Positions 1 through 64,000 of a DNA stretch of 64,000 bases are shown here, piece by piece. Every line of letters begins with the position of its first letter. Within the stretch, counting starts at the first letter, position 1. A model generated the notes under the pieces. The model ran no database searches. It was not told the DNA's origin and saw only the letters and a list, made by a program, of their open reading frames with translations. The stretch is from Basidiobolus meristosporus CBS 931.73 (Eukaryota > Fungi > Basidiobolomycota), in contig MCFE01000169.1 of the NCBI GenBank assembly GCA_002104905.1, positions 1 through 64,000 of the forward strand. Reading direction: 5' to 3'. A program made the translations under genes and the position numbers.

Positions 1-240
1 AGTGCCATAATCTACATAGCATGGCTTAGACAATGGGATAATTGATGATATAGATAGCTATTTGCTGATGAATTTGAATGTTGTTAATTTATCAGTTAGC
101 TCTCAATCATTGTGCTAAATAATGTTTTGCAATCAAAACTTGTTGTGTCTCTTTTTTGGTGAGCTCGGGCTATCTCATTTAGTCTCATCAAGCCAACAAA
201 GACTTTATTTACTCATTCCGCTGGCTTGACTACTGTACGA

Positions 241-429
241 TTAAGATGGACATTCCTTCCCTGGGATACGGATGGTACTGCCAGCATATAGTTTATCTAC
301 GTTCTCAATGTGATTCAGGTCTTTAAGTACCTTTACGATGGTCCCATAGTCCAATGCGATCTGGCTGAGCGTATCGCCATATCTTATAATATATTCAATG
401 GTCTCTATTGTGAAGCGTGTTTCCGTTTT
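241..429 (-). CDS. LysM-domain coding segment (terminal exon or pseudogene fragment), not in the ORF track
   Basis: Minus-strand translation reads KTETRFTIETIEYIIRYGDTLSQIALDYGTIVKVLKDLNHIENVDKLYAGSTIRIPGKECPS*, with the stop at 241-243. It matches the LysM pattern Y.I..GDTL..IA..YG...L..LN.I.N...L..G..I.IP. There is no in-frame ATG, so it needs splicing or is frameshifted. Confidence 0.82.
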   Translation of the reverse strand, partial: KTETRFTIETIEYIIRYGDTLSQIALDYGTIVKVLKDLNHIENVDKLYAGSTIRIPGKECPS

Positions 430-1039
430 TTATTGAATATTTAATGGGCAGCGTATTTAGGTGCTGCTTATTTATATCAATTTTCTTATGCGCAAGCCAA
501 AAGTAAAGGACTTGGTCGCTTGAGTGACTGGTACAAGTGCAGGTTGAGTCACCTGGAATGTAGCTTTATGCTACTCGTACTGATAAGTGCAAACATCACA
601 ACATTGGGCTACATCCATAGGCTGTGTATATACCGCCTGACGGCCATTAACATGCTGGGTACTGAGACAACGCTTGGAGTGACAACGGCAGACACAGGCA
701 CTGTAATAAATATGACAATATACTGAGTAAGCGAACCATGACCTGTACCATCATATATAGTAAATAATACCCAGTTCTACGTCTTTCAACAATAGATGAC
801 CTAATTACTGCCTTCATTGGGAGATTAGCTGGCACTAACTCCTAATACATACCTCTTATGTTGGCTAGTCTGAGTGGATGGTCATCAGTAGCCGCTACAA
901 CAAAGTGACTCTAACAGCTTACTCTGTTACAATTTTTACGAAAATCCTGGGATTTATGTTTTGTGTAAGCTTAAACATAGAGTTAAAGATTTCGATTTGA
1001 ATGCTAGAAACTGTAATTGTGAATAACCAGGTATGCCAT
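430..1039 (-). pseudogene. Putative 5' part of the LysM gene ('family D'): Pro/Val/Thr linker, start of a second LysM and small exons
   Basis: Segments read PIKYSIKNGNTLHN (LysM-like start, in another frame), ATFQVTQPALVPVTQAT, PVSAVVTPSVVSVPS and ATDDHPLRLANIR, the last followed by a GTATGT donor. A candidate AAAATGG start lies at 1039. The exon structure is unresolved. Confidence 0.35.
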
Positions 1040-1309
1040 TTTGCAATTAAAATTTCAAGCGTTTCTTGTACGTTTATTTTTTTTTGCACATTTTATTGCT
1101 TGCCAATTTTCAATGCGTAATTGTAGCGATACAGACTCTTATTTTGATTCGATTTTTGAATATCAAGTTGTCAGAACGCGCAATCTGTCCTCGCCAGGCT
1201 GTTGGAATAAATAACAGGCAAGTTCATCATTTGAGTAGCTCCTATGATCCCGAAAGACCGATCGGCCACTGCTCACACTTCCCTTTGTGGACAGTGCACT
1301 GTATCTCAT

Positions 1310-1700
1310 CTACCAACTTGGTACTAGTGTCATTGTTGGGAAACAAAGACTGGGAATGTACTACAGTACGGTCGTAATGATACCCAATTGCAGATGCGCC
1401 TTTTTATAGGAAAATAATGAGAAAACTTTTCTCTCATTTTGTGATCAAATCCCACAAGATTGTAAGAGATGAAAAAAACTGCATTATATATACTGCACTG
1501 CACTTTTCTGACTCAACTACGTAAGAGCAGTGCCATTCCTGAGTGAACGCTTTAAGCCCTTGCTTGTGAAGTCGTAGTATGTGTCGTTTCCCGTCCCTCA
1601 CATGTATGACGCAATTGTATGTGCACATAACCATCATTGCAACGTTTCTTGTATAGTCCGATGGTCCAGTCAATACATAAATATTAAACATGGTTTGCAC
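1310..1700 (-). promoter_or_regulatory. Conserved non-coding block X, copy 1 (two CATTCC hexamers, 1353-1358 and 1534-1539)
   Basis: Reverse complement of the block at 8280-8770, 16620-17000, 24740-25130 and 29200-29600. Confidence 0.6.
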
Positions 1701-2021
1701 TAAGGCTTATGGACATCCATGAGCAGGAGTCCCGCAATGCAGTAGTTAATACACACTACTAGTAGAATTTACCTTTAGGACTCATTGTTTCTCTATTGTT
1801 GCCAAACAAATGTGGAGTGCCCCTTGAAACATCGCTCTGTATTGTATTTCCTTGTCACATGTCAAATCTGTTTTGGACTGGTACACTATACCTACTGTAT
1901 ATTGATAGTCTATGAGCCTTTGGGAGTATGCTTGTCAAGCAAATAGCTTTGCCTACTCAATATTCTCTTCTTGGGTGTATTGATTTATATGTTAGGCGCA
2001 ATTTTCAGCACACTGAGTGTA

Positions 2022-2489
2022 CTAAGCATCTTGTTCTGGGCAATCTTCTTTGCATTTCGTCTCTGTTACTGGGGTTGTGACTTGGGTGGGCGGCATCAGA
2101 ACATATGGGTATGAATAATTATTGTCCGAGTGTTCCTCTCCCTTCTGCTTGGTATATTCAAATGCGTAGGCCCCACTCTCCAGCACGGGACCAGCACCTG
2201 CTTGATACTTAGCCTTTGTTTCTATTGGCATTAGCAATGTTTGGGCCATCATGCTTTCTGGTTACGGTGGTGAGTGCCTGGTGCAATAGCGGGGATTGAA
2301 TAATCGACGTCTTAACGGCAGGCAAAACTTGAACATTTTTGTGGGAATCCTTTGCATACTGTGCATATGGTGAGCTGCGAAAATGGACCTTATCTATACT
2401 CGCGAGTGCTTGGAAAAGAGCAACTGATTGGGGCAGCAACAGCAACTCGCAGAAAGGCCTAGAATCACTGATATAATAATAAAGTGCAT
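2022..2489 (-). pseudogene. Family A secreted-protein pseudogene
   Basis: ATG at 2489 (MHFIIISVILGL...) and TATA-like site at about 2535. The A core (QSPLLHQALTTVTRKHD...) and the C-terminal part (YQAG...EDCPEQ) lie in different frames. Confidence 0.85.
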
Positions 2490-2921
2490 GTTGAAGTTCA
2501 GCTGAATAATGTGATGGTGATTAATTGGGCTGTTATATAGCACGGCGGGCTCCAGAATATGGTTTAGCTGATGTGAGCTGCTTACGGACTGTTTTATAAC
2601 TTATATCTGATTCTTCGTGACAGAGCAAGTCTTTAATCATACTCAAATCTTAAAGTACTACTCCAATGCCATTACATTCTTGTGGGCACGCTTCCAATCA
2701 TCATCTGAGTATCTACCATTCATCTCACGCAATTGTACCATCAATCTGACCACAGTTCCATTATGTTGTGGAACCTACCATTACCTAACCTTATATAATC
2801 TTTCCCTTTATATTATAGAACATACCATTACTGATCCTAGTATCTTCTTCCACTGAAATGCCTAACTTTAAAGTGGCAACAAGTGGTTATCTCACACTTC
2901 TTGTATTCTCCTCTAAGCACA

Positions 2922-3030
2922 TGTACTGCTGGCTGAATGATGATCAAGGACTATTGCTACTTGGGCTGGTTGAGGGATTGACTAGTAACTTGCAACTGGT
3001 CAAACTGGTTTGAGCTGAAGAATGACCATC
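2922..3030 (-). pseudogene. Family B internal fragment
   Basis: Reverse complement translates to ...SSNQFDQLQVTSQSLNQPK*Q*SLIIIQPA, homologous to B core NQFDQAQVIDQTLYQPKQQQPQIIITQPA. Confidence 0.7.
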
Positions 3031-3035
3031 AATAA

Positions 3036-3272
3036 GTGTTCATCACTAATACCAGAAAAGACAACAATCTGAGCACTGCTGATGCCAGCAGTGATAAAGG
3101 TTTCATTGTGAAGTATCAAGCAGACCCCAGTTACGAAGCAGAGGGCACAGCCAGCACATCAGAATACGCCAAGCAGAAAGAAGCTAAGCACTTGGACAAC
3201 AGCTCTTCAAATCCCTATGTTTATATGCAATGCGTAGAAGACTGTCCAGAGTGAAATGTTCAATACAATTAA
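3036..3272 (+). pseudogene. Family A 3' fragment
   Basis: ORF 3036-3254 carries TRKDNNL...YQADPS...EYAKQK...CVEDCPE. The 5' half is missing. The 3' flank matches 15300-15810. Confidence 0.8.
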
Positions 3273-3667
3273 TGCAGTGACAATGCTGAAAATGTAGGCG
3301 GCCATCGCCACACTATTATTGAAAATGTTCAATCAATAAAATTCAAATGACATTCTTATATTGGTTGTTACTATTGATTAGCTTTAACTGTGTTTCCAGC
3401 GCTTTTTACTGATTCACACTTGTACCATTATTAGAACTGCGAGCTTTAGAACTAGATATAGGATTACGTACTAAAATACTAACCCTCAGTGTTTAGTAAT
3501 GCTGCCCTCCACCGAAAAGTAAGATATTTTGACTACATAGTAATATCCGGTAGTGTTACACAAATATTCGAGATTGTCAGACTGCTCCGTGACTGTTAGC
3601 ATTGTGATATTTCCTCTTAAGGCTGCTGCAATCATTTTTGTGCAAGCTTTAGGAACATAATAAAAGT

Positions 3668-3718
3668 GAAGAGACTGCGACCTGAACGCAGCGCCTTAGA
3701 CCACTCGGCCACCTCACC
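3668..3718 (-). pseudogene. Truncated tRNA-Leu(CAG) copy
   Basis: Identical to the 5' 51 nt of the tRNA at 15725-15806. The T-arm and 3' acceptor strand are deleted. Confidence 0.9.
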
Positions 3719-3900
3719 AGCTTACTTTTGCCAACAGGCAAGGTGCCACTCGATGCCAAGTGACATCAACACATACAAAGATGGAAAAAAGGGACAAATC
3801 ACAGTAAGGTGTAAATATAATATATTTATATAATATATAAATACCCATCAAGAAGTTAGTGAGTGAAGATCTTGTTAGTTGTCCGTGTCCAAAACATTTG

Positions 3901-3940
3901 CGAGGCGTATGGGACTCGAACCCACAATCCCGGATTCAAA
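3901..3940 (-). pseudogene. tRNA 3'-half fragment (isotype uncertain)
   Basis: Minus strand GGATT-GTGGG-TTCGAGT-CCCAT-ACGCCTCG gives a variable loop, T-arm with B-box and acceptor 3' strand. No D-arm or complete anticodon arm is present. Confidence 0.5.
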
Positions 3941-6900
3941 TCCTCTTTTGTTACAATACTCAGTCAGCTTTGGCCAGCGAAGTAATCTGGCAATGTTTAA
4001 GCAACCTCACACCAATTAACACAAATATAATCCCTTTTCTTGTGCGCTACATACTTATATTTGAACAACAGAACGATTCTTGCACTTTACCCTATCTCTG
4101 ATTACTCATATAATGTTACACGATTGGTGAGTTCTGAATTCAGAAAACCGATCACAAGAAAATTAATTCCGAGTTTACCAGAAGTCAAGGTACAATACCT
4201 TAGTTCCTCTTACGTGTTTACCTTGACTTTTGTTAACTATTCCACATCTGCTTCTTACGCATTGTCAAGTTCATATTGCTCACACAGGTGATTCTTATCA
4301 AGCTGATATTGTGTATACAGGTGACCAGAACAGGAACAGTGTGACCTGATTAATAAGAAAATGAAGTGGAAGGCATGGCTTTAAGTGATTAATATTAGCT
4401 TGGCTTGCAATATGTAAAGTTTGAGACAAATAGGATAAACATGGGGGATTTATTATTGTAGTTGACATTATAAGCTCTAGGCTTCTTGTGGACAGCTTAA
4501 TTTAGCAGTCTGTGCCTAACAAGTACAGCAACAGAGGGACATCTATCAGCATCAAATGTAAGAAATGATCACTCATAGTCAAGTTAGTCTTTGGTACTTT
4601 TATCTCTGGTTCACTCCAAACTTGGTCTATATGGTAGCTCATCATAACTATTTCTAGTTTCTATGATATGGTCTTAATCTAATATGCTGTCTAATGTCTC
4701 ACTAACTCACTGTGATATTTTTTCTCCTCACTTACCCTATGAAAAATTTCAAAGTTGTAGCTCATCTGATATTCAGCCAGCATTCAGGTAGTATTCTAGT
4801 GGTATATTACTGGTATTCAGCTGGTGCTTTTCCTTCAAGTATTTATTTGCAATTTCTGATGGAAGTAGTGAGCAGCTGACTACCAAATCTGGTATGAATA
4901 ATATATGTCCTAATCTCCTCCTGGATTATATGTCTATTTGTCTGCCCAGCCATCAGTACCTAAATAATGAGAGTGGTCAATTATGAGAAAGTTGGAGTTC
5001 AGCTGATATTGTGATGGTATCCCACTGGCCTTTTCTTAATTTTTGTTGTTAGAGTCATTGCAAGTCAGGCTTCTAAACATTAAGTATAGCATAGGGCTTG
5101 TTCTACTGAGCTATTCACCATAGTTTGGGGCAGAGTTCACAAGTTTGTTATCAGAGCAATAGGCTAGTGTCATATTCAGGGAATGATGCCTTTAAACCAG
5201 TGATATCCTATGAAACTTCACTCTCAAACATACTTTGGTACCCTGTGGCACTATAATCAGCCCCAGCATTGGAACAAGCTCACTAAACTCTCTCTGCATT
5301 AGATCAGGTTAGCCAAAGGCCTCCAAGTGTGTACATATACTGCAATCCACTCATTAGAGTCCCCCAGGCTGTGAGCTCTATTGATCCTGCATGGAGTATA
5401 TTGCTGGAGATTCTACATCAAGTTAAACCTAAGACCAATAGCAGTTTGAGCAGTACAACATATCATTGAATAGCAGACTTGACTTCCATAAGATGTTCAG
5501 CTGGTATTTGCTGGTTATCCTATGATCTTTGGCTGCTCTTCTGTTAACACTTTTCGTCATATTCTCAAGTGAGAGAATTTTCAGAGTCAGTGAGCTGATT
5601 TTTTCCATGTTTAGGAGGAAGATTTCTCAGGTAATACACCTTCTGGGACCAGTGTCTACTTGGCCTCAAGAAGGCTAGCAGGGACTTGTCAAGTCATTGA
5701 TTATACCAAATCAATCTAAACCTTTTGCGCACAACAATAGTTTTTTAATAAAGCTCTTGATGATCCATTGGCATTGCTGATATGAATGCTAGGAGTAGGG
5801 TAGTGAAGATAGTTCCTGGGAACTTCTGGTCTAAAAGGCTTGGCTTCATCACCTTAACTTTCAAAGTCGATCCCGGTGAAGTGACTTTGTGAGCACTGCC
5901 TATGCAGTGTCTTTACATCCACGAGAATACTGAATTTTAAAAATTAATCCCGGTGGAGGAGTGAAGAAGCAGACTGCTGGTCTATATAGCTTAGCTTCAT
6001 CACCCGTACTTTCAATGCCGCCTACCAAAGCAAGAGTGAACTAGCCCTAAGACCCTAACCAGAGATTAGGACTTCAATCTTACTACCTTGAATGAGGTTG
6101 ATATCTCTATTTCAGGAGGACACATCGTTTGTGCCGCATAAACCGATGTTGTAGAGAGAAGGTATGAATGGCAGTCTTGTATTCGAAGACTTGCACGAGG
6201 CAAAGAGTGAGGCGCATAACCTAAGCAATTGGATGTCAAACACCTGCCACCTCGTAGTCTCTATAGGGAAGCATACAACCACTACCGTACCCCTCGTGCC
6301 CGTCACCCTCGCAGCACAAACGAGGATGTCTTCAGAGGTATGGCTAAGCCAGTGCAATTCTCCGTCTTCAACTATATGCGTAAACTTGGTTTCCTATGTT
6401 GACTCTCATCACAGTTGCCATAACCATCCACACCATTGCCATTGCCTACTCCCACCGTTGCTACAGTATTCATTCCCAGAAACGTTACCACAATTAAGCT
6501 TGACAATATTTGTATCCATTGCATGTATTCGTTACGTCTCATGCGCTACCATGTTATTAGCTAAATCTAAGAGGAGTAGTAAGATTTGAGGGGCGGACAC
6601 TTTCATCGAAGTTGTTGACTGTCTACGCGATATTCTGTGTAGCATTTCCAGTTTTCAATCATCCAAAGGTTGTATTGTCCTACTCGAACCGGCTACTCCC
6701 TCCGATCTACTCGTTGAGCATAGAGGAGAATACGTGTTCATTTACCTTTTATTCACCACTGTGACGAGAAAATATGGCAAAAGTTACAAATGACTACGTC
6801 CCATCAGAGTAAAGCCAGTGGTAGCGTAATGTGTACATTGCGTTTCAAGGGTAGTTTTGTTGTTTACTAGGATTTATTATCTGTAAGGTGCATAAGACAG

Positions 6901-7455
6901 AACATACTCTCACTCATTTGACCGTTACTTTCCAATCTTCTTGAGCAACAGTAATGTAGAAAGTACGATTTCCTTGTCTAATAGCGTCATCCACCTGATT
7001 GTAAGATGCCTTTCCGTAGGTATTTGAAAACTTTTATAGAGTAGCCAGGAACACGAACCAGGCGGTCTCCGGATCCAAGAACGTAATTAATAATGAAATT
7101 CTGCAACCATTGTGGGAAAAGCGCAAAAGGCGTGAATGCGGATACTGATGAAAATTGCTATGGCAATTCTCTCTCTCCCCTTTGGCTCTAAACATACGTT
7201 AAGAAACTCCAAGACCATGCCGACATTTGAAGAGCTCAACAAGGACGTGATCAACTACTGTGTACATCAGCTTTACAAACAAGCTATCCCTATGGAAAAT
7301 TGAAAATATAAGAAACTATGGGCATATAGTGTGAGTAATGACCTGATTAGTCAACGAAAGCTAAGATATACAATATATAATAGCAATTTTCCCAGCTTAA
7401 CCATATTATATGCTATGTACCAGCCCACGAATACATTATCCAGCTGTTTCGACAC

Positions 7456-7953
7456 ATGCCCTTTATTACCGTAGCAGTAATTCTAGGCCTTGTTACGAAT
7501 CAAGTTGCCGTTGCTGCCCCAATCGGCTGCTCTTCTCCATGCACTCGCGAGTGTAGAAGGGTTCATTATCGCAGCTTATCATGTGTACAGTATGTGAACG
7601 ATTTCTACCAAAACGCTCGAGCTTTGACTGTCGTTAAGACGTCGAATATTCAATCCCCGTTATTGCGCCAGGTTTTCACTACCGTGACCAGAAACCACGA
7701 TAACCTGAACATTGCTAATGCCAGCAGCAATAAAGGCCTCAATGTCAAGTATCAAGCCGGACCCAGTCTCGAACTGTAGGGCGGGGCCAACGCACTGGAA
7801 TACGCGAAGCAAAAGGGAATGAAACACCCGGACAATAGCTCTGCATATCCCTACGTTCTGATGTAGTCCACCCAAGATATACAATACACAACCTCTGTAG
7901 CAGAGACAGAACAAAACGTTCAATACAATTAGTATGCTGACAATTGCGCTTAA
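7456..7953 (+). pseudogene. Family A pseudogene with in-frame stops
   Basis: Signal peptide and A core are intact. In-frame TAG stops lie at 7777, 7864 and 7930, and the ancestral end ...ADNCA* is at 7951-7953. Close paralog of 14857-15354. Confidence 0.88.
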
Positions 7954-8279
7954 TAGATAAAGCAATCTAAACTGAGGATATTGAGTAGGCAAAACAAATA
8001 AGCATTCTTTGCACGACTACCCTACCCTCACAGCCGAATAGACTATCAATCCATGGCAGACACAGTGCACCGGTCCAAAAAAATCGACATACGACGAAAC
8101 TCACATCGACAGAAACCAAAGGAATAGGAGCACTCCACATTTGGGCGGTGGCAAGATGAACTAACGATAGAGAAGTTCGAGCAGCTTTGTGTATCAACTA
8201 CCGCATTTGAAGATACTTTGGGATGTCAGTAAGCTCTTGTGAGCGCCATGGTTAATGTTCATGTACTTACTCCATCGAA

Positions 8280-9045
8280 CTGTAAAATGTTGTATCGATA
8301 TTGGGAGTTAAATTGCCGTTTAAGTCAATGTACCATTGTGTTATCCGTGAGACGCAAAATGACTCATACTACGGTTTCTCAAGCAAGGGCTTGAAGCGTG
8401 CACACAGGAATGGCACTTTTCTTACGTAGTAGGTTATTTCATAGTCAATTAGTCTAGTCCGGAGTAGTATATATATTACTGTTATTTTCGTCGATTTCAA
8501 TATTATGGGATTTGGCCACGAAATGAGTGAAAATTTTTATCCATTTTTCTTCTATAAATAGGGAGCATCTGTCGTTTGGTATCGTTACGACTGTACTTTA
8601 CAGGATTATGTATATAGTACATTCCCAGTCTTTGTTTCCCAACAAAGACACTAAAGATGACATGTAGTGCGCTGTCCGTAAAGGGAAGTGTGAACAGTGG
8701 CCGATCGGTCTTTTGGGACCTTAGGACCTGTTCAGTTGCGGTCTGCACATTCTGACAGGTTGTTGTTAACCAAATATCATTCAAAAATCAAATCAAAATA
8801 CCAATCTCTCTCGCTACATATTCATATTGAAAATCAGCAAGCAAAGAAAAGAAAAATACTTAAAATTTTGTTTGCAAAATGACATACTTGTTTGATTACG
8901 ATTGCAGCTTTCTGATCATTAAAATCAAATTCATAACTGAATGTTTAAGCAGGTACACAACTTTGCATAAAAGTAGGAAAAGAGTAAGTCGGTAGTCGAA
9001 CTTTATTGTAGCGGCTACTGGTGACCATCCACTCAGACTTGCCAA
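8280..9045 (+). promoter_or_regulatory. Block X copy 2 plus truncated 5' end of the family-D (LysM) gene
   Basis: GGAATG at 8407, TATAAATA at about 8553, CATTCC at 8620 and GCAAAATG at about 8875. The frame ATGDHPLRLANL* at about 9013-9050 is homologous to 860-1700 (minus) and 16620-17260. Confidence 0.55.
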
Positions 9046-10953
9046 CCTCTGACTGCTCCAGTGCGCTTGGTTTTCGTTGCTCTGTTGCCAGCCTCACGCG
9101 TTCCCCAAGTCTTTAATAACCTTGCCATCTCACAATTACTTGAAGATGCCAATGTCAACACTAGGCTCCAGAGGACAACGCCCTCGACATGGATCGAAAT
9201 CATCAGCAGGGACCCACTACTCAAGCCTCCACCCAACCAGTTCTCCAGAAGCTTGAGCTACAGATAGACGCCACTCTACCCAACTGCTCACTTTTTCCAA
9301 AATCCAAATTTAGCAAAAGATAGAATGAAGGGGCTAAGAGTTATGGGATTGAGATTATTTATTACAATGCTTTAATATTCATTACCATCGCTTTAAGTTA
9401 CCTTTACTGTTCCTTAGTAGACCCATACCACACTCACATACCTCAGAAATGACTGTATGGTGACACTCCTGCGTAATGATTTCGGGCAATAGCTATCTGT
9501 GCTGGGGCATAGGGCCAGTGGGGGGGGTACAGAGAGGCATTGTAATCATCAATCTATTTATCTCGCTTCTAGCTCGATCCCCTAGTACCACAGACACTGT
9601 TTCAAAGGTGAAGTCCTTACTCCGGTAAGTCAGGTCCAAAAGCGTACGTGTTCTCTTAAAATATGCCTTGCATTGTTGTATACTACACTCACATCTCAGT
9701 AACCATGGTCTATGGGTAGACAAATGCGCCAAAGAAAACGCTCAATCCGGAAGAAGAGTGTTTGACACGGTTATTCTGGAGATTGCCGACTTGATTCCCC
9801 GTAGCTCATCTTACAATGGAAAGTGTGGAGTTTGGCTGGTATACCAACGCATACACCGAAGTATTGAGGATGCATGGCTGTTATCGTACTTCTATTTCTC
9901 ATCCAAAAAGGCTTCATTGAAATGAATGAACAAACCTGCGGTGTTACACACTCAGTTTTCTTGCCACCAACGCAGTGAATGTAGCCTCGATTCGGGTCTA
10001 TCATCTCAGCCCACCACTATGCCAAGACTTAACCCGCTCTAGAGACATGAACAACTTGAATGGATTGATGGCCTAACCGAATATTTTGTTGTCAAGGACA
10101 ATGAACAGCACTTATTGATTCATTAAATGGCACTTTGCTCATTTCACCAGTACTCTTGGTTCAACTCTAAGTAGGGCAATAGTGGGAATACCAATGCTAC
10201 CTAAAAGTCTAACAACGCACTTGTATGCACAAGCACATGTCGGGATATGAGGGAAAGAGGATCGGGCAGTTAGTGCCCAGATGGTAAATGTCTTAATCTT
10301 CAGTGTGTATTTCCATGGGTAAAGTCTTATCAATGTAAGCTGCGGATAAACTTCACCACTTTAATGAATGGAAAGTAGTAAGCTTCTTATCCACAAAGCC
10401 ATTGCATCCCACTTAGTCATATCTATATTTACTTGTATGTGGAATGACGAAAAATCAAAGAGTGTTACCTTCTCAGTCATACTAGAGTCCAACAAACACT
10501 TGCGTGTTACTGCAAATAGCGGCATCTAGATTTAAAAATCAAGATTCATCGGCTAAAAAGTGTTTATTGCAGACTATGTGCAACAATATTATATATCATT
10601 TATACTTTATAAGCGACAGTGTTACCTAGGACTTTGCATATCTCGATTGAATATCATTACCGCTTTAAGTCTCAAATGGTAGATTTGACTGTAATCAATG
10701 TATCCACACTCATTCCGTTGTCACAGACTGCTTAGCCACAACAGTCATGGAATGTACATGTTACAGTAAACGTAATTATCGAGATTGTCTATGCATCTTG
10801 AGGTCTTGATTTACTTTCCAGTTAGAGGCCAAAGATGCTTTATTGGTGTAGGACTACCACTACACAATAGCATGTCTGATGAGCAACCCGGTTCATGGAT
10901 TGCCAATTTGTTTTTGTGTATTAACATCATCTCAATGCTGCAGCTCTGTGGAA

Positions 10954-11042
10954 CTGGTTTACATTACCCAGGTAACCTTCTGAGCTGGTTTACATTACCC
11001 AGGTAACCTTCTGAGCTGGTTTACATTACCCAGGTAACCTTC
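10954..11042. repeat. 31-bp tandem repeat, 2.9 copies
   Basis: Unit CTGGTTTACATTACCCAGGTAACCTTCTGAG at 10954, 10985 and 11016 (last copy partial). It contains the dyad TTACC-CA-GGTAA. Confidence 0.95.
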
Positions 11043-11181
11043 TTCTCTTGTACAACCATCCTTAGAGCTAGCCACAGCGACTATTGACAAAAGTATGTGC
11101 AACAATGGGGAAATGACGCCTGTATATTGCGCTTACCTTGCTGCTAGACATCATTCACACACTAAGCTCTCAATCAAAACA

Positions 11182-11379
11182 ATGATGAAGAAATTTGCAG
11201 TCTCCTTGATGGTCGCCTTCCTTGTGGCCAGCTCCAGTTCCGGTTCCGTAGATACTCTCTCGTGCCAAGCCCAAGGGAACTCGAGAGGCTCTTTGTGCGT
11301 TTCCGGTAGCTGCCCCACCGGTTGGAGATCCGTATTCTGGGATACCGGATGCAAGTCCGGCCAGAGATGCTGTATCTGA
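11182..11379 (+). CDS. 65-aa secreted six-cysteine peptide, beta-defensin-like spacing
   Basis: MMKKFAVSLMVAFLVASSSSGSVDTLSCQAQGNSRGSLCVSGSCPTGWRSVFWDTGCKSGQRCCI. It has a signal-peptide-like N-terminus, C-x10-C-x4-C-x12-C-x5-CC spacing, an A-rich start context (CAAAACAATG) and a GC/CpG-rich body. Confidence 0.8.
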   Translation: MMKKFAVSLMVAFLVASSSSGSVDTLSCQAQGNSRGSLCVSGSCPTGWRSVFWDTGCKSGQRCCI

Positions 11380-12397
11380 TAATCAATCAATCTATTACGT
11401 TCAATGTTGAATGCTAGCAATAATTCAAGTATACAAAGTAGCTGGATAAAGAAGTAAACAGTGTGTGTGCTGCACATCATTTATAACGGTATAAATAACA
11501 GTGCTGCTCTGTCAAAAACCTCTGGTGGATGCTGGACAATAAGTATAAATACACTGGTAGATGTATGTGACTATTTATTCCCATAAGATCAGGGCCTGGG
11601 ATACCATTATAATCACTAATTAGTCTTAGTGCTTTTGTTTGATGCTTCCTATTCTGTTTACAGAATCATCAACCTAGACTAGTGCTTCCAACAGTAATAC
11701 TTGTGTGTGAATTTCATGATAGCATATTGCCAAATCTTGTGAAAGGTTATTCACCCTGTTAGGATCACTTAACCTACAGGCAAGCTCCCAAATACATAAA
11801 CTGCCAATAGACAGTATTTGTGTGATATCAGGGTAAAATAAATCTAGCAAAATACCTATATGGCTGCAGGAGTACTCAAAATATTCTATTTTTCTCCTTA
11901 GAAACACGTTGATTTCTTCAGCACTTACATAGATCAGCGCAATAGCTGTTACAGATTCAAAGTGGTGTCCTGCTGATAGATGCTTAACGGTCTCAAGGTT
12001 ATTTAGGATACATGTTGAGTTCTATGTTGTTTGGTAACAGAAATTAAACAAAGCCTTTTCTAAAGGAAGCCAACGCTACTAAGGCAAAAGCAAAGACCTC
12101 AGGGGTGCCATATCATATTGACCGCAACAGAAAAGGATTGTCTTCAGGAGTGCGGAGCGTGCGACACAATACTGATTGCTGGAACGGATGCCTGTACATG
12201 GCAGTTGTACACGTATATCTGATCAAAACACCTAAACAATCAAAGTAGCAGCTCACACATATGTTAGATGCTCACAGTGCAATGAGCATAATACAGCTGG
12301 GTCAAAGGAATGTTTATTACTTCACAATGCTTCAGCTAAATATCCTTAACAGCAACATCTCCAAGAGTCCACCGGAAACGTAGACACCAGCCAGACC

Positions 12398-12616
12398 CTA
12401 CGAGATTACCCATGTCTGGCTATCCACGCAGGCGGTCCCCTTTCTCCCTTCAAGGATCTGCTTGAAGGACAGCTCGCCAGTTCCGGGTCCTCTCCAAGTC
12501 CAGCGAATCCCTTTGACTGTGACTGAGGCGTAGTTCCCGTTGTTAGCTCTCTTGGCTCTGGCAATTTCTTCTCTGACATCGGCAGAATACAAACGGGCTT
12601 CTTGATCGGATACCAT
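12398..12616 (-). CDS. 72-aa orphan protein, no signal peptide
   Basis: TATAAA at 12672-12677 (minus) lies about 55 nt before a GCCATGG start. The body retains CpG and is GC-rich. Sequence MVSDQEARLYSADVREEIARAKRANNGNYASVTVKGIRWTWRGPG... Confidence 0.55.
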   Translation of the reverse strand: MVSDQEARLYSADVREEIARAKRANNGNYASVTVKGIRWTWRGPGTGELSFKQILEGRKGTACVDSQTWVIS

Positions 12617-12868
12617 GGCTGAGGAAGTGGAGTGCAATAAGTCTTGAGACTAACAAGCCCACACCTGCTGCTTTATATCACCTTATCCAGGTGGTGGCTT
12701 AGTGTTGTGTCATTATGCTAACGGCTGCTTCATGCGCCCATTTCTACTAAGTATAGCGGCTTCCCACCTAAAGTGCTGAGTCTTAGGCCAAGCTTAGAGA
12801 AATGATCCAGAAATCATGAATGGTTACAGTTGAGGCCAAATCTGCAACATTACCTGAGGAAACCAGTA

Positions 12869-13147
12869 CTAGCTAAACACATCCATGAATATTTCCTTCA
12901 TGCCGGCACCGTCTCTATGCACCATGCCGGTCATTGGTGACAAGGATTTGCACCAATCAGCAATGAGTCTGTTCTTGAAATAACAGGTTATATAATCAAC
13001 CTGCCCAAAAGAATGACCGTGGTAGTCGGTGGCTGAGCTCTTAATCCGACGCTGTACTCCATCTGTGGCAGGGTAAAGTTTGCAATAGATAAGTGCATGT
13101 GTCTTGCAAGAAAGCATCGCCATCCAAGCTATCAATGGTAGCAGCAT
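12869..13147 (-). CDS. Possible 92-aa secreted protein
   Basis: MLLPLIAWMAMLSCKTHA is a signal-like N-terminus, with three further Cys and retained CpG. No recognised domain. Confidence 0.35.
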   Translation of the reverse strand: MLLPLIAWMAMLSCKTHALIYCKLYPATDGVQRRIKSSATDYHGHSFGQVDYITCYFKNRLIADWCKSLSPMTGMVHRDGAGMKEIFMDVFS

Positions 13148-13970
13148 AGATAAAGCGTAACACAAATAAAGTGAACAGGCACAATTGGCTTGTTTCTTGA
13201 CAAATAACTAATTGAAAACGCGTGTACTACAACAAGAAATTCCAAGGCAGCCTCAACTATCCCAAGCACTATCCACTCAATATCCCCAACTCTTGGCAAA
13301 AAACTAACCAATTTATTCTCGCCTGTACTGTGCTGTACACCCCATGACAGTCATATCATTCACCAATCAGCAACAACCCTAGGTTCTTGTAATAACTGGT
13401 TAATTTAATAAGCCTGCCCCAAAGCTTGACTGTGGTTGCTGCTCTCCAGTTGCGGCAGGGTCAGATCAGCAATATATTTAATCATGTGTACAGCAAGAAA
13501 ACAGCACTACCAAAGGACAATACCTTCCAGGCAATGACAGGACTATTGTAAGAGACACTTGCCTTAAAGATGGAATAAAGATACCAAAAGTGCATGTTAA
13601 GCTCACAGGACTACACTGATACAAAGGAGTACCAAACCCCATTGAAATTGACCGCAACGACCTTGGACTTTCTCGACGGTAACCCTTAAGCTCATTAGTA
13701 AAAAATTACCAAAGTCCTTACTAACACGGATAGTTATTGCAAAAACTGAGAGAATTTTGAATGATATTAAGGATATCATTGACCAGATCGCCCTCATTCT
13801 TTACACTTTGAAGTGCAGCCTATACTGTGTAGCCCTGGTACGAAGAGGTAAAGTAGCAAAGGTTAAATCAATCTAGCTCGCATAAAGCTAGTGCTATGAA
13901 CGAAGCCTAATTGAGTGGGATCGAGGTGATATAAATCGGCAAAATTCGCATGAGACTCCACCAGCCAGTC

Positions 13971-14495
13971 ATGCAGCTTTCCTTCCTCTTGCTAGTTTCC
14001 GCCATCGCTTCATTGCAAGCAATTTCCGCTACCCCACTCGGTGACTCCCAGGTAGCCTTCACCAATGAGCCATGCGTCGAGCAACAGGGTGCTTGTTATC
14101 AGGACACTTCGGCCCCCAGTCAAGAATACCAGCCGTCAACTGAGGAGGGGGATGATTCGGAGATGAGTGCTCCAATGCAGACAAGCGAGACTTCGGGTGA
14201 GCAGTCAGGATTCTCTGGGTTGCAAGGGTTCGATATTTCCAATCTTCAACCATCCCAAGCCTTGCTGGACAAAATCAATGGCCATTCCTCCAGTAAAGCC
14301 AATGCCTTGTCCAACTCAAACCAATTCGACCAAGCGCAAGTCATTGATCAAACCCTGTACCAGCCCAAGCAGCAACAGCCACAAATTATCATCACTCAGC
14401 CAGCAGCGCGTGCGCTTAGAGGTGGGTACAAGAAGTATAAGAGATCTGCTCGTCGCCACTTCAAAGTGAGATATTTCAGTGGAAACAGACATTAA
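13971..14495 (+). CDS. Family B secreted protein (174 aa), intact
   Basis: TATAAA at about 13930 favours the second ATG (13971). It has a signal peptide, an acidic Q/E/S region, core ALLDK...ALSNSNQFDQAQVIDQTLYQP and a basic tail KKYKR-SARRHFKVRYFSGNRH. Confidence 0.85.
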   Translation: MQLSFLLLVSAIASLQAISATPLGDSQVAFTNEPCVEQQGACYQDTSAPSQEYQPSTEEGDDSEMSAPMQTSETSGEQSGFSGLQGFDISNLQPSQALLDKINGHSSSKANALSNSNQFDQAQVIDQTLYQPKQQQPQIIITQPAARALRGGYKKYKRSARRHFKVRYFSGNRH

Positions 14496-14856
14496 GTCCA
14501 GTAAAAGCAAATTTACGAAATAAAATGAGCAATATATTACTAGGCATACTGATGATGTACAAGTATTCAAGAATTTACTGATATGCACACGCAGAAATAG
14601 CGTTCCTTATCGTTGTAAATAGTGGCATAATTTGTATTGAAGAGAATTATGGGCAGTGGTGATAGAACCATATAATATATACAGAGGCTGTCATTCCAGC
14701 GCATGTGTTTTATATGTTACAGGTTTCCTCAATAAAGTCCATAACAGAATGTATCTAATAATACTCACTTTATGCCCTCAGTTTAACCTTATTATATAGC
14801 CTCCCATGCTATATAGCGTCGTATGCAACTAACTTATTTCTCAGCTATTCTTCAGC

Positions 14857-15354
14857 ATGCGCTCTACTACCATAGCAGTGATTCTAGGCCTTGTCGCTCT
14901 TCAAGTTGCCGTTGCTGCCCCAATCGGCTGTTCTTCTCCATGCACTCGCGAGTATAGAAGGGTGCATTATCGCAGCTTACCATGTGCACAGTATGCGAGC
15001 GGTTGCTACCAAAACGCTCGAGTTTTGCCTGTCGTTAAGACGACGAATGTCCAATCCCCGTTATTGCGCCAGGTTTTCACCACGGTGACCAGAAAGCACG
15101 ACAACCTGAACATTGCTAACGCCAACAGCAACAAAGGCTTCAATGTCAAGTATCAAGCAGGGCCCAGTCTCGAACTGGAGGGTAGGGCCAATGCATTAGA
15201 ATATGCTAAGCAAAAGGGAGCAGAACACTTGGAAGATAGTTCTTTCTCTCCCTACGTCCTGATGCAGCCCACCCAAGATATACAATACACAACCCCTGTG
15301 GCAGAGATGCAATGCGTAGAAGATTGTCCAGAGCAAAACGTTCAATACAATTAG
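14857..15354 (+). CDS. Family A secreted protein (165 aa), intact or slightly C-truncated
   Basis: Signal peptide MRSTTIAVILGLVALQVAVA, then APIGCSSPC, the core PLLRQVFTTVTRKHDNLN and C-terminal CVEDCPE. TATA at about 14790-14815. Confidence 0.88.
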   Translation: MRSTTIAVILGLVALQVAVAAPIGCSSPCTREYRRVHYRSLPCAQYASGCYQNARVLPVVKTTNVQSPLLRQVFTTVTRKHDNLNIANANSNKGFNVKYQAGPSLELEGRANALEYAKQKGAEHLEDSSFSPYVLMQPTQDIQYTTPVAEMQCVEDCPEQNVQYN

Positions 15355-15724
15355 TGCGATGACATGAGCTGAAGATGTAGGTAGTCATCACCACGCTACA
15401 ACTGAAAATTCTCAATCAATAAAATTCAAATGACATTCTTATACTTGTTGTTACTTGTGATTAGCTTTTTACTTGCACACACCTGTATCATGATCAGAGC
15501 TGCGGGCATTAATATTAGATTTTCGCTTACGTACTAACATACTCACCCTCAGTCTTTAGTGATGCTGCCCTCCACCGAAAAGGTTGATATTAGAGAGAGT
15601 GTCTGGCAGGGTTACCGGATTGACTTTGGTAACACAAAGATTTGAGATTGACAGACTGCCCAGTGACTGTTAGCATTGTGATATTTCCTCTTATCATTTT
15701 TGTGCAAGCTAAGAGTAAAATAGA

Positions 15725-15806
15725 TGATGAGGGTGGGGTTCGAACCCACGCCTCCGAAGAGACTGCGACCTGAACGCAGCGCCTTAGACCACTCGGCCAC
15801 CTCACC
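15725..15806 (-). tRNA. tRNA-Leu(CAG), intronless, 82 nt
   Basis: GGTGAGGTGGCCGAGTGGTCTAAGGCGCTGCG-TTCAGGT-CGCAGTCTCTTCGGAGGCGTGGGTTCGAACCCCACCCTCATCA. All cloverleaf stems pair and the long variable arm is of the Leu type. Confidence 0.96.
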
Positions 15807-16319
15807 AGCTTGTACTAGGACCTTACGAAAGAGTTTGAAAGGAAATATTCTTGAAGTACTATCATCACTCGAAGCAAGCATCATAAAGTATCTTTACCTA
15901 TTGTTTTGTCGTTACCCATCAGTGTCTTTTCATAATGAAGAAATGGCAATCGAATTTACGATCAATAAAAACAAAATCCCGGGTTTGGCAGACTAAATTA
16001 AACTGAAAATCAGTGGAAGTACGTAGATCTTTTCCTATGTAAATCATTTGTAAACGGAGCAATTGTCTAGATGATACTGAGTAAGAATATACAAAGGTAG
16101 CATATAAGTATCATTCGGTCTCTCTTACTAAGTGGGATCGAGAAGGTGATACAAATCGGGAGTACGAGAAGTTACGCCACTTTAAAGTATGCTCCAGAAA
16201 ATCATGGTGAGTCCCACAAAACAATGGAAGAAATGAGTAAAAATAAGAACTATGGACATGTGTGAGGGGAATGCAGAATGCTGACAATCGTTAGAAGTGT
16301 GCCTGCAGGAACGCAAAAG

Positions 16320-17260
16320 TAGCAGAGACAGAACAAAATGTTCAATACAATTAGTGTGCTGACAAGATAAATAAAGTTAAACTGAGAATATTGAGTAGGC
16401 AAAACAAGTAAACATACTTTGCACAGTCTCACAGACTATTAATCCATGGCTGGCACAGTATACTAGTCCAAAAAAATTGTCATACGACGATACCTCTCAT
16501 CGACAGACACCAAAGGAATAGGGACACTCCACATTTGGTTGGTGGCAAGAGAGAAGTTCAAACAGCGTTGTGTATCAATTACCGTATTTGAAGATACTTT
16601 GGGATGTTCAATGTTTACTCCATCGAACTGTAAAGTATTGTATCGATATTGGGAGTTAAATTTTCGTTTACGTCAATATACGATTGTGTTATGAGTGAGA
16701 CGCAAAACGACTCATACTACGATTTCTCAAGCAAGGGCTTGAAGCGTGCACACAGGAATGGCACTGTTCTCACGTAGCTGGTTATTTCATAGTCAATGTT
16801 CGCAGTCTAGAGCAGTATATATAATACACTTGTTTTTGTTGCTTCCTATATTATGGGATGCGGCCACAAAATGAGTGAAAACTTTTTCGATTTTCTTCCT
16901 ATAAATAGAAGACATCTGCACTTTGCAGGATTATGTATATAGTACATTCCCAGTACACTGAAGGATGGCTTGCACATTCTGATAGCTTGTTGCTACCCAA
17001 ATATCATTCAAAAATCAAATCAAAATACCAATCTATATTGCTACAAATTCACTTCAAAAAGAAAAATGCTTAAAATTTTGATTGCAAAATGGCATACTTG
17101 TTTGAATACAATTCGAGTTTTCTGATCATTAATATTAACTTTAATAACTGAATGTTCAAGTGGGCACACAACTTTGCATAAAAATAGGAAAATCATAAGT
17201 TGGTAGTCAAACTTTATTGTAGTGGCTACTGTTGACCATCCACTCAGACTGCCAATACCC
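16320..17260 (+). repeat. Segmental copy of 7898-9045 (A 3' end + block X + D 5' end)
   Basis: Colinear identity, e.g. GTAGCAGAGACAGAACAAAA, GCAAGGGCTTGAAGCGTGCACACAGGAATGGCAC and CCATCCACTCAGACT. Confidence 0.85.
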
Positions 17261-17340
17261 ACTCTCCTTGTGTCACTTGTATTCTCAAACTATAACAGAG
17301 AGGTTGTGCTTTTTAGGAACCAGATGAGAAATATGGTAAT

Positions 17341-17610
17341 TAATATGCATCAACATTTAAAACTTAGCCAACTTTGCTGCGTTAGGAATTCTAGTACCCT
17401 GACTGATTTTCCCTAACCCAGACATAACTAATCCCAGTTATAGTTTACTTTATCCCACCTCACAATCTATTTTTAGCTGTCACACCTGATCAATTTGCAT
17501 GTGGCATTACATTATCAACTTATCTGCCAAGCCTTCCCAGGTGGTTAGTCCTCTTAGATTCATTCAACCACTTGGCAGTTACTAAGATATCAACTGATTG
17601 ATGATGCAAA
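17341..17610. mobile_element. Partial LTR of family L3
   Basis: Reverse complement of the 52950-53211 end of the TSD-bounded solo LTR. Confidence 0.7.
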
Positions 17611-18739
17611 CACTTTCCTGTGGAAGTGCTTGATGAAGGACAGCAAGATGCCTGCTGAATACTGTGTAAAAGTCTTCTTAACCATACAGCTTTCAGTATT
17701 TGAAGTAACAGCTACTTAGTGAATATGTAGATGTATCATACTAAAGGACATGTGTCAAATTAGGTCTCATACCAACTTGGGTAGCAACTAGATTTCTGTA
17801 CCCTGTATTGAAAGCAAATGAAGAATCAATGCAATATACTGGCTGAATCCAGCTAATTGCCAGCAGAATGCCAGCTGAATATCATCAAGTAAAAGTAAAA
17901 AATCCAAGTATGAAACATTTCATCAGGAGGTTCATTGGGAAATTTGCCATTGATCATAACAGTTATAACCTACTTTCTTTCAATAACTTGGTCAAATCAA
18001 TCCAAATAGTGCTGCATGCCACTTGACAAAGTAAGCCTGTATATTTTTATTGCTGCCAGCCATTCTTGTTGTCTTAGTCATATGGTACCCTCAGAGACCT
18101 GCAACAACTACTTGCATATAGCTACAGATTTTGGCATTGCATTCAGCAACTAAACTTGTGTTTGCAATTGCAACTACTTGATAAGCCAGTATTGCCAAAA
18201 GTTCCATCAATCCTATAAACTCAAAGGTGTATCTTGAACTTGGCAGGAAAGCATTAATGAGTTCTGAGAACATTGAATATTACTTTGCTAATAGTGTGGA
18301 ACATAGTAAAGTGATGTATGTGACTACATATGATTGTGTTAGGTCCTGGACATAAATTGGGTTGGCAATACAGAAAACATAAGTTGGCACATTTGGTCTG
18401 ATTGGATTAGCACTGTTGTGCAAGCAAGATATACACTACTAAAATGCACATAGCACCCTATGAAAAACTTCAAATTTTGATATTTTACTTTTACTACATG
18501 GTGTTTGGGTGGTACTCTACTGGCATTTAGCTGGGATCTGGTCAGTGAACTTCATTAAATTTTTCAAGTGCATTTAACTCTGGAAACAATAGTCTAGTTG
18601 CAACCAAAGTTGGTATGAGTGCTAATGTGGCACAAGTCCCTCTGTTTGGTATATCCACAGGCTGTCAAAGTTGCTGTAACATCAAATTCTCAGAGAGAAC
18701 CTCAAGAAGTCCTGATCTCCTATGGTATCTGACTGGCAT

Positions 18740-21690
18740 CCTGTGGTGGATCCACTGTCCTCTAAATTTTGTCCCCAATCAATATCAGGGTGTCATAAAA
18801 GATCCTGTATTAAGCTCTTACAAGTGTACCTTAAGTGTCTCAGCAGATCCTTTTAGTTATCTAATTCAGCATAAGTGCCACAACAACATTAGATATATAG
18901 TTCTGATTGAGCTGGCACACAATTGCCACTGAATATACAATATCTGGGTATGTTCCAATCAGATATACATCAGACTTCTAGCCATACATTGGTAAGTGAA
19001 TACTGGGCTTTCAGATGGCACCAAGCCCTGTTGATTTGGTAGAATGTTGACCAAGATAAGATGTATCTCTGCTGTAATAGCTGCTGATTCACAGTTTTTC
19101 TTTTGGTACTTCTTAAGTATGTCTTGAATGTACTTGAACTGGCTGAGAATAATAGTCTGGGTTCCTCTGACTTTGGAGTATGTTTTCCTTACAAATTAAC
19201 TGAGCTCTCCTAGATTGGACATTCTGAACTCCTTAAATTGGATGAATTTATTCACCTCTGATTTTTCTTGCTTATTGGTGGCTATAATAAGATTAGACAT
19301 ATATAGAGCTAGTAAAACTGGAATCTCACTATATATTGTACAGTAGATACTATGGTCAGAATCACTCCTCTGAATACTAAAAGATTATAAATAGGGATCT
19401 ATCTTGCAATTTGAAGCTCTTGGTGATTATAAGAGACCATATTGAGATTTTTTAAGTTTGCAGATCTGATAAGGGTTATCTTGGTCAAAGAACTCATCAG
19501 GCTGGTTCATGTTTACTTCCTTATGATGTTTATCACTCAAAAATGCTGCTTATACATCTATTTGACACATTTACAACTTTGACTTGGCTTCAGTAGGCAA
19601 TATCAATCTGATGGAATTAAATTTGACTACTAGTCAAAGATATTGGTGTGGCCCAGTCCAATTGATTGAGAGTACCCTTTTGTCACAGGCCTTGCTTTGT
19701 ATCCTTCAGTTGTACCATTCAGCCTTAATTTGTCTTGATGACCCATGTGCATACAGTTGATTTTCAGTTGATTGGTAATTTAACACAGCCCCAAGATTGA
19801 TTATCTGTTTGGACCAGATATTCCTCAGTCATTGCAGATCTTCAAAACCTTCTCTGCAGGCCATTGCAGGCCTCTGTTACAGTCTGGGGCCCATCACTAT
19901 ATACTGAAGAGGCATAGGCCAAGTCTGTACCCTTATTGATATAGTAATTTGGGCTATATGTAATCCAGCTGAATACCCTACCTTGAGAACCTGTAAAGAT
20001 CACCTCTGGGATATTCCTGAGCACTGGTTTGGACTGAAATCTAGCTGAGGAGTCCTCTGGAGTGAAAAAATCCCCATTGCTTTGCTCCAATTCAATTGAA
20101 ACTACTGCTGGATCTGAGATTGAATTTCTGTCATCATCAAATAAGATTATGCATGAAGATATTGTGTTTTATTAGACAACACATCCCTGAATCTGATCAG
20201 CTTCTTTGCTTTGGCATTGTGGTGAATGTACATGTTACTACCATCTAAATAACCCAAAGGATGCATTTAAGCTTTTTTATGTGTATTCTGGCCAATTTCC
20301 AGACAGTCTCTAAGTATATGATGAGCAGCCAACTGTTCTGAAGTGCTTTGCACTTGGTTTGTAGCCATGCCATGCATTAGATGGAGCAGAACCACAAAGT
20401 ATGACACTATAGTCCCTATTGTTAAGACATACAGCTGTGGCAAGTAATTTCTCTCAGAAATCTCAGGATAATAGCTGATCTCAGATCTTGCCATATAGAT
20501 TATTTATCTGGGGGAATGCTCTGACACTGCATTTTACTGTGTGGAGTATGGTACAGTAGTCTCTTGCTTCATCCTATGAACTTTGCACAAGTGGATGAAC
20601 AGCTCTGAAATATATTTTCTGCCAATGCCACAGTGTAATTTCCTGATTTTTTTCTCCAGTTTCTCTCTCCACCATGGCTTTAAGCTCCCAGAACTTAGAC
20701 AGAGCTTCTTCTTTTACTTCCATGCAAGAGACCCACATGTATCTTGCATAATCATAATAAATGTGATTAAATATTTCATTCTGCCAAATATTATATTTTG
20801 CATAGGTCTATGCATATCAGAGCATATTAGATCTAGTATTTTCTTAGTTTTGACCAGCCCATCACTCTCCAATGGTTATCTGGCCTGTTTCCCTTATGTG
20901 ACAGCCTCACAATGCTCCTAACTGACTGGGGGTAATCTGATCTCTAATTGTTTTGGACAAATAATCATAGCAATGTGTCCAAATGTCCTGTACCATAGCA
21001 TTGGTGTTTCTTTATTTAAGTAACTTACATCAACTTGCAGATACAATGAAATATGAGTCAGCATGTATGGATTCCCACTTCTAATACCCAGAGCAATGTG
21101 GGCAACTCTTGTTTGTGTGCATATTTAGTGCAGACATGAATAGTCTTCTGGTGGCTGATAATGCCTTCCAGGCATTCTTTGCAATTTTTGCTGTTGCGCA
21201 ATGAACTTGCAATTTGTCTTTATTGTTTTGGCAAATGCAGTCAACAACATTTTGTTCTTTCTCCTAGTACTTTAAGGCTTAAGATCCTACAGTGTTAGGA
21301 GGGCATACTTTTCCCCTAACAATGTCTCAAAGGCATCTTTCCTGTAGCAGCATCTTCATCTTCACCTTCCAGACTTGATGTTAGATCCATCCAACTTTGA
21401 AGAGAGTAGCAGCTTAGGGTGCATAACCTGCTGTAAGAGTTTTGAAGTATTTGGAAGTTAATGGGAGAAAGTGTATAATATGTGGTTTTCACTTAATGAT
21501 TTCTTGAATTTAAAAGTAGTAAATATACTTCAACAAGACCATGGTAGAGAAGCATGTAAAATGTGCTTAGAAAGGTCCTGAGAGTAGGTGTGCAAAGTTT
21601 GGGGCTGTTTGGACAACTTTGAGAATTCTCATATTGTGGGTACCTGATGTATTGGTGGGAATATTTCAAGTCCCAACAACAATAACATCA
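18740..21690 (-). mobile_element. Degenerate, truncated Ty1/copia element (same family as 34733-39146)
   Basis: ORF 19842-20090 aligns to 36929-37336. A ...DIDWGQNLED..TTG RT/RNaseH junction lies near 18760-18800. A partial LTR starts at 21429, preceded by the PBS reverse complement GCATAACC. Confidence 0.85.
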
Positions 21691-23065
21691 AATCTCATGG
21701 AATGCTTGAATAAGCAATGGAATAGAATTAGTAGAAAGCCAGAGGAAACATCTAGCTAACAATCAATGCTAAAATGGGTGGCCCACAGATCTGGATATAG
21801 ACAATCATGAACTCTAGCTGTGAAAAATCAAACATATACAGATCAGGGAATCATGAAAAACACATCTAGTAAGATACTCTTCAGAAACTTTGCAATATGC
21901 AGCAGCTTCTAATTCACAAATGGACTATAATTTGGATTTTGAAGAGCAACAGAGTTTTGGCAGTCAACTTCCCATACATTCATACAGTCAATGACCTATT
22001 AACTCTATTCAGCTTGAGTAGAGCAAAGTAAAATTATATGCCAATACCATATATATTCCTATGAAAATTTCAAACTTGGATTCTTTACTATTACTTCACA
22101 ATATTGAGCTGGCATTTAGATGGCTTTTAGCTGGGATTCAACCAGCAAGTTTCAAGTTTTTGATGCTTTTAACTCAGTGAACAGCAACCTAGTTGCTACT
22201 CAAGTTGGTATGAGGGCTAATGTGATGCAAGTCCTTCTGTAAAAATACATTTACATATTCTCAGAGTAGCAGTAACTCCAAATTCTGAAAGTTGTAATCT
22301 TAAACACACTTGGGTTAATATGGTTACAAGCAGGCATTCTGATGGCCTTTATAAATAGCTTTCATAGAGATATACTAGCACTAGTTCAATGATATTTTAA
22401 GTAACTGCAAAGAGTAATGTGACTTCAGTAGATGAATATTTGCCAATTGCCACTAGTATATATACTTTCTTCAATACCTCATAATTTTCAAGATTTAAAC
22501 ATTTAGTGGTGTCCTGTATGCATAGGTAATGAACTGAAGGATGCACAACAGTATATATTATTGAAGAATACACATTTAAAACTAAGATAATACATAAGGA
22601 ACAGAATGGCATTCCTTTCACCAGAATCACCATTGCAGTACTGCTGTCACCACCAATACCAGCTTCTCTACATATAGATTATATAAGTACTCAAATGATT
22701 TCCACTTTGTCCACCACTTATGCCTGCCTTGCTGCTAAAGCACCATTTTAGTTCCCTTATTGCAACTCCATACATTTATCTACAAAGATAGTAGTTACCC
22801 TCAAATATGTGCAGTTAATAAACTATACAGGTTATCAATATCTTGAAAGGTACCCTACATCCATACCTGGGGATAACCCTTACCCTCTTATATTTATTCA
22901 CTACTACATAGGTTGGCTGATAAGCTGTGAAGCACAATCCGTCTGTAATGATGGTGATGAAGTAGAACTTATATACGTATAAACCTCTTTTCTCACTAAA
23001 AGCCTGAGGAAGGTATGAGTATTTTATTATTGACAGAGTAGGAATCTTGGTTTAGCATGTATACA

Positions 23066-23405
23066 TTAATATCTGCGGTGGCGTCGTTCACAACAACTAC
23101 ACGATGGTTGATCATAATCGCCCTCATCTGGGATAGGTGACTGAATGTATGTAGGCGTAGATGGTTGGAACAACGTCTGATCTACTAGCTGCACTTGGGA
23201 GTATTGATTTGAGTTGGAGAGAGCTTGGGCATCTTGCGCAGAGTTAGCCTGGATGCTGTCCAGCAACGGTGAGGCATCTGGGACATCCGATGGGTAGTCT
23301 GTCGATGAATATGATTCAGTTGGATCAGGGTATGGTGTCTGGTTGTTGTATGTATTGATGGGCCAAGAATACTATGGTGGATAGAATGTAGGTATTGTGG
23401 TGCAT
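23066..23405 (-). pseudogene. Family C pseudogene
   Basis: A 20-nt deletion (GGTGCATCCTATGCATCTCC) in the signal-peptide region relative to 30784-31164 shifts the frame. The core LLDSIQANSAQDAQALSNSNQY is intact downstream. Confidence 0.85.
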
Positions 23406-23874
23406 ATTGGTACTTAGTGATACTCGACAATTACCTTTATCCATACTTTTATACATGATAGGCATGATTGATCAACGATTGTCAGCTACCCAAGCACAGT
23501 TTACTAAATTATCTAGCCAAAGTTAATCATCATTTTATTCAGAACAACCAAATGAAGAGGCGATTATCATTTCACATACATTTCACATTCAATAGTGAAA
23601 TCACTGATCATCGACCAACTTAGCCAATCATTGGTTTGCATGACGAAAAATAAATAAACATCAATTGACCAATTGGCATCCAAGATTGGCATTCATAAGT
23701 ATTGTTCTTATGTAGCCTAATATCTAGCTTTGTCAATATTACGGGATAAAATCTATGGATATTTGAGCCATTGGTCAATACTTTGCTGAGCTAGATATAG
23801 GATTTAGCATAACAAATTATGCCAACTACGGTTATAAAATGAGCTTGTGAATAGTGCTACACTGCTCATCAAGA
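23406..23874. promoter_or_regulatory. Divergent C|B intergenic promoter
   Basis: TATAAAA on the minus strand at about 23447 and on the plus strand at about 23833. Dyad TTTCAC-N8-GTGAAA at 23581-23600 and ATGACGAAAAA at about 23640. Repeated at about 26640-27150, 28310-28850, 31170-31720 and 32830-33250. Confidence 0.65.
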
Positions 23875-24462
23875 ATGCAACTCACTATCGCTTTATTGGC
23901 CTTCTACATTGCCTCCATCCAGGCAATCCCTGTTGCAATAGATGAAGCTTCTCAGGTCAGCTACGGTAACAATTCATGTGGGGAGCAAGTAAGCCCCTGT
24001 TACCAAGAAGCTCAATCCCCCGGATACGACTATCAACCAGAACAGGATGACGGTAGCGAGGAAGATTTCGATATGACTGAGGGCGAAGGCAAAGGTGAAG
24101 GTGAAGGTGAAGGCGAAGGCGGAGACTCAATGGAAGACACTACCACCCAGCCAGAGTTATCGTATAGTGCTGAGTCGGGTATTCCTGACTTCAATTTAGC
24201 TGACATACAGCCACGACAGGCCTTGTTGGACAAAGTAAATACTCACTCCTCCAATAAGGCTGATGCACTATCAAACTCCAATCAGTTTGACCAGGCCCAG
24301 GTCATCGACCAGACCCTCTATCAACCCAAGCAGCAGCAACCCCAAATTATCATCACTCAGCCAGCGCCTCGTAGCTATGGTGGCAGCAGAAAGAAGTACA
24401 AGAGGTCAGCCCACAAGGATTTTAAGATCAGATATTTCAGTGGGAACAGATACTTGGATTAA
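23875..24462 (+). CDS. Family B secreted protein (195 aa), intact
   Basis: ATG at 23875 (MQLTIALLAFYIASIQA), a (GE)n tract, the B core and tail KKYKR-SAHKDFKIRYFSGNRYLD. Confidence 0.87.
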   Translation: MQLTIALLAFYIASIQAIPVAIDEASQVSYGNNSCGEQVSPCYQEAQSPGYDYQPEQDDGSEEDFDMTEGEGKGEGEGEGEGGDSMEDTTTQPELSYSAESGIPDFNLADIQPRQALLDKVNTHSSNKADALSNSNQFDQAQVIDQTLYQPKQQQPQIIITQPAPRSYGGSRKKYKRSAHKDFKIRYFSGNRYLD

Positions 24463-24739
24463 TATTACGAATAAATATCCCATTTGAAGTCATTGAAACA
24501 TCAGCAGCCTTAGTGTGCAAACTGCTATACCACAGGTATTAACAATGGTTGCTACTTGCCTTGTTCCGAAACCGCAACTTTAATTGGGTTTTTGCATATA
24601 AATTCTTGATAAGCACTATTTTTTAACTTTTTGAATTTCCAGTAAGAACGCTTCTTTTCCCCCTAATATCGCTCAAAGTAACAGTCTGCCCATCTACAGA
24701 GCCAGTAGATAAACTCAGGGAAGTGTTGGAGAGTGTCAT

Positions 24740-25130
24740 TGAGGAAGCAAAACGCGATATGACTCATACTACGAGTTGTCAAGCGAGCGCTCGAAGCGTG
24801 CACACAGGAATGGCACTGTTCTTACGTAGATCATTATCTCATTGTCAGTTTGCAGAAATATCTTTCATCATAAATAATACCTTCGATTTTTTATCCCCAA
24901 AATTGTGGGTCTAATTATGAAAATTTTCCTCACTTCTTCTGTGGTAAATATAGCGCTACACCCTCTAGGCAACGGTAAGACTGTATATAGTACATTCCCA
25001 GTTGCTAGTTGAGTTATAGTGAGCAGTGACTGATCGGTCCTTCGGGATTAAAGGTTGTATTCGGTTGATGAACTTGCCGGTGATTATTTCAACAGCCTGG
25101 CGAGGACGGCCCGCTCATTCTGAGAAGTTG
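24740..25130 (+). promoter_or_regulatory. Block X copy 4, upstream of family A gene
   Basis: GGAATG at 24807-24812 and CATTCC at 24993-24998. Confidence 0.6.
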
Positions 25131-25363
25131 CTAATTGATACACAGGCTAAAATAACCATTTGATGGAAAGTATGCTTAATACAAGCAAATGAACGAAACC
25201 TCAATAAACTCCATATAGATATAGATATATAAGCACTACCTAGCAGTTTGTTTGTAATCTATTAGTAATGTATGGGAACCATGGGTATCCAAACTATACT
25301 ATATAACTTGCTGTGCTATATATTCATCAGTGTACTTCCGTGTGAACGGAACTATTCGACAAG

Positions 25364-25901
25364 ATGCGTTTTACTACAGCAGCAGTGATTTTGGCCCTCG
25401 CTTCTCTTCAACTGGCGGTTGCTGCCCCAATCGGTTGCTCTTCCCCTTGTACCAGTGAGTATAAAAGGACTCATTATCGTAGCTCACCATGTGCACAGTA
25501 TGCGGATAGGTTGCTATCAGAATGTCCAAGTGTTGCCAACCATCAAGACAGTAAATGTCCAAGCCCCATTCTTACGTCAGGTGTTCACTACCGTTACCAG
25601 AAAACACGACAATCTGAACACTGCTACTGCCCGCAGTGATAATGGCTTCAACGTGGAGTACCAAGCAGGTCCCAGTCTCGAAGCAGAGGGCTCAGCTAGC
25701 GCATTAGAATACGCCAAGCAGAAGGAAGCCGAGCACTCGGATGACAGTTATTCGAATCCCTATGTCTTTATGCAGCCCACCCATGATGTGCAATACTCAG
25801 AACCCATGGTTGAGACCCAATGCGTCTCAGACTGTCCTGAGCAAAATGAACAATATACAGAGCCTATAGAGAATACCGAGTGTGCTGATAATTGCGCTTG
25901 A
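25364..25901 (+). pseudogene. Family A copy with a single +1 frameshift
   Basis: Near-identical to 29902-30438 but has an extra T at 25507 (GCGGATAGG vs GCGGAAGG). This may be a real lesion or a sequencing error. Confidence 0.85.
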
Positions 25902-26259
25902 AGTAGCCCAATAAAGCTTACATACTCTTTCTTTCAACCATGAAGAAATAGGGAATTTACTAGAAATCATATGAATAGTATGATGCCAAGTGAGCAATAC
26001 ACCAATTAATGGGCACATATACCCGGGCGCAAATCTCACCCTCCCATAAATATTCACCTCATATGATGGCTGATAAGCAGGGAGGCATAATCCGTCTGTA
26101 ATGATGGTGATGGAGCAGAACATATATACGTATATACCTCTTTTCTTACTAAAAGCCTGCGGAAGGGATGAATATTTACACAATGCATATCTCTCCATGT
26201 ACTCTGGTTTCCCTATTTTATTGTTAACAGCGCAGGAATCTCAGTGCTCCATGTTTACA

Positions 26260-26631
26260 TTAATATCTGTAGCGGCGTCGTTCACAACGACTACACGATG
26301 GTTGATCATAATCATCACTTTCGTATTTGTCTTCGTCCTCATCTGGGATAGGTGATTGCACATATGTGGGCGTAGATGGTTGGAATAACGTCTGATCCAC
26401 CAACTGCACCTGGTCATATTGATTTGAGTTGGAGAGAGCTTGGGCATCCTGCGCAGAGTTAGCCTGGATGCTGTCCAGCAACGGAGAGACATCTGGGAAA
26501 TCCGATGGGTAGTCTGTCGATGAATATGATTCAAGGTATGGTGTCTGGTTGTTATATGTATCGATGGGAGATGCATAGGATGCACCGGCCAAGAATACTA
26601 TGGTGGATAGAATGTAGGTATTGTAATGCAT
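26260..26631 (-). CDS. Family C secreted protein (123 aa), intact
   Basis: MHYNTYILSTIVFLAGASYA is the signal, followed by the core ALSNSNQYDQVQLVDQTLFQP, acidic DEDEDKYESDD and the tail SCSRCERRRYRY. TATA at about 26675. Confidence 0.87.
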   Translation of the reverse strand: MHYNTYILSTIVFLAGASYASPIDTYNNQTPYLESYSSTDYPSDFPDVSPLLDSIQANSAQDAQALSNSNQYDQVQLVDQTLFQPSTPTYVQSPIPDEDEDKYESDDYDQPSCSRCERRRYRY

Positions 26632-27151
26632 TTTGGTGCTTAGCGATACTCGACAATTACTTTTATCCATACTTTTATACCTGATATACATGATAGGCAT
26701 GATTCATCAATGATCATCAGCTACCCAAGCACAGCTTACTAAATTATTTAGCCAAAGTTAATCATCATTCTATTCAGAACAACTAAATGATGAGTTGATT
26801 ATCATCTCACATTCATATCACAATCAATAGTGAAATCAATGGTGTTAATCAGTGACCAAGTTAGCCTACCATTGGGCTGCATGACGAAAAATATATAAAT
26901 ATTAATTGACCAATCGGCATTCAACATTGGCATTCAATATCAGGTTTGTACTAGCAAATATCGAACCTCAAGTCTTCAACTAGGCGAGACCACTCGTGAT
27001 AACTACGATTGTTTATTTATCGTATTTACGAACCAAGTATTGTTCTTACATAGATTACATGATATCTAGCTTTGTTAATATTACGGAATAAAATCTATGG
27101 ATATATGAGCCTTGCTTTCCTGAGTTAGGTAATTATCAAGTGATAGCGAGA

Positions 27152-27229
27152 ATGCTACTTGTTGTTGCTTGGCTGGTTTTATGCGTTCCTACTATCCAAG
27201 TGACTCCTGGTTACGTTGAGATCATTTGA
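27152..27229 (+). pseudogene. Family B 5' remnant
   Basis: AGAATGCTACTT...ACTATCCAAGTGACTCCTG aligns with the B start AGAATGCAACTC...TCCATCCAGGCAATCCCTG and reads MLLVVAWLVLCVPTIQVTPGYVEII*. Similar remnants lie at about 32605 and 33728. Confidence 0.55.
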
Positions 27230-27398
27230 ACGGATATCAATAGCGTTCTTATTACCTATCCTTCATCTATCACAGCTATCTATTAAAATGTGAATACATC
27301 AACGTAGTTATGCTCATCAATATCCAAGCCTTGATATATAGTCAAACGCACTATATATGAAAGATTGTATGAGGCAAAATACTCACTCGTCCTTCAAG

Positions 27399-27953
27399 AT
27401 GCGTGCAACTACTATTATGATGATTTTGGCCCTTGTGTCTCTTCAGACCACCATCGCAGCCCCAGTCCCGTGCTCTTCATGTTCCCGCAAGTATAGAAGA
27501 GTCCGTCAACGTAGCTCACGATGCTCTGACCAAGAAAGCAACTGCCACTCGAGTGACCAAGTTCAACCGATTGTTGAAGTGCCAAATGTCCAAGCCCCAT
27601 TATTGCGACAGGTGTTCACTACCGTTACAAGGAAAAATGACAATCTCAACACTGCTAATGCGAATAGTGACAAGAGCCTTAATGTGAAATATCAGGCTGG
27701 CCCCAGCCTTGAGGCAGAAGGTGAAGCAATTGCCACTGAGTTTGCTAAACAGAAGGGGGACTCTTCCTCAGCAGATGATTCATCATATCCCGTGGTTGTG
27801 GTTCAGCCCTCGCAAGACGTTCAGTATGCAACACCAGTGGTGGATACTCAATGTATTGAAGGTTGCTCAGGCCAGGATGTACAGTACATGGAACCCCTGA
27901 CAGATGCATCATGTGGTGACAATTGTGCTGATCAGTTAACTGAGCCTATGTAA
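27399..27953 (+). CDS. Family A secreted protein, divergent subtype A' (184 aa), intact
   Basis: MRATTIMMILALVSLQTTIA is the signal, followed by PCSSCSRKYRR, the A core and two CxxxC units (CIEGC, CGDNC). Confidence 0.88.
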   Translation: MRATTIMMILALVSLQTTIAAPVPCSSCSRKYRRVRQRSSRCSDQESNCHSSDQVQPIVEVPNVQAPLLRQVFTTVTRKNDNLNTANANSDKSLNVKYQAGPSLEAEGEAIATEFAKQKGDSSSADDSSYPVVVVQPSQDVQYATPVVDTQCIEGCSGQDVQYMEPLTDASCGDNCADQLTEPM

Positions 27954-28853
27954 GACACTCTGTAGTTGATAAATAAACCTCATTGACTCCTATATAAGCG
28001 ATCAGAAGTAGGCATGTTACCTCTGTACTGTAACTGGAGCCTCCATTCGAGTATGTGCGATTGCCACTATGGGTGCCTCATGCTGACATGAACAACAGTG
28101 CAATTGCAACATGATTTGTTCAATTGTAGAGTCAGTGAGGTGAGCGTACAGAGCTGCGTACTAATCAACACATATACAGTAGTGTTTATAGACCAACTAG
28201 TGGGGAAAGTAGCACATATGGAGATAGCCTTATTTACTTAGAAATCAGATGCATAGAACACACCAACCAAGAATGTAGGCATTGTAGTACATCTCAGTGC
28301 TTAGTGATGTTCGTTTATCCATACATCTATACATGACTCATCGACAATCCTCGCTACCCAATACAGTTTACTAAATTATCTAGCCGAAGTTAATCATCAT
28401 TTTGTTCAGAACAACTAAATGAAGAGGCGATTATCATTTCACATGCATTTCACATTCAATAGTGAAATCGGTGGGATTGATCAGCGACCAACTTAGCCAA
28501 TCATTGGGTTGCATAACGAAAGATAAATAAACATTAATTGACCAATTGGCATTCAATATCAGGTTTGTACTTGCAAATATCGAACCTCAAGTCTTCAACT
28601 AGCCGAAACCACTCCTGATTATAAAATAAGTCTATAAGTATGATTTTTTAGACGTATTGGCGCATCAATTTATCTTATTTACGAGCCAAGTATTGTTCTT
28701 ACATAGATTACATAAAATTTAGCTTTGTCGATATTACAAGATAAAATCTATGATGTTTGAGCCATTGTCCAATACTTTGCTGAGCTAGATATAGAGTTTA
28801 GTAACTACGGTTATAAAGTGAGCTTGTGACTGGTGCTACACTGCTCATCAAGA

Positions 28854-28929
28854 ATGCAACTCGCTATCGCTTTACTGGCCTAAGTACTCTAAGATCAGAT
28901 ATTTCAGTGGGAACAGATACTTGGATTAA
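28854..28929 (+). pseudogene. Family B copy with an internal deletion of about 510 bp
   Basis: The signal-peptide start (MQLAIALLA*) is joined directly to the last codons AAGATCAGATATTTCAGTGGGAACAGATACTTGGATTAA of 23875-24462. Both flanks match that gene. Confidence 0.88.
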
Positions 28930-29199
28930 TATTACGAATAAATATCCCATTTGAAGTCACTGAAACATCAGCAGCCTTAGTGTGTGAGCTGCTATACTAC
29001 AGGTATTAACAATGGTTGCTACTAGTCGTATTCTATAATATACATGAATCGCAACTATATTTTACCCTTTATGAATTTCCACGCTCCTTTTCTCTCTTGC
29101 AAACTTGTATATGAGGCAATTCCTATGCTCTGATGTAAATATCACTCACAGTAACAGTCTGCCAATCTACAGAGCCAGTAGATAAACTCAGGGAAGTGT

Positions 29200-29600
29200 T
29201 GGAGAGTGTCATTGAGGAAGTAAAAAGCGATATGACTCATACTACGAGTTGTCAAGCGAGCGCTCGAAGCGTGCACACAGGAATGGCACCGTTCTTACGT
29301 AGATCATTATTTCATTGTCAAGTTGAAGGGATATCTTTCGTTATAAATAATACCTTCATTTTTTTATCCCCAAAATTGTGGGTCTAATTGTGAAAATTTT
29401 CCTCATTTCTTCGGTTATACACATAGCGCTACACCCTCTAGGGAACGATAAGACTGTATATAGTACATTCCCAGTTACTAGTTGAGTTCTAGTGAGCAGT
29501 GACTGATCGGTCCTTCGGTACTAAAGGTTTTATGCAGTTGATGATTGATTATTTCAGCAACCTGGAGAGGACGGCCTGTTCACTCTGACAGCTTGTTTAT
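29200..29600 (+). promoter_or_regulatory. Block X copy 5, upstream of family A gene
   Basis: GGAATG at 29280-29285 and CATTCC at 29466-29471. Confidence 0.6.
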
Positions 29601-29901
29601 TAATATTCGAACTAAACTAATCCATTTGATGGAGAGTATGCTCAATGCAAACAAATGAATGTCTAAACTACTGGAGACTTATAAAACTACTATAGCTTAT
29701 ACAAGTGAGTATGTTATTTCACTTGCTGGATTCCTCAACGTCAATAAACTCCATATATATAGATATATAAGCACTACCTAGCAGTTTGTTTGTAATCTAT
29801 TAGTAGTGTATGGGAACCATGGGTATCCAAACTATACTATATAACTTGCTGTGCTATATATTCATCAGTGTACTTCCGTGTGAACGGAACTATTCGACAA
29901 G

Positions 29902-30438
29902 ATGCGTTTTACTACAGCAGCAGTGATTTTGGCCCTCGCTTCTCTTCAACTGGCGGTTGCTGCTCCAATCGGCTGCTCCTCTCCTTGTACCAGTGAGCGT
30001 AAAAGGGTTAATTATCGTAGCTCACCATGTGCACAGTATGCGGAAGGTTGCCATCAGAATGTCCAAGTGTTGCCAACCATCAAGACAGTAAATGTCCAAG
30101 CCCCATTCTTACGTCAGGTGTTCACTACTGTTACCAGAAAACACGACAATCTGAACACTGCTACTGCCCGCAGTGATAAAGGCTTCAACGTGGAGTACCA
30201 AGCAGGCCCCAGTCTCGAAGCAGAGGGCTCAGCTAGCGCATTAGAATACGCCAAGCAGAAGGAAGCCGAGCACTCGGATGACAGTTATTCGAATCCCTAT
30301 GTCTTTATGCAGCCCACCCATGATGTGCAATACTCAGAACCCATGGTTGAGACCCAATGCGTCTCAGACTGTCCTGAGCAAAATGAACAATATACAGAGC
30401 CCATGGAGAATACCGAGTGTGCTGATAATTGCGCTTGA
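29902..30438 (+). CDS. Family A secreted protein (178 aa), intact
   Basis: Signal peptide, GCSSPC, the ERKR dibasic site, the A core and repeats QYSEP..ETQCVSDC / QYTEP..NTECADNC. Confidence 0.9.
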   Translation: MRFTTAAVILALASLQLAVAAPIGCSSPCTSERKRVNYRSSPCAQYAEGCHQNVQVLPTIKTVNVQAPFLRQVFTTVTRKHDNLNTATARSDKGFNVEYQAGPSLEAEGSASALEYAKQKEAEHSDDSYSNPYVFMQPTHDVQYSEPMVETQCVSDCPEQNEQYTEPMENTECADNCA

Positions 30439-30783
30439 AGTAGCCTAATAAGCTTACATACTCTTTCTTTCAACCATGAAGAAATAGGGAATTTACTAGA
30501 AACAATATGAATAGTATGATGCCAAGGGAGCAATACACCAATTAATGGGCACATATACCCGGGCTCAAATCTCACCCTCCCATAAATATTCACCTCATAT
30601 GATGGCATAATCCGTCTTTAATTATGGCGATAGAGTAGAACATAGATACATACATTTATGCCTCTTTTCTCACTAAAAGCCTGCGGAAGGGATGAATATT
30701 TACACAATGCATATCTCTCCATGTACTCTGGTTTCCCTATTTTATTGTTAACAGCGCAGGAATCTCAGTGCTCCATGTTTACA

Positions 30784-31164
30784 TTAATATCTGTAGCGGC
30801 GTCGTTCACAACGACTACACGATAGTTGATCATAATCATCACTTTCGTATTTGTCTTCGTCCTCATCTGGGATCGGTGATTGCACATATGTAGGCGTAGA
30901 TGGCTGGAATAACGTCTGATCCACCAACTGCACCTGGTCATATTGATTTGAGTTGGAGAGAGCTTGGGCATCTTGCGCAGAGTTAGCCTCGATGCTGTCC
31001 AGCAACGGAGAGGCATCTGGGACATCCGATGGGTAGTCTGTCGATGAATATGATTCAGTTGAATCAAGGTATGGCGTCTGGTTGTTGTATGTATCGATGG
31101 GAGATGCATAGGATGCACCGGCCAAGAATACTAAGGTGGATAGAATGTAGGTATTGTAATGCAT
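30784..31164 (-). CDS. Family C secreted protein (126 aa), intact
   Basis: ATG at 31164. Paralog of 26260-26631. Confidence 0.87.
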   Translation of the reverse strand: MHYNTYILSTLVFLAGASYASPIDTYNNQTPYLDSTESYSSTDYPSDVPDASPLLDSIEANSAQDAQALSNSNQYDQVQLVDQTLFQPSTPTYVQSPIPDEDEDKYESDDYDQLSCSRCERRRYRY

Positions 31165-31724
31165 ATTGGTGCTTAGTGATACTCGACAATTACTTTTATC
31201 CATACTTTTATACATGATAGGCATGATTGATCAACGATTGTCAGCTACCCAAGCACAGCTTACTAAATTATTTAGCCAAAGTTAATCATCATTTTATTCA
31301 GAACAACTAAATGAAGAGGCGATTATCATTTCACATGCACTTCACATACATTTCACATTCAATAGTGAAACCAGTGTTGTTGATCAGCGATCAAGTCAAC
31401 CAATCATTGGGTTGCATGACGAAAAATAAATAAGCATCAATTGACCAATTGGCATTCAAGATTGGCATTCAATATTGGGTTGGTCCTAGCAAATATCGAA
31501 CCTCAAGTCTTCAACTAGGCGAGACCACTCGTGATTATAAAATCAGTCTATAAGTATGATTTACACTATACGTGTTAGCGTATTTATTTCTCGTATCCAT
31601 GAGCTAAGTATTGTTTTTACATGGATTACATAATATCTAGCTTTGTCAATATTACAGGATATATGAGCCATTAGTCGATACTTTGCTGAGTTAGATATAG
31701 GATTTACTGTTATGCAGTTCTAGA

Positions 31725-31980
31725 GTTCTAACCAGAACAGGATGAGGGCGAAGGTGAAGGTGAAGGCAGAGACTGAATGGACGGCAATACCACTCAGCTA
31801 GAGTCACGTGTTCCTGACTTCAAGACAAAGTCAAAGCTCACTCATCCGAGTCACCCAACCAACAACGCGGATGCACCCTCTCAGTCCAATCAGTTTGACC
31901 AAACCCTCTACCAGCAAAGCAGCAACAATCCCAAATTACCATCACTCAGCCAGAAACCGCTAGCTATGGTGGTAACATAA
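31725..31980 (+). pseudogene. Family B internal remnant
   Basis: Contains the GAGGGCGAAGGTGAAGGTGAAGGC tract and QSNQFDQTLYQQ. The 5' end is missing and there are multiple deletions. Confidence 0.75.
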
Positions 31981-32218
31981 TCATATCTATGGCGTAGCAC
32001 GATGGGGAGCAGGACAAGGCTGTCCAGTTTGCAAGATAATAAGCCAGCTACGATTAGTGGACAGTAGATGAATTGGATAATGATGGAAATAAACAATAAA
32101 TCATAGTAGCTGGGGAAGTTGTTGGCTGGCTGTCACTGAACGCTCTGTATTAGCACGCAGTAGGCACATAAGAATTTATTTATGACAGAATGAAAAGGAT
32201 TGATTATATTTGTTTGCA

Positions 32219-32340
32219 TTAATATCTGCGTCTACGGTTGCGTCGTTGACAACGGTTGCACGACGGTGAATCATTGTCGTCGCCTTCATCCAAAGCGACA
32301 GTTTGCACGTATGACGGCACAGATTCAGGTTAGTACAATG
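32219..32340 (-). pseudogene. Family C 3' fragment, divergent subtype
   Basis: Reverse complement reads PESVPSYVQTVALDEGDDNDSPSCNRCQRRNRRRRY*. A second decayed copy lies at about 33550-33630. Confidence 0.7.
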
Positions 32341-33974
32341 TCTGATCGTATTGGTTCTGGTTAGAAAGAGCACTGGTTAGGTAATAGTTAATCAGAGTGA
32401 ATAAAGTTAATCACTTTCAATTAGAGTTGATTGGGATTTGTTTATTCAATATCAAGTAAACACGACAACTATCAGTATGTTGGGCAGCGCCATTCTATCA
32501 TTGGTAGTATTGTGGGTTTGATTCTATAAATGCTTGAATATACAAATCCATTGATTCATAGAAATATACATGAATTGGGTAACTATAGAGTAACTGCGAG
32601 AATGCTACTTGTTGTTATTTGACAGGTTCAATATATTACTACCATTCAGGTGAGTCCTGGTGATATCGAGAGCGTTCTTACATCCGTCACAGCAATTGAA
32701 AGCTAATCAGCTACATCAACCATCAATATCCAAGATATAATACGTAGCCAAATGCACTATATATCTTCCCAAGTGTATGAAGCAAAATACTCAGTAACCC
32801 TTCAAGATGCGTCTCGGTGCTTAGTGATGTTCGTTTATCCATACAGTTATACATGATTCATCAACGATCATCACTACCCAAGTACAGTTTATTAAATTAT
32901 CTAGCCAAAGTTAATCATCATTTTGTTTAGAACAACTAAAAGAGTCGATTATCGTTTCACATTCAATAGTGAAATCAGTGGTGTTAACCAATCATATGAC
33001 AAAAAGTAAATAAACACCTATTTCAGATTGGCATACAATATTAGGTTAGTACTGGCAAATATCAATCCTAAGGTCTTCAACTAGGCGAGACCACTCGTGA
33101 TAACTACGATTGTTTATTCATCGTATCTACAAACCAAGTATTGTTCTTACATAGATTACATGATATTCAATATTACAGCATAAAATCTTGGATAGACCAC
33201 TCATGATTATACAAATAAGCTACAATTTTCCTACACATGTTGGCGCGTTTATTAATCGTAGATATGAGCCAAGTGGTCTTCCTACTTCAAACATCTTCAA
33301 ATAACACTTTATACTATTGCCGATGCTTATTTCTATCGTATAAAACATAGGTCAAGGCTATCCAGTTTGCAAGCCAGCTACGATTAGTAGTTAATTCTTA
33401 GATCGTGTCACAGTAGAAATAAACAATAAATCATAGTAGCCGGGGAAGTTGTTGGCTGGTTGTTACTGAACATGCTGTATTAGCACGCAGTGTACACACA
33501 CAAATTCATTGATGACAGAATGAAAAAGGTTTGATTATATTTGTTTGCATTAATATCTGCGTCTACGGTTGCGTTGTTTACAACGGCTGCATGTATGCCT
33601 TCATCCAAAACGTATGACGGCACAAGCTATCAGTGTACTGAGCAGCAATATTCTATTATTGGTAATATCTGGATATACTTGATATGTCAAAGCTTTCCTG
33701 AGTTGGGTAGTTATACAGTGATGGCAAGAATGCTACTTGCTATTGCTTAGTTGTTTCTATATGTTGCTACTATCCAAGTGACTCCTGGTTACATTTTGGT
33801 CATTTGAATGGATATCAAAATTGTTCTTATTACCTATTGTTCATTGATCCCAGCTATCTATTACAGTGTGAATACATCAACATAGTTTTACTCACCTATA
33901 TCCAAGCCTGATTTATAGTCAAATTGACTATATATAAATGAATGTATGTGGTAAATTACTCAGTAATCTTCAAG

Positions 33975-34668
33975 ATGTGTGCAACCACTATTATGATGAT
34001 TTTGTCCCTTGTGTTTCTGAAGGTCATCATTGCAGCCCCAGTTCCATGTTCCCCTTCATGTTCACACATGAATAATAGAGTGTGTCAATGTAGCTCACAA
34101 TGCTTCTACTAAGAAAGTGACCACTACCTGAGTGACCAAGTACAATCAATTGCTGAAGTACCAAATGTCCAAGCCCCATTATTGTAATTGGTGTTCACTA
34201 CCATTACAAGGAAAAAGGACAATCCCAACACTGCTATTACAAATAGTGACAAGAGCCTTAATGTGAACTATCTATATGAGGTGGAAGGTGCAGCAATGGG
34301 CACTGAGTTGGCTAAATACCAGGGTGCAGAATCATGTGCTGATGGTGCATCATATCCAATTGTGGTGGTTCAGTGCTCTCAAGACATTTAGTACTATATT
34401 TTTTTATTGGTAATTCAGATTAATATTCTACCCAAAAGCTTGTCTAACAGTCAATTGGGATCATATGAGTACATATTAAGAAAAGTCTTGATCTGGGTAC
34501 CTGACAATCTAATGAAGATATTTCAGGTAAATCCCAACAAGAAATCTCAGCAGGAAGTAGTAATAATCATAGACTTAGATCTATATGCTTTGGTTAGCAT
34601 GAATATTTAGGTGACAACTTAATAATTACAACAACAATTGTGCTGATTAGTTGACTGGGCCCATGTGA
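33975..34668 (+). pseudogene. CpG-decayed copy of A' with an LTR-like insert (about 34400-34633)
   Basis: Colinear with 27399-27953 and has multiple stops. The insert ends in TAATTACAACA and resembles the copia LTR in reverse orientation. Confidence 0.82.
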
Positions 34669-34732
34669 GACACCCTAAAGTTTGTAAATAAACTGCCTTG
34701 ATTCATCTATAAGCAACCAGAAGTAGCCATGG

Positions 34733-37700
34733 TGTTGTAAAAGTTTGTAATTCCACCTAAATATTCTCCTAACTTAGTCACTTAGATAATTACCTTCAAA
34801 TCCTAGAGAATACTGACCAAAATTCTTATTGGGATTTACTTGGAATATTTTCACCAAAATACCAGGTGCCCAGAACATAAAAATTCTCAAAGCTGTCCAA
34901 ACAGCCCCAAACTTTGCACACATGTTCTTGGGACCTTCCTTAACCTATTCTACATGCTTGTTATGCCAACACCATGTAAGAGTATAAATACCACTTTTAC
35001 ATTCAATAAATCATTAAGTGAAAGCCACATAATCTACTTGTTCTCCCAATCACTTCCAATATCTCCAAGACTCTTACAACAGGCTATGAGCCCCAAGCTG
35101 TCACTCTCTGCAATGTCTACTACTGCCATTACTGGAATTTTACCCTCTGCTGAAAAGTTGGATGGATCTAACTACAAAGTGGGGAAGGTGAAGATGAAGA
35201 TGCTGCTACAAGAAAGAGGTCTTTGAGATATTACCATGGGAGAAGAATGCCCTCCTGAAAATGTGGGGGAGGAAGCCTCAAAGTATCAGAAGAAAGAACA
35301 AAGTGCCTCTAACTGCATTTGCCTTAATGTCAAGGACAAATTGCTAATTCTATGCTCAAGAGCAAAAAGGGCAAAGAATGCCTGGAAAGCATTAGAAGAC
35401 ACCTACCAGTCATGTTCAGCTGCCAAGAAAATGTATCTGAGACAAATATTCTTTACTACCAAGATGCGTCCAGAAGAAGAAATGAAAAATCTCATTAACA
35501 GAATTACCCTGCTGGTGGATGAGATGGAATCTGTAGGTGTACCAACTACTGATGAGGATGTGATAGTAACCATCCTGAATAGCCTGACAGATAAGTTTCA
35601 GGGTCTTGTATCAGCCCTAGAGTCCAGAACTGAAGATTTGACCTTGAATTACGTATATGGAAGGCTCCTCAATGAAGAATTAAGAAAATCAAGCGCCAAT
35701 AAGAAGGAAGAAGAAAATACTTTAATAAGCAATGATAACCAACAAAGGTGGTACCCAAGACCCTACAAAGGCAACAGCAACCCTAACACTTGATGCAGTG
35801 GGAGAAGAAAATACCCAATGAAGCCTTAGAAGCAGTGGAGGAAGCCATACACTGACCTTTAAAGAAGTACTCTATGTACCAGAAATAGCCAAGAACCTAC
35901 TATCTGTAAGCAAGGCCACAGCCAAAGGGCCCAGTTTCAGTTTGACAATTCTGGATGCAGGATCACTGACCAAAATGGTACCCATATTGCTTTGGTTATC
36001 AGAGAACAGAATCTATGCAAGTTAATTTATATTCCATCATATCTGGAAGCCAATATAAGTAACTTAAATGAAGAAACACCAATGCCTTGGCACAAGAGAT
36101 TTGGACACATCAATTTTGATTATTTGCGCAATATGATCAAAGATCAGCTAATTTCTGGAGTAAAAATTGATCCTCCAGCTAATTTGGAGCACTGTGAGGC
36201 CTGCATATATTGTAAACAAGCCAGACAACTGTTAAAGAGCTCTGTGTTGATCAAAATTAAGAAAAATTAGATCTAATCCATGCAGATCTGTGTGGACCTA
36301 TGCAAAGTTTATCCTTATGTGGGATGAAGTATTTAAGCGCTTTTATTGATGATTATACAAGATACACATAGGTCTACTTCATGGAAAGAAAGGAAGAAGC
36401 TCTGTCTAAGTTCAGGGAGCTTAAAGCCATGGTGGAGAGAGAAACTGGTGAAAAAATCAAGAAAATACGCTCTGACAATGGTGGAGAATATACCTCAAAA
36501 CTCTTCATCCACTTCTGCAAAATTTATGGGATAAAGCAAGAGACTACTGTACCATACTCCCCACAGCAAAATGGAGTAGCAGAATGTGCTAACAGATCAA
36601 CAATGGATATGGCAAGATCTACAATCCATGATCAAAAATTATTCTATGATTTTTGGGTGGAATCAGTTGCCACTGCTGTATATCTTAAGAATAGGAGTTA
36701 TAACAGAGTATTTTGTGATTCTACTCCATTTGAAGCATGGTATGGATACAGACCAAGTGAAGAACATCTAAGAATATTTGGGTGTACAGCATATGCCAAA
36801 AAACTGCCAGGAAATCTGTCACAATTTGAGCCAAAAAGTGTAAAATGCATATTTTTGGGCTGCTGCAATGTGAGTAAGGCATACGGACTCTAAATATCAA
36901 AGCAAAGAAGCTGATCAAGTCCAGGGGTGTGTTGTTTGATGAGAACCCAAAATTTTCACAGAAAATGATTTCAGATGATGACAAAAATTTGATCTCAAGT
37001 CCACCAATTGTCAGGATTGAATCAGAGCAAAACAATGAATATTTTTTCCCTCCAGAGGACTCTACAACTGTGTTTCTGCCAGAATCAGTGCCCAGGAATA
37101 TCCCAGAAGTGATCATTCCAGTATCAAAAGCCAGGGGATCCAACCAGACAAGAAATAGCCCAAGTTACTATATCAATGAGGGTACAAACTTAGCCTATGC
37201 CTATACAGTCCATATTGAGGAACCCCAGACTGCAAAAGAGGCCATGAATAGCCCTCAGACAAAGCTTTGGAGAGCTGCAATGACTGAGGAATATCAGGCC
37301 CTGATGGAAAATCATACTTGGGACTTAGTCAAATAACCAATCAACCAAAAATCAATTGGATGCAGATGGGCCTTTAAGACAAAATACAAGGCTGATGGCT
37401 CAATTGAAAGATTCAAAGCAAGAATTGTGGCCAAAGAATATTCTCAAACAAAAGGAATTGACTATACTGAGACCTTTGCACCGGTAGCCAAGTTTAATTC
37501 CATCAGAATGATATTGGCTATTGCAGCCAAAAACAAGCTTTTATACATCAAATGGATGTAAAAACTGCATTTTTGAATGAAGTACTTGATGAGAATGTGT
37601 ATATTGACCAGCCTGATGTGTTTGTTGACCAAGATAACCCCCATTTGGTCTGCAAGCTTAAAAATCTCTATACTGTCTCAAACAATCACTGAGAGCCTGT

Positions 37701-39146
37701 ATTGAAATATAGATTCTTATTTGGAATCTTTGAGTTTCAAAGGAGTAATGCTGACTATAGTATATACTACAAGTCAGATAGAGCAAATCCAGCTCTATTG
37801 GCTCTATATGTGGATGATCTTATCATAGCTGCCAATAACCTAGCAACATTGGAAGAGACTAAATTGAGCCTATCTAAAGAGTTCAAGATGTCCAATCTAG
37901 GAGAGCTCAGTTACTACTTAGGGATAAAGTTCTCCATAAACAGAAGTACCAAGACTATTACCCTAAGCCAATCCAAGTATATTCAAGATATACTAAAGAA
38001 GTACCAAATGGAAGACTGTAAACCAGCAGCTACCCCAATGCAGACAAACCTTAACTTGGTCAAAACTCAACCAAATCAAGAAAGCTTGGTGCCATCTGAA
38101 AGCCCTGACTTTTGTTATCAATCTATGATTGGCAGTCTGATGTATATTATGCTTGGAACACGTCCACATATCTCTTATTCAGTGGGAGTTGTCAGCCAGC
38201 ATAATCAGAACTATGGATCTGATCATATTGCAGCAGTTAAGCGGATTTCTAAATACCTAAAAGGAACTGCTGATATCTGCTTAAGATACACTTATAAGGG
38301 TTCAGAACAGGATCTTTTGGGATACTCTGATGCTGATTGGGGACAAGAATTAGAAGACAGAAGACCCACCACAGGATACACTGTTCTTTACTGTCAAGGT
38401 GCAATTTCATGGAATGCAAGAAAACAACCAACCACGGAACTTTCTACCACAGAGGCAGAGTATATGGCAGCCTGTGAAGCTACAAAAGAAGCAATGTGAC
38501 TAAGAAAGCTTTTTACAGATTTAGGCCTATATCAAAAAATGCCTATTATTTTATTTCAAGAAAATCAAGGATGTATACAATTAGGTAGAAATCCAATTTT
38601 TCATGCTAGAACTAAGCACATAGATATTAGACATCACTATATACATGAAGCTATAGAGAATATCTTAGTTAGCTTGGTTTACTGTCCTTCAGATGAAATG
38701 ATTGCAGATATATTCACCAAACCATTAGCTAGAGACAAGTTTGAATATCTTAGGTCAAATTAGGACTAGTCAGTATGAACATTTAGCTGAGTAGGAGTGT
38801 TGTAAAGATTTGTGATTCCACCTAAATATTCACCTAACTTAGTCACTTAGATCATTACCTTCAAATCCTGGAGAATACTGACCAAATTCCTTGTTGGGAT
38901 TTACTTAGAATATATTCACCAAAATACCAGGTACCCAGAACATAAAAATTCTCAAAGTTGTCCAAACAGCCCCAAACTTTGCACACATGTTCTTGGGACC
39001 TTCCTTAACCTATTCTACGTGTTTGTTGTGTCAAGACCATGTAAGAGTATAAATACCACTTTTACATTCAATAAATCATTAAGTAAAAGCCACATAATCT
39101 ACTTGTCCTCCCAATCACTTCCAATATCTCCAAGACTCTTACAATA
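34733..39146 (+). mobile_element. Full-length but defective Ty1/copia LTR retrotransposon
   Basis: 349-bp LTRs at 34733-35081 and 38798-39146 (TGTTGTAA...TTACAACA/TA), with TSD CATGG at 34728-34732 and 39147-39151. PBS at 35082-35093 and a purine tract before the 3' LTR. Coding regions: gag 35236-35793, pre-integrase WHKRFGH, rve 36381-36893, RT with LYVDD 37702-38499 and RNase H 38539-38763. Many stops and frameshifts. Confidence 0.97.
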
Positions 39147-39949
39147 CATGGTACCTCTGTATTGCAACTGGAGCCTTCATTGAATTGCCACTATTGGTAC
39201 CACATGCTGATATAAGCAACAGTGTATTTGCAACATGAAAAAGCTTTCAATGGTTTGTTCAATCAAAGGGCTGGTAAGGGGAGAATGCAAAGTTGTATAC
39301 AAACTAAATCATGTGCAGTAGTGTTTACAGACTAAAAAATGGGGAAAGTGGCACATATGATCTGTAATTGTGGTGGCTGCCCACAATGAGTGTTTGCTAC
39401 AAGCCTTATGTACAATAGCATCTGATGCATCAGACACCCTAACTAATAACAAGAAGAAAATAAAAATCAATTGGCAAGTTGGCACTTAAGATTGGCATAC
39501 AGTATTAGGTTGGTACTGGCAGATATCTATCCCAGAATCTTCAACTTGGCAAGACCAGGAGCTATCAAAGAATCAGACTATAACAACAATTCTATGCTGA
39601 TTGTAATTATAAGTAAAGTATTGTTGTGACATTATTATTTATTATGAAAACGGTGTGAATACTTAAATATCTCACTTGAAATCACTTTATACAGTGGGAA
39701 GCAGGATCAAGCTCACTCACCACCTGCATACTATGGGCATTATTTTGGCAAGTGTGCTCCTAATGGTTAATGCAAGGTGGAGAGATAAAGTCATATCAGC
39801 ATAGTAAATTAGACAATGAGCTGTTAGCATTTCCTGCTGAATAGTAATCATGTAACTATTTAAGCTTCACCTTGCTAACTTCAGTATTCATCCTCAAGAT
39901 GGCATCAATTCTCCTTTATGGTATTCTACATGACTGCCCCATGATAGCC

Positions 39950-40841
39950 TCCAAATGGTTGATACATAATGCTGCATTAAGATGTCATTCAATCCCAATG
40001 ATACCACATGCATCAAAATCAGCCACTAGCCCCAAGCTCCAGTAGTAGTCACTTGGCTGCATAATCCTATATATGACTTTCCTGTGTATTTACCTGCCAA
40101 TATGATGAATCTATTCAGATATCCAAATGTATGCCCTACCCTCACTCTGAAATGATCAAGCATTTCATTGTAGAGCTTCTGCTTCCTGTTAAGCACACTA
40201 TTCCTTGGCTTCCTAAATGCTGTAATACATCTTAGTCTCTGACAATCCTCTCATATATAAGCTAAGTCTGCCATACATTTCTCCCCTCTACTGAATTCTG
40301 GATGACTCTCTACCCAGAGTGCTTTGTTATGCCTACTTCCAGCAAATGGCCTACTAGACCTGATGATGTTACCCTCAATATCAGACAGTACTTGAAACTT
40401 CACACAGTGTGCCTTGTACTTGCCAGAATAAAAGTGCCTCTGCCCTCTAGAAGGTCTGTTAATCCTGACTGGGAAGGCATCCAAAGTACTCCTTATATGG
40501 CACCTGTTGCTGAACACTCTGGGATATGGAAGTCTATTGGAGCATCTGAACCTAGTATTCCAAGCTTGCTCTAAGTCATTTATACCCTCTCCAAGGTCAT
40601 TCTCCATTGCTGTCAGCTGGGAATGAAAGCTTTTAGGACTTTTTTTGCCATGGATAGTGGGATGAGACCTTGTAGGGCAATAGTTGTTGTAATAACAGAG
40701 AAGCTGAACAAGAAATTTCCTTGAGTAGATTGGGGTAGATGGTCCACAGTACTTAGTATAGTTCTCCTCTAGTGTGTCAAAAGGAAATCCAATGGTAGTG
40801 ATGGGATTGATGAGAAAAGACCATTCAGATGAGTAAGTCAT
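39950..40841 (-). mobile_element. Degenerate PIF/Harbinger- or ISL2EU-type (DDE_Tnp_4-like) transposase
   Basis: LDAFPVRINRP...FYSGKYKAHCVKFQV...FAGSRHNK...GEKCMADLAY. Past the stop the frame continues AFRKP...YNEMLDHFRVRVGHTFGYL. Confidence 0.8.
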
Positions 40842-42439
40842 AATAAAATTGGTAGGTGATTGGGCTGAGGTGATCTGAACTGAGAAAGCAAGGGAAGCCC
40901 CTCAAAGAGCAAAGCAGAGAATAATCCAAAAAAGGCCACATTTTGTAGCAGCCAATACTCTGAGGCAAGAAAGCTCTAAAGCCCCAAAAAGACAGGAAGA
41001 AAAGCCAAGAAAATCAAGGGTGCTCTTGGAAGGTGCAGAGACAGGGCCCTTTGAGCAACTGTCTGGTGATGCTGAAAAACCCATGGAAAAAGAGGACAAG
41101 TCTACTACCGGCTGTGGTTATGAGATCCCACCTGCCAACAAAGCTGCACCACTAAAAATGTGCAAATTTATCCAAATGGCTCCAGTAGAGTTTTGCAAAT
41201 CAACAAAACACACCAGATCACTCCAGAGGGTTGTTAATGTAAACGGGAGAGTAAATGCATACTAGTATTGTGGAGAGTTAATAGAGGAGCTAGCAGAAGT
41301 AGCCCTGAATACAAGGAAGTCTCCACAGCACCAGGAGGTATGGGAAGGAGTACACAACAGGTGGCATAAGACCAATGGGACACCACCAAACAATTGCAAG
41401 TAAGACATTGAGCCAAATATACTTCTTGAATGGTGAGTTTTAATGCAGCTACTAATACAGTACAAGGTTGGGGAAGGGCTTGATAGGTACATTGGACTTA
41501 TGTACCAGTCCATACAAGAAAGTATTGAGAAACAACTGAAGTTTTAAAAGAAATAAGCCAATAAGTATAAAGGAATAGTGAGGGAGTGATCAGAGTGCAA
41601 GAAGCAGTAGAGTAAGTAACAGGAGATGGCCAATGAGTATGCAGTAATGGCAGGGGAATTATGAGAGTATGGAATTAGGAAGAAAGAGAAATGAACAAGA
41701 GCCAATCAATGAAGGCTCAAGGGGCATTAGGATAAAGTGATCAGAAGTATCACATCAAAATGTTTGAAAGATTTTATGAGTAGGCATATGAAGAATGGTG
41801 GAGTAGAAATGGAAGAAAGCAAAAGCAGGTGTGCACATGGAAACATATATGGATATGGATTAACAGCAACAAGTTTGATCAATGCATGGACAATACATTG
41901 AGCCAGCAAAAGCTATACTTGAGGTTACAAATGATTAAGTTATTGCTGGGAATACTTTGAGTAAATAAACTGGAGGCCTGCTGGGCAGAAGCAGAATTCT
42001 ATACCTATTGGTTTGGTAACTATAAGAAGAAGAGAGGAAAACCAACAGAAGGAGAACTAAAATATAGCCAGGAGAAGGAAAGCATTGGCTGAGGATATTA
42101 AAGAGTTGCTGATAGCAGATGTGACCAACATAGAGCAGATGTTCACCATATGTATATGCTACTGCCAATATAACATATATGAAACTTTGCAATAGTCACA
42201 TTGAAATACTGGCAAATGGAGGTAACAGCAGTGTCTCAATTGTGGCAGGTATGTACAAATGCTGAGGTGAATAAGAAAGGAGTAGTTGCATATTTTGACT
42301 CAAACTATATGTGAAATACCCATGGTAAAAGTGTGCAAAGTATGGAGGCAACATTTTTATCCAAGAGTATACCTTTCTTTTGTTTGTCAACATTCAAACT
42401 TTGTCATGTTTACTATGTCAGAAAATATAGTACCCCAAC

Positions 42440-43070
42440 TGATATTCCCTAGCCCACAAATAACTAATTTCAGTTATGATTTAATTCTCCCATCTCTGAG
42501 TCTATTTTTAGCTGTCACACCTGATCTACTTTCATTTGATTATCACCTTGTCAACTGATATGCCTAGCCTTCTCAGGAGATTAGTCATCTGATATGTACC
42601 CAATGAATTATCACTTGCCAAGCAATCAGCCAATTGATGATGTGATTTTAATTTATCTTATATACCAATCAACTCTTTGGTGGATATCAATTAGTAATCA
42701 ACTTTCTTGGGGCTTACTGATTCACCGTGGTCAGAAAAGTGTAAATAAAGTCTACCAAACCTTTTGGTTTAATGTGTATCTCAACAAAACTCAGAGTCCA
42801 ACAGTTCCATTCTAGTTTCTACCCAAGCCTTTTAAATCTAGCACTCCTAGGAACATCAAGCCAAGCCAGCATAGCAAGTCAACTCTGTTGTTTTTATAGC
42901 CAAACCAAGCTATAGCCAGACAAATACTGGACCAGAACTCTTTTTCAAATATATACACCTCTTCCTGACAACTCTAGGATTCTGCACTTGATTGCTCCTT
43001 TGATTTGGCAGGACCATTCAGGAGCTTTTATTAACTTTTCTCTTGGCTATATCACACTGGTACAATGAAG
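42440..43070. mobile_element. Degenerate LTR of family L3
   Basis: Colinear with the reverse complement of 52513-53211. Confidence 0.7.
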
Positions 43071-43764
43071 GGAGATTATGGAGGCAAAGAATTTGGGTCA
43101 TTTAATTAGGTTGTCAGTGTAAAGAGACTGTCAAGTAACCAGCTAGTAATGCAATATGACTGAAACATGGTTGTAATAAGGCCATCAAAGAACTATCAGT
43201 GTAACATTAAGTTTTTCACCAGAATTGAGAATTGTAACAGTACAGACCACTGAAAGATATCAAGCGTTTGTGATAGGTCCATTATGGGACCATTGAGAAA
43301 CCATGAAGACACCATTAAGTTTTCTATCAGAAGTGGAAATTCCAATGGCATAAGTGACTGAAAGCAAATGGATTCTGTGATAAGGTCATTGTGCAGCCAT
43401 TGCAAACATTACAGATAACTTTGAGAAGCTGTTAAGATTTGCTGAGGGTATTTGACATGTACCACTAATATAGGGCTGTCAAGGCTATGTGAGAAGCCTG
43501 CTGAACTCCATGTTAACAGGATTCATATGGTTCCATTGTAGGGTCTTTGCGGAGTGATCTAGACCTAATCCACTCAAAATGTCAAAATATCTTTCATAGG
43601 AATCTAGGTATGCCTTCTGTATTGCTTGTTCCAGTACTAGTGCTGTTTACTGGACTGTGGACCAAAGAAAGCTGCCAAGCTACTAGACTTAGGCTTGTGC
43701 TTCTTACAGTACTTGGCTAGTGATGTGTGGATATTGTGATTGTCTATGATGGCATATTATATAG

Positions 43765-44113
43765 TGTTGTAAGAGTCTTGGAGATATCAGAAGTGATTGG
43801 GAGGACAAGTAAATTATGTGGTTTTCACTTAATGATTTACTGAATGTAAAAGTAGTAATTGTACTTTTACCTGGTCTTGGTATTACAAACATGTAGAATA
43901 CGTCAATGCAGGTCCCAAGAACATTTGTGCAAAGTTTGGGGCTCTTTGGACAACTTTGAGAATTTCCATGTTCTGGGTACCTGGTAATTTGGTGAAAATA
44001 TTGTAAGTAAATCCCAACAAGGATTTGGGTCAGTATTTTCTAGGATTTGAGGGTAATGATCTAAGAGACTAAGTTAGGTGAATATTTAGGTGGAATTACA
44101 AATTTTTACAACA
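43765..44113 (-). mobile_element. Solo LTR of the copia family
   Basis: 349-bp reverse complement of the 34733-35081 LTR, with TGTTG...CAACA ends and TSD TATAG on both sides. Confidence 0.95.
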
Positions 44114-46875
44114 TATAGAAGTGCATGAATGCAAATAGTATGTAGTGTGACCTATGTTTTGGTAGGGGGTTGTTCCAATTTATATATGTTATTTATTATA
44201 GCTTTAAATCATAATATCTTGAATTGTCATAGGGTCAACAACTCATATATGAGACTGTCTAAAATCTGCAGGATATCCAGATGAAAAAAGATATATTTGA
44301 GCTATAATGCTGATCTAGGTTCAATTTTCCCTTTTGGGCACAATTGCTCTGATGTCACAGGATAAAAAAGAAAAAAAAAACCAAGTTAGTACTGTAACCA
44401 GCATCTCACCCATAAAGCACAGTGCCAGCACAGAAAAAACTGTTGTGATTTAAGAAGTGATTTGGATATAAGGAACTTATCAAGAAATAGTGATAATAGT
44501 TGAACTATTGTTTCTTCATAAAGAAGCTTGGTATTTATACCTTTGTAGAAGTAATACAGCTGTAACACTAAGTAAGGAGGGTTTCTCAATATTCAGGAGC
44601 ATTCTGTAACAGTTTCAGGGTAAGTACATAATGTTTGGTAATAGTGCTAATTTGATTCTGACCATAGGGGAATAATCATAAGATCATAGATCTGAAGAAA
44701 GTGGCAAAGTTAGGGCTGTAAATTAGTCCCTCAGTGTCCAAGATTAGTCCAGAATTGCTAAGTAAATTTTGAGCTGCTGAATGACACCAAATAGTCCATT
44801 ATTTCAACAAATACATCAAAGAATAGGGGAATATTTTGCCACACATATATTATCTAGAGGATCTAGTACAAGTGCAATTTCTGTGGCATTTAGCTAGTCA
44901 CTTAACAGTTTTTTAATGATAACTGACTTCACTATTCTCTTAGTATAAACTGAGCAGAGTGGGTATGACACATTAAGTTACTCTCCTCATACTTCTGAGG
45001 AGTCTCCTGGTAGTACAGCTAATAAAGAGGACCCACAAGTAGACTGTGAGCCTATCTTGGAGAGCAATGGTGCCTGGCACAAAGCCTGCAAAACAAGTAT
45101 ATGAAAGAGTATATACCATCACAAATATTCTGTGTAGCCTAATGAGTCCACAAATCCATCACTGGCAAAGGATGTGATGCATTGGCTTGAGAAATGATAC
45201 ACTTTACCAATTTTAGTAGGAAGGGTATTGGGGACATACTGCTGCAACTGGTTAAAAAGCTTACTACACTGCAAGACACCACTAACATGCTATAAGTAAA
45301 TAAGCACAATGAATCTGACTACATATGACCTGGAGCTGACATAGAGACCATCATGTGCCCATAGCTGTACACTATGCCAATCAAAGTATAATGCCATTAC
45401 CAAATGTCCAATTTAAAAGGAATCTACAACCAATGTTAGCAAATATCTTTTACATTCTGGACATATTCTGGTGATACCCCATCAAAAGATGCTACCACAG
45501 TCTAATGAGTACAATCATGCAATATAGTACTGCTATCAGTTTGTGTCAGCCAAAGAATTGAAGGATATATTGGATGGAGAATACATCAACAAGCACAAGA
45601 TTAAGGTCTTGTCAGAAGGTATGCTTGACCATGCCATTGCCTTGGCATTTGGTAAATTGTCACCAAACAAGTACACTGCCAGTAAATCTTGCTTGGCACT
45701 AGATCTCATCAGCTTGTATTTACCATCAATGTTATAGTATCTGGGCAGAAGCCTGAAGATAGCCTCATTAATATCTGGTCCAAGCTCACTATTCAATTGG
45801 CTTAGCTGTTGGTACCCACTGTTAGCAAGGTTCCAGATAATCTCCAGAGTTATACTATTAGATGGCTGTCATGTTAGAGCACACAGAAAGCTTAGCATTG
45901 GATATACACCTGTAACTAACAAGATTGATGGATAATTTGAGTACAATGAATGATGTTACTGTCAAATGTATGAGAATCATGAAATGTACTCCACCATCCA
46001 TATAGACCATCTTTATCCAAGTACTAATACTAAAAATGAGCCCTGTCCTCAAAAAGAGTGTTCCAAAGGTGGGATGAGAATGCAAGAAAGCTGGCAAGTG
46101 ATTAATCATCAGTCAAAGTATGGGACTAGCCAAGAGCCAGGTACACTGAGCATGGAGTGAGTCAGCTGGTGTGAAAGCAATCCACTAGAAAAAGTGCATT
46201 GCTATCCCACAATTCTCCTACAATATTGACAGAGCATACAAGGGACAATATAACCATAATGCACCAGTTGAGATTCCAGAGAAATTTAAACCAACTGGCA
46301 AGTTATTGTAATGCATCCATTGTCCAAGGTATACCCCAGAGGCACCAATTAATGTCCAATCACATATGCATCAACATAAGTGTGAGGACTGGTGGAGCTG
46401 GATATTCACTTATCGTGGTGGCCTACTAAAGTAGTTTATTCCAGCAGCACACTGGAAGCATTGCAAGCTATTTGTGAATACTATAAAGATGTTCCTTTTG
46501 TTACAAGTATTGGTATAAGAGTTGTAGAGGGATAGAGAGTTTAGCTAGTATTGTATTCACTAAAACTTGAACTGATTTTTATTGAGGTTTGAGCAGCTCC
46601 TTATATACATTTTGCCAGATCAATTGCTGACTAATTGTATTTCCTAATGTAAGTTGTGGCTGATGACTCATTTGATTGCATCATCCTCACCCAATAAGAT
46701 CCTACTTAGTATATCTATTTCTGTCTGATAAGGGTCTGGGGATTCATTTGCTGACTAATGCTACTGATTTCATATATTATACTAATATACTGATAACCTA
46801 AACATATACTAATTGATTTGACTAAAAACTGATCTAACTTAAACATTCAAGGGGCAGATCATAACATTCTCCTTA

Positions 46876-49197
46876 CTAAAGTTGAGAGGGTTCTCCTGAA
46901 TCTCTTTTCTTACGATACCAATATCTTGATGGTTCAGTATTATTGGCAAGTCTTGCAAGCTTGAGTCTGTCCCTATGCACTAAGTCTTCCCGTATATTGC
47001 CTTGTTTGTCCACCAGTTGGTAAGTTGCAAATGGACATTCTCTGATGATCTTGAATGGTCCTGTCCATTGTGGCTCAAACTTCTTCCAAGTGTTGTTTCT
47101 TAGCAATACAAGGTTCCTAACTGTCAATGCTTCTGGTGCTATAGTCTTATCAGATCTCTGCTTCATCTTTTCTGCACTTTGAGATACTTTGGTCTGTGCC
47201 TCTTGACATCTTTGTTCCAGTTGCTGGTGTCTACTTGGCTGACTGAATTCATCTTCTAAGGTGTCTGTAAGCTTTGGTTGTGTGAGATCTCCTGTAATCC
47301 TTGGTTCACATCCATACACTAAGTAAAACAGTAATTGCTGGGTGGTGTTATGTACTCTGACTCTGCATGCAAAGAGTGCTTGGTCTATATACTCATCCCA
47401 TCTACTGACAACTCCATTTGCATACTTGGTCAGCATTTTTTCAAATAATCCATTAAACCGCTGAGTGACTCCATTAGTTCTGGGGTGATATGCCAAGGTT
47501 TTCAGGTGTCTGATCTGCTGCATTTCCAGGTAAGCCTCTAATGTCTTTGCAATAAAGTTTGCTCCTCTATCAGATAAGATCTCCACAGGGCATCCAAACT
47601 TCATCAGAATCCCATGGTAAATGAAACTTGCAACTTCTTGTTCACTGGCTATTAGTACAGCTTTAGCAACTGGCCATTTAGTGGCATGGTCAATTGCTAC
47701 TATGATCCAACTGTTGCATTTCCTGGTGGTTGGCAGTCTTCCAATAAAGTCAATTCCACATCTTTCAAATGGACTTACAGGCTCCAAGGGAAAGAGTTTG
47801 GAAATTCTCTGTGATTGGCTTTGGTTGTCTTGGCAATTTGGGCATGTTTTCACTAGCTTCTCAATGTCTTGTTTCATTCTGGGCCACCATGCTCTGGCTT
47901 TTACAAGGCTATAGGTTCCTTCAATTCCAAGATGTCCATATCCATTGTGTAGCTTATGTATGAAATCCAGGCAAGAAACATAAGGGCAATAGGCAATAGG
48001 GCTTCCATTTACAATTTGGTAGAGTGTTTCATCCTGTACTACAAATTTGCTGGCTTCATCACAGATTATCTTCTTGATATCTTCATCCACCTCATTAGGA
48101 ATGGCTTGGTCTTCCAAGTACTCTGGTAATAGGCTAGGCCAATCTGATTCACGCACCAAGCTGAGTTGTGCAACTTGATCTAATTTTGATAAGGCATCAG
48201 CAACCATGTTGTTTTTTCCAGGGCAGTAGACAAGCACCAGGTCAAATTGCTGAATGTATTCACTCCATCTTGTCATTCTTCTAGATAGTACCTTCTGAGT
48301 CAATATATACTTGAAGGAGGCATGATCAGTCTTCACAGTGCATTTGACTCCTTCAATATAGCATCTCCATGTCTTCAAGCAGTGTATTATAGCAAGCATC
48401 TCCTTCTCATGGACTGGATAGTTTTGTTCTGCTGAGTTCAGTTTCTTGGATTCAAAGGCAACAGGGTAGTCCTTTTCCTTGTGTTCTTGGCTCAGCACTT
48501 CACCAATTGCATAATCTGAAGAATCTGTGCACAGAGTGAACTCTTTTCTGAAGTCTGGTATTCTTAAGCATGGCAGGTTAGAAGGTTCATTCTTGAGCAT
48601 CTGGAAGGCAGTCTCACCAGCTATGTCCCACTTGTAGGTATTGTCTTTCATGAGGATATCAGTTAAAGGGGCTGCAATACTTGCAAATGACTTGACAAAT
48701 CCCCAATAATAGGAAACCATTCCAAGGAATGATCTGAGTTCTGATATGCTATGGGACTGCTTCAAATTCTGGATAACTTCAGCCTTCTTAGGGAATAAGG
48801 TCACTCCTGTGCTAGTCACTATGTGTCCCAGATGTTCAATGTGTTCCTTGAAGAATTCACACTTGGCTAGCTTGCCATATAGCTTGTTCTCTCTTAGTTT
48901 CTTCAAGACCTTTTCAATGTGCACCACATGATCCTCTTCTGTCTTGCTGTATATCAATATGTCATCCAGGTTGATTATCACAAACTTGTCTAAGTACTCC
49001 TGAAAGACAGTCTGCATCAGCGTCATGAATGTTGCAGGGGCATTAGTGAGGCCAAAGCTTATGACTAAGTACTTGTAATGTCCATATCTGGTCCTGAATG
49101 CTGTCTTAGGGATATCTTCTGGTTTCACCCTAATCTGGTTATATCCTGACATTAGGTCAATCTTGCTGAATATGGTGGCTCCATTAAGTTGGTCCAA
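46876..49197 (-). CDS. G1 pol fragment: reverse transcriptase, RNase H, integrase
   Basis: [41 protein letters not shown]...SDRG and a GPF motif. Confidence 0.92.
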   Translation of the reverse strand: MDQLNGATIFSKIDLMSGYNQIRVKPEDIPKTAFRTRYGHYKYLVISFGLTNAPATFMTLMQTVFQEYLDKFVIINLDDILIYSKTEEDHVVHIEKVLKKLRENKLYGKLAKCEFFKEHIEHLGHIVTSTGVTLFPKKAEVIQNLKQSHSISELRSFLGMVSYYWGFVKSFASIAAPLTDILMKDNTYKWDIAGETAFQMLKNEPSNLPCLRIPDFRKEFTLCTDSSDYAIGEVLSQEHKEKDYPVAFESKKLNSAEQNYPVHEKEMLAIIHCLKTWRCYIEGVKCTVKTDHASFKYILTQKVLSRRMTRWSEYIQQFDLVLVYCPGKNNMVADALSKLDQVAQLSLVRESDWPSLLPEYLEDQAIPNEVDEDIKKIICDEASKFVVQDETLYQIVNGSPIAYCPYVSCLDFIHKLHNGYGHLGIEGTYSLVKARAWWPRMKQDIEKLVKTCPNCQDNQSQSQRISKLFPLEPVSPFERCGIDFIGRLPTTRKCNSWIIVAIDHATKWPVAKAVLIASEQEVASFIYHGILMKFGCPVEILSDRGANFIAKTLEAYLEMQQIRHLKTLAYHPRTNGVTQRFNGLFEKMLTKYANGVVSRWDEYIDQALFACRVRVHNTTQQLLFYLVYGCEPRITGDLTQPKLTDTLEDEFSQPSRHQQLEQRCQEAQTKVSQSAEKMKQRSDKTIAPEALTVRNLVLLRNNTWKKFEPQWTGPFKIIRECPFATYQLVDKQGNIREDLVHRDRLKLARLANNTEPSRYWYRKKRDSGEPSQL

Positions 49198-51619
49198 AAG
49201 CTCATCAATCCAAGGTATGGGGTACTTATTCTTGACGGTACCTCAGTTGAGGGCTCTGTAGTCAATGCACATCCTAAGTGTTCCATCCTTCTTTTTCACA
49301 AAAAGCACTGGTGCTCCCCAACGTGACTTGCTAGGTCTGATGTATCCTTGCTCCAATAGCTGACCAATTTGTATCTTCATTTCCTCCAATTTCAATGGAC
49401 TCATTCTGTAAGGTGTCTTGCTAACTGGACGGCTATCTCCTGTGTCAATAGCATGATCCACATCTCTGACTGGTGGTAGGCTTACAAGCTCATCTGGAAA
49501 CACGTCTGAATATTTCTTCAAGAGAGTCTGGACCTGCTGGAGTGCTGGGGTAGCGGAATCCTCCTTTAATACTGCCATGATGAACATCTGGGTACCATTT
49601 CTAAGTGCTCTACAGAACTGGGTCTTGCTAGGTTCACTTGTCTCACACATACTGGAATTGACCAAGTTGAAATCCAGCCTGGCAGGTAATAGCTCATAGG
49701 TCTTGTTGTCTTTTTGGATCTGAGTAGCATGGGTTCTCCAGTTGATTGATGGTTTACACAAAATAACCAGGTTTTTCCAAGTACAAGGTCAAACTTGCAG
49801 TTCCCAAATATTTAAGCTGGTAGGTCTTTTTCATAGTCATTGATCTTCATTCTTACTGGCTGGGTAATATGGTTGATTATGTGAGAGTTCCCATCAGCTG
49901 TGGAGACTGAAGTGGATTTGGTGGGTTCTGAGTTGATTCCAGCTTTCAAGGCAAATTGCTCTGACATCTACTCATGCAGTGCTCCTGAGTCAATCATGAT
50001 CTTAGCAGGTACTCCATTGATTACTCCATTCAAGTATAATAGCTTTTCTGAGTTTGAGGTTATCTGGGATAGGTATTCTTCTGTCATGTGGAAGATGAGT
50101 TCTAAGTCTTCTTCAAGTACATCCTCCATGTTACTATGCTCCATAGCCTCAATGCGGCTAAAGGTTCTTGATGGCTGGTATCCATTTCTTCTCTGAAGGC
50201 AGTACTTTGCAATATGTCCTTGCTGGTGGCAATAGAAGCAAATTCCTTTCTTCTTACATTCTTCTGAGGTGGGATTCTTCTGCATAGCGTCTATTTCCAT
50301 TGGTACTACTTCTGACTGTCTTCTTTCATAATGATTGTAGCCTTTCTGATTAGTCACTGTAGGCTTCCCAACTCCAAACATAGCTGAGTCATGGTCAATG
50401 GCAATCTTGATGGCTTCTTCAATAGTCTGCGGTCTTCAATAATTCACTTCCTTGCAAGTTCTTTCTTTCAACCCACCAATAAAGTATTCAACTTGATCCA
50501 GGGGGTCCATTCTTTCAATTTGTCCAAGTAGACATCTGTACTCATAGATGTATTCTTGAACCATTCCTTTCTGTCTGAGTGTCTTTAACTTCCTTCTTAG
50601 TAGTGTCTGCTGGTGTGGAGGTTCAAAAGCATCCTGAATTTCTGTCACAAACTCATCCCAGGTAGAGATTGTAGAGCATCTAATCATAGTGGCTGACCTG
50701 ATCTTGTTGTGGTACCACTGTAAAGCTGCATCTGCCAGGTAAGGAGCTGCATAATGCAACTTGCTTTCTGGAGCAATTCCTTTAGCCTTAAAAGCTTCTT
50801 CAATCTGAAAGAGCAAAGTTTCCAGGTTTTCATAAACTCTGCCATGGTACCGGTTGACTTTCACACTAAAGTTGCTCTTGACAGGGCTTTGCTGGCTCTG
50901 AGCCCTGGTAGTCATTCCTTGTTGCTGTTGGCTGAGGATCTGGAGTAACTGTTGCTGTCGGGCCAGGATTTGCTGCATGGCATTCTTCCATTCTTGATTG
51001 TCCAACATCTTGAGGGTGGTTTCTTCTTTCTTCAGGAGGGAGATTTCTGGTTATTGCTGCTACCAATTGTTATGATTAGACACAAGGCAGGAGAGTAGAG
51101 CTAGGCAAGGCAGGACCAGGAAAGGACTTAGGTGTGGATCATCAAGGCAAGGTGGGTTTCCAAGGCAAGGCTGTTTATTCAAGACCTGTGTTTATCAGAC
51201 TGAGGTATACTTAAGGGGGAATAGGACTATATATACTTTTTGGTTATACTGATGCCAAGAGATATTGGCTAATACTAATGGGGTTGTGGGGTGAGGCGCA
51301 GCAATCTGCTGGGGATAATAATATAGAAGGCAAGGCACTGAGACAGGATAGGGAAATGGATTGGGTCACCTGATCATGTGACTAAGTCATGTGATTGGGT
51401 ATTTCCATATATGGTACTGGACTATGAAACACACAATGGGAAGCTTCCATGGAATGTTCCATTGTGTAACAATGCTTTGGAATGGTCAGGAACTTTCTGA
51501 AAGGTGGTAGAAGGTTCCAGAAGGAATCTCTTAGAAATTGAGCTAGGAAGCTGAAACTTGGCATGGGTGTTCATGTTTGTCATGTGATCATAAAACTATT
51601 CTCCTCTTCCAGGCAAAGC

Positions 51620-51800
51620 TCTGTTTCCCTTTGGGGCAGGTTTTGCAGGATATTGCTGGTGGAACTAGGTAACTAGTTCTTGACAATTATTGAGATGGGT
51701 AGCTGGTTCCCATGTTTAGTCACTTGGACCATAACCAATCCAGTCTACTAAGTAGTACAGCTTTGACCGGATATACTTGGAGCCTAGAATCTGTTTAACG
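51620..51800 (-). pseudogene. Chromodomain at the G2 integrase C-terminus
   Basis: EFDVKQILGSKYIRSKLYYLVDWIGYGPSD*TWEPATHLNNCQELVT*FHQQYPAK. Confidence 0.85.
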
Positions 51801-52512
51801 TCAAATTCTTAATGTTGGTCAACCTGGATGGCTTGGGGCTTTGCTTCTTGCCAGTTTGGCATGGTGTTCCTACAATAAGGCTCCAGGAGGGACACATGGA
51901 AAGTATCATGGATTTTCATACTTGCTGGTAACCGTGGCTGATATATTATAGGGCTAAGCTTCTTCTTGATCCTGAAGGGACCAAGTTTCTTGAAATCCAA
52001 CTTGTCACAAGGGCAGTTAGCACTGGTGTTTTTTCTGAGCAACCATACAGAATCTCCTTCATTAAGATCAGGGCTGGGATGCCATTTTAGATTGGCATAT
52101 TTCTTGTAGCTTTCCTGAGCTAAGGATAGTTCTTCCTTGAGGGTATTCTGGATGTCCTGAATTGCTTGGGCATGTTCAGCCACATGTGGGCTCATTGGGT
52201 TTGTTGGAATCTGTATATCAAACTGAGGGTGGAATCCATAGTTTGCATAGAATGGTGTAAAACCGGTTGCGCTATGGCTTGAGTTGTTGTAGGCAAACTC
52301 AGCAACAGGGAGTAGATCAACCCAATTGTCTTGCTGGTAATTGATATAGCACCGGAGGTATAGCTCTAGAATCTGGTTGATTCTTTCAGTCTGGCCATCA
52401 GACTGTGGGTGGAAGGCAGTAGAGAACTTGACTTGAACACCAAGGTATTGCATAAATGTTTCCAAAACTTGGACACATACTGTGGGACTCTATCTGACAC
52501 AATATCACTGGG

Positions 52513-53211
52513 TGTTGTATCCAAGAGAAAGTGTAATAAAACTCTTGAATAGTTTAACTGAACCAAAGGGACAATTAAGTGCAGAATCTTAGAATTGTCA
52601 GAGAGTGGCGGAAATATTAGCAGAAAGATTCTGATCTAATATTGGTCTTGGATATAGCTGGGTTGGCTATAAAGACAATGATATTTGTTTGCTAGGCAGG
52701 CTAGGCTTGGTGTTCTTTGGAGTGCTAGATATACTAGGCTTGGATAGGAACTAGAACGGAATTGTTGGGTTCTTATTTTTGCTTGAGACAGAATCTTAAT
52801 TTTGTTGAGACACACACTAAACCAAAAGGTTCAGTAAACTTTATAAATACTTTTCTGATCAAGTTGAATTAGTAAGCGCCAAGAGACTGGACTAATTGAA
52901 AGCTGTAGGGGTGTTGATAGGTGCATAAGATAAATGAGAAATTGCATCATTAATCAGCTGATGTCTTGGCAACTACTAAGTGGTTGGACAGATCTCAGAT
53001 GACTAATCACTTGGAAAGGCTTAGCAGATAAGTTGAGGACGTAATGACCACTTAAAAATTGATCAGGTGTGACAGCTAAAAATAGATCCTGAGAAGTGAT
53101 AACATAAATCATGACAGGGATTAGTTATGATTGGGTTAGGGAAAATCAGTTAGGGTACTAGATTTTCTAACAGAGTGAAATTGGCTAAGTTTTAAATGTT
53201 GATGCACAACA
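52513..53211. mobile_element. 699-bp solo LTR (family L3) inserted in the G2 integrase
   Basis: TGTTG...CAACA termini with TSD CTGGG at 52508-52512 and 53212-53216. The integrase frame LHDIPS|DIVSDR rejoins when it is removed. Confidence 0.93.
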
Positions 53212-55792
53212 CTGGGGATATCATGAAGGCGGAAAATATTCTTCAGGACTAATGCAGCGGTTTCTTTTGCATCAGTGTTCTTACAGCAAGGGATAAAGTG
53301 AGCCATCTTGGTCAGCCAGTCAGCCACTACAAGTATAGCATTGAAGCCACATGACTCAGGGAGGTCAGTAATGAAGTCCATAGATATAGATCTCCATTGG
53401 TGTTCTAGGATAGACAAGGGCTGAAGAAGTCCATAGGGCTGGTGTCTGGCTGGTTTTGCACGGTTGCAAATATCAAAAGTCAGAATGTACTCTTTGATAA
53501 GATTTATCATTCTAGGCCACCAGAAATCTCTTTTGATAGCATTCAAGGTTTTGGCAGTAACAAAGTGGCCTGCATCCATTGAATCATGCCAAGACTTATT
53601 GATATCTAGCTGGGTGGCAGGGTCTGGGACATAAAGCTGCTGCTTGTAGTAGATGAAGTTGTTTACCAAATGCAGGTTCTGGATGTTTGGGAACTTGGGA
53701 GGAGGCCCAACTGGGGACTCCAGATATTTCTTGATGGTGCTGGAAGTCATATCAGAGGCTTTGGATTCTGATATCCTTACTAGGAATGAAGGGATCACAA
53801 TACTTGAGGACTGGGTGGCAAGAATCTCAAAATATTTCTTGCTCAGCAATGGGTGTTCCATTTGTCAACAGGCATCATCTCCCTCTTCCAGGGCATATTC
53901 CTTTTTTCTGGACAGGGCATCAGGCTTTCCTTGCTTTGCACCAGGTCTATAGGTGATAGTAAAGTCAAAGCTGGACAGGAAGAGTTACCATCTGGCTTGA
54001 CTCTGCTTTAGTACTTTGGAAGTTGCAAAGTACTCAAGGTTCTTATGGTCACAGAAGACTTTGATTTTGTGTTTTGCACCATCCAGGTAGTGTCTCCATT
54101 GCTCAAAGGCTACAATGATGGCAAGCAACTTCTTATCATAGATATCATAGTTGATCTTGACAGGGGAAAACTTCCAAGAGTAGAATGCAATGGGGTACAA
54201 CACATTGTCCTCATCATACTGGGAGAGTATGGCACCAAGGGGAAAATCAGAAGCATCAGTCTCCACTATGAATTGCTTCTCAAGGTCAGGGTGGGCAAGC
54301 AGGGGGGCCTTCAGGAAAGATTTCTTGAGTTGGTTGAATGAGGTGGATTGCTCCTCATTCCAGGCAAAAGATGTGTTCTTCTGGGTAAGCTTAGTCAGAG
54401 GGGTGACTATCTTGGAGTAGTTGGCTATGAACCTGCAATAGAAGTTGGCAAATCCCAGGAAGGATTGTGCTTCCTTGACTGAGCTTGGAGTTTTCCAGGA
54501 TTGGACTGAGTCAACTTTCTTTGGGTCCATTCTGGTTCCCTCAGGGCTGATGAGGTAACCAAGAAATTCCACTTCTCTCTGGTCAAATGCACACTTCTCT
54601 AGCTTGGAATAGAGACCGGCAGAGTCTAGTTTTCTCAATACTGCTTGACATGTTCATCATGTTCATCTTGACTCTTGGAGTATATGAGAATATCATCAAG
54701 GTAGATTACCACAAACTGGTCAAGGTATTCACAGAATTTGTCATTCATGGGGTGTCAAAACACAGCAGGGGCATTGGTGAGGCCAAATGGCATTACTTTG
54801 TACTCAAAGTGACCATATCTTGTGCAAAAGGCAGCTTTCCGTTTATCACCAGGCTTGATTCTGACAAGATTGTAAGCTCCCCCCAAGTCTATGTTGGTGA
54901 AGACTTGGGCAGCAGATAGCTGATCCAACAGTGTGTTGATCAGGGGCAGGGGTAGCAGTTCTTGACTGTGATCTTTTTCAAAGCACGGTAGTCCACACAC
55001 ATTCTGAGGGTGCCATCCTTCTTCTTGACAAAGATGATTGGGGCTCCAGCAGGTGATTTGAAGTGCTGAATAAAACCCTTCTGGAGGTTTTCTTCAATAT
55101 AACCATGAGGTTCTTTCAACTCCAGCTGGGGGAGGTTATATATTGGGCCAAATGGAGGGACTTTTCCATCTTCAAGGTCAATAGGGCAGTCATAAGGCCA
55201 ATGGTCAGGGAGGAGTTCTGCTTTCTTCTTGTCAAAGACATGGGCAAACTCTTGGGACTTGGCTGGTATGTTTGCTCAGGGGGCTCCTTCAGCTGGCAAG
55301 TTATCTTGGGCTGTTAAACTGTTGGTAACAGTCTTTTCACAGTTACCAGGGTATGGAGTTCATGGAGTTGACTTGGTGGGATCTGGTGAATGACAGGATC
55401 TTGGATTTCCAATCAATACTTGGATTGTGGTAGCTCAGCCATGAGCTTCCAAGCACAGTAGGATAGTGTGGTGAGTTGATGATGTTGAAGGCAATTCTTT
55501 CTTGGTGAGAAGTACTGGACAGCTGAAGTAAGCATGTTTCATGGGTAACAGCACCAGATGAGAGTATTCTTCCATCAATAACTTCTACTTGGACTGGACA
55601 GGATTTCAAGGTAACAGAAATAGAGTGCTTCTGGACAAAGGCTTGGTCAATGAAACAGGATGCAGCACTGGAATCAATCAGGGCTAGGACTGGGACAGGA
55701 CTGGAGTCAGGGATCTGGATTTTGACAGGCATTCTCAAGGACTGGATAGATTTTGTGGCAAAGGAAGATTCTTGGATATGCTGGATTTTCAA

Positions 55793-55843
55793 GGGTGGGT
55801 CCGGTTGCAAGCCTGTCAGTGCAACTGGACATTGGAGTTTCCC
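55793..55843 (-). promoter_or_regulatory. -1 programmed ribosomal frameshift signal of G2
   Basis: G GGA AAC heptamer (55837-55843), a 7-nt spacer, then the stem TCCAGTTGCA / TGCAACCGGA. A -1 shift joins gag (LLGN) to the protease frame (GKLQCPVALTGLQPDPP). Confidence 0.8.
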
Positions 55844-56363
55844 AACAGATCTGAGTCAGGTTGGTTACTGGAGGACTGCATCAGCTTGAAGCTGGACTGC
55901 TTGTTGGGGCAGGACTTGGCAAAGTGACCTGGTTGGCCACAGTATAGACAGAGGTTGGCTTGTTGACGTCTGGACTTTTCACTCTTTGATAGTTTCTTGT
56001 GTTTGGCACTATCAATCTGCATAGGATCTTCTGGAGTGACATGGGGAGCAGGAGGGGCTGGGACTGCAACAGGAATGCGTGTTTGACGGTTCTTTTGCTT
56101 CTTCTGGAATAGTCTGTTGTCACACCAGATTGCTTGGTGCATAGCTTCAACCAATGTATCTGGATCTGGGAGTGTGAGTAGCAGATCACAGACTTCATCA
56201 TTAAGGCCATCTTGGAATTAGCTTATCAAGGCTGCTTGACCCAGGAGCTGAGGTCACTGGAGAGTTGTCAGAATTCTGAGGTATAGAATGATGCTGGTTT
56301 GTTCCCTTGTTTGAGAGTCTTGATCTTGTTGGCAGAAGTTCTGGCTTGTTCAAGGTTACCAAA

Positions 56364-56569
56364 TGTTAGCTCCATCTCAGTGAGAAAAGCTTGGTAGTCT
56401 CTGAGGAGGGGAGAGTTGGTCTCCATTAATGGGGCAAACCGCTTGAGAGATACACCAGTTAGCAGGTGTTAGCTCCATTTCAGTGAGAAAAGCTTGGTAG
56501 TCACTGAGGAGGGGAGAGTTGGTCTCCACTAATGGGGCAAACCTCTTGAGAGATGTACCAGTTAGCAGG
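56364..56569. repeat. 103-bp direct tandem duplication inside G2 gag
   Basis: Units at 56364-56466 and 56467-56569, differing at a few bases. Confidence 0.92.
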
Positions 56570-57841
56570 CTGGAGAGGAAACCAACTTTGGCCTGGTCAG
56601 TGGGGTACTGGTTGGGCTGGAGTGCAAGATTGTTCTTCACCATGTTGATGAAGCCGTGGAATTCATTCTGAGAGCCATTGGACTTGATAGCAGGAGTATA
56701 CTTGGGTTCTTGGTAGACTGGGACATGGCTAGTTTGCTGAACATTTTAGTTCTGGAACTGAGCAAAAGTGTTTTTGATGTCTGCATGGTCTTGCTGCAGT
56801 TGGGTAAAGACAGCCATGAGCTGGGCAAAGTTCAGCTCCAGGTTGGACATGGTAGCAGAGAAAGGCGGATGAACTTGCAAGGAATACTGGAATATACTAT
56901 ACTGGGTTGTGGGTTTGTAAAGCCACTAGTATGTCAAGAATACAACTATTGAGCCACAATCCCCAACTTAAATAAGTTAGTGTCACTTCAGAAGGTACTG
57001 GTTTCAACATCCTTTGATAGAGTATTGTACTAAAGCTTCCAATACTGTAACAACTGTAAACTCCACCAGCAGGGTAATAAAGTGAATGCAGCTTTGACCA
57101 ATAGTCTTACAAAGATAGAGTATCTTTGCCTTTATAGGACAAGACTAGGGAAAGATGATGGACTATACTTAAGGTGAGTATTCCTTTTACAAGTTTTCTT
57201 CAAACTTTGGGCAGAAGGCAGGGATCCACAGGCAAGTCAGGAGAGTCTGATAAAGCTGTTATGAGTAGATACAAGGCAGGAGAGTAGAGCTAGGCAAGGC
57301 AGGACTAGGAAAGGACTTAGGTGTGGATCATCAAGGCAAGGTGGGTTTCCAAGGCAAGGCTGTTTATTCAAGACCTGTGTTTATCAGACTGAGGTATACT
57401 TAAGGGGGAATAGGACTATATATACTTTTTAGTTATACTGATGCCAAGAGATATTGGCTAATACTAATGGGGTTGTGGGATGAGGCGCAGCAATGTGCTG
57501 GGAATAATAATATAGAAGGCAAGGTACTGAGACAGGATGGGGAAATGGATTGGGTCACCTGAACATGTGACTAGATCATGTGATCTGGTATTTCCATATA
57601 TGGTACTGGACTATGAAAAATACAATGGGAAGCTTCCATGGAATGTTCAATGGTGTAACAATGGTTTGGAATGGTCAGTAACTTTCTGGAAGGTGGTAGA
57701 AGGCTCCAGAAGGAATATCTTAGAAATTCAGCTAGGAAGCTGAAACGTGGCATGGGTGTTCATGGCTATCATGTGATCATGAGACCAATGTTACAAGTCT
57801 TGGTATAAGAGTTGTAGAGGAATAGAGAGTTTAGCTAGTAT

Positions 57842-58235
57842 TAGACTTGTTCCGTTGGATTGTGCCACATTGAGCCATGAGTGCCAAATGATGCCATAGT
57901 GTGCCAGAGAGGACAAGTGAGCCTCTACCTGGCCACAGAGTGTGAAACATAGCTCTGCATCTTCATGCAAAGCAGCCCCTGTGTTTCACCCATTGTGTTG
58001 GAGAAAATCCATTTTTTGACCTTTTTTTTTGGATCAATGTTGTGCAGGATGTGTTAGAGCACAAGCAGATTGAAGATATGCATCTGGTACTCAATACCAA
58101 TGGCACTCTAAATCTAGCTCCTGTAGCTTGTATCATGTCACAAAAATGAATGGCACTATCTTGGTCCACTGGTACTATCTGGCACTATAAGTGCTTTGTA
58201 TAGATCTTACATTAGGTCTAATATTTAAATATAGT
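57842..58235. mobile_element. Single arm plus spacer of foldback element FB inside the G1 5' LTR
   Basis: Starts TAGACTTGTT like the full copies. It replaces 32 bp (46552-46583 in the other LTR). Confidence 0.85.
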
Positions 58236-58726
58236 GAGGTTCCAGCAGCTTCTTATATACATTTTGCCAGATCAATTGCTGACTAATTGTATTTCCTAAT
58301 GTAGGTTGTGGCTGATGACGCATTTGATTGTATCATCATCACCCAATAAGATCCTACTTAATATATCTATTTCTGTCTGATAAGAATCTGCTGATTCATT
58401 TGCTGACTAATGCAACTGATTTCATAGATAATACTGATATACTGCTAACCTAAACATATACTAATTGATTTGACTAAAAACTGATCTAACTTAAACATTC
58501 AAGCAGCAGATCATAAGACTTTGAAAGCAGCACTCCAATGCCAACATGATGTATTTACTGCTACTACATGAGAGGCTTGTAGTGGTATTTGAATGGCACT
58601 TTTACCAGCACTAGCCAGAGCATATGGTTCTTTGCCTGCCATAGCAGAAACTTGATATAATAACAACAAAGAGTGTAAAGACTATTTGTCTATGCTTCAT
58701 ACTCTGGGAGCTTCATATAGAGTTGA

Positions 58727-59462
58727 TAGACTTGTTCTGTTGGATAGTGCCACATTGAGCCATGAGTGCCAAATGATGCCAAAGTGTGCCAGGGAGGCTA
58801 AGTGAACCTATACTTGGCCACAGAGTGTGAAACATAGATCTGCATCTTCATGCAAAGCAGCCCCTGTGTTTCACCAATGGTATTGGAGAAAATCCATTTT
58901 TTGACCTTTTTTTTTACGTCAATGTTGTGCAGGATGCGTAAGAGCACAAAAGAATTGAAAATATGCATTTAGTACTCAATACCCATGGCACTCTGAATCT
59001 AGCTCCTGTGGCTTGTAACATGTCACAACATTGCATGGCACTATCTTGGTCCACTGGTACTATCTGGCACTATATTTAAATATTAGCCCTAAAGTAAGAT
59101 CAATACAAAGCACTTATAGTGCCAGATAGTACCAGTGGACCAAGATAGCGCCATGCATTGTTGTGACATGCTACAAGCCACAGGAGCTGGATTCAGAGTG
59201 CCATGGGTATTGAGAACCTGATGAATGTCTTCAGTCCTTCTGTGCTCCTACACATCCTGCACAACATTAATCCACAAAAAAACATCAATAAATGGAATTT
59301 CTCCTGCATTATAGGTGAAACACAGGGGCTGCTTTGCATGAAGATGCAGATCTATGTTTTGCACTCTGTGGCCCAGTATAGGTTCATTTGGCCTCTCTGG
59401 CACACTATGGCATCATTTGGCACTCATGGCTCAATATGGCACTATCCAACAGAACAAGTCTG
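58727..59462. mobile_element. Foldback (palindromic) non-autonomous element FB, about 735 bp
   Basis: Two inverted arms of about 345 bp around a spacer of about 40 bp. Ends are TAGACTTGTTCTGTTGGATAGTGCCA / TGGCACTATCCAACAGAACAAGTCTG. Confidence 0.88.
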
Positions 59463-59856
59463 ATATGTAGTAAGGCAGGAAGAGGAGATAAAATGCAAGC
59501 ACTCCCATATACAAACTTGCTCAAGAATATCACATCATTATCCAAGATGCATGTGATGATTTGGTATTTGAAGAACAGTGATGACAGAGTGAAAGAAAGC
59601 AAGAATAGGCTCACGCATGGATATATATACAAATATATGATAGTGAAGAAAAATCTGCTAAAAAAATGGATGAAAGGTTGAGGCAGCCAGAGCTATAGTT
59701 GATGCTACAAATGATAAATTTATTAATAGGAAAGCTTCAGGTCAGTATTCCAGATATCTGCTGGTCACAGGCACAATACTATACCTTCTTACATGGTGTC
59801 CACTAATGGGAGATAGTTCAAATGGTGTTGACAGCTGAAAGGTACTAATAACATGA

Positions 59857-60599
59857 TAGACTTGTTCCATTAGATAGTGCCACATTGAGCCATGAGTGCC
59901 AAATACTGCCAAATAGTGTCATTGTGTGCCAGAGAGGATATAGCAGACCTAAGCTTGGACAAAGAGTGTGAAACATAGCTCTGCATCTTCATGTAAAGCA
60001 GCCACTTTGTTTTGCATATCATGCTAGAAAAAATCAATTTTTTGACTTTTTTTTTGTATCAAAGTTGTGCAGGATACAGAAGAGCTAAAAAGATTGAAGA
60101 CATGCATCAGGTACTCAGTACTCATGGCACTCTGAATCTAGCTCCTGTGGTATGTATCATGTCACAAAGATGCATGGCACTATCCTGGTCCACTGGAACT
60201 ATCTGGCACTATAAGATCTTAGTACAGGTTTTACTTTAGGGCTAATATTTAAATATAATGTTCTGTAGCACTAGTGGACCAAGATAGTGCCACATACCTC
60301 TGTGTCATGATACAAGCCACAGGAGCTAGATCTGGAGTGCCATGGGTATTGAGTACCAGATACATGTCTTCAACTTTTTTGAGCTCTTACACATCCTGCA
60401 CAACTTTGATCCAAACAAAAGGTCAAAAAAAGGATTTTCTCCAGCATGATGTGTGAAACACAGGGGCTGCTTTGGATGAATATGAAGAGCTGTGTTTCAC
60501 ACTCTGTGGCCATGTAAAGGTACTCTTGGCCTCCCTGGCATACTATGGCATCATTTGGCACTCATCGCTCAACATGGCACTATCCAATGGTAAAGTCTA
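59857..60599. mobile_element. Foldback element FB, second full copy
   Basis: TAGACTT...AAGTCTA ends, same arms, with the spacer inverted relative to the 58727 copy. Confidence 0.88.
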
Positions 60600-63500
60600 A
60601 TATTCTCCATTGAAGATATCTTCAAATATATGTGATTGGCTCAAAGTGTAAACTGTACAACTTAACTTGGCAGTATTCATTTGATTGCATCAAAGTTTTC
60701 AGATGGGGTTCATTGAAATATATTTAGAAAATGAATACTGGCTGCCACTATTGGCAGTAAATCCATGCAAGTTTGATACTTGGTAAAAGCAGCATACTTT
60801 GGTTATAATGCCATATAGCCATTAATACCTGATGGTTTTAGTACTAGCTTTGAGTGACATGTAGCCAGTTTCATTATATCTCTCCATTTCTATCACATTA
60901 GTTGCTTCTTGCCAAGTGGCAAAACTTCAGCAAGTAGCAGCAGTAAGTCCTCAGACCTCTGTTACTAATGAAAGTGGAAACATGCCATTTCACTGACTTC
61001 TTAATATCAGATTTGTGCAGAAAAATAATGGCCATGTTTTTTGAAGCATTCTTCATGCTGTATTTGAGTTTAACGTCTAAAAAGCTTGCTACAGTAGTAT
61101 CATGGTCTCTTATTATGTAGTCTATATTATTTCATGCAAAGTAGTTGCTGCCTTGAGGGAGAATTGATCTACAATAATCATTATGGCACTACTATCTTGT
61201 TTTTGAGCTGGACATTCTACTTGTTTTAAACTGTCCCATATATGCAGCATTATCACCATATAAAAGCTAGAAATATACCTTGCAATGTAAGAATAACAAT
61301 TTGCTCAAAACGCACTCACTGACTAAAAACTATGTGAGAGAGTGGTCATAAGCATATACAGATCCCTTATGTTTTGTGTCAAAAGAAAATTGAATCCATG
61401 CTATGGTGAAAAACATGGTAAAATTTGAAAATTTACTTCCCCCATGATTTCATTAATAGGCTCTTATTTATCTCATTTTTTCTTTTCAAACCTCAGATAA
61501 TTCTCATTACTTCCTTGTATGGACTGGTACATAAGACTAGGGATTCTATTGTGCCTTTCCCAACCTTACACTCAATTAGTAGCTTCATCAAGACCCACCA
61601 TCCCAATAGCCTTGTGCCTGCTTTTTTCCACTCCTTCCCATACATGTTGTGAGCAGTGGAGACTTACTTGTACAGTGCAGTACTTTGGCTAGTGACTCCA
61701 TTAGCTCTCCACAAAGCTTGTATGTGTTTACTCACTCATTTCATTAAAGACCCTCTGGAGTAATCTGGAGTATATTGTTGACCTACAAACTCTACCATGG
61801 CCATTTGGATCACTTTGCATCTTTGTTGGTAGGTAGAATCTCTAAACAACTGCCTGTAGTAGGCTTGTTCTCATTCCCTACAAGTTCTCTAGCATCTTCA
61901 GACAATTGCTCAGTGCAGTATTTAAGGGGTTATAGTCATTCAAACATTGAAGACTCAAAACTCACATGGCTTACAAGCTTGAAATAATTTGTAACATTCA
62001 AACACATACAATTTTTGATCCAGCCAATCAAATTAGATCTCATTTTCACAGGTGCTGCAACTATATCCACTCAGACTAAACACAAATATCAGCTTTGCAG
62101 CAGATGTATGTCACATGCAATCACTTGCAGAGCTTGATCCTGCCGGGATTTCATATACATAATCCATCCAGCTATTTTTTCAGTAGAGAAACTCTCCTTC
62201 TAAGATTTTAAGTACAAGATTCACAAAGTAAAGGTAGCTTTATTCATTGTATAAGTATACACCTCTGCAACAATGTAGAAGTTATTGTACGTTGGACTTT
62301 AAGACTGCCTCAAGTGTTATGTTACCCTGATTTCACAAGCACAACTTTCACTGTTGAGTGTCTTAGCCTTGGTCAGCACTACTACTATTTAGTGACTGCT
62401 TAGTACACAAGCGTGTCTCTAAGTTCTACAGACCAAACTACAGCTCTTCTACAGATTTTGGCCTTGTTTGGTTTGATAGAAAAGTCCCCTTTGGGTGACC
62501 TAATTATGTTAAAGAAACTCCTTTAGACACCTCTTTGGGTGTAAAGTCCTCATTAGAAGCCTTCTACAGCAGGCCTATGTGAGATCTCTTTAAGAAATCC
62601 TCAAGGTTAATGCAGAGTTGGGAATTTTCAAATAAGGAAGCTTGTTTCCAGTAAAGATATTTATTTGCAAATAAGGAATTTGTAGATTGTAGGAAATAAG
62701 CCAATTTGTCAAGAAACATCTAATAATAGCTAGCAGAGCAATTTACAGCACTTCTCAGCTGAAATTCATAAAGTACACTGAAAGTGAAAGTATTATCTTC
62801 CATCAAAGTATTAAAACTCCTTAATTACATGAAATCCAGTATACAGATATAGGAAGTTGTAAATTTTCAGATTAGTGTCAAAGGACTTATTTACATTCTA
62901 GCATTTTACTAGCTACTTGCTACTGCTATGCCACTTGTTGGGAACTGTCTGCCACACCAGAGTCAGGCTCTTTATAACTTAACATTTCCTTATATAATGT
63001 TCCTGGTTTACTGTCTTGGATAGTGTCTATACTTCATAAGATATTTTCAAAGTAATTAATGCCAGCCCAGGACCAGTTTGCATGCCTGAATCCAGGATAG
63101 TATGAATGAAGCTGCTCTAGTACCAGATGTTTTTCTTTGGGGGGCTCATTGTCCAAACCCTTTTCCAATCCTTACACAATATCATATCTAATATCAGGAG
63201 TCTTCTCAATACTAGTCTTCTCTTTATCATTGCATTTAAAGGCATCTTGTGTATTCAATATCTTGTGATATCTGGGCTTGGGTATGTATACTATTCTCTC
63301 TACTGCCAAAGCAAGCTTCTGAATTACTGAACTTTGATTTATGCAGGTTATGGTGCTTGGCTCTGATGAATCTGGCTTTCAAATTCTTTTTAGTAGAATA
63401 TATAGGCTAATGAGGCAAAATAATAGAGTATAGTGGGATTAGTAATTTGATGGGAGGTGCAACAAGCCTATATAAATTGTTTACTATGGGTTAAAGTCAA

Positions 63501-64000
63501 CCCATCTAGGCTTTATAAGAAACCAATGACTTGTACATGAGAATATCCAAGCCTGCAACAACTCAGCTAAAAACAATATATCAGCACCATTGTGCTGATC
63601 ATGAAATAAATTACCCTCATGAACACAGCTGCTTTAACAAAATAGCAAAGACAAATAGAGAAAAGACTTATCAAAAGTTCCTGCCCCTGGAATAGTGATC
63701 CAATACAAAAATAGAGATTTAGGATGGGCCTAGAGTGAAGTGGCTGACTTCAAGGACCTGGGCATAGTGATGCCAGCTCAGATCTACCTTGGTCCTGGTG
63801 ATAAATTTTGGGATCTAAAACCTTTATCAAGGTGCCAAGAATTTTGATCATGCATATTGCTCCATGTAACAACAGTGGAAGTCCAGGGCCTAGGCAAGGT
63901 AATGTAAATGAGATATAGAGCCTTGGTCTAGATGCTGAAGGTTGTAATATTGAATATTGCTCAATCTCATGAGAATTGAGATCTAAAACTTGGGTCCAGG

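What the first reader, a model, noticed from the sequence alone, without database searches (positions are those of the whole stretch)
13971..34668. A three-gene secreted-protein module (C | B - A) amplified by tandem duplication: candidate undescribed extracellular assembly system
Seen: three unrelated-looking, intronless, signal-peptide families keep one order and polarity, with C on minus, a shared promoter of about 450-500 bp, then B and A on plus. Complete or degraded units start near 23.0, 26.2, 28.2, 30.7, 32.2 and 33.5 kb, and a B-A pair lies at 13971-15354. Paralogs recur at a period of about 4.5 kb (25364 to 29902; 26631 to 31164). Two B, three A and two C copies are intact, so every family keeps working members despite heavy decay. 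I recognise no known domain. Inference: co-regulated subunits of one structure, such as a spore wall, coat or adhesive, or a host-facing effector set.
Basis: partly seen in the sequence, partly recalled or inferred. Interest (0 to 1): 0.8.

Follow-up and report, generated by a model that had tools for sequence, protein, structure and literature searches.

The report
Basidiobolus-only secreted mosaic gene cluster
A frog-gut fungus (Basidiobolus) carries a decaying tandem cluster of small exported, floppy proteins found only in this genus; the three "families" are one mosaic family built from a few short conserved pieces, and their job is untested.

Summary
Between 13.9 and 34.5 kb, and also at 2-8 kb outside the flagged span, lie two intact B, three intact A and two intact C genes plus at least nine broken copies. 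They were copied in about 4.5-kb segments, and C is read divergently from B or A.

- B and C share a 39-43-residue Gln/Asn-rich core (hhalign probability 98%).
- A and B share the N-terminal signal-plus-Cys-pair piece (probability 89.5%).
- B. ranarum has single-chain proteins joining the A core to a B- or C-type core.

So this is one modular family, not three unrelated subunits. A profile search of 1.84 billion proteins found 42 relatives. Every one that carries a source name is from B. meristosporus or B. ranarum. Pfam, PDB sequences and the ESM Atlas gave nothing, and AlphaFold2 models are disordered.

Intact copies are under purifying selection (dN/dS 0.16-0.22). B-A adjacency recurs on about 17 contigs of B. 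meristosporus CBS 931.73.

Function is unknown. My best guess is that these are co-expressed, charge-patterned extracellular matrix, coat or glue proteins. A cationic-peptide precursor role is the main rival.

The parts
1995..2489 (-). Degraded A copy; the match is spread over three reading frames
   Evidence: tblastn; ORFs
2834..3016 (-). B fragment: C-terminal third only (Q-core end plus tail)
   Evidence: tblastn
3036..3290 (+). A fragment: from the A-core onward, no start or signal peptide
   Evidence: tblastn; ORF
7456..7953 (+). A copy with in-frame stops (first one after codon 107)
13971..14495 (+). B1, intact, 174 aa (an upstream ATG lies at 13950); 99% identical to P0038 of CBS 931.73
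14857..15354 (+). A1, intact, 165 aa; 96% identical to P0002
15723..15807 (-). tRNA-Leu(CAG) just downstream of A1. The same B-A-tRNA order shows in the CBS 931.73 fused model P0042, which translates through the tRNA.
23069..23465 (-). C copy broken by a frame change (two frames needed)
   Evidence: tblastn
23406..23874 (.). Divergent C|B spacer, 469 bp, with CCAATCATTGG and GACCAATTGGCAT palindromes. Paralogous copies at 26632-27120, 28338-28780 and 31165-31690; remnant at 32830-33210.
23875..24462 (+). B2, intact, 195 aa (GTG-started ORF from 23854); 97% identical to P0029
25364..25901 (+). A copy with one frame change near 25505-25508; otherwise 92-98% identical in protein to A4
26260..26631 (-). 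C2, intact, 123 aa from the Met supported by homologs (ORF runs up to 26700)
27399..27953 (+). A3, intact, 184 aa; read divergently from C2 across a 767-bp spacer
28254..28337 (-). C fragment (N-terminal about 30 codons)
   Evidence: tblastn
28854..28929 (+). B remnant: start codon plus about 9 codons joined to the last about 12 codons; about 510 bp of the coding region is missing
29902..30438 (+). A4, intact, 178 aa; 94% identical to P0001
30784..31164 (-). C3, intact, 126 aa (ORF runs up to 31224); identical to P0054
33975..34430 (+). A copy (A3-like) with three in-frame stops

Best explanation
Shown:
- This is a birth-and-death tandem cluster of one modular family of small proteins with signal-peptide-like N-termini, predicted to be disordered. 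The family is found only in Basidiobolus, and the cluster sits in a transposon-rich region.
- The family is assembled from five short conserved pieces: (i) a signal peptide plus a Y-x4-C-x6-C piece (in A and B); (ii) the A-core, PLLRQVFTTVTRKHDNLNTA..KYQAGPSLE.EG; (iii) the Q-core, ALLD..N.HS...A.ALSNSNQFDQAQ..DQTLYQP (in B and C); (iv) a cationic aromatic B tail, KKYK..FKIRYFSGNRY; (v) an acidic run plus a C-x2-C Arg/Tyr tail in C.
- In this genome the pieces are split over neighbouring genes, with C read divergently from B or A across a conserved CCAAT-box spacer. In B. ranarum the A-core and a Q-core also sit on one chain.

Inferred:
- The neighbouring genes are co-expressed.
- The products act together outside the cell as non-enzymatic, charge-patterned matrix, coat or glue components.
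- The two invariant cores bind each other or a common wall partner, and the cationic aromatic tails hold them to anionic surfaces.
For: - Family map and duplication structure.
- B and C share a core: BLASTP 1e-12; hhalign probability 98.3%, E 1e-14.
- A and B share the N-terminal piece: probability 89.5%, E 2e-6.
- Single-chain A+B proteins (P0071, P0072, P0076) and A+C-type proteins (P0083, P0085) exist in B. ranarum. The linkers of the three A+B proteins are conserved in frame (39-61% identity); those three and P0083 were checked for an internal signal-like hydrophobic run and have none.
- B-then-A adjacency is shown directly by at least 10 fused gene models in CBS 931.73, and by shared contigs.
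- Purifying selection: dN/dS 0.16 and 0.22.
- The cores are nearly invariant between species that are only 35-50% identical overall.
- The proteins are hydrophilic and charge-blocked.
- The models are disordered apart from the N-terminal signal-peptide helix, confident only for P0076.
- The family is genus-restricted: 42 hits among 1.84 billion proteins, and every one with a source name is Basidiobolus.
Against: - There are no expression, proteomic or localisation data.
- No signal-peptide predictor was available.
- AlphaFold2 shows no A-core/Q-core contact and no fold, though the alignments are shallow.
- Linkage may simply be inherited through segmental duplication.
- In B. ranarum, stand-alone A and B genes were not seen on shared contigs, though those contigs are short.
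- Half of the copies here are dead, so dosage is clearly not strictly maintained.
- The frame changes could be assembly errors.
Confidence: 0.4

Rival explanations
1. Precursors of cationic peptides. The acidic body masks a C-terminal Lys/Arg/Tyr/Phe-rich tail (B: about 17-22 residues after KKYKR; C: an Arg/Tyr tail). The tail is released by a Kex2-like protease and acts on gut bacteria or as a signal.
For: - An acidic block is followed by a +6 to +7 tail in B; C has an acidic block followed by a short Arg/Tyr-rich end.
- A KR site precedes the tail in B. meristosporus-type B proteins.
- The tail is conserved into B. ranarum.
- A defensin-like ORF lies next to the cluster.
- Other notes of this scan describe the same layout in other Basidiobolus arrays (leads only).
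Against: - The dibasic site is not conserved: B. ranarum has KK, RK or none.
- The most conserved parts are the Q-core and A-core, not the tail.
- Family A has no cationic tail.
- No repeat-peptide layout is present.
Confidence: 0.25
2. Fast-turnover, host- or microbe-facing effectors. Each acts alone on an external target and is kept in a transposon-rich, duplication-prone compartment, like the effector clusters of plant-pathogenic fungi.
For: - Small proteins with signal-peptide-like N-termini, restricted to one genus.
- Tandem duplication with many dead copies.
- Copia, Ty3 and DDE elements flank the cluster.
Against: - The cores are nearly invariant across paralogs and between species, and dN/dS is 0.16-0.22. 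This fits a conserved partner better than an arms race.
- No host-induced expression data exist.
Confidence: 0.15
3. One reading: three unrelated subunits of a dedicated three-gene extracellular assembly system, kept in a fixed C|B-A order by selection.
For: - Recurrent linkage of A, B and C on contigs of CBS 931.73.
- A conserved divergent spacer.
Against: - B and C are homologs, and A and B share a piece.
- Only one full unit is present, and two of its three genes are broken.
- C pairs with A directly in another unit, and B was deleted from a third.
- The B1-A1 pair has no C.
Confidence: 0.1
4. A decaying, functionless gene family or an annotation artefact.
For: - At least nine of sixteen copies in the window are broken.
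- There is no expression evidence.
Against: - dN/dS is well below 1.
- Intact orthologs at 94-99% identity exist in CBS 931.73.
- The cores are conserved into B. ranarum.
Confidence: 0.05

Closest known systems
Lineage-specific clusters of small secreted proteins in fungi (for example the Ustilago maydis secreted-effector gene clusters; from my own knowledge)
   Same: Small genes whose products have signal-peptide-like N-termini and no known domains; tandem duplication and divergently read pairs; transposon-rich surroundings; taxon restriction.
   Different: No host-induced expression is known. The cores are extremely conserved rather than diversifying. The family is mosaic, with split and fused forms. 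The organism is a gut commensal of the Zoopagomycota, not a plant pathogen.
Anionic-propiece/cationic-peptide precursors (the antimicrobial-peptide precursor design of animals), and other Basidiobolus arrays noted by this scan
   Same: Signal peptide, acidic block, then a cationic aromatic C-terminal tail.
   Different: The processing site is not conserved across species. The long, invariant Gln/Asn-rich core has no counterpart. Family A lacks the tail.
Kex2-processed repeat proteins (KEPs); PMC7329392 reports that B. meristosporus has the most KEPs (43) of the fungi surveyed
   Same: Secreted-type, disordered proteins with dibasic sites, abundant in this genus.
   Different: There are no tandem repeat peptides separated by KR/RR sites. 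Each core occurs once per protein.
Functional amyloid or adhesive proteins with Gln/Asn-rich cores or Lys/Tyr-rich cation-pi tails (curli CsgA, mussel foot proteins; from my own knowledge)
   Same: A Gln/Asn/Ser-rich conserved core with a beta-prone QIIITQ segment, Lys/Arg/Tyr/Phe/Gly-rich tails and extracellular disorder.
   Different: No sequence relation was found, no repeat array is present, and no structural or biochemical evidence exists. This is a resemblance of composition only.

Membership tests
CBM1 (the name UniRef gives to P0001, P0012, P0019, P0036) | Match to the Pfam CBM_1 model: a four-Cys, aromatic-rich module of about 36 aa | tested here: not met
   Pfam scan of the seven window proteins at E up to 1 gave no CBM_1 hit. 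The precomputed Pfam column is '-' for all homologs.
CAP/SCP domain proteins (the name UniRef gives to P0048, P0049) | A CAP (PF00188) domain | tested here: not met
   Both sequences are B-A fused models with no further domain. The precomputed Pfam column is '-'.
Kex2-processed repeat proteins (KEPs) | Signal peptide plus three or more repeated peptides separated by KR/RR sites | tested here: not met
   Family alignments show each core once and no KR-delimited repeats. The KR before the B tail is replaced by KK or RK in B. ranarum.
Hydrophobins | Eight Cys in the C-CC-C-C-CC-C pattern and a hydrophobic mature protein | tested here: not met
   The proteins have 2-8 Cys with no CC pairs, and GRAVY is -0.6 to -1.2.
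Cationic peptide precursor (antimicrobial-peptide-like design) | Signal peptide, anionic propiece and a cationic C-terminal peptide | tested here: met
   Charge windows of B run from -8 in the middle to +6 or +7 at the tail; C has an acidic block and a short Arg/Tyr end. Family A does not fit.
Cationic peptide precursor (antimicrobial-peptide-like design) | A conserved proteolytic processing site before the peptide | tested here: inconclusive
   KYKR-S is conserved in B. meristosporus-type B proteins, but the site reads KK, RK or none in B. ranarum.
Cationic peptide precursor (antimicrobial-peptide-like design) | Release and activity of the peptide | not testable with these tools
   Needs mass spectrometry and bioassays.
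Fungal small-secreted-protein / effector-like gene cluster (a generic kind) | N-terminal signal peptide, size under 300 aa and no transmembrane segment | tested here: met
   Each protein has a hydrophobic 12-residue N-terminal window (Kyte-Doolittle 2.0-2.7) followed by a small-x-small site, and a hydrophilic remainder. The structure models show an N-terminal helix, confident (pLDDT 88-94) for P0076 and about 53-60 for A4. No SignalP-type predictor was available.
Fungal small-secreted-protein / effector-like gene cluster (a generic kind) | Taxon-restricted, tandemly duplicated, near transposons | tested here: met
Fungal small-secreted-protein / effector-like gene cluster (a generic kind) | Co-regulated expression in a defined stage or host | not testable with these tools
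   No transcript data could be reached. Literature searches found none.
Curli-type functional amyloid | Several imperfect Gln/Asn repeats forming a beta-solenoid | tested here: not met
   There is a single core per protein, no PDB sequence match, and no beta structure in the model.

The most novel reading that the evidence does not exclude
The A-core and the Q-core are complementary docking motifs of a genus-specific extracellular material, for example the glue of the adhesive capilliconidia or a spore or hyphal coat in a lineage that lacks hydrophobins (the lack of hydrophobins is from my own knowledge). The same two-motif design would be realised either as one chain (B. ranarum) or as neighbouring, divergently co-transcribed genes (this genome). 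The cationic aromatic tails would provide surface attachment.
Probability: 0.15. Interest if true: 0.65.

Novelty: new member of a known kind. Interest (0 to 1): 0.4.

Why it matters
Basidiobolus is an early-diverging fungus with a complex life cycle (frog and lizard gut, insect-borne sticky spores) and an occasional pathogen of people and animals. Almost none of its secreted proteins have a known role.

This family has at least 60 gene models in one genome and is strictly conserved in two short cores. That makes it a tractable candidate for a genus-specific surface, glue or peptide system. The split and fused forms give a ready hypothesis of which pieces work together.

The work also flags systematic annotation errors in the reference genome: B-A gene models fused across the spacer, and spurious 'CBM1' and 'SCP' names.

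If it is simply one more small-secreted-protein cluster, the value is modest: a cleaner family definition and a caution against reading tandem linkage as a 'system'.

Tried and rejected
- **Pfam:** scans of all seven intact proteins gave only sub-threshold chance hits.
- **PDB sequence profiles:** searches with the A and B alignments were blank.
- **ESM Atlas:** no usable hit for A4 or B2.
- **AlphaFold2:** A4 with a 25-sequence alignment gave pLDDT 41. The single-chain A+B protein P0076 with a 28-sequence alignment gave pLDDT 52, confident only in the signal peptide. I ran no fold search, because models of such low confidence give meaningless matches.
- **First A-versus-B hhalign hit:** the hit was an artefact of a fused gene model (P0045) in the B alignment and was discarded. 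The clean comparison supports only the N-terminal piece.
- **A versus C:** no relation detected. The idea that the A-core and Q-core are homologous in register, raised by another first-stage note, is therefore not supported statistically here.
- **The look-up of encoding contigs:** Synteny in CBS 931.73 rests on matching contig lengths, neighbouring protein numbers and fused models. The exon structure of the B. ranarum single-chain proteins could not be checked.
- **Literature:** searches for Basidiobolus secretome, adhesive or transcriptome data found nothing on these families.
- **Earlier scan notes:** look-ups by sequence and by words were blank.


Full report
**Source organism**

The window is fungal DNA from Basidiobolus (Zoopagomycota).
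- The best protein matches of every family member are hypothetical proteins of B. meristosporus CBS 931.73, at 94-99% identity for A1, A4, B1 and B2.
- More distant matches are from B. ranarum.
- Two of the window's own proteins (P0054, P0009) are on record from a 145,046-bp contig.
- A3, C2 and C3 have no annotated counterpart above 66% and 58% identity in CBS 931.73. The window is therefore B. meristosporus or a very close relative, not that exact assembly.

**Anatomy**

ORF listing, repeat finding, tblastn and self-blastn give the following map.

Intact genes:
- B1: 13971-14495 (+)
- A1: 14857-15354 (+)
- B2: 23875-24462 (+)
- C2: 26260-26631 (-)
- A3: 27399-27953 (+)
- A4: 29902-30438 (+)
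- C3: 30784-31164 (-)

Broken copies:
- C at 23069-23465: frame change.
- A at 25364-25901: frame change near 25505.
- C fragment at 28254-28337.
- B remnant at 28854-28929: keeps the start and the last dozen codons, but about 510 bp of the middle is missing.
- A at 33975-34430: three in-frame stops.

Four more degraded copies lie outside the flagged span:
- 1995-2489 (-)
- 2834-3016 (-)
- 3036-3290 (+)
- 7456-7953 (+), with in-frame stops

Further points:
- The segment 23.7-27.1 kb is repeated at 28.7-31.7 kb with 81-91% identity and a period of 4524-4538 bp.
- The spacer next to C exists in five copies. It carries CCAATCATTGG and GACCAATTGGCAT palindromes, found 3-4 times against 0.14-0.16 expected by chance.
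- These motifs occur only in the paralogous spacers. They show descent and fit a two-way promoter, but they do not prove regulation.
- A tRNA-Leu(CAG) gene follows A1.
- The surroundings are transposon-rich: a Copia-type element at 34.7-39.1 kb, an older inverted copy at 18.7-21.7 kb, Ty3-type ORFs at 46.9-55.8 kb and a DDE transposase ORF at 40.3-40.8 kb.

However, only one complete C|B-A unit exists (23.07-25.9 kb), and its C and A are both broken. C2 pairs directly with A3 across 767 bp. The B1-A1 pair has no C.

**Are the genes real?**

- Intact paralogs show dN/dS of 0.16 (A1/A4) and 0.22 (C2/C3). The other pairs are saturated at silent sites.
- ORF lengths equal those of the annotated single-exon models in CBS 931.73.
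- All seven proteins begin with a hydrophobic, signal-peptide-like segment. The rest is strongly hydrophilic (GRAVY -0.6 to -1.2) and rich in Gln, Ser, Asp and Glu.
- No dedicated signal-peptide predictor was available. AlphaFold2 gave a confident N-terminal helix (pLDDT 88-94) in the P0076 model and an N-terminal helix at pLDDT about 53-60 in the A4 model.

**The three families are not unrelated**

- B and C share a 39-43-residue core, ALLD..N.HS...A.ALSNSNQ(F/Y)DQ.Q..DQTL(Y/F)QP. BLASTP gives E 1e-12. hhalign of the family alignments gives probability 98.3% and E 1e-14.
- A and B share the N-terminal piece: a signal peptide followed by Y-x4-C-x6-C. hhalign gives probability 89.5% and E 2e-6. 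An earlier, stronger A-B hit was caused by a fused gene model in the alignment and was discarded.
- A and C show no detectable relation.

B. ranarum encodes proteins that carry the A-core and a Q-core on one chain:
- P0071, P0072 and P0076 have the N-terminal piece, the A-core, a Met-rich linker, the Q-core and the B tail.
- P0083 and P0085 have the A-core plus a C-type Q-core and a C-type tail.
- The linkers of P0071, P0072 and P0076 are conserved in frame between paralogs (39-61% identity).
- The linkers of those three and of P0083 contain no internal signal-like hydrophobic run (P0085 was not examined). This argues that they are genuine single chains.

By contrast, the many B-A fused models of CBS 931.73 are probably annotation errors. 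Several of them (P0011, P0016, P0028, P0049, P0050) read through A's own signal peptide. All of them, including P0015, P0024, P0042, P0045 and P0048, still prove B-then-A adjacency on one strand at 10 or more further loci.

The family is best described as a mosaic of five short pieces: the N-terminal piece, the A-core, the Q-core, the B tail and the C tail.

**Distribution**

I built a profile covering both B and A from an alignment of fused and single proteins (A6, checked). I searched it against 1.84 billion representative proteins.
- It found 42 proteins at E up to 0.001.
- Every one of these with a source name is from B. meristosporus or B. ranarum.
- One further relative, P0055, turned up only in the C word search. 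It comes from an unnamed 774-bp ENA contig.
- Pfam, PDB sequence profiles and the ESM Atlas gave nothing.
- The UniRef names 'CBM1 domain', 'SCP domain', 'C2H2-type' and 'C3H1-type' on some members have no Pfam support.

**Linkage elsewhere**

I used the contig length as a fingerprint of each contig and counted the fused models as well.
- About 17 contigs of CBS 931.73 carry both A and B.
- 9 contigs carry A only, and 5 carry B only.
- 6 of the 9 contigs with C also carry A or B.
- Neighbouring JGI protein numbers fit the triad: 302776/302777, 307425/307426, 357137/357138 and 359260/359262.
- In B. ranarum, stand-alone A and B genes were not seen on shared contigs, but those contigs are only 1-12 kb long.

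The linkage can be inherited by whole-segment duplication, however, so it does not by itself show selection for gene order.

**Structure**

- AlphaFold2 on A4 with 25 homologs gave mean pLDDT 41.
- AlphaFold2 on the single-chain A+B protein P0076 with 28 sequences gave mean pLDDT 52. Only the signal peptide was confident, and there was no secondary structure or core-to-core contact.
- I ran no fold search on such models.
- The proteins are predicted to be disordered, or the alignments are too shallow for the method.

**Mechanism**

The shown part is a genus-restricted mosaic family with signal-peptide-like N-termini, evolving by tandem birth and death under purifying selection. It has two near-invariant cores and charge blocks:
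- B has an acidic block reaching -8 followed by a tail of +6 to +7.
- C has an acidic block followed by a short Arg/Tyr-rich end.
- A is basic in its N-terminal part and acidic in its C-terminal part.

The inferred part is that neighbours are co-expressed from the divergent spacer. The products would then act together outside the cell as matrix, coat or glue components. The cores would serve as docking motifs and the cationic aromatic tails as anchors to anionic surfaces.
- Arguments for: the A+Q single chains in B. ranarum, and the extreme conservation of the cores. Both fit a conserved partner better than an arms race.
- Main rival: a cationic-peptide precursor, with an acidic propiece and a basic tail after KR. 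This is weakened because the dibasic site is not conserved in B. ranarum and because A lacks a tail.
The report's rival section scores each.

**Comparison and novelty**

- The closest known kind is the lineage-specific cluster of small secreted proteins in fungi. This cluster is a new, undescribed sequence family of that kind.
- It is not a KEP (no KR-delimited repeats), not a hydrophobin, not CBM1 or CAP, and not curli-like.
- The KEP survey PMC7329392 notes that B. meristosporus has the most KEPs of any fungus surveyed. The secretome survey PMC9391592 sets the Basidiobolus secretomes apart from those of their relatives. Neither paper mentions these families in the passages I read.
- Other notes of this scan report several further Basidiobolus tandem arrays with the same acidic-block/cationic-tail design, so the theme recurs in this genome. 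A sister note on this same stretch proposes that A, B and C share a core in register. I confirm this for B and C, but not for A.

**Safety note**

Basidiobolus can infect people and animals, and these proteins are uncharacterised. The broken copies were only described.

Noticed in passing
window 11095-11379 (+): An ORF with a signal-like N-terminus and a six-cysteine C-terminal peptide (defensin-like) lies about 2.6 kb upstream of B1. Another note of this scan also flagged it.
   Followed up: no
window 34732-39144; 18738-21683: A Copia-type LTR retrotransposon (gag, integrase and RT ORFs) has 348-bp end repeats that are 94% alike and bounds the cluster on the right. An older inverted copy sits inside the cluster between the B1-A1 pair and the 23-kb unit.
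   Followed up: partly
window 40251-40841 (-); 46876-55810 (-): A DDE_Tnp_4 transposase ORF, and Ty3/Gypsy-type gag, RT, RNase H and integrase ORFs in at least two partial copies. GC skew is strongly positive (+0.1 to +0.26) over 50-58 kb.
   Followed up: partly
window 15723-15807 (-); 3051-3723: tRNA-Leu(CAG) follows A1, and a 69%-identical copy of the A-plus-tRNA segment lies at 3.05-3.72 kb with no tRNA called there. The CBS 931.73 model P0042 translates through the orthologous tRNA gene.
   Followed up: partly
P0072 (B. ranarum K7432_003216), linker residues about 165-260: The linker between the A-core and the Q-core holds five KPKKHHT(W/S)E repeats and about six MEMPxMEKT repeats. This is a Met/His-rich stretch with a metal-binding look.
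   Followed up: no
B. meristosporus CBS 931.73 models P0011, P0015, P0016, P0024, P0028, P0042, P0045, P0048, P0049, P0050: These gene models join B and A across the spacer, and several read through A's own signal peptide. They are probable annotation errors. The UniRef names 'CBM1', 'SCP', 'C2H2-type' and 'C3H1-type' on family members lack Pfam support.
   Followed up: partly
A-family C-termini (e.g. window 30330-30435): The A proteins end in one to three copies of a (T/A)QC-x2-x-C-x2-Q-x2-QYTEPME unit containing a CxxxC pair. The copy number varies between paralogs.
   Followed up: no
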